18,509 bases of DNA, taken from the IMG/VR virus record IMGVR_UViG_3300039321_000032, positions 1-18,509 of that record; one strand, written 5' to 3'. The position numbers were made by a program, and so were the translations under genes. The stretch comes from a virus. This document shows, one piece after another, positions 1 through 18,509 of the stretch. Numbering within the stretch: the stretch's first letter is position 1; each line of letters opens with the position of its first letter. The notes beneath the pieces are model-generated. The model was not told the origin of the DNA. It worked only from the letters and a program-made list of their open reading frames with translations, and searched no databases.

Positions 1-5
1 GTGAT

Positions 6-167
6 ATGGAAAGTGATATTAAAGAAACAATAAAACAAACAGAAGAGTATATTAAAGAATTGGATAAATGAATGCTCGAATGTAAAGAGGCTACTAAAAG
101 ATTTGGTGATATTATAGACAAAGTATTAAAAAATAAAGATTATATGTTTATTTCTAAATTTGATTAA
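6..167 (+). CDS. hypothetical small protein (53 aa from the ATG at 6; the frame stays open to the left window edge, so it may be 5'-truncated)
   Basis: Absent from the ORF track because an in-frame TGA (69-71) splits it. Reading TGA as Trp gives MESDIKETIKQTEEYIKELDKWMLECKEATKRFGDIIDKVLKNKDYMFISKFD. TAA at 165-167 lies 2 nt before the next ATG. Confidence 0.4.
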
Positions 168-169
168 TT

Positions 170-310
170 ATGGATGATCATTTATTTAAAAAGCTTGAAG
201 AACTAGAATACAGAATAGTTCAACTAGAAAACCAGAATAGAGGTTTAGTTTGGGAAGAAGTAGAAGAAATGCCAAAACCAGAAATTACTAATGCAACATA
301 TACTGATTAA
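170..310 (+). CDS. hypothetical small protein (46 aa, coiled-coil-like)
   Basis: ATG 170 to TAA 308-310 gives MDDHLFKKLEELEYRIVQLENQNRGLVWEEVEEMPKPEITNATYTD. Tightly packed between its neighbours (2 nt and 1 nt gaps). Below the ORF-track size cutoff. Confidence 0.4.
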   Translation: MDDHLFKKLEELEYRIVQLENQNRGLVWEEVEEMPKPEITNATYTD

Positions 311-311
311 T

Positions 312-455
312 ATGAAATACCAAACCTATAAAGTATGTATAAATGGAGTGTATTATGTATATGTAATACCAGAAAATAGTAAGTTTTTAGTAGACTTACA
401 AACAGGAGATTTAATACCTAAAGAAGATGATAAATTATTTGAAATGATGGAATAA
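312..455 (+). CDS. hypothetical small protein (47 aa)
   Basis: ATG 312 to TAA 453-455 gives MKYQTYKVCINGVYYVYVIPENSKFLVDLQTGDLIPKEDDKLFEMME. Followed 5 nt later by a strong hairpin. Confidence 0.4.
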   Translation: MKYQTYKVCINGVYYVYVIPENSKFLVDLQTGDLIPKEDDKLFEMME

Positions 456-459
456 ATGA

Positions 460-487
460 AAATAGGAGGGCATAAACCCTCCTATTT
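460..487. terminator. hairpin between convergent genes (putative bidirectional intrinsic terminator)
   Basis: Perfect 11-bp inverted repeat AAATAGGAGGG (460-470) / CCCTCCTATTT (477-487) with a 6-nt loop. It sits between the plus-strand stop at 455 and the minus-strand HNH stop (TAG 482-484), which lies inside the right arm. Confidence 0.6.
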
Positions 488-805
488 CTGTTTAAATCTT
501 TGATAATTACTAACCGATGAATGAATAGCTTTATGACAAACTGAACATAATGTTATTAAATCTTCCAAATGTTCCTGCTCATTATATAAATTCTCATACG
601 TCTTATGATGTACCGATAAAGACCTATTTCCGCCTTCCTGAACACATCAGTTACAAGTTTGGCAGTGGTAGTTATCCCGCAATAATATTTGCTCTCTAAT
701 GGCCTTAAAATCCTTTGATCTTATATATCTTTGGTACTTTAAATATTCTTCACTTCTTACTTTCTTCTTTGTCTTATGAAGCAGTTTACTTGATTTGGAG
801 TCCAT
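482..805 (-). CDS. HNH endonuclease (107 aa)
   Basis: ATG at 805-803, one in-frame TGA at 647-649, TAG stop at 482-484. Translation: MDSKSSKLLHKTKKKVRSEEYLKYQRYIRSKDFKAIREQILLRDNYHCQTCNWCVQEGGNRSLSVHHKTYENLYNEQEHLEDLITLCSVCHKAIHSSVSNYQRFKQK. It shows the CxxC...VHH...N...LCxxCHxxIH pattern of HNH nucleases. Missed by the ORF track because of the TGA. Confidence 0.8.
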
Positions 806-807
806 AA

Positions 808-1260
808 TTATATAATTGTAAATTTCTGTCTTCTCTGCAAACCCTCTTTATTCTTCAGTCCTAAATGAATTCAACTAGCTATTCCATTTCTAGGTTTCTC
901 ATAAATAAGTTGATCAAAATCATACTTTTCAATAGCTTCAGTAATCCAAACCTGAAATTCTTTCATTTGGCCGTTACTTGGAATTATATCTGCTGCATAT
1001 CCTGTTAGATGGGCAGATGTCAAAGATCCTCCTACAGCTTTATTAAGCTCATTACATCTATAACCTGAATTCACACTTATTGCTGGATTCCCCAACCGAT
1101 TAACATCACAATACTCTGCCCAATCACTTCTTAATGGGTCTAAAAGTTTCTCGACTAACTCTATAAGGTGTTCAGTAATCTCTTTATTTGGAGTATTATC
1201 TATCTTCTTAATAGAAGCTGTATCAGATCTTGTTAATTCACTAATAGTAAAATATTTCAT
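808..1260 (-). CDS. endolysin, LAS/M15-family zinc peptidase (Peptidase_M15_3/VanY-like), 150 aa
   Basis: Track ORF 871..1260 stops at TGA 871-873. Reading it as Trp adds 20 residues up to TAA 808-810 (...PRNGIAS-W-IHLGLKNKEGLQRRQKFTII). SAHLTGYAAD matches the SxHxxGxAxD zinc motif, and the extension restores the C-terminal W-x-H third ligand. Confidence 0.85.
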
Positions 1261-1421
1261 TATTTAATAATATCTTTAAGCATAGTATAACGGTAAAATA
1301 AATGACATCCTGCACCAAGTGCTATGAGTACTAATGTAATCCAAAATGGAATTACTTTTACCATTAAAAATACTAAGATTATAATTACTATTGCTATTAA
1401 ATATTTCATCCAATATTTCAT
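1260..1421 (-). CDS. putative holin (53 aa, two predicted transmembrane helices)
   Basis: MKYWMKYLIAIVIIILVFLMVKVIPFWITLVLIALGAGCHLFYRYTMLKDIIK has two hydrophobic helices and a charged C-terminus. Its TAA (1260-1262) overlaps the endolysin ATG (TAATG). Below the track cutoff. Confidence 0.55.
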   Translation of the reverse strand: MKYWMKYLIAIVIIILVFLMVKVIPFWITLVLIALGAGCHLFYRYTMLKDIIK

Positions 1422-1424
1422 AAC

Positions 1425-2078
1425 TTATTTATTTAAAATTATACTTACTTTAATTCCTGTATCTCTTAGTTTTACTCAAGTATCAACTGGCATCTCATTA
1501 TCACAATAAGATAAGCCTAAAATTCCAATATCTCTATCTTCTGATTTTAAATAGAATATTGCAATCTTATTAACATCATTAGATTTAAATGTATAATACA
1601 TTCTTCTATCTAATTCCTTTATATCTTCAACATCTCCAAATCATCCTCCTTTTTTAGATGTTTCCAATATAAATAAATAATCAGATAATAGGAAGTCTTT
1701 ATAGTGACTTGAAACTGGAGCAACTCCAGGTTCTGTTTCTTCACTATTCATAATTCCATAAGTGAATGGTAATCCTCCTAATCCTGAAGTGCCATTATGA
1801 TACTCAATAACTCAAGCTCTATCTGCATTCGTATCATTTAAAAGGTCTTTAAGGATATATCTAACCTTAAGATCCGCTTCTTGTCGTATTACTTGATTAG
1901 TATTATGAACTGTTTCTATATAACTTACAACTTTATCATATATTATTCCTGGATTAGTACTTATAATTATTACATAAGAAATAAATATAAATCCAAATCC
2001 ACCTTTAATTATTTTCCACAGTCCATATTTATCTACTCATTCTAATACCTTTCCAAACCAGTTTAATTTATTTTCCAT
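1425..2078 (-). CDS. N-terminally membrane-anchored protein of unknown function (217 aa), directly upstream of the holin
   Basis: ATG 2078-2076 to TAA 1425-1427, open only if four TGAs (2037-2039, 1812-1814, 1641-1643, 1476-1478) are sense. MENKLNWFGKVLEWVDKYGLWKIIKGGFGFIFISYVIIISTNPG... contains a transmembrane helix. No standard-code ORF of 60 aa or more appears on this strand. The only track ORF here (1324..1509, +) is antisense low-complexity. Confidence 0.7.
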
Positions 2079-2503
2079 TACATATTATCAGAACAAGTAC
2101 CCAGAGTGTTGTCTACAGCTAAATCAACTCTAACAAATACTCCAGTGCAAATATCTTTGAACTTCTGATAAAATGGAGTAAAAATTAAAGGATAAGAAAT
2201 ATCAACTTCTGGATATTGGTTATTAAATCGGTTAATTATATTAGTTAATGCTAATATTCCAGCTGATTGCTCTTCAAGCTGATTATTATCAGTCTCATCC
2301 CATCTTGCTATAAAATAGAGATTTAAAGAGTAAGTAATAGTATCCTCATCCATATTAAATGTATTTGGAGTTATATAAAATACATTATATTCAATAGTTG
2401 GGATACTATTAAGTTCATATATATCCTTACTTCCTACAAAATTAATATTGGGTTCTTCAAGAGCACAAGCTTTTAAATTGTTTATTAATTCAAAATACGT
2501 CAT
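2078..2503 (-). CDS. hypothetical virion protein (141 aa; possibly head-tail joining, by position)
   Basis: Track ORF 2078..2605 trimmed to the ATG at 2503 (MTYFELINNLKACALEEP...), 1 nt after the upstream TAA at 2505-2507. Its TAA 2078-2080 overlaps the next ATG. Confidence 0.6.
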   Translation of the reverse strand: MTYFELINNLKACALEEPNINFVGSKDIYELNSIPTIEYNVFYITPNTFNMDEDTITYSLNLYFIARWDETDNNQLEEQSAGILALTNIINRFNNQYPEVDISYPLIFTPFYQKFKDICTGVFVRVDLAVDNTLGTCSDNM

Positions 2504-2504
2504 T

Positions 2505-3188
2505 TTACTTACTCTTTTTATTGTTATCACTTGAAGGGAAATCATAAGCTCTTTGCAGAGGACCTTCACAAGAATTATATCTCCAACCTTTACCTCTAGC
2601 TCCACCTAACCAAATAGTGCAAGATGAACTTGAATACATATTTGGATACATATCTTTAAGAGGTTTATAAGAATACAATTCAGGAAAATCATTATAATAT
2701 GTAATTACCCAATTTTGCAATCTAGTTTTAAAGAAATCTGCTTTATCTCTATAATACTTCTTAATAAGATTAACTTGATTAATATCAGAAGTTAAATCTT
2801 TCTCATCATCAGTCCTCATAACCCCAAAATTACTCAGCTTAAATGAGATGGGTATAGTAATCTCACTTAATACTTGATAAAGTAAATAAGGCTGAATATA
2901 GTAATCTAGCAATTCTTTATATCTATGATTTTCTGGGTCATCTATTGAAGTAGGATCATAAATAGGAGGTTCTATTGGATGAACTGGTTTATTTGGATCT
3001 TTTCAATCAATTACTAATTTCTGAATCTTTTCTAAGAGCTTAGTTCCAATTAATGACTGAAGCTCAATATCTTGTGCAAGTTTAATTGCTGACTGAAGAT
3101 ATTTACCAGAAACATTATTGTCTAAATTGGATTCTGATTTTATATAATCTTCAGATATTAATAGTACATTTCTATAATTATTTTCCAT
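2505..3188 (-). CDS. hypothetical virion protein (227 aa; possibly a head-tail adaptor, by position after the portal)
   Basis: Track ORFs 3003..3188 and 2505..2912 share a frame and are joined by TGA 3003-3005 plus 30 open codons (...KLVID-W-KDPNKPVHPIEPPIYDPTSIDDPENHRYKELLDYYIQ...). The ATG overlaps the portal stop (TAATG). Confidence 0.7.
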
Positions 3189-4270
3189 TATTCAACTTGT
3201 TTAGTATCAGCTTCATTAAGGCTAAATGGTGAAATTGTGATTGAATTCTGCATTCCAAAGATCTTATCAAATGAATCACAAATCTCTTTCTGAATAGGTC
3301 TAATCATAGTTCTATTATAAAGCTTGAATGAAGATTCAAATTCTTGCTCATTAAAACCAGTTGAATCTGAGTTAATTCCAAATAAGTTAGGATTAGCTCT
3401 GAAGGCACAGAATATTTGATCTCTGGTTCTCTCAGATAATGATTGATATTTCTCATCAAAATCATCAGAATCTAATCTTTCAATAGTAGTCTTATTTGCC
3501 TCATCTGCATTATATGAAATCAATATTCTGCCAGCATTCTGATAACCAGAGAACTTCTCATTAATATTCCTCTCAATCTCCTCTCTAATTTCATCTGTAG
3601 GTTCCCCATTATTAAAGTTAATAATAAGATTACCCATAAATCCATTATTGATGTTATTTAAATGGAATTCATTAATATTTTTCTCAGTTTCACAAGATAA
3701 AATAGCAGCTCCATAAACAGGAATAGGATATACTCCTCTTGTTATATAACCTTTATTATAAAATATACTAGCTGGATTTTCATCCCCATCTCCAAATTTT
3801 GGATATTTTATAGCTTTTACAGACCAAGCTGTCCAATCAGTTGCATAATATAATATATCATTCTTTTCGCTTGACCTTACATTCATAAAATCAATATGAT
3901 ATATCTCTGCAACTCTTCCGAGCATATCTCTAATTACTTGGATAGCATAACCTCCAAATATCATCTTATCAATAGTGATTTTTCTCATTATATCAACTAT
4001 TGTTTCACCTTTCTTGTTTACAACTACTTCAAATCCTGGAGCATTACATTTAACATCGTTACCAACAATAAAGTCAGCAGAACCATTAATAATGGATTGG
4101 AGAGTGGCAACATTTAAATATAAATCCCATAGATATAATGGATATTTGTTATCTTCTCCCCACATTACATAATCTTTTCCCCTCACTTTAGTTTCTGTAG
4201 GTAATACGATATTACTTGCAATAAATGGATCAATAGCACTTAACTGAACTTTTGTTTTATTTTCGCTCAT
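3188..4270 (-). CDS. portal protein (360 aa)
   Basis: Size and portal-like sequence blocks (...YGAAILSCETEKNINEFHLNNINNGFMGNLIINFNNGEPTDEIREEIERNINEKFSGYQNAGRILISY... and ...RANPNLFGI...). No TGA; all 4 Trp are TGG. TAA stop. Confidence 0.75.
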   Translation of the reverse strand: MSENKTKVQLSAIDPFIASNIVLPTETKVRGKDYVMWGEDNKYPLYLWDLYLNVATLQSIINGSADFIVGNDVKCNAPGFEVVVNKKGETIVDIMRKITIDKMIFGGYAIQVIRDMLGRVAEIYHIDFMNVRSSEKNDILYYATDWTAWSVKAIKYPKFGDGDENPASIFYNKGYITRGVYPIPVYGAAILSCETEKNINEFHLNNINNGFMGNLIINFNNGEPTDEIREEIERNINEKFSGYQNAGRILISYNADEANKTTIERLDSDDFDEKYQSLSERTRDQIFCAFRANPNLFGINSDSTGFNEQEFESSFKLYNRTMIRPIQKEICDSFDKIFGMQNSITISPFSLNEADTKQVE

Positions 4271-4649
4271 AACTTACGTATGTATTAGGTTTGTCGTATT
4301 GATAATTATTATTCTCATAATCTCCAATTCTTATTAATCCTGTTCCCAATATAGGTATTGGTTTACCAGCAACTAATATCTGAGTACCATTAGTAAGAGT
4401 ATTATTATATGTAACCAGAATAACTGGATTGCCATATAACTCTGATCTAAATGGATTGTTTACATCAACTATAACTTGAAATTTATTTGGATTAGTAAAT
4501 AAAATATATTGATATTCACCGTCTCTCATTCCTTCTTGAAGTGTAATATCAAACTTATAGTAGATATTCTCAGAATAATTCTGATTTTCAAGATTAAATG
4601 TATAAACTTCTTTAGTAGTTGTATTTTGCATTAATAAAGTATAATTCAT
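4257..4649 (-). CDS. hypothetical protein (130 aa), first gene after the 4650-4802 intergenic region
   Basis: Intact track ORF with a TAA stop and a 14-nt overlap with the portal start. No recognisable motif. Confidence 0.6.
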   Translation of the reverse strand: MNYTLLMQNTTTKEVYTFNLENQNYSENIYYKFDITLQEGMRDGEYQYILFTNPNKFQVIVDVNNPFRSELYGNPVILVTYNNTLTNGTQILVAGKPIPILGTGLIRIGDYENNNYQYDKPNTYVSYERK

Positions 4650-4724
4650 ATTTTACAGCAATTTACATTAGTTTTACATATCTTTTTCTTAAAATATAAA
4701 CCAATTTACTAATGTATTAAAATA

Positions 4725-4752
4725 ATTAAAGGAGACCTAAGCCTCCTTTAAT
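4725..4752 (-). terminator. stem-loop downstream of the fibre/LRR block (putative intrinsic terminator)
   Basis: 10-bp stem ATTAAAGGAG (4725-4734) / CTCCTTTAAT (4743-4752) with an 8-nt loop. On the minus strand it is followed by TTATTTTAAT. It lies 51 nt after the LRR-C stop at 4803. Confidence 0.5.
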
Positions 4753-4769
4753 GTCAAGTTTTTTACTCA
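4750..4769 (-). promoter_or_regulatory. conserved 20-nt intergenic motif, copy 1 (minus strand TGAGTAAAAAACTTGACATT)
   Basis: Identical 20-mer at 14239-14258. Contains a TTGACA hexamer. Weaker similarity continues on the minus-strand 5' side (TTTATTT..CTTAG.TAC). Confidence 0.4.
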
Positions 4770-4802
4770 CTCAAAGTACTAAGAAAAAATAAAAATAGAC
4801 AA

Positions 4803-5774
4803 TTAGTTTGAACTTGCTAAAGTTCAGTTTTTAGATGTAGCTAATGATTTCTGTTCTTCAGTAAGTGCATTATAAATGTTAGTATAAAAAGTTAAAGTTT
4901 TGGTATCCTTTCCAGTTAAATCACTAACATTTGTAATAATATCAGTTACTGATTGACTATTTAGTGCTCTAAAATTTGCTAAATTCATACTTTTATCAGC
5001 TCCTTCAACACCCCCAAAATAAGTAACAATAGTATTAGTAGATGCACATATTGAAGTTTTATTTAGATCTCCTGTTAATGTGCAATTATTTAATTTAATT
5101 TTTCCTACTGTTGTAACACCCTCATTATATGAACTAAAGTAATTATATAAAGATAGTTGTCCATTAATAACTTCAATTTCAGGAACATTACTGCTAACAG
5201 AATAAAAGAAAAATTGTAAAGATGATACACCAGTATCAACTTCATTTATCACTTTTAAAGTAGTTGGTAAATTAGAAGCATTAAAGAATGTTCTTGCTGC
5301 ATAATTTCAACTAGAGGATAAGGTATTAATTAATTCTAAATTATTTAGTGTGCCTTGAAATCCAGAAAATGCATACGAATCCCCAACACTAGTTCTTATA
5401 TTATCAATATATATATTATATGTGTTTTGGAAGGCATATGATGCGTTATATACTTTAGACAGATCAATATGACTTGATATATCTATTGTAGATATGAAAT
5501 TAGTCCCATCAAATCAATAATTTATATTATCTGGAAGAGAATATTCTATATTATTATATTGCTCTTGTGTCATACTAGAATGTGCAAATGTTAATCCATA
5601 ATCATTTAAATTAATCTTTCCTCCACCACCTCCAGAAATCTGTCCTATCTTATCAGCATAGCTTCTAAAGGTATCGGAATCTGATACAGCAACACCTTTA
5701 GCTACAATAGCATCTTTAATGGCACTCTTAGTACCTTCAAGATACGTTAATTTATCAGAAATTGTATTTGCCAT
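4803..5774 (-). CDS. BspA/DUF285-like leucine-rich-repeat tail protein, paralogue C (323 aa)
   Basis: Track ORFs 5514..5774 and 4824..5252 are in one frame, joined through TGAs at 5514-5516, 5307-5309 and 4824-4826, ending at TAA 4803-4805. Repeats of the YAF/MF...L type are present. The C-terminal block ...DLTGKDTKTLTF...LTEEQKSLATSKN-W-TLASSN is paralogous to 6671..7792 and 10419..11372. Confidence 0.8.
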
Positions 5775-5775
5775 A

Positions 5776-6429
5776 TTAGATTACCTCACCATTAATTGTA
5801 TCAAGAGTAGTTGAAATATTACCAATCTGAGCTTGAATTGCTGAGATTTCTCCATCTAACTCTGTCATCTTTGTATTATATGCATCTGTAGTTACATAGT
5901 TTGATAACTCACTTTTATCTGCTTTAAGTGCAACTTCATCTTTAGTAGCTAATCCAGATACATCAGGAATCTTATTCTCTACAGTTGTAAGCTCTTCTTT
6001 AGTAGCAAAATCACTAGTATCAGGAATTTCTGCTTTAGTTGCATAATTACTTAAATCTACAGATAGTTGCAAACCTTCTCCATTTCTATGTAAAGATAGA
6101 GGTTGATTAGCTTGGAATACTTCCATCTTAGAAGTTTCTAACTCCTCAACTTCCCCTTTAAGATTAGTAATCTCTGTATTAATTGGAACAAGCTTAGCAT
6201 CTATAGATTGATCTACTAAAGGAGGAACTTGATCTTCAATACTTTCTGTTACTTTAGTATTAATTAACTCTTCTGCTTTCTCCTCAGAAATGTAATTACC
6301 TTTAGGTTGGAATCTTTCATCTGCTTCAATCTTAGTATAAGAACCAACAGGAAGTTGTCCAGATTCAATACCACATTTCTTACTAACATAGAAAGTTTGT
6401 GTATTTTTAGTATTCTTAAGTATAATCAT
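5776..6429 (-). CDS. tail fibre protein B (217 aa, coiled-coil with repeated Y-A-T-K motifs)
   Basis: Intact track ORF with a TAA stop. LQLSVDLSNYATKAEIPDTSDFATKEELTTVENKIPDVSGLATKDEVALKADKSELSNY resembles LSVDLSTYATNDKV... in fibre A. Confidence 0.75.
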   Translation of the reverse strand: MIILKNTKNTQTFYVSKKCGIESGQLPVGSYTKIEADERFQPKGNYISEEKAEELINTKVTESIEDQVPPLVDQSIDAKLVPINTEITNLKGEVEELETSKMEVFQANQPLSLHRNGEGLQLSVDLSNYATKAEIPDTSDFATKEELTTVENKIPDVSGLATKDEVALKADKSELSNYVTTDAYNTKMTELDGEISAIQAQIGNISTTLDTINGEVI

Positions 6430-6431
6430 AA

Positions 6432-6668
6432 TTATCTAACTTTTATTGATTCCTCATACTCTTTAGAAGCTTTAATAGCTAATTCTTTATATTCAGCATC
6501 TTTATCTAAAGAGACTTCTGATAGATGCTCTAAATCGCAACTTAAAGGACAGATACATTCGGTAAATGAACTATATGTTTTAATATCCATTCCTTCTTTA
6601 TAGTTAGTAAGTACATAACCTTCTTCTGGACTAACTACTTTATATTTTTCTTTAATTTCAATTTTCAT
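6432..6668 (-). CDS. small conserved protein, paralogue B (78 aa; possibly a fibre assembly or adaptor factor)
   Basis: Track ORF 6432..6695 trimmed to the ATG at 6668, 2 nt after the LRR-B TAA (6671-6673). EEGYVLTNYKEGMDIKTYSSFTECICPL aligns with DEGYFITSYKEGDDIKEYSASTILYCPL of 10198..10419. Confidence 0.6.
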   Translation of the reverse strand: MKIEIKEKYKVVSPEEGYVLTNYKEGMDIKTYSSFTECICPLSCDLEHLSEVSLDKDAEYKELAIKASKEYEESIKVR

Positions 6669-6670
6669 AA

Positions 6671-7792
6671 TTATGCAACTCGATTTATACTTCAATTCTT
6701 TGAAGCTATTAATGATTTCTGTTCATTTGTAAGTTTATCATATGCAGTAGATTTTAATGATATACTTGTATAAGAAGCTACTGCTGTGCCAATAGATTCT
6801 GCTATAGTTTGTAATGAATCCGTAGATAGATTTGGAGATTGTGCAAAATAAAGAATTCCTCCTTTAGTTAAACTCTCTCCTAATCCATTTAAAGCTCCTA
6901 CAGTAACTAATTCTGGACAATTTGCAGCAAAACTAGTACAATCTGTAACAAGATGACAATCTATTTCTGGTGTAGCTGTTAATCTACTACAAGTACTAAA
7001 CATATAGCTTATATCTGTAATTCCAGTAAAGGTAAAATTACTTGGAATAGTTGTTAGATATAATGCTCTACGAAACATATGATTACAATCTCCTTTAAAG
7101 GGAATATTAATCGTTATATTATCTATATTAGTAGCTCCATCAGCTGTATCTGCAAATGCCCATTTTGGATCTACTAATACAAGATTTTGAAAATTATTCA
7201 TTACAGAGAAATCATTATTATCTATTTTTACTCCAATAAATAAATAATTTGCACTTACTTCTTTAGTAGTTGTAGGTATTTTAACATTAGATAAAGTAGC
7301 ACTATGTATTGTTTGACCCCAAAATTGAGATTCACTAGACCATTTTCCATATGCTTCATTAAGATTAGTAATCTCCTGGTTATTTAGATCAAAATGAGAT
7401 GTGTCAAAAAACCCTCCTTTTCTACTTAAATCTCCACTATTTAACTTTACATCTGCATATGTTTGAGCAGAACCTATAATACTACAAAGAGGTACACCAT
7501 CTATATTAAGGGCTAATTCACTTAAATCAGCAGTGAAGCTAATTACTGTAGAATTAGAACCAGATCCTCTACCCATTCAATCCCTTTGTATATCATTTAT
7601 AGTTCCATCATAACTGCTAAATACATAACTGCAAGGATCAACTATTGTAGTACCTTGAGGAACTGGATTAGCAACTGTAACCATCTGTGGATTACAAGGA
7701 TTGATAGGCCAGACTTTGGTACTGCCGACATAAATAGCAGTACCTTGTCTGTCACCTACATAAAATGTTTTTAAATCATCTCTAATATTCAT
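6671..7792 (-). CDS. BspA/DUF285-like leucine-rich-repeat tail protein, paralogue B (373 aa)
   Basis: Track ORFs 7577..7792 and 6692..7576 are in frame, joined by TGA 7577-7579. A second TGA at 6692-6694 extends the end to ...EQKSLIASKN-W-SINRVA, with TAA at 6671-6673. Confidence 0.75.
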
Positions 7793-7793
7793 A

Positions 7794-10196
7794 TTATTCT
7801 ACAATTAAATATTGTGTATTAGGATCTTTAGTTGATAAACCATCATACTCTGATTGAGTTAGAACAGTAATAGTATTTATTTGAGGTTGGGTTCCAGTTC
7901 CAGCTTCAATATAGTTTCCAGCAGGCTGAATACCTAAATCTGATAAACTCTTATTGCCAGATAACTCAACAGAATTAATCTGAGGTTTATTTGTTAACTG
8001 AGTATAGTCAGTAGTCCCTCCACCTCCAGATATTTCGAGATTACCTTCTCCTAAAATACTTTCACCATTAATAGTCTTTATATTAGTCCCAGAGACTAAT
8101 TGCTCTTGATAACTATGATAACTAGTATCTGCTGATACTCCAGTTGGAGTAATAGTAGTTTGAACCAAAGTATGATTAGCTGTAGTACTTTCAAAATGGA
8201 AAGTAGCTTGAATATTTTCTCCTGAAACAAAACATACTTCTGGAGCTGCTATATCACCATAACCTAGAATATTTACATAATAAAGCTCAAATGGTGTTTT
8301 ATTAGCTATAGCATTCTTAACAGCAGCGAAATCTCCAGAAAGATGAGTAGTGGAATTTATAAATAGAAATGGAATATTAGAACCACTTTCAATTTCTATA
8401 TTACCTTCTCCAAGTAAAGACTGACTATTGATTGTTTTGATATTAGTTCCACTTACAAGTAAATCTTGCTTAGTAGCCATCTCTTTATCAAGTGAATCAA
8501 TCTTATTTCCATCTTCTTCTTGCTTTGTTTTAATAATTGATATGTCTGAAGTATTAGTTGCTACTTGAGTAGATAAAGATTCTACCACAGAAGAATCAGC
8601 TTTACCAGCAAGTTCTGTTTTTGTTGCATAATCTCCTACAGGCTGTTTAGTAGCAAGCTGCTCATCAACATAAGTCTTATCTGCTTTACCTGCTAAATCT
8701 CCAGAAACCTCTGCTTCAGTTACAAAGTTAGAATCATTAGTAAGCTCACTAACTTTAGTTGGAATATCACTCTTTAAAGCATAATCTCCTTTATCTTGTT
8801 TTAGATCTATTTTTCCTTCTAAAGAAGTTTCTAATGTATTAACCTTATCATTAGTTGCATAAGTAGATAAATCTACAGATAATTGAGTCTTATCTTCATT
8901 AAAAGCTAATGGAGCTTGAGGAGCAAATACTCCTTGTTTTTCCTCAAGTTTGGCATCTACTTCTTCTTTAGTATATCCTTTATTAATAAGATCAATCTCA
9001 GTAACTTTAACAGTCATATTACCATTATTTACTAAGATTGCATTAATAACTACTAATACACCATTATCTTGGAAATAATAGCCATATAAATCAATAGTTT
9101 CAGGATGTTCAATAGTTGCAACAGGAATAACTATAATATCACCTTTATATGTAATCTGGCAGAATAAATAGAAGTCCAGATTAGTTCTAATAAAGTCATA
9201 GATATGTTTCTGTCTTACAGGATCATTCTCATCTAAATTAAGTAAGAAATGATTCTCAAAAGCAGAGATTACATTATCTATAATAGATATATTCTTTCCT
9301 GCTGTAAGCGTTCCCTGTTTTGAAGCTATCTCTTTATTAATAGCTGTATTTAAAGCATCAATTTCAGCTTTGGTATATTTATCTGCTAATTGTGCGTATA
9401 GAGGGCCATTAACAATACCAGCTTGGTTAGTCTCTGTATTATATATTGGAAGTTCAACTGCTTCTCCAGTTTGATTACCAAATACAGGAGCTAAAGTAAC
9501 TTTAGATGGGACTGATTGAATATTAATGGCAGGTACGATTGAAGCTGCTCCAGATAATTCAGTTCCATTTAAAGATGGTTTGTTACGAATAGTATTATAA
9601 TCTGCAGAAATAGTATTCTCTTCAATTACTATACCATCACCTTGGTTTAATTTATTCTGTTTAGAATTTATTGCACTTTCAGTAGCTTCTTTTGTAAGAT
9701 AATTATCTTCAACTCATTTTTCAGTAGCATATCCATCTAAGCTACTAATAAACCCACTATCATTAGTTAATTGTGAAGTTTTTGTTGGTATCTCAGATTT
9801 ATCAGCTTTATTGGCAACTGCATCTGAAATTTCAGTTGTAACCTCTTCTTTAGTTGGATAATCAGCTAATCGTTCAGTTATCTGATTATCAATATTTTCA
9901 GCACTTGGAATAGTACTCTTTATTTGCTCTAACTCAGAATTAATAGTAACAATATCTTCAGATGACGCTAATCCCAACTCTTCTGAAGTCATATTACCAT
10001 TTAACTCAATACTATTGATCTCAGGTTTATCCTGAAGATCAAAATAGCTATTAGTAGCTAACTGAGAACCATCCATAACCTTAACTTCATCATCCTTGTC
10101 AATAACAATAACTTTAGTCACATTTGACTTATCTATTGTTTCGACTTCAAGGACATTAAGATAAGGAAGAATTGTCTTTTCAGTTTCGTTTGCCAT
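7794..10196 (-). CDS. tail fibre protein A (800 aa)
   Basis: Track ORFs 9714..10196 and 7794..9017 share a frame. TGA 9714-9716 (...GYATEK-W-VEDNYLTKEA...) plus 232 further codons with no TAA or TAG (checked line by line) join them. Contains fibre motifs KPEINSIELNGN, NKPSLNGTELSG, KPQINSVELSGNKSLSDLGI and VSGTNIKTING.S.LGEGN. Confidence 0.75.
8028..8102 (-). repeat. intragenic repeat, copy 2 (QLVSGTNIKTINGESILGEGNLEIS)
   Basis: Second copy of the unit at 8388-8462. The two copies bracket a 95-aa segment. Confidence 0.7.
8388..8462 (-). repeat. intragenic repeat, copy 1 (LLVSGTNIKTINSQSLLGEGNIEIE)
   Basis: 25-aa unit repeated exactly 360 nt (120 aa) downstream in the gene. The shared DNA core attaccttctcc occurs in both copies. 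Confidence 0.7.
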
Positions 10197-10197
10197 A

Positions 10198-10419
10198 TTA
10201 TTTATTTTTATAAGATTCCTCTTGTTCTTTTAAATATCTTTCATTTGTTTCTGCATCAATAACCCTATAAATAGATATATCAAAGGTTAAAGGGCAATAT
10301 AAAATAGTTGATGCACTATACTCTTTAATATCATCACCTTCTTTATATGAGGTAATAAAATATCCTTCATCAGAGTATAACTTTATAAATATGCTAGTTT
10401 CAATATGTAAATGTTCCAT
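10198..10419 (-). CDS. small conserved protein, paralogue A (73 aa)
   Basis: Intact track ORF. Its ATG overlaps the LRR-A stop (TAATG at 10417-10421), and its TAA lies 1 nt before the fibre A ATG. Paralogous to 6432..6668. Confidence 0.6.
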   Translation of the reverse strand: MEHLHIETSIFIKLYSDEGYFITSYKEGDDIKEYSASTILYCPLTFDISIYRVIDAETNERYLKEQEESYKNK

Positions 10420-11372
10420 TATGCTAATATCCAGTTTTTATTAGTAGCTATTGCTTTCTGTTCATCTGATAATTTTGCCAGATTGGTAGCTCCTAATGTT
10501 AAAGTTTTGCTATTCTCCCCTGTTAAATCAACTAATGCATTAATAACAGACATTAAAGAATCAGTAGTAAGATTGGTACTTGCTGATAGATATAATCCTG
10601 CTCTAAGCTCACCGTTTACTGTAAGATTAGTAATTCCACCACATTTTGAAAATATAGGATTTATTGAACCTTCTTGATTTGTGTATGATGGAATGTTTAA
10701 TGTTACGTCTGTTAATCTAATGCAATCTCCAAACATATTAGTAGTAGTTACTAATTTAGGAGCATCTAAATTAAGTGTTTTCAGGCTATTATATCCAGGT
10801 AAGGCACCTCTGCTAAACATATTAGACCCATCTGTTAATTCAGGCATTGGAATAGTGAATGATGTTAAATCAGCACATTCTGTAAACATATATCTGCCAT
10901 CTTCTAATTTAGGCAATTGCATAGTGAACTCCTTAATGTTTGATCTTTGACATTTATATCTTCCATCAACTAAATTTTCTCAACCTACAACATTTGCAGG
11001 AACAGATGTTCCCGTAAACCTATATAAATTAACTACAGCTTGCGTAATATCATAAGTTGAAGAAGTTGGCACATTAATAGTAGCTTCAACTTTCTCCATA
11101 ACATCATAATCAGAGTCAGGAAGAATCTCTATTGGTCCATTCTGAGTAATTGTAATTGCTTTGGAAGCTTGAACTGTAGGAACTACTACATCAACAGATA
11201 CATTTACCTTAGACATTCCATCATATCCCTCATCTGGCAGTACTTCAAACTCTGCATTTTGAGTATATTCTACTGATTTTTCTTGTAACTTACATTCAGC
11301 AGCTTTAATTAAATCTAAATTTTTAGTTGTAGTATTTTTAGCTACTGGTTCTGATGTGAATACTATTGCCAT
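10419..11372 (-). CDS. BspA/DUF285-like leucine-rich-repeat tail protein, paralogue A (317 aa)
   Basis: Track ORFs 10980..11372 and 10419..10922 are in frame, joined by TGA 10980-10982 plus 19 open codons. N-terminal tandem units (...EFEVLPDEGYDGMSKVNVSVDV / ...PIEILPDSDYDVMEKVEATINV) precede the LRR repeats (MFTECADLTSF, NMFGDCIRLTDV). The C-terminus ...SDEQKAIATNKNWILA uses TGG for its Trp. Confidence 0.8.
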
Positions 11373-11425
11373 ATTATTTTTCTATAAAATATAAATTATT
11401 CATTATGTGGTATATAAACAAAATA

Positions 11426-11453
11426 AGGGGCAAGTAAATTAATACTCGCCCCT
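11426..11453 (-). terminator. intrinsic terminator after the head-module operon
   Basis: Minus-strand stem AGGGGCGAGTA/TACTTGCCCCT (one A/C mismatch, 6-nt loop) followed by TATTTTGTTTAT. It starts 11 nt after the TAA at 11464. Confidence 0.65.
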
Positions 11454-11463
11454 CTTTCTGTTA

Positions 11464-11988
11464 TTAAGCACCTACAACGCTTTGGATAGCTTCTGCAGAT
11501 AACTCATAAGGATAAGAATCTGAATCTGTTGAAAGTGTCAGAGTATAAGCATTCTGATCACCTTTAGCAGTACCAGTAACACCCGTACCAGCGGAAGCGC
11601 TTACATAATCATCTTTACCTAAGAACCAATACTTACCATTGCTATCTTCAACAACAACTGCAAGCTGACCAATTGATAAAGCTGCAATCTCTACTCGTTT
11701 TGCTGTTTCCATCTTTGTAAATACAAGAGCAAGCTCATTACTTACATAATTAACACCAGCACTTTCATCTACATTTAAAGTTGAGGTTAGAGAACCAGTA
11801 GCCTTTCTAAATTGGTAGTTATACCATTTAGCTGAAGACTCAAGAGTAATAGCTGAAATCATATTGCTCTCAGGATCAACCGTTACACTTTTAACATCTG
11901 CATACTGGGTAATCCATACCTGTTTGATTCCACCCAATGAAGGTTGGCAATCAAGTGTGATTCCTGCGATAGTTATTAAACAAGCCAT
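11464..11988 (-). CDS. abundant structural protein (174 aa; major tail or head-associated protein, function uncertain)
   Basis: Intact track ORF directly after the capsid gene and before a terminator. Higher GC than its surroundings, no TGA, TAA stop. Confidence 0.7.
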   Translation of the reverse strand: MACLITIAGITLDCQPSLGGIKQVWITQYADVKSVTVDPESNMISAITLESSAKWYNYQFRKATGSLTSTLNVDESAGVNYVSNELALVFTKMETAKRVEIAALSIGQLAVVVEDSNGKYWFLGKDDYVSASAGTGVTGTAKGDQNAYTLTLSTDSDSYPYELSAEAIQSVVGA

Positions 11989-12028
11989 AATTTCAATATC
12001 ATTTAGAAGTTAATAAAATCTATTGAAA

Positions 12029-12934
12029 TTAAGCCTTGGCGCCTAATACTACTTCGTCAGGGAAAGCAACTTGTACACCAGCGTTAAATTCAATAGCTAA
12101 TCTGAACTCGCGGAAATCCTGTGAATACCACAATTCGAATTTCTCTTCATCGTTCATCATATCTACACCATAGAAGAAGTTCTTGTCTAACTGACCAGCA
12201 ACAATCTTATCAGTTCCATTAAGACCATTAACAGCAATAACCTTAACCTGTGAACCAGGAAGATAAATCTCACCATTAAGGCTCTCTCCGCTATAGTGGA
12301 AATAGTTCTTCTCAACAAGTTCATTTACGAACTTACGGAACATATCGGCACCAACAAGAATCGAAGCACCATCAAGAACCTTCTCAGGAATTGCATTATA
12401 AACTGCCATAATATCAGTATAGGCAGATTCTCCAGCAATTTCTACATCTACAGTACCATTATCAGCAGCAAGAATCTTAAGCAGACCATCAAAATACTTC
12501 AAGTTATTAGTTTCTGAAGCCGTATCACCCTGCCAGATAGCTACCTCAATAGCCTCTTTTACGTTCTCTACAACAGCATTTACGAAATCCTCTTCAAAAG
12601 GAAGAGTCTTCTGACCAGCGGCTACCTTAACTGCATACTGAGTCCAGTATTTCAGCATAGCCTTATCGCAATATGCCATATTAATCTTAATATTACCAGT
12701 CTTAAGAATTCTCTGAGAAAGAGTCTGAGTTCCAGCCTCATCCCAACCACAAGTAAGACCATCACCGAACTGAACATCGGTAGATAACAGGTTAAGAGCA
12801 GCATCAGTTTTAATATCTGTCTGAAGATTAAACAAACTTGCACTCTTAGCTTTTAAAACCGCTTCCTTAATAAGAGGGAGACGTCTTTGCTCCACATAAG
12901 CAGGAAGAGTTGTCATTACAGGACTATTTGCCAT
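12029..12934 (-). CDS. major capsid protein (301 aa, HK97-fold type by size, position and sequence character)
   Basis: Intact track ORF following protease and scaffold. All 4 Trp are TGG, no TGA, TAA stop. Confidence 0.8.
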   Translation of the reverse strand: MANSPVMTTLPAYVEQRRLPLIKEAVLKAKSASLFNLQTDIKTDAALNLLSTDVQFGDGLTCGWDEAGTQTLSQRILKTGNIKINMAYCDKAMLKYWTQYAVKVAAGQKTLPFEEDFVNAVVENVKEAIEVAIWQGDTASETNNLKYFDGLLKILAADNGTVDVEIAGESAYTDIMAVYNAIPEKVLDGASILVGADMFRKFVNELVEKNYFHYSGESLNGEIYLPGSQVKVIAVNGLNGTDKIVAGQLDKNFFYGVDMMNDEEKFELWYSQDFREFRLAIEFNAGVQVAFPDEVVLGAKA

Positions 12935-12955
12935 AATTATTTAAAATTTTATAAA

Positions 12956-13561
12956 TTAACCAATAAAGTTTTTAAGCTTTCTATCTATTTCTGCTATTCC
13001 ACTTATAGGAGCAGTTGTTTTATTTTCGAGTGTTTCCTCTGCTGAAAAAGCAGCACTCATCTTACTCATTTTTTCTACAGTCTTTTCAGTAGCTTCTGAC
13101 TTTCCTTCAAGTTCTGCTACTTTCTTAACAAGCTTATCTACAATATCATAGAGCTCATTAATTTCGCGATGAATAGCGTCGATTGCATCAGTCTCAGTTT
13201 CTTTAACACCGTCTGTTTCAACAGCAGGATCAGCAACTTCCTCAGCTTTTACTCTCTTAGTTCCACAAGCAGCATCAACCTCAACAGTTCTCATACCCTC
13301 ATCTGGATCAACTTCAGCTTTAGGATCAGTAATGGACTCTACTTTACCGTCTTTAACAACAATAGTTTTGCCATCTTCGGTAACATACTCACCATCAGCA
13401 GCAGGTGCATATTCGCCATTTTCATCAGCTACATAAACATCCATACCTTCTTTCAGATCCTCATCCGAATCCCAAGTAAGCACAGCCTTGTCAGTTTTAA
13501 CATCACTGAACTTTGCAAGCATCTTAGCTAACTCAAGTTTAATTTTTGTGAATTTACTCAT
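12956..13561 (-). CDS. scaffolding protein (201 aa, acidic, coiled-coil C-terminus)
   Basis: Located between the protease and capsid genes. Asp/Glu/Lys-rich low-complexity sequence (...DPKAEVDPDEGMRTVEVD... / ...REINELYDIVDKLVKKVAELEGKSEATEKTVEKM...). Confidence 0.65.
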   Translation of the reverse strand: MSKFTKIKLELAKMLAKFSDVKTDKAVLTWDSDEDLKEGMDVYVADENGEYAPAADGEYVTEDGKTIVVKDGKVESITDPKAEVDPDEGMRTVEVDAACGTKRVKAEEVADPAVETDGVKETETDAIDAIHREINELYDIVDKLVKKVAELEGKSEATEKTVEKMSKMSAAFSAEETLENKTTAPISGIAEIDRKLKNFIG

Positions 13562-13567
13562 AATTAA

Positions 13568-14161
13568 TTAATGTTTAACTCTTTTTATTTTTCTCAACAT
13601 TTTTTGAATCTCTTTAAGTTCCTCATATTCATCAGATTGTCTTTCTAAAGTAAACAATCCCTCAATAGATAACCCTTTAAACTTTCCAGCTTTAATTGCA
13701 TCCCATATAACAGGATTATTTACTTTATAAGTAGCAAATAATGAACCATCTGGACAATCAGCAAATTCAACTGGATTAATTCCTCTATCTATATCTTTAA
13801 CATATAGTTCTTGAAGAATTATTCCAGGAATTACTGAATCTTCCAAATGTTCAATATTTACATCAGTAGTTCTCTTATCATACATCATTTTTTCAGCCAT
13901 TAAACGGAGAGTTTCTTTATCATATTGAATATAATATTCTCCGTTTTTACTATCCCGTCTAAATATAGGTATATCACATACCATTAAACAAGAAGTAACT
14001 ATATGTTTTTCTTCATCCATCGAGAACTTCTGAGATTCCCCAAAAGCAAGCCAATTAACTTGGGTTGCAGGTTTACTGGTCAATGCTACGAACTCTATTC
14101 CATCACAATCATCAGCAATAATTGCTTGATATAATGGAAGATCATTATACATTTTTTCCAT
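13568..14161 (-). CDS. prohead protease, XkdF-like (197 aa)
   Basis: First gene of the head module. The layout ...DVNIEHLEDSVIPGIILQELYV...GSLFATYKVNNPVIWDAIKAGKFKGLSIEGLF resembles XkdF-type phage serine proteases, recognised by eye only. Confidence 0.65.
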   Translation of the reverse strand: MEKMYNDLPLYQAIIADDCDGIEFVALTSKPATQVNWLAFGESQKFSMDEEKHIVTSCLMVCDIPIFRRDSKNGEYYIQYDKETLRLMAEKMMYDKRTTDVNIEHLEDSVIPGIILQELYVKDIDRGINPVEFADCPDGSLFATYKVNNPVIWDAIKAGKFKGLSIEGLFTLERQSDEYEELKEIQKMLRKIKRVKH

Positions 14162-14238
14162 TTTTTATTAATATATAAGCTATTTTAAAAATGTAATATT
14201 GTTACAATCTTTTATTTTTATATATTTATATACTATCA

Positions 14239-14258
14239 AATGTCAAGTTTTTTACTCA
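14239..14258 (-). promoter_or_regulatory. conserved 20-nt intergenic motif, copy 2 (candidate promoter of the head module)
   Basis: Identical to 4750-4769. On the minus strand, TTGACA is followed by 16-18 nt and then TATATA/TATAAA, about 55-60 nt upstream of the protease ATG at 14161. A degenerate third copy (TGAGTAAAA-N4-TGACA) lies at 14337-14354. Confidence 0.45.
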
Positions 14259-14292
14259 AATTTGTATCTAAGATAAATAAATTTTGACATAG

Positions 14293-14336
14293 CACTACTA
14301 TATAAGCACTGATAATCAGCAACTTACATAGTAGTG
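14293..14336 (-). terminator. long stem-loop after the tape-measure gene (putative terminator or RNA structure)
   Basis: 14-bp arms CACTACTATATAAG (14293-14306) / CTTACATAGTAGTG (14323-14336). The single non-Watson-Crick position is a G-U wobble on the minus-strand transcript but an A-C mismatch on the plus strand. The loop carries an inner CTGA/TCAG palindrome. It starts 21 nt after the TAA at 14357. Confidence 0.45.
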
Positions 14337-14356
14337 TGTCAGAAATTTTACTCACT

Positions 14357-17116
14357 TTAGAAACTTGCATTTGATTCTGTAACTGCAACTTTAGTTTGAG
14401 CATTAGTAATATCACTCTCAACTACATAGCATTTAACAGGTTCATTTAATAAATCAGTCTCTTTATCACCAAGTAAGTTTCGAGTGTATTCTACAGGAGT
14501 AGTGTTTAAAGCAGCAGGTGCTGCAACAGATGCAGAAGCAGAAGATGCAGATGCTCCACTAGTTTCATCTACTTCTCAAATCTTTTTAACATTAGCTATA
14601 CCAGCTGCAATTGCTGCAGCAGCGGCGGCAGCACCTAAAGCTGGACCTACAACTGGAATACCAGCCATTGCAGAATAAGCACTGTTAGCTGCACTATATG
14701 TATCAATTAAAGCTTGAGCTGTTGCGAATCCTTTACCTACTTTACTTTCCTCTCCTCATATAGTTGCCATACTTCCTGCAACCTTTGATGCTAGATCAAG
14801 GCGAGCTTTTATAGATTCTTGATATTGCTTATTAACATTTTCTCTAACTTTGTTTTTCTTATTTTCTCTGTCTATTTCATTTTCAGTTAATTGCTCATCA
14901 ATAGAATCTAATTCTAGTTTAATAAGTTTTCTCTGATCAGCTGTTAAAGTCTCATTTTCTAATTGTTTTAATAGAAAAGACTTCTGCTCCTCCAATCTTG
15001 TTTTTATTTGATTATTATATTTATCTATAGAACCTTCTTCAGTATCTGTTCCTAATAAACGATCTTTATATCCCTCTATGTCTTTTTTGCTTGAATAAGA
15101 GAACTCACCACTTAATCCAAATATTTTGGCAAATCCTTGTGTATATTGAGTTTTAGGAATTTCTAAAGATGGATCTTTTATATCATACCTTGCCTCGCGC
15201 ATTCTTTTTAACTCAGTCTGCAGATCATCTCAAGCTTTATCCGCAGCACTTTTTCTTGCATTTTCTTCATCTTCTCTAGCTTTATCTCTAATTTTCTTCA
15301 GCTCTTCTTGATGCCAAGCCTCAACTTCTTCAATACTTCTATTATTTTTAATAGCTAGTGCTAATAGTCTAATATATTCATCTTCAAGTTCATCTACTGG
15401 GTCTTTATCCTCTAATCTCTTTTGAAGCCATTCATCAAATTCATTTATTACCTTCTTAGCTTCAGTAGTGTTCTTTGTAATAGTTGGAATATTAAAGAAC
15501 CCACCATACTTTTTATTAGTATCTGCTACATCCTCAAATAGCTTTTTAATCCTTTTCTCAATGTCTTTATTTAAATCATCCAACTGTTTATAAGTATTCT
15601 CTTTATTTTGCTTTGTATACTCATAAATTGTATTTGAATAATCTTTTCAGAACATTGCTGTAGCTTTAAAAGCCTGCCAAGCAGATGCCTCTCCAAAGCT
15701 TGTATCAGAAATTTGATTCTCCAGTTCAGTACGTTTATTTAAATACTCCTCATAAAGCTTAATTGCAGCCTGTTCAATAGCCTGAGCTTTTGCTCTTGCA
15801 GTTAATGCTTCTACATAATTACCAGTATTATTTACAAACGCATCTTCTGCAGTCTTTACATTAGTAATATTTAAACCAGTCTCTTTAATCTTATCGGAAT
15901 ATTGCTCTATAAACTTACGCTTAGCATCTGCAGAATCTCCAACCCTTTCGTAAGCTATTTGTAACTCTCTAAAGATAGCTATAGATTTAGAAGCAATCTG
16001 ATTAGTAGTATCTGTAATAGACTTTCTAAATTCAGCAGCCTCCTTTTCAGCTGATTTTATTGAGGATATATACTCTATTATCTTATTAATAGCTACTCCA
16101 ATAGCTGTAGCTAATGCAATTCATACAGTTACATTACCAATAGTTTTAAGTGCAGTTTTAACTTTACCTACTCCAGAAGCAGCTTGTTCTGAAGCTTCAG
16201 CCATTGCTTTCTGAGCCTCTGCCCCTTTTCGCAAAGTTGGAATGCCTTTTTCTACATTTTCCTTTAATTCAGCAAGATCTACACCTAAACGTTTAGCAGC
16301 TTTCTGCATTCTCTCTGCTGGAGTTCCAGTCTCTTTTGCTGCTTCCTTTAAAAATTCAGCAACTGTAGTAACTGTAGGTTTTACTTCTTCAAAGGACTTT
16401 TTTGCAGTTTCTCCTAATTTACCTATAATCGGAATCGTATTAGATACACTCTTATTAGTAGCAGATATTTCAGCAGGAGTGCCCATTACTCCTTGAATCA
16501 TACCTCCTTTAAAATTAATATTGGTGCCTTCTAAATCCTTGACTACTTTAGAGATATTACCTAATTCAGTTCCAACATTACCAACAGATGTGCCAATGCC
16601 ATTAAGCTTAGATGCATCAATCTGATTAAGATTTTTGGCAGCATTATTCAACCCTGTATTAAATGGAGAGATAAAATCAGTTAATTTCTTAAACCAATTA
16701 CCTAAAGTAGGCAATTCTTCTAATAAATCTTTTATACCTCCAATACCTTGTACTAATGCAATAGATGACTGTAACTTAACCATTACTTTATTTAAATCTT
16801 CTGATTCTTTCCCAAATAAAGTAATAGCAGCAGTTGCAGCTCCATATCCACTGGCCAAACCAGTGGATATTTTAGCTACACTTTCAAACCTTTGAGCAGT
16901 AGTTCTTGAAGATCTTGCTATCTGCTCATTAATTTTATTGAACTCTGATTGTCTTTTACCTAGTAATGCAAGAGTTTCATTATATTCCTTAGTACCAATC
17001 TCTAAATCATTCAGAGAACTAGATAATGCGTCAATATCTTTCTTTAAAGAGTTTATTGATTTATTACTTGATTTAGTATCAATACTAATAACCTTTTTAA
17101 TTTCTGTTTGTGCCAT
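14357..17116 (-). CDS. tape-measure-like protein (919 aa)
   Basis: Track ORFs 16121..17116, 15230..15583 and 14756..15202, plus an unlisted C-terminal part, are one frame through five TGAs (16121-16123, 15647-15649, 15230-15232, 14756-14758, 14576-14578), ending at TAA 14357-14359 (checked line by line). Long coiled-coil stretches and Gly/Ala-rich hydrophobic segments (GLASGYGAATAAITLFG; GIPVVGPALGAAAAAAAIAAGIA) are typical of tape-measure proteins. Confidence 0.75.
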
Positions 17117-18509
17117 TAGATTGTAATATTTTTAACAGTATCTTCTGTTAGTGTTAAATTCTCTGTATATTTAACTGTTCCTGTAGGTCCATCAGTCACT
17201 TCAAATTTAAACTGAACACCTTTTTGAGCATATATTCTATAATTTCCATTATCCTGCATATAAGCCACATTCAAGAAGTTATCGTTTTCTGTAAGTATCT
17301 GATTTACCCCAGTTGGTATAGTGCCACTTGGAGTTTCTAATTTGCCTGTAATAAGAACAGCTTTATTTGGGTCTGGAGTTTGAGTAAACATACATTTAGG
17401 ACCATCTACGCCTCCTTGTTTATAAAGACTAAAGTAGAAACTCCTTTGATTATATGTAGTATTCTCATTATAAGTAACTGTTAATTCTGTTTCTCCAGGT
17501 TGCCCAGATTCAGGTGTAATGCTTACAATTTCATTTGGACTATATCATCCTAATTCTCAAGGAATATTAGAAGTAACTGTAATCTTTTTAGTCCCAGCTT
17601 TATAATCTACAACTGGATCTGAATCATCAAATGATATATATTCACCTAGATTTTGAACTCCAGCTAAATAACTATTAATATCTTGAACTTTAATAAATTC
17701 ACATCTAACTGTAGAATCTGAATTAATATCATAAGCATCAATCTTATTAAGTATCCAGTAAGAATCTTCAAAATAATAGAACTGTCTAAGTAAATCATAC
17801 TTAACATCTAAATCATCCAATCTTACAAAACAAGTAACTTTCTTAGTATTAACATCAAATTGATCATTATAAAATTCACTTCAGAATCTACTATAAATAG
17901 TACTTCCGATATTATAAGTTATATCATCAATATAAATCTCTTGTGGTAATCCAAAATCTCAAGAAGCAGTAACATTAGAGGACGAAACGGTATACCTTGT
18001 AAATTGAGGTAATACAGTTCTCTTTATAGCAATTTTATTCCCACTAATATCTTTCTCACTTTTAGTAGATATATAACACATTTCCTGATCATTTAATATG
18101 TTCATTTCTGTAAGATCATCTGTAATTCAATATGTTACTTCATTTCCTTTTACATCAGTTAAAGGAACATTACCGTTAAAGAATACTAGGGATTGAGAGA
18201 TATCCTCTAAAGATTCCTCATTACCATCAATTGAGAAAAATACATTTTTGGCAAATATATCATTACCTGCGATTTTATATCATTCTGTGGTTTTAGAGGG
18301 ATCTATAAAATTAGCTCCGTATAACTCTTGATCTATAGTCTTAAGTTCAGTAGTGCTATTATTAAATAATGTATAGGTAATATTATCATTCATAAATGCA
18401 GGAACTACAAGGGAAGAAGAATTGTAAAAATTTCTAAAATATTTATTTCTCCATCTTGCAGAAACTATATTTTCATATATATTATCACTATACAGTTCAG
18501 TTGTTTCAG
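17116..18509 (-). CDS. tail-associated structural protein with C-terminal BACON/Ig-like domain (over 464 aa, 5' end outside the window)
   Basis: One frame is open from the right window edge to TAA 17116-17118 if six TGAs are sense (18280-18282, 18127-18129, 17959-17961, 17881-17883, 17557-17559, 17545-17547). It absorbs track ORFs 17557..17820 and 17116..17391. ITVTSNIPWELGWYSPNEIVSITPESGQPGETELTVTYNENTTYNQRSFYF matches the BACON-type pattern. The stop overlaps the tape-measure ATG (TAATG). Confidence 0.75.

What the first reader, a model, noticed from the sequence alone, without database searches (positions are those of the whole stretch)
1..18509. TGA is decoded as tryptophan across this phage late region (stop-codon recoding, table-4-like)
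Seen directly: 26 in-frame TGAs sit inside 11 otherwise continuous reading frames. All 24 genes terminate with TAA (23) or TAG (1), never TGA. No in-frame TAA or TAG interrupts any joined frame, which argues against decay or assembly error. Evidence for Trp identity: (a) The three paralogous LRR proteins end ...NKN-W-ILA, ...SKN-W-SINRVA and ...SKN-W-TLASSN; the first uses TGG and the other two use TGA at the same column. (b) The M15 endolysin regains its W-x-H motif (IAS-W-IHLG) only across TGA 871-873. (c) Both Trp of the BACON-like signature NIP-W-ELG-W-YSP are TGA. (d) Fibre A reads YATEK-W-VEDNYL, a common fibre motif. Standard-code gene calling breaks the tape-measure gene into 4 pieces. 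It also misses the 217-aa membrane protein and the HNH gene entirely.
Basis: partly seen in the sequence, partly recalled or inferred. Interest (0 to 1): 0.9.

Follow-up and report, generated by a model that had tools for sequence, protein, structure and literature searches.

The report
Gut phage reads TGA as tryptophan
This 18.5 kb piece of a roughly 30 kb human-gut phage really does use the stop codon TGA as a tryptophan codon, but this kind of recoding is already well documented in gut phages, so it is a solid new example, not a new phenomenon.

Summary
ORF coverage rises from 0.58 under table 11 to 0.91 when TGA is sense.

TGA means Trp. Across 56 related contigs the window's TGA codons align to TGG 179 times, and to Gly codons only about 12 times. 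In standard-code relatives searched with X-masked queries, Trp is the commonest partner (21 of 85) and Gly is rare (2 of 85). The M15 endolysin keeps its conserved W-x-H only if TGA130 is read through.

Recoding is genome-wide, not confined to the late region. No tRNA, release factor or tRNA synthetase was found in near-complete ~30 kb relatives.

The host is most likely a standard-code Bacteroidota. The supporting clues are portal similarity, prophage relatives in Bacteroidota contigs, no Shine-Dalgarno motifs and a peptidoglycan endolysin. This remains an inference.

The family also contains a standard-code lineage without TGA stops and a TAG-recoded lineage. All of this matches the alternatively coded gut phages of Borges et al. 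Verdict: a new member of a known kind. The only open point is what decodes TGA.

The parts
17116..18507 (-). g01: C-terminal 463 aa of a ~1,120-1,150 aa tail protein, cut by the window end. Six in-frame TGAs: 18282-18280, 18129-18127, 17961-17959, 17883-17881, 17559-17557, 17547-17545. It has a weak BACON_2-like domain.
   Evidence: The site at 17883-17881 is TGG in 15 of 15 standard-code relatives.
14357..17116 (-). g02: tape-measure protein, 919 aa. Five in-frame TGAs: 16123-16121, 15649-15647, 15232-15230, 14758-14756, 14578-14576.
   Evidence: JGI standard-code calls split the orthologue into 331-, 117- and 148-aa pieces.
11464..14161 (-). Head module g03-g06: XkdF-type protease (14161..13568), scaffold-like protein (13561..12956), major capsid protein (12934..12029) and g06 (11988..11464). 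It holds 0 TGA and 10 TGG.
   Evidence: In seven near-complete relatives the capsid gene is 0 TGA to 28 TGG and g06 is 0 to 21.
10419..11372 (-). g07: BspA-type LRR protein, 317 aa. It has a TGA at 10982-10980, and the Trp in its C-terminal KN-W motif is encoded by TGG.
7794..10196 (-). g09: tail fibre, 800 aa, with a Phage_tail_C domain. TGA at 9716-9714.
6671..7792 (-). g10: LRR paralogue, 373 aa. TGAs at 7579-7577 and 6694-6692. The second lies in the KN-W column.
4803..5774 (-). g13: LRR paralogue, 323 aa. TGAs at 5516-5514, 5309-5307 and 4826-4824. The last lies in the KN-W column.
   Evidence: The standard-code relative L036 has TGG at the last site.
3188..4270 (-). g15: portal protein, 360 aa. 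It holds 0 TGA and 4 TGG.
   Evidence: Phage_portal, E = 4e-16. In the phage collection it hits only Bacteroidota phages, apart from one unassigned 4-kb human-faecal record.
2505..3188 (-). g16: DUF6712 protein, 227 aa. TGA at 3005-3003.
1425..2078 (-). g18: 217-aa membrane protein. Four TGAs: 2039-2037, 1814-1812, 1643-1641, 1478-1476.
   Evidence: In the homologue alignment the four columns are W in 16, 18, 18 and 11 of 18 sequences. Relatives alternate TGA and TGG at three of the four sites.
1260..1421 (-). Holin-like ORF of 53 aa with two predicted transmembrane segments, immediately upstream of the endolysin. It holds 0 TGA and 2 TGG.
   Evidence: The holin role is inferred from position and hydrophobicity.
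808..1260 (-). g19: Peptidase_M15_3 endolysin, 150 aa. The TGA at 873-871 is residue 130, two codons before the conserved H132.
482..805 (-). g20: HNH endonuclease, 107 aa. TGA at 649-647. It is the only gene that ends in TAG.
6..167 (+). Small + strand gene p1, 53 aa, with one in-frame TGA at 69-71. It is followed by p2 (170-310) and p3 (312-455). These genes converge on g20.
   Evidence: The orthologue in relatives is 92 aa with 3 TGAs.
459..488 (.). GC-rich hairpin with a T-run between the convergent + and - strand genes. It is likely a bidirectional terminator.
14239..14257 (-). One copy of the 19-nt intergenic motif GAGTAAAAAACTTGACATT, in the tape-measure/protease gap. The second copy is at 4750-4768 (-).
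   Evidence: 2 exact copies against 0.04 expected. A third, near-identical copy sits in an intergenic gap of relatives outside the window.

Best explanation
The window is the structural and lysis region of a ~30 kb, 31% GC, tailed phage of the human gut. The region runs tail, tape measure, head, fibres with LRR proteins, portal, holin, M15 endolysin and HNH. In this phage TGA has been fully reassigned from stop to tryptophan, and TAA (rarely TAG) is the only terminator.

Shown here:
- TGA is a sense codon, it stands for Trp, and it is never a terminator.
- The reassignment holds across the whole genome of close relatives.
- The phage carries no detectable tRNA, release factor or aminoacyl-tRNA synthetase gene.

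Inferred:
- The phage belongs to the known class of 'alternatively coded' low-GC gut phages that infect standard-code hosts, here most likely Bacteroidota.
- In this class low GC content first purges TGA stops. A 66%-identical-capsid relative is in exactly that state.
- TGG-to-TGA changes then accumulate once some TGA-decoding activity is available.
- TGA use is incomplete. It makes up 42% of Trp codons, against a 67% A-ending preference in Lys, Glu and Gln codons. It is avoided in the capsid, scaffold, g06 and helicase-like genes, as expected if decoding is costly or not available from the first minute.

What actually decodes TGA is not encoded in any recognisable way. The candidates are a host tRNA, an undetected non-canonical RNA, or release-factor-2 interference.

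Sub-confidences: TGA = Trp sense codon about 0.97; standard-code (Bacteroidota) host rather than a code-4 host about 0.7.
For: Sense-codon status:
- 26 in-frame TGAs, no TGA terminators, and P of about 1e-110 for the open frames.
- Coding coverage 0.58 under table 11 against 0.91 with TGA as sense.
- Proteins align across the TGAs in dozens of independently assembled contigs.

Trp identity:
- Window TGAs align to TGA 281 times, TGG 179 times, then Phe and Tyr codons; Gly codons about 12 times.
- 20 of the 25 minus-strand sites have TGG in at least one relative.
- X-masked queries against standard-code relatives give W 21 of 85 and G 2 of 85, with one column TGG in 15 of 15.
- The endolysin's W130-x-H132 is conserved in 23 of 23 full-length homologues. 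H132 is nearly invariant, consistent with a catalytic residue, and lies downstream of the TGA.
- The LRR paralogues align TGG, TGA and TGA in one column.

Genome-wide use.

No decoding machinery:
- ARAGORN finds no tRNA in the window or in 105 of 106 related loci. The only hit is a tRNA-Leu beside the prophage integrase in L105.
- Rfam finds no tRNA at the gathering threshold or at E <= 1.
- No UCA anticodon stem-loop occurs in intergenic DNA.
- Pfam and PHROGs find no translation factor.

Host clues:
- The portal hits only Bacteroidota phages, apart from one unassigned human-faecal record.
- Standard-code relatives are integrated in a 114-kb Agriterribacter contig, with a Bacteroidota-type integrase next to tRNA-Leu, and in a 128-kb Alistipes contig.
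- No Shine-Dalgarno motif is visible upstream of the starts.
- A peptidoglycan peptidase plus a holin implies a walled host.
- Only 18 of 4,930 human-microbiome species-level genomes use TGA as sense. All 18 are under 1 Mb and match lineages already known to use code 4 or 25 (PMC8153819).

Family holds three codes: L036 is standard code with no TGA stops, and L096 is TAG-recoded.

The class is described in bioRxiv 10.1101/2021.08.26.457843.
Against: - No suppressor tRNA(UCA) was found, and in-frame TGAs occur in almost every transcription unit: terminase, HTH regulators and the leftward operon's small genes. A simple 'early genes standard, late genes recoded' switch therefore does not fit cleanly.
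- The host is not identified directly. The Bacteroidota links come from relatives with only 31-49% capsid identity and from a 27%-identical portal. MAG bin labels of phage-sized contigs are unreliable; some say Faecalimonas, Coprococcus or Methanosphaera.
- There is no proteomic evidence.
Confidence: 0.75

Rival explanations
1. The phage simply mirrors its host. It infects a gut bacterium that natively uses code 4 (TGA = Trp), so it needs no switching machinery.
For: - No tRNA, release factor or synthetase gene is found in near-complete ~30 kb genomes.
- TGA occurs in most operons, including the terminase and regulators.
- Low GC (31%) and the absence of Shine-Dalgarno motifs are also compatible with Mollicutes-like hosts.
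Against: - Known free-living code-4 bacteria (Mycoplasmatales, Entomoplasmatales) have no peptidoglycan (established knowledge). This phage ends its late operon with a holin-like gene and an intact M15 peptidoglycan peptidase.
- Code 4/25 genomes are only 18 of 4,930 human-microbiome species-level genomes (PMC8153819). Yet this capsid protein is found in 102 blocks of public assemblies, some at more than 300x coverage.
- The TGA share of Trp codons (42%) is well below the A-ending preference (67%, p = 6e-5). TGA is absent from the capsid gene (0 TGA to 28 TGG), g06 (0 to 21) and the helicase-like gene (0 to 33).
- 46% of the window's genes contain an in-frame TGA. Phages of recoded hosts average about 90%.
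- The nearest lineages use the standard code or a TAG recoding, and family links point to Bacteroidota.
Confidence: 0.17
2. TGA is decoded as glycine (table 25), as in Absconditabacteria and Gracilibacteria and their phages.
For: Tables 4 and 25 give the same reading frames. A few relatives have Gly codons at g16 residue 62 (5 of 28) and g02 residue 787 (3 of 39).
Against: - TGA columns pair with TGG 179 times and with Gly codons about 12 times.
- In standard-code relatives the partners are W 21 and G 2.
- The invariant W of the M15 W-x-H motif falls on a TGA.
- BACON_2 scores 4 bits higher with W than with G.
Confidence: 0.01
3. The TGAs are real stops. The genes are decaying pseudogenes or assembly or sequencing errors, or the TGAs are rare programmed read-through or selenocysteine sites.
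For: Under table 11 the frames are broken, and standard-code pipelines (JGI) call fragments.
Against: - No in-frame TAA or TAG in 2,820 downstream codons.
- The same TGAs recur in many independent assemblies from different samples, and the proteins stay conserved downstream.
- TGA is never a terminator in 24 genes.
- Six TGAs in one gene would make leaky read-through unproductive.
- Partners are Trp, not Cys, and no Cys codon appears among the commonest partners.
Confidence: 0.01

Closest known systems
Alternatively coded (stop-codon-recoded) gut phages of Borges et al. (bioRxiv 10.1101/2021.08.26.457843; Nat Microbiol 2022), especially the small Garnet, Amethyst and Topaz clades (22-34 kb) and the TGA-recoded Agate, Jade and Sapphire genomes
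   Same: - Low-GC gut phage with TGA aligning to Trp.
- Recoded codons are abundant in structural and lysis genes.
- Close relatives use the standard code with depleted TGA stops, and other relatives use the TAG recoding.
- Predicted standard-code Bacteroidota host.
- Lack of a detectable suppressor tRNA, which is also true of 65% of their code-4 genomes.
   Different: - Membership of a named clade could not be tested, because no reference sequences were available.
- No integrase was seen, unlike the Garnet and Topaz prophages.
- Their Jade phages carry a tRNA(UCA), TrpRS and RF1 operon, whereas nothing of the kind is present here.
- TGA also sits in the terminase and regulator genes, so the early/late partition is blurred.
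crAss-like phages (Crassvirales) with TAG-to-Gln or TGA-to-Trp blocks (Yutin et al. 2021, from my own knowledge; Peters et al. 2022, PMC9523058; Mgcod, bioRxiv 10.1101/2022.06.29.495998)
   Same: Gut phages of Bacteroidota with low GC, no Shine-Dalgarno motifs and recoded late genes.
   Different: - crAss-like genomes are ~100 kb podovirus-like phages, usually with suppressor tRNAs and block-wise dual coding.
- This one is a ~30 kb phage with a tape-measure protein, it has no capsid match in the 50,697-record phage collection, and it is recoded genome-wide.
Genetic code 4 of Mycoplasmatales and Entomoplasmatales and their phages
   Same: Same codon meaning (TGA = Trp, TAA/TAG stops) and low GC.
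   Different: Those hosts lack peptidoglycan and decode TGA with a chromosomal tRNA-Trp(UCA) (established knowledge). This phage has a peptidoglycan endolysin, uses TGA less than TGG, and has Bacteroidota family ties.
Code 25 phages of Absconditabacteria and Gracilibacteria (TGA = Gly)
   Same: TGA is a sense codon and no phage tRNA is needed, because the host supplies the decoding.
   Different: The amino acid here is Trp, not Gly. The share of genes with an in-frame TGA is 46%, against about 90%.

Membership tests
Genetic code 4 usage (TGA = Trp) | In-frame TGAs inside conserved protein-coding genes, with the frames otherwise intact | tested here: met
   26 TGAs in 11 of 24 genes; no in-frame TAA or TAG; P of about 1e-110; ORF coverage 0.58 rising to 0.91.
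Genetic code 4 usage (TGA = Trp) | TGA is not used as a terminator | tested here: met
   Terminators are 23 TAA and 1 TAG. The same holds in near-complete relatives, where table-4 frames pack tightly with 1-2 nt gaps.
Genetic code 4 usage (TGA = Trp) | TGA columns align to Trp in homologues, not to Gly, Cys or protein ends | tested here: met
   TGG 179 against Gly about 12. Standard-code relatives give W 21 of 85 and G 2 of 85. M15 W130 is present in 23 of 23 full-length homologues.
Genetic code 4 usage (TGA = Trp) | A tRNA with a UCA anticodon available to the translating system | tested here: not met
   No tRNA in the window or in near-complete genomes by ARAGORN or Rfam, and no UCA anticodon loop in intergenic DNA. 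A host-encoded tRNA cannot be examined here.
Genetic code 4 usage (TGA = Trp) | Peptide evidence for Trp at TGA positions | not testable with these tools
   No proteomic data are available. Peters et al. (PMC9523058) validated only TAG-to-Gln in phages.
Alternatively coded phage infecting a standard-code host (Borges-type) | The host uses the standard code | tested here: inconclusive
   Indirect evidence only: portal hits confined to Bacteroidota phages apart from one unassigned record; relatives integrated in Agriterribacter and Alistipes contigs; a peptidoglycan endolysin. There is no direct host link for this clade.
Alternatively coded phage infecting a standard-code host (Borges-type) | Low GC and loss of the recoded stop in close standard-code relatives | tested here: met
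   The window is 31% GC. L036 (capsid 66% identical, 28% GC) uses the standard code with only TAA and TAG terminators.
Alternatively coded phage infecting a standard-code host (Borges-type) | The recoded codon is concentrated in structural and lysis genes and avoided in early or replication genes | tested here: inconclusive
   The helicase-like gene is 0 TGA to 33 TGG. However, the capsid gene is also 0 to 28, and TGA occurs in the terminase, HTH and T5orf172 genes.
Alternatively coded phage infecting a standard-code host (Borges-type) | Phage-encoded code-switch machinery (suppressor tRNA, release factor, aminoacyl-tRNA synthetase) | tested here: not met
   None was found. It is also absent in 65% of published code-4 phage genomes.
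Named clades Garnet, Amethyst and Topaz | Large-terminase phylogenetic placement within the clade | not testable with these tools
Genome size (~30 kb) is compatible with Garnet and Amethyst (34 kb).
Code 25 (TGA = Gly) | TGA columns align to Gly | tested here: not met
   Gly codons are about 2% of partners.
Crassvirales | crAss-type capsid, portal and terminase, and a ~100 kb genome | tested here: not met
   No capsid match in the phage collection. The genome is ~30 kb with a tape-measure protein.

The most novel reading that the evidence does not exclude
A complete ~30 kb phage has reassigned TGA to Trp in almost every operon while encoding no tRNA, release factor or synthetase. If the host is a standard-code Bacteroidota, the code switch must rest on an undescribed mechanism. 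One possibility is a small phage protein that disables release factor 2, so that host tRNA-Trp(CCA) reads UGA. Others are a non-canonical suppressor RNA, or dependence on a suppressor supplied by the host or by another resident element.
Probability: 0.2. Interest if true: 0.8.

Novelty: new member of a known kind. Interest (0 to 1): 0.3.

Why it matters
Practically, standard-code annotation shatters this abundant human-gut phage. The tape measure, tail, lysis and receptor-binding genes are split or lost, as the JGI gene calls show, so it must be annotated with table 4.

Scientifically it adds a compact, widely sampled lineage to the list of TGA-recoded gut phages. The lineage has hundreds of near-identical public contigs.
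- Its relatives include a 'TGA-free' standard-code lineage and a TAG-recoded lineage, which makes it a convenient small system for studying how stop-codon reassignment arises.
- It could also help address the known open question of how recoded phages that lack a suppressor tRNA get their codon decoded.

It does not reveal a new phenomenon.

Tried and rejected
- Cultured or annotated relatives: none found. Megablast of the window and tblastn of the capsid against 50,697 phage records gave no match.
- Host context in the 148-kb IMG/VR contig 175865: rejected. Its last 35.5 kb repeats the phage gene order past one genome length, so it looks like a concatemer.
- Integrated copies: none. The exact capsid protein occurs only on contigs under 50 kb.
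- Suppressor tRNA searches:
  - ARAGORN at default settings found none.
  - ARAGORN with thresholds lowered to 80%, or with intron or mitochondrial modes, gave only scattered hits, most of them inside coding sequence and none consistent across the three genomes. I treat these as noise.
  - Rfam at E <= 1 found no tRNA.
  - A pattern search for a 5-bp stem with a YU-UCA-R loop found none in intergenic DNA.
- Nucleotide context around the in-frame TGAs: no bias. The following base is A 11, G 10, T 5 and C 0, similar to all codons.
- Translation-related genes in the non-window part of the genome: Pfam and PHROGs found none. They found only the large terminase, a helicase-like protein, T5orf172 and an HTH/sigma-region-4 protein.
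- BACON domain as strong evidence: rejected, because it scores below threshold.
- Taxon labels of MAG bins holding phage-sized contigs: disregarded as host evidence.

Full report
**What is in the window**

The window is 31% GC and almost entirely coding on the - strand. With TAA and TAG as the only stops, 21 tightly packed genes appear on the - strand. Typical junctions are TAATG overlaps or gaps of 1-2 nt. Three small genes sit on the + strand at 6-455 and converge on a hairpin terminator at 459-488.

Pfam identifies the following:
- an XkdF-type prohead protease
- a portal (E = 4e-16)
- a BspA-type LRR protein (sub-threshold match, 20.7 bits against a 27.7-bit cut-off)
- a tail-fibre tip domain
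- DUF6712
- a Peptidase_M15_3 endolysin (E = 4e-14)
- an HNH endonuclease

The 919-aa protein is the tape measure, judged by size, position and composition. A 53-aa ORF with two hydrophobic segments just upstream of the endolysin is a likely holin. This is therefore the structural and lysis region of a tailed phage.

**Check of the observation**

- 24 genes with 5,981 sense codons
- 26 in-frame TGAs in 11 genes
- 36 TGG codons
- no in-frame TAA or TAG
- terminators 23 TAA and 1 TAG, never TGA

In the two off-frames of the same genes, TAA and TAG together make up 8.6% of triplets. The 2,820 codons lying downstream of each gene's first TGA would stay open by chance with a probability of about 1e-110. 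ORFs of at least 100 aa cover 0.58 of the window under table 11, 0.91 with TGA as sense and 0.59 with TAG as sense.

**Which amino acid**

I fetched 56 related IMG/VR loci through the TGA-free capsid protein and read the actual codon aligned to each window codon.
- Window TGAs face TGA 281 times and TGG 179 times. Then come TTT (16), TAT (10), and small numbers of others. All Gly codons together appear about 12 times.
- In the other direction, relatives' TGAs face window TGA (281), TGG (31) and TAT (16).
- 20 of the 25 minus-strand TGA sites have TGG in at least one relative.

Because TGG means Trp in every code, this alternation does not depend on how any database translated the relatives.

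As a stricter test I masked the TGAs as X and aligned only to standard-code relatives under table 11.
- Trp is the commonest partner (21 of 85, against a background of about 1%). Gly is 2 of 85.
- g01 residue 209 is TGG in 15 of 15 such genomes.

Further evidence:
- The 217-aa membrane protein g18 has W in 16, 18, 18 and 11 of 18 homologues at its four TGA columns.
- In the M15 endolysin, residue 130 is W in all 23 full-length homologues aligned, including proteins on 145-188 kb contigs, at least one of them bacterial. The nearly invariant H132 lies two residues downstream of the TGA. It is consistent with the third metal ligand of this enzyme class, which is an inference from conservation. 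The enzyme can therefore only be complete if the TGA is read through.
- The three LRR paralogues align at their C-termini with TGG, TGA and TGA in one column.
- The 'BACON-like' argument is weak. BACON_2 scores 19.2 bits with W and 15.2 with G, both below the 25-bit threshold.

Table 25 (Gly), selenocysteine, decay and assembly error are rejected.

**The whole genome**

I merged overlapping loci to rebuild near-complete relatives of 29-31 kb. Their gene order is:
1. a small regulatory block (an HTH/sigma-region-4 protein and small membrane proteins)
2. the large terminase
3. tail genes
4. tape measure
5. head genes
6. fibres
7. portal
8. lysis genes
9. HNH endonuclease
10. a short leftward operon with a 573-aa helicase-like protein and, in some genomes, a T5orf172 protein

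In-frame TGAs occur in most of these genes, including the terminase and the regulators. The recoding is therefore genome-wide, not a late-region property.

TGA use is nevertheless uneven. Across seven genomes the TGA-to-TGG counts are:
- capsid protein: 0 to 28
- g06: 0 to 21
- scaffold: 0 to 6
- helicase-like protein: 0 to 33
- LRR protein g13: 22 to 2
- tape measure: 20 to 14

In the window TGA makes up 42% of Trp codons, although A-ending codons make up 67% of Lys, Glu and Gln codons (p = 6e-5). TGA is thus under-used relative to neutral expectation. That fits a recent or costly reassignment better than a long-standing host-wide code.

**Who decodes TGA**

No recognisable decoding machinery is present.
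- ARAGORN finds no tRNA in the window or in 105 of 106 related loci. The only hit is a tRNA-Leu beside the prophage integrase in the distant relative L105.
- Rfam finds no family at the gathering threshold in three near-complete genomes. At E <= 1 it finds only a spurious snoRNA hit.
- Relaxed ARAGORN modes give only inconsistent noise.
- No UCA anticodon stem-loop exists in intergenic DNA.
- No release factor or synthetase is encoded.

The decoding agent is therefore unknown. This is not unusual for the class. Borges et al. detected TGA suppressor tRNAs in only 35% of code-4 phage genomes.

**Host**

There is no direct link to a host. The indirect evidence favours a walled, standard-code Bacteroidota.
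- The portal hits only Nonlabens and Bacteroides phages in the phage collection, apart from one unassigned 4-kb human-faecal record.
- Standard-code capsid relatives (31-38% identity) are integrated in a 114-kb Agriterribacter contig, next to a Bacteroidota-type integrase and tRNA-Leu, and in a 128-kb Alistipes contig.
- No Shine-Dalgarno motifs precede the genes.
- The holin plus M15 peptidoglycan peptidase cassette argues against wall-less Mollicutes, the only known free-living code-4 bacteria.
- Only 18 of 4,930 human-microbiome species-level genomes read TGA as sense (PMC8153819). This phage, by contrast, is widespread in human gut assemblies. Its exact capsid protein occurs in 102 data blocks, always on contigs under 50 kb.
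- 46% of the window's genes carry an in-frame TGA. That lies within the 26-71% range reported for recoded phages of standard-code hosts, not the ~90% seen for phages of recoded hosts.

**Family context**

The TGA-recoded clade spans capsid identities of 71-100%. The next relative, L036 (66% identity, 28% GC), uses the standard code but has no TGA terminators at all. L096 (48% identity, a contig binned with a Bacteroidaceae MAG) is TAG-recoded: it has up to 8 in-frame TAGs per tail gene, a TAG-free capsid gene, and TGA as a stop. More distant relatives use the standard code.

This is the evolutionary pattern proposed by Borges et al.: low GC depletes a stop codon, which is then captured, repeatedly and over short distances.

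**Comparison and verdict**

ENA and Logan gene calls already give full-length proteins for these contigs, whereas JGI standard-code calls are fragmented.

I file it as a new member of a known kind.
- It works like the described alternatively coded gut phages.
- Membership of a named clade (Garnet or Amethyst by size) could not be tested.
- It is not crAss-like.

The one open aspect is the absence of any encoded decoding machinery in a small genome that is recoded almost throughout.

Interest is 0.3.

Noticed in passing
window 14239-14257 (-) and 4750-4768 (-); third copy in L065 ~19066-19085: An exact 19-nt motif, GAGTAAAAAACTTGACATT, occurs in two of the few long intergenic gaps: before the head module and before the g14-portal module. 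That is 2 copies against 0.04 expected. A near-identical copy lies in the gap before the tail module in relatives. In two of the three cases a GC-rich hairpin with a T-run follows immediately. It may be a phage promoter or regulatory element, or a promoter-terminator unit.
   Followed up: partly
window 14162-14356 (-): The 195-nt gap between the tape-measure and protease genes folds far better than shuffled controls (-45.9 kcal/mol, z = -4.5). It includes a long, near-perfect hairpin. The 265-nt gap in L065 (18890-19154) behaves the same way (z = -4.5). No Rfam family matches either.
   Followed up: partly
L036 (IMGVR_UViG_3300029905_000019), whole locus: This is the closest standard-code relative (capsid 66% identical, 28% GC). 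All of its ORFs of at least 90 aa end in TAA or TAG, and none contains or ends in TGA. TGA is effectively unassigned, a plausible intermediate on the way to reassignment.
   Followed up: partly
L096 (CAVCAD010000156.1, Bacteroidaceae MAG contig), whole locus: This relative, with 48% capsid identity, is TAG-recoded instead. ORF coverage is 0.62 under tables 11 and 4 but 0.85 with TAG as sense. Each of two tail genes holds 8 in-frame TAGs, the capsid gene is TAG-free, and TGA serves as a terminator. No tRNA was found in the 16 kb held.
   Followed up: partly
L109-L114 (relatives): Homing-endonuclease genes (GIY-YIG, HNH_3, NUMOD3/4) are inserted at different places between structural genes in otherwise collinear relatives. 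Examples are between the protease and scaffold genes, after the portal, and before the tail gene.
   Followed up: no
IMGVR_UViG_3300045988_175865 (L073 + L030, last 35.5 kb of a 148.6 kb contig): The gene order runs past one full genome length: from fibre genes through lysis and terminase, then tail, head and fibre genes again. The 148-kb 'viral contig' therefore looks like a concatemer of ~30 kb units, possibly an assembly artefact. It does not look like a prophage in host DNA.
   Followed up: partly
window 11464-14161 and 3188-4270; relatives' 573-aa gene (c140557 20484-22205): The capsid, scaffold, g06 and a helicase-like gene avoid TGA completely across seven genomes (0 TGA to 88 TGG in total). 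Their neighbours use it freely. This suggests selection against TGA in very highly expressed or very early genes.
   Followed up: partly
window 1260-1421 (-): A 53-aa ORF with two hydrophobic segments lies between g18 and the endolysin. It is probably the holin. It is below the size cut-off of many gene callers.
   Followed up: no

What the first reader, a model, noticed from the sequence alone, without database searches (positions are those of the whole stretch)
808..1260. The endolysin is catalytically incomplete unless TGA is suppressed
Under the standard code the protein stops at ...PRNGIAS (129 aa). That product keeps the SxHxxGxAxD motif (SAHLTGYAAD) but lacks the C-terminal His. In LAS/M15 peptidases (VanY/VanX/Ply500 type) this His is the third zinc ligand and typically follows a Trp. 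The His appears two codons after TGA 871-873 (W-I-H-L-G). Active lysin therefore depends on TGA decoding, a direct mechanistic link between recoding and lysis timing.
Basis: partly seen in the sequence, partly recalled or inferred. Interest (0 to 1): 0.7.

Follow-up and report, generated by a model that had tools for sequence, protein, structure and literature searches.

The report
Phage lysin needing TGA read as tryptophan
The phage cell-wall-cutting enzyme is indeed interrupted by a TGA codon just before an essential zinc-binding histidine, but this is one of about 47 such codons spread over half the genes of a gut phage that reads TGA as tryptophan, a phenomenon already described.

Summary
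On the minus strand, ATG 1260 opens a Peptidase_M15_3 (M15A, LAS-fold) endolysin. It meets TGA at 873-871 after 129 codons and continues in frame for 20 more codons to TAA 810-808. The TGA sits on the invariant Trp of the (W/F)xH motif, and His132 (867-865), the predicted third zinc ligand, follows. All full-length homologues keep W-x-H. Standard-code relatives use TGG there. The 129/127/126/104-aa database entries all stop just before a conserved Trp; two (P0029, P0096) were confirmed at DNA level as code-11 mis-calls.

The TGA is not lysin-specific. A roughly 30.2-kb composite genome has 47 in-frame TGAs in 20 of 37 genes, and no gene ends in TGA. The codons aligned opposite TGA in relatives are mostly TGG, then TAT and TTT. 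The lysin's TGA share (0.44) equals the family mean, and the holin has none. TGA is avoided in capsid, portal and helicase-like genes. It is favoured in tail fibres, homing endonucleases and a membrane protein upstream of the holin.

No tRNA, release factor or Trp-tRNA synthetase was found. Relatives of the same lineage use standard or TAG-recoded code and carry Bacteroidota-type markers. This is a new member of the known class of stop-codon-recoded gut phages (Borges et al.).

The parts
808..1260 (-). Endolysin gene. It gives 150 aa when TGA is read as Trp. The protein is a single-domain Peptidase_M15_3 / M15A zinc peptidase of the LAS fold.
   Evidence: Pfam PF08291 at 3e-14 and PHROG 894 endolysin at 2e-30. 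The AF2 model of a 149/150-identical proxy has pLDDT 96.4. The best Foldseek hit is 1LBU, followed by hedgehog, VanY, MepA and LdcB structures.
871..873 (-). In-frame TGA, codon 130, the Trp of the (W/F)xH motif.
   Evidence: This column is an invariant W in 35 homologues. It is TGG in standard-code relatives and TGA in all 30 low-GC relatives' loci.
865..867 (-). CAT, His132, the predicted third zinc ligand.
   Evidence: It is invariant. The motif assignment comes from the M15A literature (PMC5025407, PMC13461873). It lies in strand 130-134 of the model.
988..1017 (-). The SxHxxGxAxD motif, S82 to D91. H84 (1011-1009) and D91 (990-988) are the first two zinc ligands.
   Evidence: The HMM alignment to 1LBU places H84 on H154, D91 on D161 and R68 on R138.
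1260..1421 (-). Putative holin, 53 aa with two hydrophobic helices. Its stop overlaps the lysin start (TAATG). It contains no TGA.
   Evidence: Sequence read. Family TGA/TGG counts are 0/21. There is no Pfam or PHROG match, so the function is inferred from size, hydrophobicity and position.
1425..2078 (-). A 217-aa protein with an N-terminal hydrophobic helix, directly upstream of the holin. It uses TGA for 4 of its 6 Trp codons.
   Evidence: Family TGA share is 89 of 120, or 0.74. Function is unknown; the only match is PHROG 30125, of unknown function.
482..805 (-). HNH endonuclease gene, the last gene of the long minus-strand operon, with one in-frame TGA at 649-651.
   Evidence: PHROG 119/144 HNH.
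459..488 (-). Terminator-like hairpin (13-bp stem followed by a T-run) that closes the minus-strand operon.
   Evidence: This is a consensus scan only.

Best explanation
The window is part of a roughly 30-kb tailed gut phage that reads TGA as tryptophan throughout its genome (genetic code 4). Its endolysin is a small single-domain M15A (Peptidase_M15_3, LAS-fold) zinc peptidase. Zinc is held by H84 and D91 in SxHxxGxAxD and by H132 in W130-x-H132. W130 is written as TGA. If TGA terminates, the ribosome releases a 129-aa fragment that lacks the Trp and the third zinc ligand, and that loses three of the five sheet strands in the models; this fragment should be inactive. If TGA is read as Trp, the full 150-aa enzyme is made.

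The same dependence holds for about half of the phage's genes, so the lysin is an ordinary member of a recoded genome and not a dedicated lysis switch. The host is most likely a standard-code Bacteroidota bacterium. TGA is kept out of the helicase-like gene of the opposite-strand, presumably early, operon, out of the abundant capsid proteins and out of the holin. This suggests that TGA decoding is conditional or less efficient than TGG decoding.

Shown here: the gene anatomy, the family assignment, TGA = Trp, and the genome-wide, non-uniform use of TGA. Inferred: loss of activity in the truncated form, the standard-code host, and any effect on timing. Unknown: what decodes TGA.
For: Anatomy and family.

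W130 and H132 are invariant. Standard-code homologues use TGG at W130: the Bacteroidales chromosomal copy L003, the IMG/VR phages L028-L038, and L049-L051.

TGA means Trp. A 98%-identical relative has TGA at W105 where the window has TGG. Across the genome, the codons aligned opposite TGA are TGG 50, TAT 14, TTT 9 and no Gly codon, matching the profile seen opposite TGG.

Genome-wide use: most minus-strand genes of the window carry in-frame TGA. In the composite genome there are 47 TGA and 69 TGG, 20 of 37 genes carry TGA, and no gene stops at TGA.

Non-uniform use: permutation p = 0.011. Capsid, portal, helicase-like and holin genes together have 0 TGA and 21 TGG against 47 and 48 elsewhere (Fisher 8e-6, a grouping chosen after seeing the data). 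The same pattern holds across the family.

Structure: the 150-aa model has pLDDT 96.4 with strands at 130-134 and 145-149. The 129-aa model has no strand at 117-121, and its last nine residues have pLDDT about 61. Foldseek gives 1LBU as best hit, then hedgehog, VanY, MepA and LdcB structures, which are LAS-type proteins by established knowledge. H84, D91 and R68 align with H154, D161 and R138 of 1LBU.

Host and lineage: the nearest lysins from cultured phages are from Bacteroides fragilis phages, at 48-52% identity. The portal matches only Bacteroidota phages. Syntenic relatives use standard code (L039, L049, L050; L050 has an Arm-DNA-bind_5 integrase and a faint BACON match in a tail protein) or TAG recoding (L040, binned with Bacteroidaceae). 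Here 54% of genes carry TGA. The published figures are 26-71% for phages of standard-code hosts and about 90% for phages of hosts that share the phage's code.
Against: No suppressor tRNA, release factor or Trp-tRNA synthetase was found. This holds for the composite genome and for every locus scanned from its close relatives, with ARAGORN and with Rfam at both thresholds. How a standard-code host would read up to 11 TGAs in one gene is therefore unexplained.

Several genes upstream of the terminase also carry TGA, so 'only late genes are recoded' is not clean. The host was not identified directly: there is no CRISPR or prophage evidence for this family, and the only MAG links are binned 20-30-kb contigs. 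The composite genome is stitched from three 95-100% related contigs. Zinc binding, muralytic activity and inactivity of the fragment were not measured, and AF2 models of truncated proteins do not measure stability.
Confidence: 0.75

Rival explanations
1. The host itself reads TGA as Trp (a natively code-4 bacterium). The TGA in the lysin is then an ordinary Trp codon with no regulatory meaning, and no phage-encoded decoding device is needed.
For: No tRNA, release factor or Trp-tRNA synthetase was found in any relative. TGA is never used as a stop. TGA occurs on both strands and in genes upstream of the terminase. GC content is low, 28-31%.
Against: By established knowledge, the known code-4 bacteria are wall-less Mollicutes or insect endosymbionts, yet this phage keeps a conserved peptidoglycan peptidase with a putative holin gene just upstream. 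TGA use is strongly non-uniform: 0 of 21 Trp codons in capsid, portal, helicase-like and holin genes. Only 54% of genes carry TGA, against about 90% reported for phages matched to their host's code. Syntenic relatives use standard code or TAG recoding and carry Bacteroidota-type markers. The lysin and portal affinities are to Bacteroidota phages.
Confidence: 0.15
2. One reading: the TGA in the lysin is a dedicated timing device. Lysis is held back until TGA suppression switches on, and the lysin is the controlled step.
For: The full-length enzyme cannot be made without TGA decoding. The TGA at W130 is conserved in all 30 recoded relatives' loci. The helicase-like gene of the opposite-strand operon avoids TGA (1 of 64), and a membrane protein next to the holin is TGA-rich. 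Borges et al. reported preferential recoding of lysis-cassette genes in two other phage lineages.
Against: The lysin's TGA share (0.44) equals the family mean, and the holin has none. Tail, tape-measure, terminase and endonuclease genes are equally or more dependent on TGA. Trp codons rarely flip between close relatives (about 11%), so conservation of this one TGA is expected by descent. No switch gene is present. By established knowledge, endolysins normally accumulate before lysis and timing is set by the holin.
Confidence: 0.1
3. The TGA is a real stop, or is read differently. The options are that the 129-aa protein is the product (or the gene is a pseudogene), that TGA encodes Gly (code 25) or selenocysteine, or that the extension arises from occasional readthrough only.
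For: Many public gene calls list 129-, 127-, 126- or 104-aa products.
Against: Every truncated entry ends exactly before a conserved Trp, and the DNA of the two checked (P0029, P0096) continues TGA-xH-... in frame to TAA. The 20-codon extension is conserved at protein level in homologues that use TGG. No Gly codon is aligned opposite TGA anywhere. Genes with 5-11 in-frame TGAs cannot rely on rare readthrough.
Confidence: 0.02

Closest known systems
Stop-codon-recoded gut phages (TGA to Trp, code 4; TAG to Gln, code 15) of standard-code hosts, as surveyed by Borges et al. (bioRxiv 10.1101/2021.08.26.457843). In size and apparent host the closest groups are their small 'Garnet/Amethyst'-type clades (about 34 kb; the Garnet prophage sits in a Prevotella genome).
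   Same: Low GC. TGA is absent as a stop. In-frame TGA occurs in structural and lysis genes. A helicase-like replication gene stays in standard code. A homing endonuclease and a membrane protein of the lysis cassette are heavily recoded. Close relatives use other codes. The share of recoded genes (54%) lies within their 26-71% range. Lack of a detectable suppressor tRNA is common there too: only 35% of their code-4 genomes had one.
   Different: I could not test membership of any named clade, because no terminase tree or reference genomes were available. Here the lysin itself is not preferentially recoded, the capsid genes and the holin avoid TGA, and no tRNA was found in any locus scanned from the family.
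M15A (Peptidase_M15_3) phage endolysins: Burkholderia phage ST79 peptidase M15A (PMC5025407), Proteus phage LysPM1 (PMC13461873), and the type enzyme, Streptomyces albus G zinc D-Ala-D-Ala carboxypeptidase (PDB 1LBU).
   Same: Small single-domain enzyme with the SxHxxGxAxD and (W/F)xH motifs, the H-D-H zinc triad, a conserved Arg (R68 aligned with R138 of 1LBU) and the LAS fold.
   Different: Sequence identity to 1LBU in the Foldseek alignment is only 21%. There is a long N-terminal helix (residues 26-54) and a 10-residue insertion that some homologues lack. The motif Trp is encoded by TGA. Activity and bond specificity are untested.
Endolysins of cultured Bacteroides fragilis siphoviruses (B124-14, Barc2635, vB_BfrS_UZM3 and others) and of crAss-like phages cr114_1 and cr4_1.
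   Same: These are the nearest lysin homologues from cultured or named phages, at 45-52% identity over residues 1-133 or 1-149.
   Different: The rest of the genome is unrelated at detectable level: the major capsid protein has no tblastn match in 50,697 GenBank phage records and the window has no megablast match.

Membership tests
Peptidase M15A / Pfam PF08291 Peptidase_M15_3 (LAS superfamily) | Match to the family HMM above the curated cut-off | tested here: met
   53.5 bits against a cut-off of 23.2, E = 3e-14. The match covers residues 3-105 only; the C-terminal part of the profile was not aligned.
Peptidase M15A / Pfam PF08291 Peptidase_M15_3 (LAS superfamily) | SxHxxGxAxD motif carrying the first two zinc ligands | tested here: met
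   S82-A-H84-L-T-G87-Y-A89-A-D91. S82, H84, G87, A89 and D91 are invariant. H84 and D91 align with H154 and D161 of 1LBU.
Peptidase M15A / Pfam PF08291 Peptidase_M15_3 (LAS superfamily) | (W/F)xH motif carrying the third zinc ligand | tested here: met
   W130-I-H132 is present only if TGA 873-871 is read as Trp. It is invariant in 35 homologues. The motif definition comes from PMC5025407 and PMC13461873.
Peptidase M15A / Pfam PF08291 Peptidase_M15_3 (LAS superfamily) | Hedgehog/DD-peptidase (LAS) fold | tested here: met
   AF2 pLDDT 96.4. Foldseek best hit 1LBU (E = 7e-5, TM 0.53), then hedgehog N-domains, VanY, VanXY, MepA and LdcB.
Peptidase M15A / Pfam PF08291 Peptidase_M15_3 (LAS superfamily) | Zinc-dependent peptidoglycan hydrolysis | not testable with these tools
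   This needs purified protein, a zymogram or turbidity assay, and EDTA/Zn add-back.
Stop-codon-recoded (code 4) phages of standard-code hosts | In-frame TGA in many genes at positions where homologues have Trp, and TGA not used as a terminator | tested here: met
   47 TGAs in 20 of 37 genes, and none of the 37 stop codons is TGA. The codons aligned opposite TGA are TGG, then TAT, then TTT.
Stop-codon-recoded (code 4) phages of standard-code hosts | Phage-encoded code-change machinery (tRNA with UCA anticodon, release factor, Trp-tRNA synthetase) | tested here: not met
   ARAGORN found nothing in the window or in any other locus scanned, including all close relatives. Rfam gave no tRNA match at gathering threshold or at E <= 5. 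Pfam gave no release-factor or synthetase match on ten proteins (eight of the early region, plus the membrane protein and the holin). This is a frequent feature of the class but not a universal one (35% of code-4 genomes).
Stop-codon-recoded (code 4) phages of standard-code hosts | Host uses the standard code | tested here: inconclusive
   The evidence is indirect only: Bacteroidota affinities of the lysin and portal, relatives with standard or TAG codes and Bacteroidota-type markers (a Bacteroidota-type integrase; a faint BACON match), and non-uniform TGA use. No CRISPR or prophage link was obtained.
Stop-codon-recoded (code 4) phages of standard-code hosts | Lysis genes preferentially recoded (the feature behind the lysis-timing hypothesis) | tested here: not met
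   Lysin 0.44, equal to the family mean of 0.44. Holin 0 of 21. Only the neighbouring 217-aa membrane protein is enriched, at 0.74.
Phages of natively code-4 hosts (for example Mycoplasma or Spiroplasma phages) | Near-uniform use of TGA across genes, and a host without peptidoglycan | tested here: not met
   Heterogeneity p = 0.011, with 0 of 21 TGA in capsid, portal, helicase-like and holin genes. 54% of genes are recoded against about 90% for host-matched phages. A conserved peptidoglycan peptidase with a putative holin gene just upstream is present.

The most novel reading that the evidence does not exclude
This widespread family of roughly 30-kb phages writes about 40% of its Trp codons as TGA, yet no locus scanned from it carries a tRNA, release factor or synthetase, while its relatives and gene affinities point to standard-code Bacteroidota hosts. 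If the host really terminates at TGA, decoding must come from something not yet described for recoded phages. The candidates are a protein that disables RF2 or alters host tRNA-Trp, a non-canonical RNA missed by ARAGORN and Rfam, or dependence on a co-resident element. One possible co-resident element is the class of large TGA-recoded phages (contigs up to about 168 kb), one of which is joined to a member of this family at a short tail-fibre segment in a probably chimeric contig. The avoidance of TGA in capsid, holin and helicase-like genes would then reflect incomplete or delayed suppression.
Probability: 0.15. Interest if true: 0.7.

Novelty: new member of a known kind. Interest (0 to 1): 0.3.

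Why it matters
For annotation, the practical point is that public protein sets hold many 104- to 129-aa truncated copies of this lysin, some mislabelled 'putative chitinase' or 'YcbK'. Anyone mining gut viromes for endolysins under code 11 would retrieve fragments predicted to be inactive.

For biology, the case is a clean textbook example of a catalytic residue block placed behind a reassigned stop. It adds a small, tRNA-less, TGA-recoded lineage with standard-code and TAG-recoded relatives to the known set. That is useful material for asking how recoding arises and how TGA is decoded without a phage tRNA. It does not by itself establish a link between recoding and lysis timing.

Tried and rejected
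Megablast of the whole window against GenBank phages found nothing, and tblastn of the major capsid protein found nothing either, so no named relative is available.

I used window genes without TGA for the look-up, and P0001 (149/150 identical, T81I) for the model.

The single genome-contig scan, with the capsid protein, returned only two MAG-binned 20-26-kb contigs at 47-48% identity. They were useful for comparing genetic codes but not for identifying the host.

I followed a 148.6-kb IMG/VR contig that carries a family member, hoping it was a prophage in a host contig. It turned out to be about 118 kb of a large TGA-recoded phage joined to the 30-kb phage inside a tail-fibre gene at a short shared segment, so it is probably a chimeric assembly. 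No tRNA was found in the 20-kb stretches seen from those large phages.

The profile search of PDB sequences aligned only the H/D motif region of 1LBU, not the C-terminal His. The H132 = H197 equivalence therefore rests on the motif literature, invariance and the Foldseek fold match.

Model coordinates were not exposed, so zinc-site geometry could not be measured.

Rejected readings: Gly (code 25), selenocysteine, frameshift, pseudogene and assembly error. See the rival explanations.

The base following TGA (A 21, G 15, T 10, C 1) does not differ clearly from that following TGG, so I make no claim about a readthrough context.

Full report
**1. The observation**

Reading the minus strand, ATG 1260-1258 opens a frame that reaches TGA at 873-871 after 129 codons (...PRNGIAS). 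The frame then stays open for 20 further codons (I-H-L-G-L-K-N-K-E-G-L-Q-R-R-Q-K-F-T-I-I) to TAA 810-808. The SAHLTGYAAD motif lies at codons 82-91, and CAT for His132 lies at 867-865. Both the 129-aa and the 150-aa forms match Pfam PF08291 Peptidase_M15_3 at 53.5 bits against a cut-off of 23.2. The 150-aa form matches PHROG 894 'endolysin' at 2e-30. One detail needs adjusting: the TGA is itself the Trp of the W-x-H motif.

**2. Whether the extension is real**

A search of 5.8 billion proteins returned 427 homologues. In an alignment of 35 full-length homologues at 49-93% identity, W130 and H132 are invariant, as are S82, H84, G87, A89, D91 and R68.

The list also contains many entries of 129, 127, 126 and 104 aa. 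Each of these ends exactly before a conserved Trp, at position 130 or 105. For two of them I fetched the DNA: it continues TGA-(I/V)-H-... in frame to TAA. These short entries are therefore gene-calling artefacts made under code 11.

Homologues in standard-code genomes translate straight through, with TGG at this Trp. These are:
- a Bacteroidales chromosomal copy, L003, with GC 55%;
- eleven IMG/VR phages with GC 34-59%, many of which use TGA as their true stop;
- three further phage contigs, L049-L051.

**3. What the enzyme is**

The AF2 model of P0001 has pLDDT 96.4. P0001 is 149/150 identical to the window protein; the tool would not accept the W-substituted window sequence. The model's central sheet has strands at 61-65, 89-94, 117-121, 130-134 and 145-149. 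Foldseek against the PDB returns 1LBU first. 1LBU is the Streptomyces albus G zinc D-Ala-D-Ala carboxypeptidase, the M15A type enzyme. Hedgehog N-terminal domains, VanY, VanXY, MepA and LdcB follow; by established knowledge these all belong to the LAS superfamily.

HMM alignments place H84 on H154, D91 on D161 and R68 on R138 of 1LBU. Published work on M15A phage lysins defines SxHxxGxAxD plus (W/F)xH, with an H-D-H zinc triad: H77/D84/H119 in ST79, H63/D70/H104 in LysPM1, and H154/D161/H197 in 1LBU (PMC5025407, PMC13461873). The equivalence of H132 with the third ligand rests on this motif, on its invariance and on the fold match. I could not measure distances because model coordinates are not exposed.

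A model of the 129-aa form has neither C-terminal strand. It shows no strand at 117-121, and its last nine residues have pLDDT about 61. The truncated product therefore lacks the motif Trp and the third ligand, and it loses most of the sheet. That it is inactive is a strong inference, not a measurement.

**4. What TGA means, and how widely it is used**

The window has GC 31%. Under code 11 its minus-strand genes are fragmented, while with TGA read as sense they fuse into long frames. Examples are a 919-aa tape measure with 5 TGAs, an 800-aa fibre protein, and a gene running off the window's right end with 6 TGAs; in the full contig that last gene encodes 1118 aa with 11 TGAs.

Window 3568-18509 is 100% identical to an ENA contig, L005. 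Joining L005, window 1-3567 and a 95%-identical relative (L001) gives a circular composite of 30,156 bp. It has 37 genes, of which 20 carry at least one in-frame TGA. There are 47 TGA and 69 TGG codons, and no gene ends in TGA.

TGA behaves as Trp. A 98%-identical relative writes W105 of the lysin as TGA where the window has TGG. Genome-wide, the codons aligned opposite TGA in relatives are TGG (50), TAT (14), TTT (9) and CAT (5). That is the same profile as opposite TGG, and no Gly codon appears. This excludes code 25, selenocysteine, frameshifting and assembly error.

**5. Whether the lysin is special**

It is not. Across all family loci, the TGA share of Trp codons is as follows.

| Gene or group | TGA share of Trp codons |
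|---|---|
| All genes | 0.44 |
| Lysin | 0.44 |
| Putative holin | 0 of 21 |
| Protease, scaffold, major capsid and 174-aa genes | 0 of 34 |
| Portal | 0.19 |
| 573-aa helicase-like gene (opposite-strand operon) | 1 of 64 |
| Two fibre genes | 0.89 each |
| HNH endonuclease | 5 of 5 |
| GIY-YIG endonuclease | 15 of 16 |
| 217-aa membrane protein upstream of the holin | 0.74 |

Within the single composite genome, heterogeneity among genes gives a permutation p of 0.011. A grouping chosen after seeing the data gives Fisher 8e-6.

The TGA at W130 is present in all 30 recoded relatives' loci, and W47 is always TGG. But Trp codons flip in only about 11% of aligned positions at this divergence. That conservation is therefore expected by descent and is not evidence of site-specific selection.

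**6. Decoding machinery and host**

ARAGORN found no tRNA in the window or in any other locus scanned, including every close relative. Rfam gave no tRNA match at gathering threshold or at E <= 5. Pfam searches found no release factor, synthetase or deaminase in ten proteins tested: eight from the early region, plus the 217-aa membrane protein and the holin.

Evidence on the host is indirect.
- The closest lysins from cultured phages are from Bacteroides fragilis siphoviruses, at 48-52% identity, followed by crAss-like phages.
- The portal's only matches in 50,697 GenBank phage records are Bacteroidota phages.
- A syntenic relative, L050, uses standard code. It carries an Arm-DNA-bind_5/Phage_int_SAM_5 integrase and a tail protein with a faint BACON match, both Bacteroidota-associated by established knowledge.
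- L049 and L039 also use standard code. L040, binned with a Bacteroidaceae MAG, is TAG-recoded.

One lineage with all three codes, 54% of genes recoded, non-uniform TGA use and a conserved peptidoglycan peptidase argue for a standard-code, walled, Gram-negative host and against a Mollicute-like code-4 host. For comparison, Borges et al. report 26-71% of genes recoded in phages of standard-code hosts and about 90% in host-matched phages. How TGA is decoded remains unexplained.

**7. Comparison with what is known**

Borges et al. (bioRxiv 10.1101/2021.08.26.457843) described TGA- and TAG-recoded gut phages of standard-code hosts. They reported recoding concentrated in structural and lysis genes, standard-code replication genes, heavily recoded homing endonucleases and lysis-cassette membrane proteins, closely related phages with different codes, and detectable suppressor tRNAs in only 35% of code-4 genomes. 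They proposed that recoding gates late and lytic gene expression.

The present phage fits the class and is not represented among GenBank phages. It is therefore a new member of a known kind. What it adds is modest:
- a clear case in which the reassigned codon sits inside the catalytic motif;
- a family in which no tRNA was found in any locus scanned;
- avoidance of TGA in the capsid genes and the holin.

**8. Verdict**

Interest is low to moderate at 0.3. The main open question is what decodes TGA in this family.

Noticed in passing
window 1425-2078 (-): A 217-aa protein with an N-terminal hydrophobic helix sits directly upstream of the holin. It uses TGA for 4 of its 6 Trp codons (89 of 120 across the family), which makes it the most TGA-biased gene of the lysis region. 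This parallels the 'strongly recoded TM protein' that Borges et al. reported in Agate phage lysis cassettes. Its function is unknown.
   Followed up: partly
window 11464-14161, 3188-4270 and 1260-1421 (-); L001 11274-12995: The capsid module (protease-like, scaffold-like, major capsid and 174-aa genes), the portal, the holin and the 573-aa helicase-like gene avoid TGA almost completely. This suggests that TGA decoding is less efficient or later than TGG decoding.
   Followed up: yes
window 482-805 (-); L001 13187-13675 and 7423-8085; L007 17982-18503: Homing-endonuclease genes (HNH, GIY-YIG, NUMOD3) come and go between otherwise 95-99% identical genomes. The HNH (482-805) and GIY-YIG genes write almost every Trp as TGA.
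   Followed up: partly
window 4803-5774, 6671-7792 and 10419-11372 (-): Three fibre-like proteins end in the same C-terminal motif (..T/S-x-E-Q-K-S/A-L/I-A-x-x-K-N-W..). Relatives of these genes match DUF285 and LRR_5. They look like exchangeable receptor-binding modules.
   Followed up: no
L025/L047/L109 (IMG/VR 3300045988_175865, 148.6 kb); window 7706-7938: A 148.6-kb contig consists of about 118 kb of a large TGA-recoded phage (related contigs reach about 168 kb) joined to a 30-kb family member inside a tail-fibre gene. The join lies at a segment of about 230 nt that is 90% identical to window 7706-7938. It is probably a chimeric assembly.
   Followed up: partly
L040 (CAVCAD010000156.1), L039, L049, L050: Syntenic relatives of this phage use other genetic codes. 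L040 is TAG-recoded, with 8 in-frame TAGs in each of two tail genes. L039, L049 and L050 use standard code, with TGA as a rare stop codon in L049 and L050. L050 carries a Bacteroidota-type integrase next to its lysin.
   Followed up: partly
P0026-P0043, P0055-P0068, P0096: Public protein collections hold many truncated copies of this lysin (104-129 aa) produced by code-11 gene calling. Some are named 'putative chitinase' or 'YcbK (DUF882)'.
   Followed up: yes
window 459-488 (-): A strong terminator-like hairpin (13-bp stem) sits between the end of the minus-strand operon and the convergent plus-strand small genes (6-455).
   Followed up: no
window 6-167 (+): In this small plus-strand ORF the in-frame TGA is immediately followed by ATG (code 11 calls a 31-aa ORF from 72). 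Whether the TGA is read through or the gene simply starts after it cannot be told from the sequence.
   Followed up: no

What the first reader, a model, noticed from the sequence alone, without database searches (positions are those of the whole stretch)
4803..11372. Triplicated receptor-binding cassette: LRR protein, small protein, fibre
The same gene order occurs twice in full: LRR-A 10419-11372, small-A 10198-10419 and fibre A 7794-10196; then LRR-B 6671-7792, small-B 6432-6668 and fibre B 5776-6429. A third LRR protein (4803-5774) follows. The LRR paralogues share a conserved C-terminal block (...TDSL..I...DLTG...KTLT....LT.EQK..A..KNW..) but have unrelated N-terminal halves. The small proteins share the core EGY.(L/I)T.YKEG.DIK.YS......CPL. 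Fibres A and B share LSVDLS.YAT motifs. About 6.5 kb, a third of the window, is given over to diversified adhesin-like modules. This suggests a multivalent or switchable host-recognition apparatus built by cassette duplication. BspA/DUF285-type LRR proteins as a repeated partner of phage fibres are not a well-described arrangement.
Basis: partly seen in the sequence, partly recalled or inferred. Interest (0 to 1): 0.65.

Follow-up and report, generated by a model that had tools for sequence, protein, structure and literature searches.

The report
Phage fibre locus with LRR adhesins
An uncultured phage that reads TGA as tryptophan carries one seven-gene block of two conserved tail fibres, three hypervariable leucine-rich-repeat-type proteins and two tiny partner proteins, which is most likely an unusual multi-adhesin host-recognition kit and not a recently triplicated or switchable cassette.

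Summary
Under that code all seven genes sit at the stated coordinates. Paralogue similarity is far above shuffles (z 7-15).

LRR-A belongs to a BspA-type (LRR_5/DUF285-PARCEL) family. LRR-B shares about 150 C-terminal residues with it. LRR-C shares only the roughly 60-75-residue C-terminal block.

About 30 related ~30-kb phage genomes change the reading:
- The recurring unit is LRR gene plus small gene, not LRR-small-fibre. This pair recurs in unrelated standard-code phages.
- LRR-A plus small-A is present in only about half of the relatives.
- LRR-C never has a small partner.
- Each slot keeps its own invariant N-terminus and a conserved C-terminal cap, while the middle is hypervariable. The fibres are as conserved as the portal.
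- LRR-A's C-terminal block is closer to blocks in unrelated phages than to its own paralogues, so the copies are ancient.

I found no inverted repeats, recombinase, reverse transcriptase or slippery tracts, so "switchable" has no support.

Best reading: differently anchored LRR adhesins on conserved fibres, diversified by exchange of the LRR middle. The C-terminal block (3,439 cluster representatives) and the small protein (no fold match) are uncharacterised families. Virion incorporation is not shown.

The parts
11425..11454 (-). Terminator-like hairpin (12-bp stem followed by a T run) between gene 11464-11988 and LRR-A. It forms the upstream boundary of the seven-gene block.
10419..11372 (-). 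LRR-A, 317 aa, with one in-frame TGA=Trp. Slot-A N-terminus MAIVFTSEPVAK. Optional in relatives.
11064..11288 (-). LRR-A residues 29-103: two copies of a ~35-40-aa beta repeat (ITxNGxxxIxPDxGYDGxSxVxVxV). Homologues carry up to 5-6 copies. Likely a stalk or spacer.
10587..11063 (-). LRR-A residues 104-262: BspA-type LRR array with 23-residue periodicity (z=4.2). This is the variable part of the protein.
10422..10586 (-). LRR-A residues 263-317: conserved C-terminal helix-strand-helix-helix-strand block ending NKNWILA.
10198..10419 (-). small-A, 73 aa. Its start overlaps the LRR-A stop (TAATG). Predicted as five beta strands plus a C-terminal helix (pLDDT 94.7). No solved-structure match.
7794..10196 (-). 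Fibre A, 800 aa, with typical tail-fibre motifs. As conserved among relatives (0.85) as the portal (0.86).
7800..7874 (-). Fibre A residues 775-799: Pfam Phage_tail_C tip domain (37.7 bits, cut-off 23.7).
6671..7792 (-). LRR-B, 373 aa, with two in-frame TGA. Invariant slot-B N-terminus MNIRDDLKTFYV... (residues 1-30, 7703-7792). Variable centre. C-terminal ~150 aa are homologous to the LRR-A family (hhalign 98.5%). C-block lies at about 6674-6865.
6432..6668 (-). small-B, 78 aa, paralogue of small-A. It starts 2 nt after the LRR-B stop.
5776..6429 (-). Fibre B, 217 aa, a coiled-coil-like short fibre. Its N-terminus is invariant in relatives. It shares the QLSVDLS.YAT patch with fibre A.
4803..5774 (-). 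LRR-C, 323 aa, with three in-frame TGA. Invariant slot-C N-terminus (residues 1-62, 5589-5774) and hypervariable centre. Only the C-terminal ~60-75 residues (4806-5003) are demonstrably homologous to the LRR-A family. No small partner gene follows.
4725..4752 (-). Terminator-like hairpin (12-bp stem followed by a T run) after LRR-C. It forms the downstream boundary of the block.

Best explanation
The block 4803-11372 is the host-recognition operon of an uncultured, ~30-kb, TGA=Trp tailed phage.

Composition:
- Two conserved fibre proteins (A long, B short).
- Three solenoid-type adhesins. LRR-A and LRR-B are BspA/PARCEL-type LRR proteins. LRR-C is a relative recognisable only through its C-terminal block.
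- Two ~75-aa partner proteins.

Proposed domain layout of each adhesin:
- A slot-specific, invariant N-terminal module, inferred to dock it at its own site on the tail or on a fibre.
- A hypervariable central repeat domain, inferred to bind the receptor.
- A conserved C-terminal helical cap.

Proposed way of diversifying: host range changes when the central domain is exchanged by recombination between the conserved N- and C-terminal flanks, and when the whole LRR-A plus small-A module is gained or lost. It does not change by an on/off switch.

The small protein belongs with the LRR gene upstream of it as a two-gene module. It is inferred to be an assembly factor or adaptor for that adhesin.

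Shown: gene structure, paralogy, LRR family membership at profile level, synteny, the conservation pattern, and the absence of switch machinery.
Inferred: virion incorporation, receptor binding, docking by the N-termini, and the role of the small protein.
For: Context:
- The block lies inside the structural module, between the major capsid protein with gene 11464-11988 on one side and the portal on the other. A tape-measure-like protein, protease, scaffold and endolysin are nearby.
- It is bracketed by two terminator-like hairpins.
- Its genes are joined by TAATG, TAATATG or TAATTATG junctions.
- Fibre A carries Pfam Phage_tail_C above its cut-off.

LRR identity:
- The profile of the LRR-A family hits solved BspA-type LRR proteins 4gt6, 4fs7 and 4h09 at E 1.6e-14 to 2e-7.
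- 25 of 30 family members hit LRR_5 and 6 hit DUF285.
- The AF2 model has pLDDT 83 and all 50 top Foldseek hits are LRR proteins.
- LRR-A has 23-residue periodicity, z=4.2.
- Slot-B alleles in relatives pass the DUF285 and LRR_5 cut-offs.

Anchor-variable-cap pattern, measured as identity to the window protein across about 20-30 distinct orthologues:
- LRR-B: 0.96 for residues 1-20, then 0.46-0.58 in the centre.
- LRR-C: 0.99/0.97 for residues 1-40, 0.40-0.53 in the centre, 0.96 for residues 301-320.
- LRR-A: 0.93 at the C-terminus, 0.52-0.69 in the LRR part.
- For comparison, fibres A and B (0.85), portal (0.86) and capsid (0.92) are uniformly conserved.
- N-termini are slot-specific in 77 proteins.

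No Sec-type or lipoprotein signal is visible at any of the three N-termini (read).

Two-gene module:
- The small gene directly follows the LRR gene in L019, L036, L072, L073 and L082-84, and lies close by in L080. These include standard-code contigs with 28-49% GC.
- There the pair often sits just before the lysis genes, which is the usual place for receptor-binding genes.

Module gain and loss.

The C-block always follows LRR_5 or DUF285 arrays: 8 of 10 large carriers scanned.
Against: - No proteomic or structural evidence that any of the LRR or small proteins is in the virion. No host is known.
- LRR-A itself is below the Pfam LRR_5 cut-off (19.4 against 27.7 bits). LRR-B and LRR-C have no Pfam or NCBIfam hit.
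- The centre of LRR-C shows no profile similarity to LRRs and only marginal 27-residue periodicity (z 3.3 against a 95% shuffle bound of 3.2).
- Foldseek E-values for the LRR-A model are weak (best 0.018).
- The small protein is missing after LRR-A in L011 and after LRR-B in L026, so it is not strictly required in cis.
- Within the family, small-B co-varies about equally with LRR-B (Mantel r 0.55) and fibre B (0.46). Its partner is therefore assigned from cross-family synteny only.
- LRR solenoids are normally monomeric, whereas most known phage receptor-binding proteins are trimers.
Confidence: 0.55

Rival explanations
1. A three-gene cassette (LRR, small protein, fibre) was duplicated in tandem, with a third partial copy, giving a switchable or phase-variable receptor-binding apparatus.
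For: The order LRR-small-fibre does occur twice and is followed by a third LRR gene. All three gene classes show significant paralogy.
Against: - LRR-A plus small-A is present or absent independently of fibre A.
- The LRR-small pair occurs without a following fibre in unrelated phages.
- LRR-C never has a small partner.
- The fibres differ fourfold in length and share only short motifs.
- The paralogues are more diverged from one another than LRR-A is from proteins of unrelated phages.
- DNA identity between copies is limited to patches of at most 61 nt.
- No inverted repeats, invertase, reverse transcriptase or slippery tracts were found.
Confidence: 0.08
2. The LRR proteins are displayed on the virion but bind animal-host material (mucus, epithelium), as bacterial BspA proteins do. 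They would hold the phage in the gut mucus layer and would not recognise the bacterial receptor. The conserved fibres would then be the true receptor-binding proteins.
For: BspA-type LRR proteins of bacteria are adhesins to host tissue (established knowledge of the family). The fibres are complete and fibre A has a tip domain. LRR-A is dispensable in about half of the relatives.
Against: Variation among otherwise near-identical phages is concentrated in the LRR centres, while the fibres are as conserved as the portal. That pattern is expected for an arms race with bacterial receptors. It is not expected for binding to conserved mucins.
Confidence: 0.15
3. The LRR and small proteins are not virion components. 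They would be intracellular or released accessory factors, for example superinfection exclusion, host take-over or anti-defence proteins, that happen to be encoded among the late genes.
For: No direct evidence places them in the virion. There are no PHROG or Pfam structural annotations for them. The small protein fold has no known relatives.
Against: - They lie in one tightly coupled operon with two fibres inside the structural module.
- They have slot-specific invariant N-termini followed by variable domains, as in modular receptor-binding proteins.
- Their position just before the lysis genes in other phages is typical of tail-fibre genes.
- Homologues carry N-terminal stalk-like repeats or Ig-like arrays.
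Confidence: 0.1

Closest known systems
BspA-type LRR surface proteins (Pfam LRR_5, PF13306; solved examples 4gt6, 4fs7, 4h09) and DUF285/PARCEL repeat proteins (PF03382, TIGR02167)
   Same: The LRR-A family profile matches the solved BspA-type LRR proteins (E down to 1.6e-14). Most members hit LRR_5 and some hit DUF285. LRR-A has 23-residue periodicity. Slot-B alleles and distant relatives carry bona fide DUF285/PARCEL repeats.
   Different: - Encoded in a phage structural operon.
- No signal peptide, lipobox or cell-wall anchor is visible.
- Short proteins (about 280-500 aa) with phage-type N-terminal modules and a conserved C-terminal block that has no Pfam model.
- The three window proteins themselves fall below the curated cut-offs.
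Modular phage receptor-binding proteins with a conserved N-terminal anchor and an exchangeable distal domain, together with a downstream tail-fibre assembly or chaperone gene (for example lambda/Mu/P2 Tfa, T4 gp38 and gp57A). This comparison rests on established knowledge and was not tested by homology.
   Same: Invariant N-terminus and hypervariable distal part. A small gene immediately downstream travels with the adhesin gene. Several adhesins are encoded per genome. Location is at the end of the tail module.
   Different: - The variable domain is an LRR solenoid, not a trimeric beta-helix or beta-sandwich head.
- The extreme C-terminus is conserved, not variable.
- The small protein has no sequence or fold similarity to any known chaperone.
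- The small protein is absent after some alleles.
TGA-recoded (code 4) gut phages described by Borges et al. (bioRxiv 10.1101/2021.08.26.457843)
   Same: [quoted passage not shown] No suppressor tRNA was detected, which that paper reports for 65% of code-4 phages.
   Different: Here TGA sense codons are spread over most genes, including small and presumably early ones, and TGA is never used as a stop. The genome is only ~30 kb. Membership of any named clade was not tested.
PARCEL/DUF285 giant ORFs in jumbo Vibrio phage vB_VhaM_pir03 (PMC7765460)
   Same: DUF285/BspA-type repeats encoded by a phage, of unknown function.
   Different: Those are 19-kb and 3.7-kb genes in a jumbo myovirus. They show no reported fibre context, small partner or C-terminal block. 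Only one weak tblastn hit to any cultured phage was found here (Vibrio phage HNL01, 30% identity).

Membership tests
BspA-type LRR (Pfam LRR_5, PF13306) | The protein scores above the Pfam gathering cut-off (27.7 bits). | tested here: not met
   LRR-A scores 19.4 bits (E 0.0011). LRR-B and LRR-C have no hit. The near-identical P0001 scores 22.4 bits.
BspA-type LRR (Pfam LRR_5, PF13306) | Family-level homology to LRR_5 and to solved BspA-type LRR structures. | tested here: met
   For the LRR-A family: 25 of 30 members hit LRR_5 (best 1.6e-28). The profile hits 4gt6, 4fs7 and 4h09 at E 1.6e-14, 4.2e-14 and 2.1e-7. LRR-B aligns to this profile over 144 columns (98.5%). LRR-C aligns only over its last 59-74 residues.
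BspA-type LRR (Pfam LRR_5, PF13306) | Tandem repeats of about 23 residues forming a solenoid. | tested here: inconclusive
   LRR-A: lag 23, z=4.2 (significant), and an AF2 model with regularly spaced strands whose Foldseek hits are all LRR proteins, though with weak E-values. LRR-B: lag 23, z=2.0 (not significant). LRR-C: lag 27, z=3.3 against a 95% bound of 3.2 (marginal). No structure was predicted for LRR-B or LRR-C.
DUF285 / PARCEL repeat proteins (PF03382, TIGR02167) | Match to the repeat model above its cut-off. | tested here: not met
   None of the three window proteins matches. The feature is met by a slot-B allele of relative L017 (31.9 bits against 25), by LRR-A homologues P0033 and P0042, and by distant relative L082_288 (TIGR02167 112 bits).
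Bacterial BspA/PARCEL cell-surface proteins | Export signal (signal peptide or lipobox) and a surface anchor. | tested here: not met
   By reading the N-termini (MAIVFTSEPVAK..., MNIRDDLKTFYV..., MANTISDKLTYL...), there is no hydrophobic signal-like segment. The proteins end in the KNW(I/T/S) block with no anchor. No dedicated signal-peptide predictor was available.
Phage tail fibre | Recognised tail-fibre domain in a structural-module context. | tested here: met
   Fibre A: Pfam Phage_tail_C 37.7 bits (cut-off 23.7), plus PHROG fibre-like families. Fibre B: weak PHROG minor tail protein hit (E 0.0013) and coiled-coil families. The block lies between the capsid and portal genes.
Tail-fibre assembly proteins / chaperones (Tfa, gp38, gp57A and similar) | Sequence or fold similarity to a known chaperone family. 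| tested here: not met
   small-A and small-B have no Pfam, PHROG (only spurious capsid hits at E>0.002) or NCBIfam family. None of 499 homologue clusters carries a Pfam domain. The high-confidence model (pLDDT 94.7) has no PDB match (best E 0.37). In BFVD it matches only uncharacterised proteins of uncultured phages (best E 2.9e-3, TM 0.69). Only the gene position resembles that of a chaperone.
Switchable tail-fibre systems (invertible segments such as Mu Gin/P1 Cin, shufflons; diversity-generating retroelements) | Inverted repeats flanking alternative 3' ends plus an invertase; or a reverse transcriptase with template and variable repeats. | tested here: not met
   The longest inverted repeat in 4500-11500 is 36 nt at 72% complementarity. 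No recombinase, integrase or reverse transcriptase appears among the Pfam hits of genes on 30-kb relatives. No homopolymer tract of 8 or more A/T or 6 or more G/C was found.
Code-4 (TGA=Trp) recoded phage | In-frame TGA at conserved Trp positions, with ORFs and coding density restored under code 4. | tested here: met
   Relative L019 has coding density 0.90 under code 4 against 0.57 under code 11. In L088 no gene ends in TGA and 17 of 30 genes have in-frame TGA.

The most novel reading that the evidence does not exclude
BspA/PARCEL-type LRR solenoids, capped by a previously unmodelled ~55-residue C-terminal block and paired with a ~75-aa protein of novel fold, would form a widespread and so far unrecognised class of phage receptor-binding modules. 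The block has 3,439 cluster representatives. One virion could mount up to three of these adhesins on different anchors. This would be an adhesin architecture unlike the trimeric fibres and spikes that dominate current receptor-binding-protein models and predictors.
Probability: 0.35. Interest if true: 0.7.

Novelty: new variant of a known kind. Interest (0 to 1): 0.5.

Why it matters
If the LRR proteins are the specificity determinants, three consequences follow.
- A very common family of uncultured phages uses an adhesin fold that receptor-binding-protein predictors and host-range models do not cover. One exact 141-aa protein of this family is indexed in 1,472 blocks of public assemblies.
- The invariant N- and C-terminal flanks around a swappable LRR centre would be a natural scaffold for engineering host range.
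- Two conserved protein families without any model would gain a functional context: the C-terminal block and the small partner.

The case also shows that these genes are systematically truncated in public annotations made with the standard code. LRR-C, for example, appears as 86-aa fragments.

Tried and rejected
- **Table-11 reading of the region.** Rejected, because the genes are broken at TGA.
- **Megablast of the window and tblastn of the capsid protein against 50,697 GenBank phages.** No match. LRR-A gave one weak hit.
- **Structure prediction using my own code-4 translation as the first row.** The 98%-identical P0001 was used instead.
- **Foldseek of the LRR-A model against PDB.** Only weak E-values, because the model has several domains.
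- **Search with the 62-aa N-terminus of LRR-C**, meant to find other domains fused to it. It returned almost only code-11-truncated fragments and was not informative.
- **Profile comparisons of the LRR-C centre with the LRR-A family and with PDB.** Nothing beyond the C-terminal block.
- **Co-variation test to decide whether small-B goes with LRR-B or with fibre B.** Both correlate, so the test did not discriminate.
- **Host search through the capsid protein in GTDB genomes.** Only two distant hits (47-48% identity) on short, probably mis-binned contigs of an 'Azospirillum sp. CAG:239' bin and a Bacteroidaceae bin. These are not taken as host evidence.
- **tRNA scan for a TGA suppressor.** None found.
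- **Names for carriers of the C-terminal block.** None available.
- **PDB sequence searches of fibre A and of gene 11464-11988.** Nothing found.
- **Literature searches for BspA-like, LRR_5 or DUF285 proteins in phage tail fibres.** No description of this arrangement was found.
Full report
**1. The observation**

Under the standard bacterial code the region is a set of fragments. Translating 4803-11372 on the minus strand shows that every interruption is a TGA. These TGAs align with Trp in the paralogues...NKNWILA in LRR-A against ...SKN*TLA in LRR-C.

With TGA read as Trp, minus-strand ORFs tile the whole window.
- LRR-A 10419-11372 (317 aa)
- small-A 10198-10419 (73 aa)
- fibre A 7794-10196 (800 aa)
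- LRR-B 6671-7792 (373 aa)
- small-B 6432-6668 (78 aa)
- fibre B 5776-6429 (217 aa)
- LRR-C 4803-5774 (323 aa)

Public gene calls on near-identical 30-kb contigs give the same series of lengths.

Paralogue similarity is far above chance. Smith-Waterman z-scores against 300 shuffles are 12.9 (A/B), 11.0 (A/C), 7.7 (B/C), 15.0 (small A/B) and 7.1 (fibres). Unrelated pairs score about 0.

At DNA level only short patches survive, at most 61 nt at 60-89% identity. The copies are therefore old.

**2. Context**

The window is the structural and lysis half of a tailed phage. On the minus strand, from high to low coordinates, it encodes:
- a large tail protein, truncated at the window edge;
- a tape-measure-like protein;
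- prohead protease, scaffold and major capsid protein;
- a 174-aa protein (gene 11464-11988);
- the seven-gene block;
- a 130-aa protein;
- the portal and three further proteins;
- an M15 endolysin and an HNH endonuclease.

Two strong terminator-like hairpins on the minus strand, at 11454-11425 and 4752-4725, bracket the block exactly. Inside the block, genes are joined by TAATG, TAATATG or TAATTATG junctions. I infer that the seven genes form one tightly coupled transcription unit.

No cultured phage in GenBank resembles the capsid protein or the DNA. IMG/VR and public assemblies, in contrast, hold many ~30-kb relatives.

**3. What the proteins are**

*LRR-A.*
- Alone, it is below the Pfam LRR_5 cut-off (19.4 against 27.7 bits).
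- Its family is clearly BspA-type. 25 of 30 aligned homologues hit LRR_5 (best 1.6e-28) and 6 hit DUF285.
- The family profile hits the solved BspA-type LRR proteins 4gt6, 4fs7 and 4h09 at E 1.6e-14 to 2e-7.
- The AF2 model has pLDDT 83. It shows two N-terminal beta repeats, a regular strand array and a helix-strand-helix-helix-strand C-terminal cap. All 50 top Foldseek hits are LRR proteins, though with weak E-values.
- The repeat region has 23-residue periodicity, z=4.2.

*LRR-B.*
- It aligns to the LRR-A family profile over its last ~150 residues (98.5% probability).
- Other alleles in the same slot pass the DUF285 and LRR_5 cut-offs.

*LRR-C.*
- It shares only the last 59-74 residues with the LRR-A family.
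- Its centre has no detectable LRR signature.
- Its periodicity is marginal and has a 27-residue period.
- One slot-C allele (L021) and one on L089 hit LRR_5 weakly.
- 'Third LRR protein' is therefore plausible but not shown.

*Fibres.* Fibre A has the Pfam Phage_tail_C tip domain above its cut-off and typical fibre motifs. Fibre B is a short coiled-coil-like protein.

*Small proteins.*
- They form a family of 499 clusters without any Pfam domain or informative name.
- The model is confident (pLDDT 94.7; five strands plus a C-terminal helix).
- It has no PDB match (best E 0.37). In BFVD it matches only uncharacterised small proteins of uncultured phages (best E 2.9e-3, TM 0.69).

**4. What related genomes show**

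I called code-4 ORFs in 38 loci sharing the capsid protein (66-100% identity). The common order is capsid - 174-aa protein - [LRR-A, small-A] - fibre A - LRR-B - small-B - fibre B - LRR-C - 130-aa protein - portal.

Presence and absence:
- LRR-A is present in 13 of the 27 loci that cover the position and absent in 13. One locus keeps small-A alone.
- Slots B and C are present in nearly all loci.
- LRR-C never has a small partner.

Conservation pattern:
- Each slot has its own N-terminus, conserved across 77 proteins: A MAI(V/K)(F/Y)T..., B MNIRD.LK.FYV, C MANTISDKL.YL.
- Along the proteins, identity to the window copy is 0.96-0.99 in the first 20-40 residues of LRR-B and LRR-C.
- It falls to 0.40-0.58 in the centre.
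- It rises again to 0.93-0.96 in the last ~20 residues of LRR-A and LRR-C.
- Fibre A, fibre B, portal and capsid are uniformly conserved at 0.85, 0.85, 0.86 and 0.92.

So the LRR centres, not the fibres, are the diversity hotspots.

Natural deletion variants exist, although they may be assembly or defective variants:
- L007 fuses the first 43 residues of fibre B to LRR-C.
- L034 fuses the LRR-A start to the small protein.
- L011 and L026 lack a small gene after LRR-A and LRR-B respectively.

**5. The unit is LRR plus small protein, and it is widespread**

- In unrelated IMG/VR contigs (28-49% GC, most readable in the standard code), a protein with the same C-terminal block is immediately followed by a member of the small-protein family. 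This holds for L019, L036, L072, L073 and L082-84. In L080 the two genes lie close together.
- What follows the small gene differs. It is a holin-like protein and an endolysin-like protein in L082, and other genes in L072 and L073. The small gene therefore travels with the LRR gene and not with a fibre.
- Within the family, small-B co-varies about equally with both neighbours, so this assignment rests on cross-family synteny.
- The slot-C type N-terminus also recurs on clear LRR/PARCEL proteins in L036, L080 and L082. In L080 it follows a fibre-B-like protein.
- The C-terminal block alone retrieves 3,439 cluster representatives at E<=1e-3, almost always at the very C-terminus.
- 8 of 10 large carriers scanned have LRR_5 or DUF285 arrays in front of the block. 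Some also carry Big_2 or BACON domains.
- LRR-A's block is 69-75% identical to blocks of unrelated phages, but only 35-44% identical to LRR-B and LRR-C. The three copies are therefore deep lineages and not a recent in-genome triplication.

**6. Mechanism**

Best supported reading (confidence about 0.55): the block is the adsorption operon.
- Two conserved fibres act as scaffolds.
- Up to three adhesins each use a slot-specific N-terminal module to dock at their own site.
- Each adhesin presents a hypervariable solenoid surface and ends in a conserved cap.
- Diversity arises in two ways: the centre is exchanged between the conserved flanks, and the LRR-A/small-A module is gained or lost.
- Homing endonuclease genes inserted at the fibre B/LRR-C and LRR-C/130-aa junctions in relatives may promote such exchange. 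This last point is inference.
- The small protein is most simply an assembly factor or adaptor of the upstream adhesin. Its function is inferred from position only.

Nothing supports a switch:
- The longest inverted repeat is 36 nt at 72% complementarity.
- No recombinase or reverse transcriptase was seen in 30-kb relatives.
- No slippery tracts were found.

Rivals:
- Mucus or animal-tissue adhesion by virion-displayed BspA-like proteins (0.15).
- Non-structural accessory proteins (0.10).

**7. Comparison with known systems and novelty**

- Functionally the arrangement resembles modular receptor-binding proteins with downstream chaperones. No homology to any such chaperone was found, and the adhesin fold is unusual for phages.
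- The literature held here has no description of BspA/LRR_5/DUF285 proteins as tail-fibre partners.
- A 2020 paper states that PARCEL had not been described in phages before its jumbo-phage ORF (PMC7765460).
- TGA recoding in gut phages is known (bioRxiv 10.1101/2021.08.26.457843).

I rate this as a new variant of a known kind (phage host-recognition locus), with interest 0.5. The anatomy is clear and the families are uncharacterised and widespread. Virion incorporation and receptor binding remain untested.

Noticed in passing
whole window; L088 1-20426: The phage reads TGA as Trp throughout. In the 30-kb relative L088, 17 of 30 genes carry in-frame TGA, including small genes outside the structural module and the terminase, and no gene ends in TGA. 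No tRNA gene was found in the window or in 8 relatives. An M15 endolysin is present, so the host should have peptidoglycan and is unlikely to be a wall-less mycoplasma. The host and the decoding mechanism are unknown.
   Followed up: partly
L036 (IMGVR_UViG_3300029905_000019), whole locus: A relative with the same genome architecture (capsid protein 66% identical, 28% GC) reads equally well in code 11 and code 4 (coding density 0.90 in both). L019 needs code 4 (0.90 against 0.57). The code change therefore arose within this phage lineage.
   Followed up: partly
window 4803-5774 and public protein clusters P0241-P0307: Public gene calls often use the standard code and truncate these genes. LRR-C appears as 85-86-aa 'hypothetical proteins' that end at its first TGA. 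Several 30-kb contigs (L086, L087, L089) have the whole block split into fragments.
   Followed up: yes
L001 17057-17656; L014 15688-16224; L012 16879-17544; L086 7200-7685: Relatives carry free-standing homing endonuclease genes at the junctions of the block: an HNH type (178-199 aa) between fibre B and LRR-C, and a GIY-YIG type (161-221 aa) after LRR-C. These are absent from the window. They could drive the local mosaicism.
   Followed up: partly
L007 16453-17475; L034 12300-12542: Two in-frame deletion fusions occur in relatives. One joins the first 43 residues of fibre B to LRR-C at a shared KG. The other joins the first 7 residues of LRR-A to the small protein. They may be natural variants, defective genomes or assembly artefacts.
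   Followed up: no
window 11064-11288 (LRR-A residues 29-103); P0044; L036 14374-15828: There is a tandem ~35-40-aa repeat, 'ITxNGxxxIxPDxGYDGxSxVxVxV'. The window has 2 copies and homologues have up to 5-6, including a large group of ~545-aa proteins on 25-27-kb contigs. It gives weak hits to Ig-like families (Big_9, Cadherin_5) but has no model of its own. It probably forms a length-variable stalk.
   Followed up: partly
L074 10507-10698; L076 10517-10705: In two other phage contigs a short LRR protein with the same C-terminal block follows holin-like genes. It is followed by a 62-63-aa ORF (MTTSKVTVVKLAPSEGKHL...EISEEE). The small-protein HMM does not detect this ORF, but it is similar in size, position and pattern, so the small-protein superfamily may be broader.
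   Followed up: no
window 14357-17116 and 17116-18393: The tape-measure-like protein (35-99% identity) and the large upstream tail protein (55-100%; ~1,118-1,150 aa in relatives, truncated in the window) are also strongly mosaic among genomes whose capsid proteins are at least 88% identical.
   Followed up: no
L075-L079; cluster of P0348: A 512-aa canonical LRR_5 protein has a nearly identical C-terminal block (LGSTNLAKLTDEQKAIATNKNWILA). It lies on contigs of up to ~530 kb, next to a GH25-type lysin. This suggests prophages in bacterial chromosomes that might reveal hosts for that branch.
   Followed up: no

What the first reader, a model, noticed from the sequence alone, without database searches (positions are those of the whole stretch)
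11464..14161. Head-core genes are completely TGA-free while tail, fibre and lysis genes use TGA for most Trp
Protease, scaffold, capsid, the 174-aa protein (11464-14161) and the portal (3188-4270) together span about 1233 codons. They contain 14 Trp, all TGG, and no TGA. The 11 TGA-using genes (about 3950 codons) have 26 TGA versus 18 TGG. At that rate roughly 8 TGAs would be expected in the head core. The head core can therefore be translated under the standard code, whereas tape measure, BACON-domain tail protein, all three LRR proteins, fibre A and the lysis genes need TGA suppression. That is the pattern expected if recoding acts as a translational gate on late or lytic functions, as proposed for recoded gut phages. 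Spot counts on individual 60-nt lines give about 38-45% GC for scaffold/capsid/174-aa versus about 23-38% elsewhere. Mosaic origin or codon optimisation is therefore an alternative explanation.
Basis: seen in the sequence. Interest (0 to 1): 0.75.

Follow-up and report, generated by a model that had tools for sequence, protein, structure and literature searches.

The report
TGA-free capsid genes in recoded phage
In a common ~30 kb human-gut phage that reads the stop codon TGA as tryptophan, the capsid and probable tail-tube genes consistently avoid TGA, but the portal and protease do not in close relatives, so this is ordinary uneven codon use and not a switch separating head from tail production.

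Summary
The counts are exact. Protease, scaffold, capsid, the 174-aa protein and portal hold 0 TGA and 14 TGG. TGA encodes Trp.

The window belongs to a very common, mosaic ~30 kb gut phage. It has no detectable suppressor tRNA. A syntenic relative (L036) has no TGA at all.

Across about 37 distinct recoded relatives, capsid, scaffold and p174 (a probable tail tube, not a head protein) stay TGA-free. Capsid plus p174 show 1 TGG/TGA change against 6.5 expected (p=0.011). The "head core" is not a unit, though. Portal W37 is TGA in 15 of 37 relatives, one with a 99% identical portal. Protease W153 is TGA in 4 of 29. TGG/TGA changes in these genes, and in tail and lysis genes, occur at the neutral synonymous rate. 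A divergent recoded relative carries TGA at invariant capsid and tube Trp sites.

The raised GC and codon bias of capsid and p174 are also present in the standard-code relative, so they are not mosaic.

Best reading: TGA spread neutrally after recoding and is selected against only in the highest-copy virion proteins. This is a known kind of system with a modest nuance.

The parts
17116..18509 (-). Distal-tail protein with a BACON-like domain (partial; runs off the right end of the window). 6 TGA / 2 TGG.
   Evidence: Open frame under code 4. BACON_2 match is sub-threshold, E=0.004. Family total 219 TGA / 309 TGG, and every member has at least 1 TGA.
14357..17116 (-). Tape-measure-like protein, 919 aa. 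5 TGA / 4 TGG.
   Evidence: No Pfam family found. The label rests on coiled-coil composition and an Ala/Gly-rich C-terminus. Family TGA fraction 0.39.
14162..14356 (.). AT-rich non-coding spacer of 195 nt upstream of the protease gene. Possible promoter region for the protease-to-p174 unit.
   Evidence: Sequence read. Promoter-like matches are not above the shuffle expectation. This role is inference only.
13568..14161 (-). Prohead protease (XkdF-like, Peptidase_S78_2), 197 aa. 0 TGA / 2 TGG in the window.
   Evidence: Pfam E=3.3e-7. W153 is TGA in 4 of 29 distinct relatives.
12956..13561 (-). Scaffold-like protein, 201 aa. 0 TGA / 1 TGG. GC 0.38.
   Evidence: Position and composition only; no Pfam family found. 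Family total 0 TGA / 24 TGG in 36 distinct sequences.
12029..12934 (-). Major capsid protein, 301 aa. 0 TGA / 4 TGG. GC 0.396. Strongest codon bias in the window (G-ending fraction 0.62 over the Lys/Glu/Gln/Leu(TTR)/Arg(AGR) codon pairs).
   Evidence: PHROG 11320 and 1623. All four ancestral Trp columns are TGG in 37 distinct relatives. No TGG/TGA change against about 4 expected.
11464..11988 (-). p174, probable major tail-tube protein. 0 TGA / 3 TGG. GC 0.38.
   Evidence: AF2 model with pLDDT 60 and a beta-sandwich plus helix. Top Foldseek PDB hits are nearly all tail-tube or Hcp proteins, but weak (E 5e-3 to 0.1, TM 0.3-0.4). Weak homologues occur only in Bacteroides and Nonlabens phages, again right after the capsid gene in Nonlabens phage P12024S. 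Family total 1 TGA / 92 TGG.
11425..11454 (-). Intrinsic-terminator-like hairpin directly after p174: 12-bp stem with 6 G-C pairs, followed by a T-rich tail.
   Evidence: Present after p174 in all 16 distinct downstream sequences of relatives. Two stem variants differ by compensatory changes.
10419..11372 (-). LRR protein, 317 aa. 1 TGA / 1 TGG.
   Evidence: LRR_5 match is sub-threshold, E=0.0011. Counts.
7794..10196 (-). Tail fibre, 800 aa. 1 TGA / 0 TGG.
   Evidence: Phage_tail_C tip domain, E=1.2e-9. Counts.
6671..7792 (-). LRR-like paralogue, 373 aa. 2 TGA / 4 TGG. The Trp of its C-terminal 'KNW' motif is TGA at 6694.
   Evidence: The same motif is TGA in LRR323 (4826) and TGG in LRR317.
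4803..5774 (-). LRR-like paralogue, 323 aa. 3 TGA / 0 TGG.
   Evidence: Family TGA fraction 0.80.
3188..4270 (-). Portal protein, 360 aa. 0 TGA / 4 TGG in the window.
   Evidence: Pfam Phage_portal, E=4e-16. Three of four Trp columns are polymorphic TGA/TGG in relatives, and 18 of 37 distinct relatives have at least 1 TGA.
2505..3188 (-). DUF6712 protein, 227 aa (head-completion or adaptor candidate). 1 TGA / 3 TGG.
   Evidence: Pfam E=1e-10. Family TGA fraction 0.14.
2078..2503 (-). p141, function unknown. 0 TGA / 1 TGG.
   Evidence: Family TGA fraction 0.10.
1425..2078 (-). Protein of 217 aa with a hydrophobic N-terminal stretch (a putative TM segment, judged by eye), next to the lysis genes. 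4 TGA / 2 TGG.
   Evidence: 35 of 35 relatives have at least 1 TGA, and one column is fixed for TGA.
1260..1421 (-). Holin-like small hydrophobic protein (putative membrane protein), 53 aa. 0 TGA / 2 TGG.
   Evidence: 0 of 17 distinct relatives have TGA. The function is inferred from position and hydrophobicity only (one search found no family).
808..1260 (-). Endolysin (Peptidase_M15_3), 150 aa. 1 TGA / 2 TGG.
   Evidence: Pfam E=3e-14 and PHROG 894. 30 of 30 relatives have at least 1 TGA.
482..805 (-). HNH endonuclease, 107 aa. 1 TGA / 0 TGG.
   Evidence: Pfam HNH. Counts.
6..167 (+). Small ORF (53 aa) on the early-operon strand, downstream of the helicase-like gene in relatives. Its single Trp is TGA at 69.
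   Evidence: TGA in 16 of 16 distinct relatives, never TGG. Whether it is a real gene was not tested.

Best explanation
The window is the late region of a very common ~30 kb human-gut tailed phage that reads TGA as tryptophan.

Proposed history and mechanism:
1. The lineage descends from low-GC ancestors that used TGA neither as a stop nor as a sense codon. Every Trp codon therefore started as TGG.
2. After recoding, TGG->TGA changes and newly arisen TGA Trp codons accumulated at roughly the neutral synonymous rate in most genes. This includes portal, protease, head-completion proteins, terminase, tail, fibre and lysis genes.
3. In the proteins made in the largest numbers per virion, TGA is removed by purifying selection. 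These are the major capsid protein, the probable tail-tube protein p174 and probably the scaffold.
4. These same genes carry the strongest G- and C-ending codon bias. They sit in a unit that ends with a conserved terminator.

The inferred reason is that decoding TGA is slower or leakier than decoding TGG. Each TGA then costs a fraction of the product, and that cost scales with the number of copies needed.

On this reading, the complete absence of TGA from portal and protease in this particular window is sampling luck. It is not a designed 'standard-code head core'.

Shown: the counts, TGA = Trp, the ancestral state, conservation across relatives, and the neutral-rate comparison.
Inferred: the cost of TGA decoding, the expression levels, and the host's genetic code.
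For: Recoding and codon identity:
- Only TGA-as-sense gives dense coding.
- TGA-containing alignment columns also contain TGG in 87 of 163 cases. Otherwise they hold mostly Tyr or Phe; Gly is the majority in only 4.

Ancestral state:
- L036 is fully syntenic. Apart from one doubtful antisense ORF it has no in-frame TGA and no TGA stop.
- Trp columns shared with L036 have a TGA fraction of 0.17, against 0.37 for newer Trp columns.

Conservation across distinct relatives:
- Capsid 0 TGA / 147 TGG in 37 sequences.
- Scaffold 0/24.
- p174 1/92.

Rate test:
- Capsid plus p174: 1 TGG/TGA change against 6.5 expected from Lys/Glu/Gln A/G changes in the same genes (Poisson p=0.011).
- Portal, protease, p227 and p141: 21 against 13.6-16.3 expected.
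- Tail and lysis genes: 71 against 58-81 expected.

Gradient of TGA fraction: capsid, scaffold and tube about 0; protease 0.07; p141 0.10; portal and p227 0.14; tail proteins 0.3-0.4; TerL 0.61; homing endonucleases 0.65.

Expression signature:
- Capsid and p174 have the highest G-ending (0.66, 0.45) and C-ending (0.35, 0.25) codon fractions.
- The same bias is present in standard-code L036 and in L095.
- A conserved terminator hairpin with compensatory variants follows p174.

p174 as tail tube.
Against: - The numbers of Trp sites are small (4 in capsid, 3 in p174, at most 1 in scaffold). The key tests reach only p of about 0.01, and the grouping is partly post hoc.
- Across all 30 families, TGA fraction does not correlate with codon-bias proxies (Spearman rho -0.06 to -0.26, not significant).
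- Some TGA-free genes have no codon bias and are not obviously high-copy. These are the helicase-like rep573, the 79-aa protein with a hydrophobic N-terminus (p79TM) and the holin-like gene. They need a different reason, such as early expression.
- In the divergent recoded relative L095, both capsid (W97) and tube carry one TGA, so avoidance is not absolute.
- No difference in the base after the codon was found between TGA and TGG. There is therefore no direct sign that release factor competes at sense TGAs.
- Expression levels and the cost of TGA decoding were not measured.
- The identification of p174 as tube rests on a low-confidence model.
Confidence: 0.55

Rival explanations
1. Translational gate. 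The phage infects a standard-code host. Genes without TGA (head core, helicase) are translated before a code switch. TGA-containing tail, fibre and lysis genes are held back until TGA suppression is established.
For: - The general model is published for recoded gut phages (Borges et al. preprint).
- In the window all five head genes are intact under table 11.
- The helicase-like early gene is TGA-free in 20 of 21 relatives despite A-rich codon use (0 changes against 2.6-3.8 expected).
- Endolysin (30 of 30) and the hydrophobic-N-terminus protein beside the lysis genes (p217TM, 35 of 35) always keep at least 1 TGA, each with one column fixed for TGA.
- Homing endonucleases are the most TGA-rich genes, as reported for Agate phages.
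- About half of the genes carry TGA. That lies within the 26-71% range reported for phages of standard-code hosts.
- No abundant gut bacterium is known to read UGA as Trp (PMC8629427).
Against: - Portal and protease carry TGA at conserved Trp sites in many close relatives, and those codons flip at the neutral rate.
- TerL and TerS carry TGA. Heads could not be filled before the switch anyway.
- The holin-like gene is never recoded.
- A small ORF in the early operon and the regulators that follow the first rightward gene carry TGA.
- The TGA-free head genes lie on the same strand between TGA-rich tail genes, with no sign of separate timing.
- L095 has TGA in capsid and tube.
- No suppressor tRNA, release factor or TrpRS was found to perform a switch.
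Confidence: 0.12
2. Chance plus slow turnover. Capsid, scaffold and tube have few Trp codons and all are ancient. They have simply not yet been hit by TGG->TGA changes, and no selection is involved.
For: - Only 8 Trp codons are involved in these three genes in the window.
- Trp columns inherited from the TGA-less ancestor are TGA-poor in general (0.17).
- Capsid and p174 are the most conserved proteins (mean identity 0.92-0.93).
- L095 shows that these sites can hold TGA.
- The agnostic window test gives only p=0.011.
Against: - Within the same genes and the same sequences, synonymous A/G changes at Lys/Glu/Gln codons are frequent: 51 changes at 48 capsid sites.
- That rate predicts about 6.5 TGG/TGA changes in capsid plus p174, and 1 is seen (p=0.011).
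- The TGA-free state holds in 37 distinct capsid sequences, although recombination shuffles the family extensively.
Confidence: 0.2
3. Mosaic origin. The higher-GC scaffold-capsid-p174 block was recently acquired from a standard-code phage and therefore lacks TGA.
For: - Local GC is 0.38-0.40 against about 0.30 elsewhere.
- The family is highly mosaic at the nucleotide level.
Against: - The same GC rise and C- or G-ending codon bias in capsid and p174 is present in the standard-code relative L036 and in the divergent recoded relative L095. It is therefore an old, intrinsic property of these genes.
- Most of the rise is in first codon positions, which reflects amino-acid composition.
- All 38 loci with a capsid at least 88% identical belong to recoded genomes. 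The nearest non-recoded capsid is only 66% identical.
Confidence: 0.04
4. The host itself reads TGA as Trp (a native code-4 host). No switch or gate exists, and the gene-to-gene differences are ordinary codon bias.
For: - No tRNA of any kind was found in 37 loci that together cover whole genomes, and there was no Rfam hit.
- TGA occurs in early-operon, regulatory, terminase, structural and lysis genes alike.
- TGG/TGA behaves as a neutral synonymous change in most genes.
- There is no context bias at sense TGAs.
Against: - A survey of more than 250,000 genomes found UGA->Trp only in Mycoplasmatales/Entomoplasmatales and insect symbionts. The gut order RF39 uses UGA as a stop (PMC8629427).
- This phage is extremely prevalent in human-gut data (single protein clusters on 120-255 contigs).
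- Its nearest cultured relatives infect Bacteroidota.
- The TGA share of Trp codons (42%) is well below the A-ending share of other two-fold codons (about 70%).
- The helicase-like gene specifically avoids TGA.
Confidence: 0.1

Closest known systems
TGA->Trp (code 4) recoded phages of human and animal gut microbiomes, e.g. the Agate and Jade clades (Borges et al. 2021/2022; preprint 10.1101/2021.08.26.457843)
   Same: - Low-GC genome with in-frame TGA read as Trp.
- TGA is concentrated in structural, lysis and homing-endonuclease genes and is nearly absent from the replication gene.
- A close standard-code relative with depleted TGA exists.
- No suppressor tRNA was detected, as in about 65% of code-4 genomes in that study.
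   Different: - The genome is much smaller (~30 kb against about 127 kb for Agate).
- It has no tRNA at all, and no release factor or TrpRS was recognised among its genes.
- The clade is not named in that work as far as I could check.
- The specific pattern seen here (major capsid, scaffold and tube TGA-free, 12-copy head proteins intermediate) is not described in the preprint, which never uses the word capsid.
TAG->Gln (code 15) crAss-like phages validated by metaproteomics (Peters et al. 2022, PMC9523058)
   Same: - Gut phages with a late-gene bias for a reassigned stop codon.
[quoted passage not shown]
   Different: - A different codon and amino acid.
[quoted passage not shown] Capsid avoidance is therefore probably not a general rule of recoded phages.
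Translational selection on codon usage in highly expressed phage structural genes (general principle; e.g. T7 capsid codon-deoptimisation studies, PMC5592923, seen only as a title and abstract)
   Same: The capsid gene has the strongest codon bias in the genome, and the disfavoured codon is avoided where the most protein is needed.
   Different: Here the disfavoured codon is a reassigned stop. The presumed cost is termination or slow near-cognate decoding, not just a rare tRNA. That cost was not measured.
Codon capture of UGA in Mycoplasma (Osawa-Jukes model; summarised in PMC8629427)
   Same: L036 looks like the predicted intermediate: low GC, with TGA absent as both a stop and a sense codon. 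Its sister lineages have TGA re-appearing as Trp.
   Different: This is a phage lineage and not a cellular genome. The decoding machinery is not encoded in the genome, and the host probably still uses UGA as a stop.

Membership tests
Code-4 (TGA->Trp) recoded gut phages | In-frame TGA is required for full-length genes, and coding density rises only when TGA is read as sense. | tested here: met
   ORFs of 80 aa or more total 7381 aa when TGA is sense, against 4831 aa under table 11. The minus strand is then densely tiled. All gene models have no internal TAA or TAG.
Code-4 (TGA->Trp) recoded gut phages | TGA aligns with Trp, not Gly, in homologues. | tested here: met
   87 of 163 TGA-containing columns also hold TGG. 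The majority other residue is W in 67, Y in 16, F in 13 and G in 4. The same Trp site is TGG or TGA in near-identical portals.
Code-4 (TGA->Trp) recoded gut phages | Close standard-code relatives exist with depleted TGA. | tested here: met
   L036 is syntenic, has 28% GC, no TGA stops, and 1 in-frame TGA (in a doubtful antisense ORF) against 44 TGG.
Code-4 (TGA->Trp) recoded gut phages | A phage-encoded suppressor tRNA(UCA), or RF1 or TrpRS. This is common but not universal; about 35% of code-4 genomes have the tRNA. | tested here: not met
   ARAGORN found 0 tRNAs in the window and in 37 loci that together cover whole genomes. Rfam at E<=1 gave no tRNA or ribozyme. No RF or TrpRS was seen among the ORFs that were listed, but only part of the gene set was annotated.
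Code-4 (TGA->Trp) recoded gut phages | The host uses the standard code. | tested here: inconclusive
   No prophage or host junction was found; the 148-kb and 193-kb contigs look like concatemers. Hits in genome bins are only 41-55% identical and taxonomically mixed. The nearest isolates infect Bacteroidota. No abundant gut lineage with UGA->Trp is known.
Recoding as a gate on late or lysis genes (Borges model) | Early and replication genes are free of the recoded codon. | tested here: inconclusive
   The helicase-like rep573 is TGA-free in 20 of 21 relatives. The 53-aa ORF in the same operon always has TGA, and the regulators after the first rightward gene have TGA fractions of 0.28-0.73.
Recoding as a gate on late or lysis genes (Borges model) | All lysis genes carry the recoded codon. 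| tested here: not met
   Endolysin 30 of 30 and p217TM (the hydrophobic-N-terminus protein beside the lysis genes) 35 of 35 carry TGA. The holin-like 53-aa gene carries it in 0 of 17, despite two conserved Trp codons.
   At least 1 TGA in portal in 18 of 37 relatives and in protease in 4 of 29. Capsid 0 of 37 and scaffold 0 of 36. L095 has TGA at capsid W97.
Tail-tube proteins (lambda gpV / SPP1 gp17.1 / Hcp fold), for p174 | Beta-sandwich with a flanking helix and a long hairpin, with structural similarity to solved tube proteins. | tested here: inconclusive
   The AF2 model has pLDDT 60 and pTM 0.62. Most of the top 20 Foldseek hits are tail-tube or Hcp-type proteins, the rest being other tail, neck or connector components, but the matches are weak (E 5e-3 to 0.2, TM 0.3-0.4). 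No Pfam match was found.
Head module of tailed phages (portal, protease, major capsid protein) | Recognisable portal, maturation protease and major capsid protein. | tested here: met
   Phage_portal E=4e-16 and Peptidase_S78_2 E=3e-7. Capsid matches PHROG 11320 (E=8e-23) and PHROG 1623, a 'virion structural protein'. The capsid fold itself was not modelled.

The most novel reading that the evidence does not exclude
A very abundant 30-kb gut phage reads TGA as Trp in a standard-code host without any suppressor tRNA. It would do so through a protein-based or host-tRNA-based mechanism, for example neutralising RF2 so that the host tRNA-Trp reads UGA.

Under that mechanism read-through is only partial. 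The number of TGAs in a gene then acts as a built-in attenuator that sets virion stoichiometry: zero in capsid, scaffold and tube, zero or one in 12-copy head proteins, and several in low-copy tail proteins.

The few genes that are always TGA-free and lie next to the divergent early promoter region would be the shortlist for the switch factor. These are the helicase-like rep573 and the 79-aa protein p79TM.
Probability: 0.12. Interest if true: 0.8.

Novelty: new member of a known kind. Interest (0 to 1): 0.33.

Why it matters
Stop-codon-recoded gut phages are known, and so is the uneven placement of the recoded codon. This finding adds no new kind of system.

What the work contributes:
- The tidy "standard-code head core" seen in one genome disappears when relatives are compared.
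- What remains is a deficit of TGA in the highest-copy virion proteins.
- If that deficit also appears in independent recoded clades, it would be indirect evidence that decoding a reassigned stop is costly during infection. That bears on how complete the code switch is.

The clade is also a convenient small model for an open question, namely how code-4 phages without a suppressor tRNA get TGA decoded. It has about 45 genes and no tRNA, it is very prevalent, and it has a TGA-less sister lineage.

Tried and rejected
1. Host identification.
- The genome-contig scan with a capsid alignment gave only 41-55% identical hits in mixed MAG bins: Lachnospiraceae, Bacillales, Bacteroidaceae, Chitinophagaceae and Methanosphaera. 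This is uninformative and probably reflects mis-binned phage contigs.
- Two very long contigs (148 kb and 193 kb) looked like possible prophages. They read as concatenated phage genomes.

2. Suppressor tRNA or other RNA.
- ARAGORN on the window and 37 loci, and Rfam at E<=1 on 57 kb, found nothing relevant.

3. Codon bias as a general predictor of TGA avoidance.
- No significant correlation across 30 gene families.
- Codon bias explains capsid and p174 only. It does not explain the helicase-like gene, the holin-like gene or p79TM.

4. Termination-context test.
- The base after sense TGA against the base after TGG shows no difference (chi-square p=0.53).

5. Mosaic origin of the GC-rich block.
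- Rejected because L036 and L095 show the same local composition.

6. Cultured relatives.
- The capsid has no match in 50,697 GenBank phage records.
- The portal and p174 match only weakly, to Nonlabens and Bacteroides phages.

7. Promoter scan around the head module.
- Matches are not above the shuffle expectation.

8. Literature.
- Searches found no prior statement that capsid genes avoid the recoded codon. They also found no description of this clade.

Full report
**What the window is**

The 18.5-kb window has about 30% GC, and nearly all of its genes lie on the minus strand. Only a code in which TGA is a sense codon gives a dense tiling of long ORFs. ORFs of 80 aa or more total 7381 aa with TGA as sense, against 4831 aa under table 11.

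Reading from high to low coordinates, the genes are:
- a distal-tail protein with a sub-threshold viral BACON match, which runs off the right end
- a 919-aa tape-measure-like protein
- an XkdF-like protease
- a scaffold-like protein
- the major capsid protein
- the 174-aa protein p174
- three LRR-like paralogues interleaved with fibre proteins
- the portal
- a DUF6712 protein and p141
- a 217-aa protein with a hydrophobic N-terminal stretch (p217TM)
- a 53-aa holin-like gene
- an M15 endolysin
- an HNH endonuclease

Three small ORFs at the left end lie on the plus strand.

**Check of the observation**

- Protease, scaffold, capsid, p174 and portal span 1233 codons with 0 TGA and 14 TGG.
- The eleven TGA-using genes span 3949 codons with 26 TGA and 18 TGG.
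- The whole window has 26 TGA and 36 TGG.
- The five genes are intact ORFs under table 11.

The significance depends on the test.
- Shuffling codon labels over all Trp codons, with no prior grouping, gives p=0.011 for 18 or more Trp codons falling in TGA-free genes.
- The chi-square heterogeneity test on the earlier 16-gene, 58-codon set gives p=0.026.

The GC statement holds for scaffold, capsid and p174 (0.38-0.40). It does not hold for protease and portal (0.30).

**TGA means Trp**

Evidence from the gene families built from relatives:
- 87 of 163 alignment columns that contain TGA also contain TGG.
- Where they do not, the majority residue is mostly Tyr, Phe or Leu. Gly is the majority in 4 columns.
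- Portals 95-99% identical to the window's have TGA exactly where the window has TGG.

There is also evidence inside the window. The C-terminal "KNW" motif of the three LRR paralogues is TGA in two and TGG in one.

**The phage family**

- A capsid search of IMG/VR returned 56 loci and a portal search returned 41. Genomes are about 30 kb, mostly from human-gut data.
- Single p174 protein clusters occur on 120-255 contigs, so the phage is very prevalent.
- Relatives are strongly mosaic at the nucleotide level.
- Outside the window, the genome holds a divergently transcribed helicase-like gene (rep573) with a few small ORFs, a short set of regulators, TerS and TerL, two more tail proteins, and many inserted GIY-YIG or HNH homing endonucleases.
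- No integrase was noticed among the listed ORFs.

No tRNA was found in the window or in 37 loci that together cover whole genomes. Rfam at E<=1 gave nothing relevant. How TGA is decoded is therefore not visible in the genome. This is also the case for about 65% of code-4 phages in the Borges et al. survey.

**Ancestral state**

Locus L036 has a capsid 66% identical to the window's and 28% GC. It is syntenic over the whole late region. Tables 4 and 11 give identical ORFs for it. No gene ends in TGA, and the only in-frame TGA lies in a doubtful antisense ORF, against 44 TGG.

The recoded lineage therefore descends from phages in which TGA was essentially unused. Every old Trp codon was TGG, and TGA codons are derived. 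This fits two further results:
- Trp columns shared with L036 have a TGA fraction of 0.17.
- Trp columns not shared with it have 0.37.

**Do relatives keep the head genes TGA-free?**

The answer is split. Counts below are over distinct nucleotide sequences in the recoded clade.

| Gene | TGA / TGG | Sequences with at least 1 TGA |
|---|---|---|
| Capsid | 0 / 147 | 0 of 37 |
| Scaffold | 0 / 24 | 0 of 36 |
| p174 | 1 / 92 | 1 of 31 |
| Portal | 23 / 139 | 18 of 37 |
| Protease | 4 / 51 | 4 of 29 |

Details for portal and protease:
- Portal W37 is TGA in 15 of 37 sequences. These include L090, whose portal is 99% identical to the window's (L090:10109), and L068.
- Portal W48 and W146 also flip.
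- Protease W153 is TGA in 4 of 29 sequences, for example at position 9225 of L016, L018 and L020.

In the more distant recoded relative L095 (capsid 67% identical), the invariant capsid Trp W97 is TGA at L095:3890. One p174 Trp is TGA at L095:4733.

**Is the capsid and p174 deficit more than slow turnover?**

I built a neighbour-joining tree for each family. By parsimony I counted TGG/TGA changes at conserved Trp columns and A/G changes at conserved Lys/Glu/Gln columns of the same genes.

| Gene set | TGG/TGA changes observed | Expected from A/G rate |
|---|---|---|
| Capsid + p174 | 1 | 6.5 (Poisson p=0.011) |
| Portal, protease, p227, p141 | 21 | 13.6-16.3 |
| Ten tail, fibre and lysis families | 71 | 58-81 |
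| Helicase-like rep573 | 0 | 2.6-3.8 |

In most genes, then, TGA and TGG behave as freely interchangeable synonyms. Only capsid plus p174, and perhaps the helicase, show a deficit. Recombination makes the trees approximate, and the number of Trp sites is small. I treat this as moderate evidence.

**What distinguishes the TGA-free genes**

p174 is probably the tail tube.
- The AlphaFold model is of modest confidence (pLDDT 60).
- Its top Foldseek hits in the PDB are almost all tail-tube or Hcp proteins (lambda gpV, SPP1, Milano, Mu), with weak scores.
- Its only sequence relatives among isolates are in Bacteroides and Nonlabens phages. In Nonlabens phage P12024S the homologue again sits directly after the likely capsid gene.

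Capsid, scaffold and tube are the proteins needed in the largest numbers per virion. That follows from general knowledge of tailed-phage architecture.

Capsid and p174 also have the strongest G-ending (0.66, 0.45) and C-ending (0.35, 0.25) codon preference in the genome. The same local GC and codon bias is present in standard-code L036 and in L095. The composition is therefore an old property of these genes, which rules out recent mosaic acquisition.

A 12-bp G+C-rich hairpin followed by a T-rich tail lies directly after p174 (window 11425-11454, minus strand). It is present in all 16 distinct downstream sequences of relatives. Two stem variants differ by compensatory changes. This fits a transcription unit that ends after the high-copy genes.

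The TGA fraction rises in the order:
- capsid, scaffold and tube: about 0
- protease: 0.07
- p141: 0.10
- portal and p227: 0.14
- tail proteins: 0.3-0.4
- TerL: 0.61
- homing endonucleases: 0.65

This order is what selection proportional to protein demand would give.

The explanation is not complete.
- Across all 30 families, TGA fraction does not correlate with codon-bias measures.
- The holin-like gene, the 79-aa protein p79TM and the helicase are TGA-free without any codon bias.

**The gate model**

Parts of the published gate model do fit.
- The one replication gene avoids TGA.
- Every endolysin (30 of 30) and every p217TM protein (35 of 35) keeps at least one TGA, each with one column fixed for TGA.
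- Homing endonucleases are the most recoded genes, as reported for Agate phages.

The specific proposal of a head core translated under the standard code, with tails and lysis gated, does not fit.
- Portal and protease carry TGA in many relatives.
- TerL and TerS carry TGA.
- The holin-like gene never does.
- A small ORF in the early operon always does.
- The TGA-free genes sit between TGA-rich genes on the same strand.

**Host**

I could not identify the host.
- The two very long contigs that carry the phage look like concatenated phage genomes.
- Hits in genome bins are distant and taxonomically mixed.

Two indirect points favour a standard-code host, possibly in the Bacteroidota.
- A survey of more than 250,000 genomes found UGA->Trp only in Mycoplasmatales/Entomoplasmatales and insect symbionts. 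The gut order RF39 uses UGA as a stop (PMC8629427).
- The nearest isolated relatives of the portal and p174 infect Nonlabens and Bacteroides.

A test for weak-termination context after sense TGAs was negative. This neither supports nor excludes competition from a release factor.

**Verdict**

Its "head versus tail" framing is not.
- One member of the TGA-free group, p174, is probably a tail protein.
- Two members, portal and protease, are TGA-free only by sampling.
- One lysis gene is TGA-free as well.

The best-supported reading has three parts. TGA accumulated neutrally after recoding from a TGA-less ancestor. Purifying selection acts against TGA in the highest-copy virion proteins. A separate, weaker signal shows avoidance in the early helicase-like gene.

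This is a new member of a known class, the code-4 gut phages with uneven recoding. It adds a modest nuance and raises one unexplained point: no suppressor tRNA is present.

Noticed in passing
window 11425-11454 (minus strand); also downstream of the p174 gene in relatives, e.g. contigs 093071, 046576 and 105798: A strong intrinsic-terminator-like hairpin lies immediately after the p174 gene. It is conserved in all 16 distinct relatives. Two stem variants (GAGGGGCGAGTA/TACTTGCCCCTT and GAGCGGGTAA/TTACTCGCTCTT) differ by compensatory changes.
   Followed up: partly
whole window and loci L001-L095: No tRNA gene and no Rfam family were found in any genome of this TGA-recoded ~30 kb phage clade. 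How TGA is decoded is not visible in the sequence.
   Followed up: partly
L036:1-20716: This is a fully syntenic relative (capsid 66% identical, 28% GC). It uses TGA neither as a stop nor as a sense codon, apart from one TGA in a doubtful antisense ORF. It looks like the 'codon capture' intermediate next to a recoded sister lineage.
   Followed up: partly
relatives, e.g. merged contig 119598 at 9595-10206, 16501-17049 and 18186-18851; L030:10941-11708: GIY-YIG and HNH homing endonucleases are inserted at varying places between structural genes: protease/scaffold, capsid/p174, portal/p227. They are the most TGA-rich gene family (168 TGA / 90 TGG). A preferentially recoded intron endonuclease was likewise reported for Agate phages.
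   Followed up: partly
window 6-167 (+), TGA at 69; relatives: 53-aa ORF downstream of the helicase-like gene: This small ORF in the early, oppositely transcribed operon has its single Trp as TGA in 16 of 16 distinct relatives, never TGG. Elsewhere in the genome, Trp codons flip freely. Endolysin, p217TM, p144, p108TM and LRR373 also each have one column fixed for TGA.
   Followed up: no
relatives: helicase-like 573-aa gene on the opposite strand (e.g. merged contig 119598 at 23503-25224), just left of the window: The only recognisable replication gene avoids TGA (1 TGA / 95 TGG) although its other codons are strongly A-ending. This is the clearest signal consistent with a gate in this clade.
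   Followed up: partly
window 3188-4270 against 11464-17116, and relatives: The module order is unusual. Terminase, then tail and tape-measure genes, come before the protease-scaffold-capsid-tube block. The portal lies about 8 kb further downstream, after the fibre genes.
   Followed up: no
window 4826, 6694 and the C-terminus of the gene at 10419-11372: Three LRR-like paralogues end in a shared 'KNW' motif. Its Trp is TGA in two copies and TGG in the third. This is evidence from inside the window that TGA encodes Trp.
   Followed up: yes
L030/L089 (IMGVR_UViG_3300045988_175865, 148 kb) and L106 (193-kb ENA scaffold): Very long contigs that carry this phage contain more than one genome length of phage genes in series. 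They appear to be concatemeric or strain-mixture assemblies and not prophages in host DNA.
   Followed up: partly
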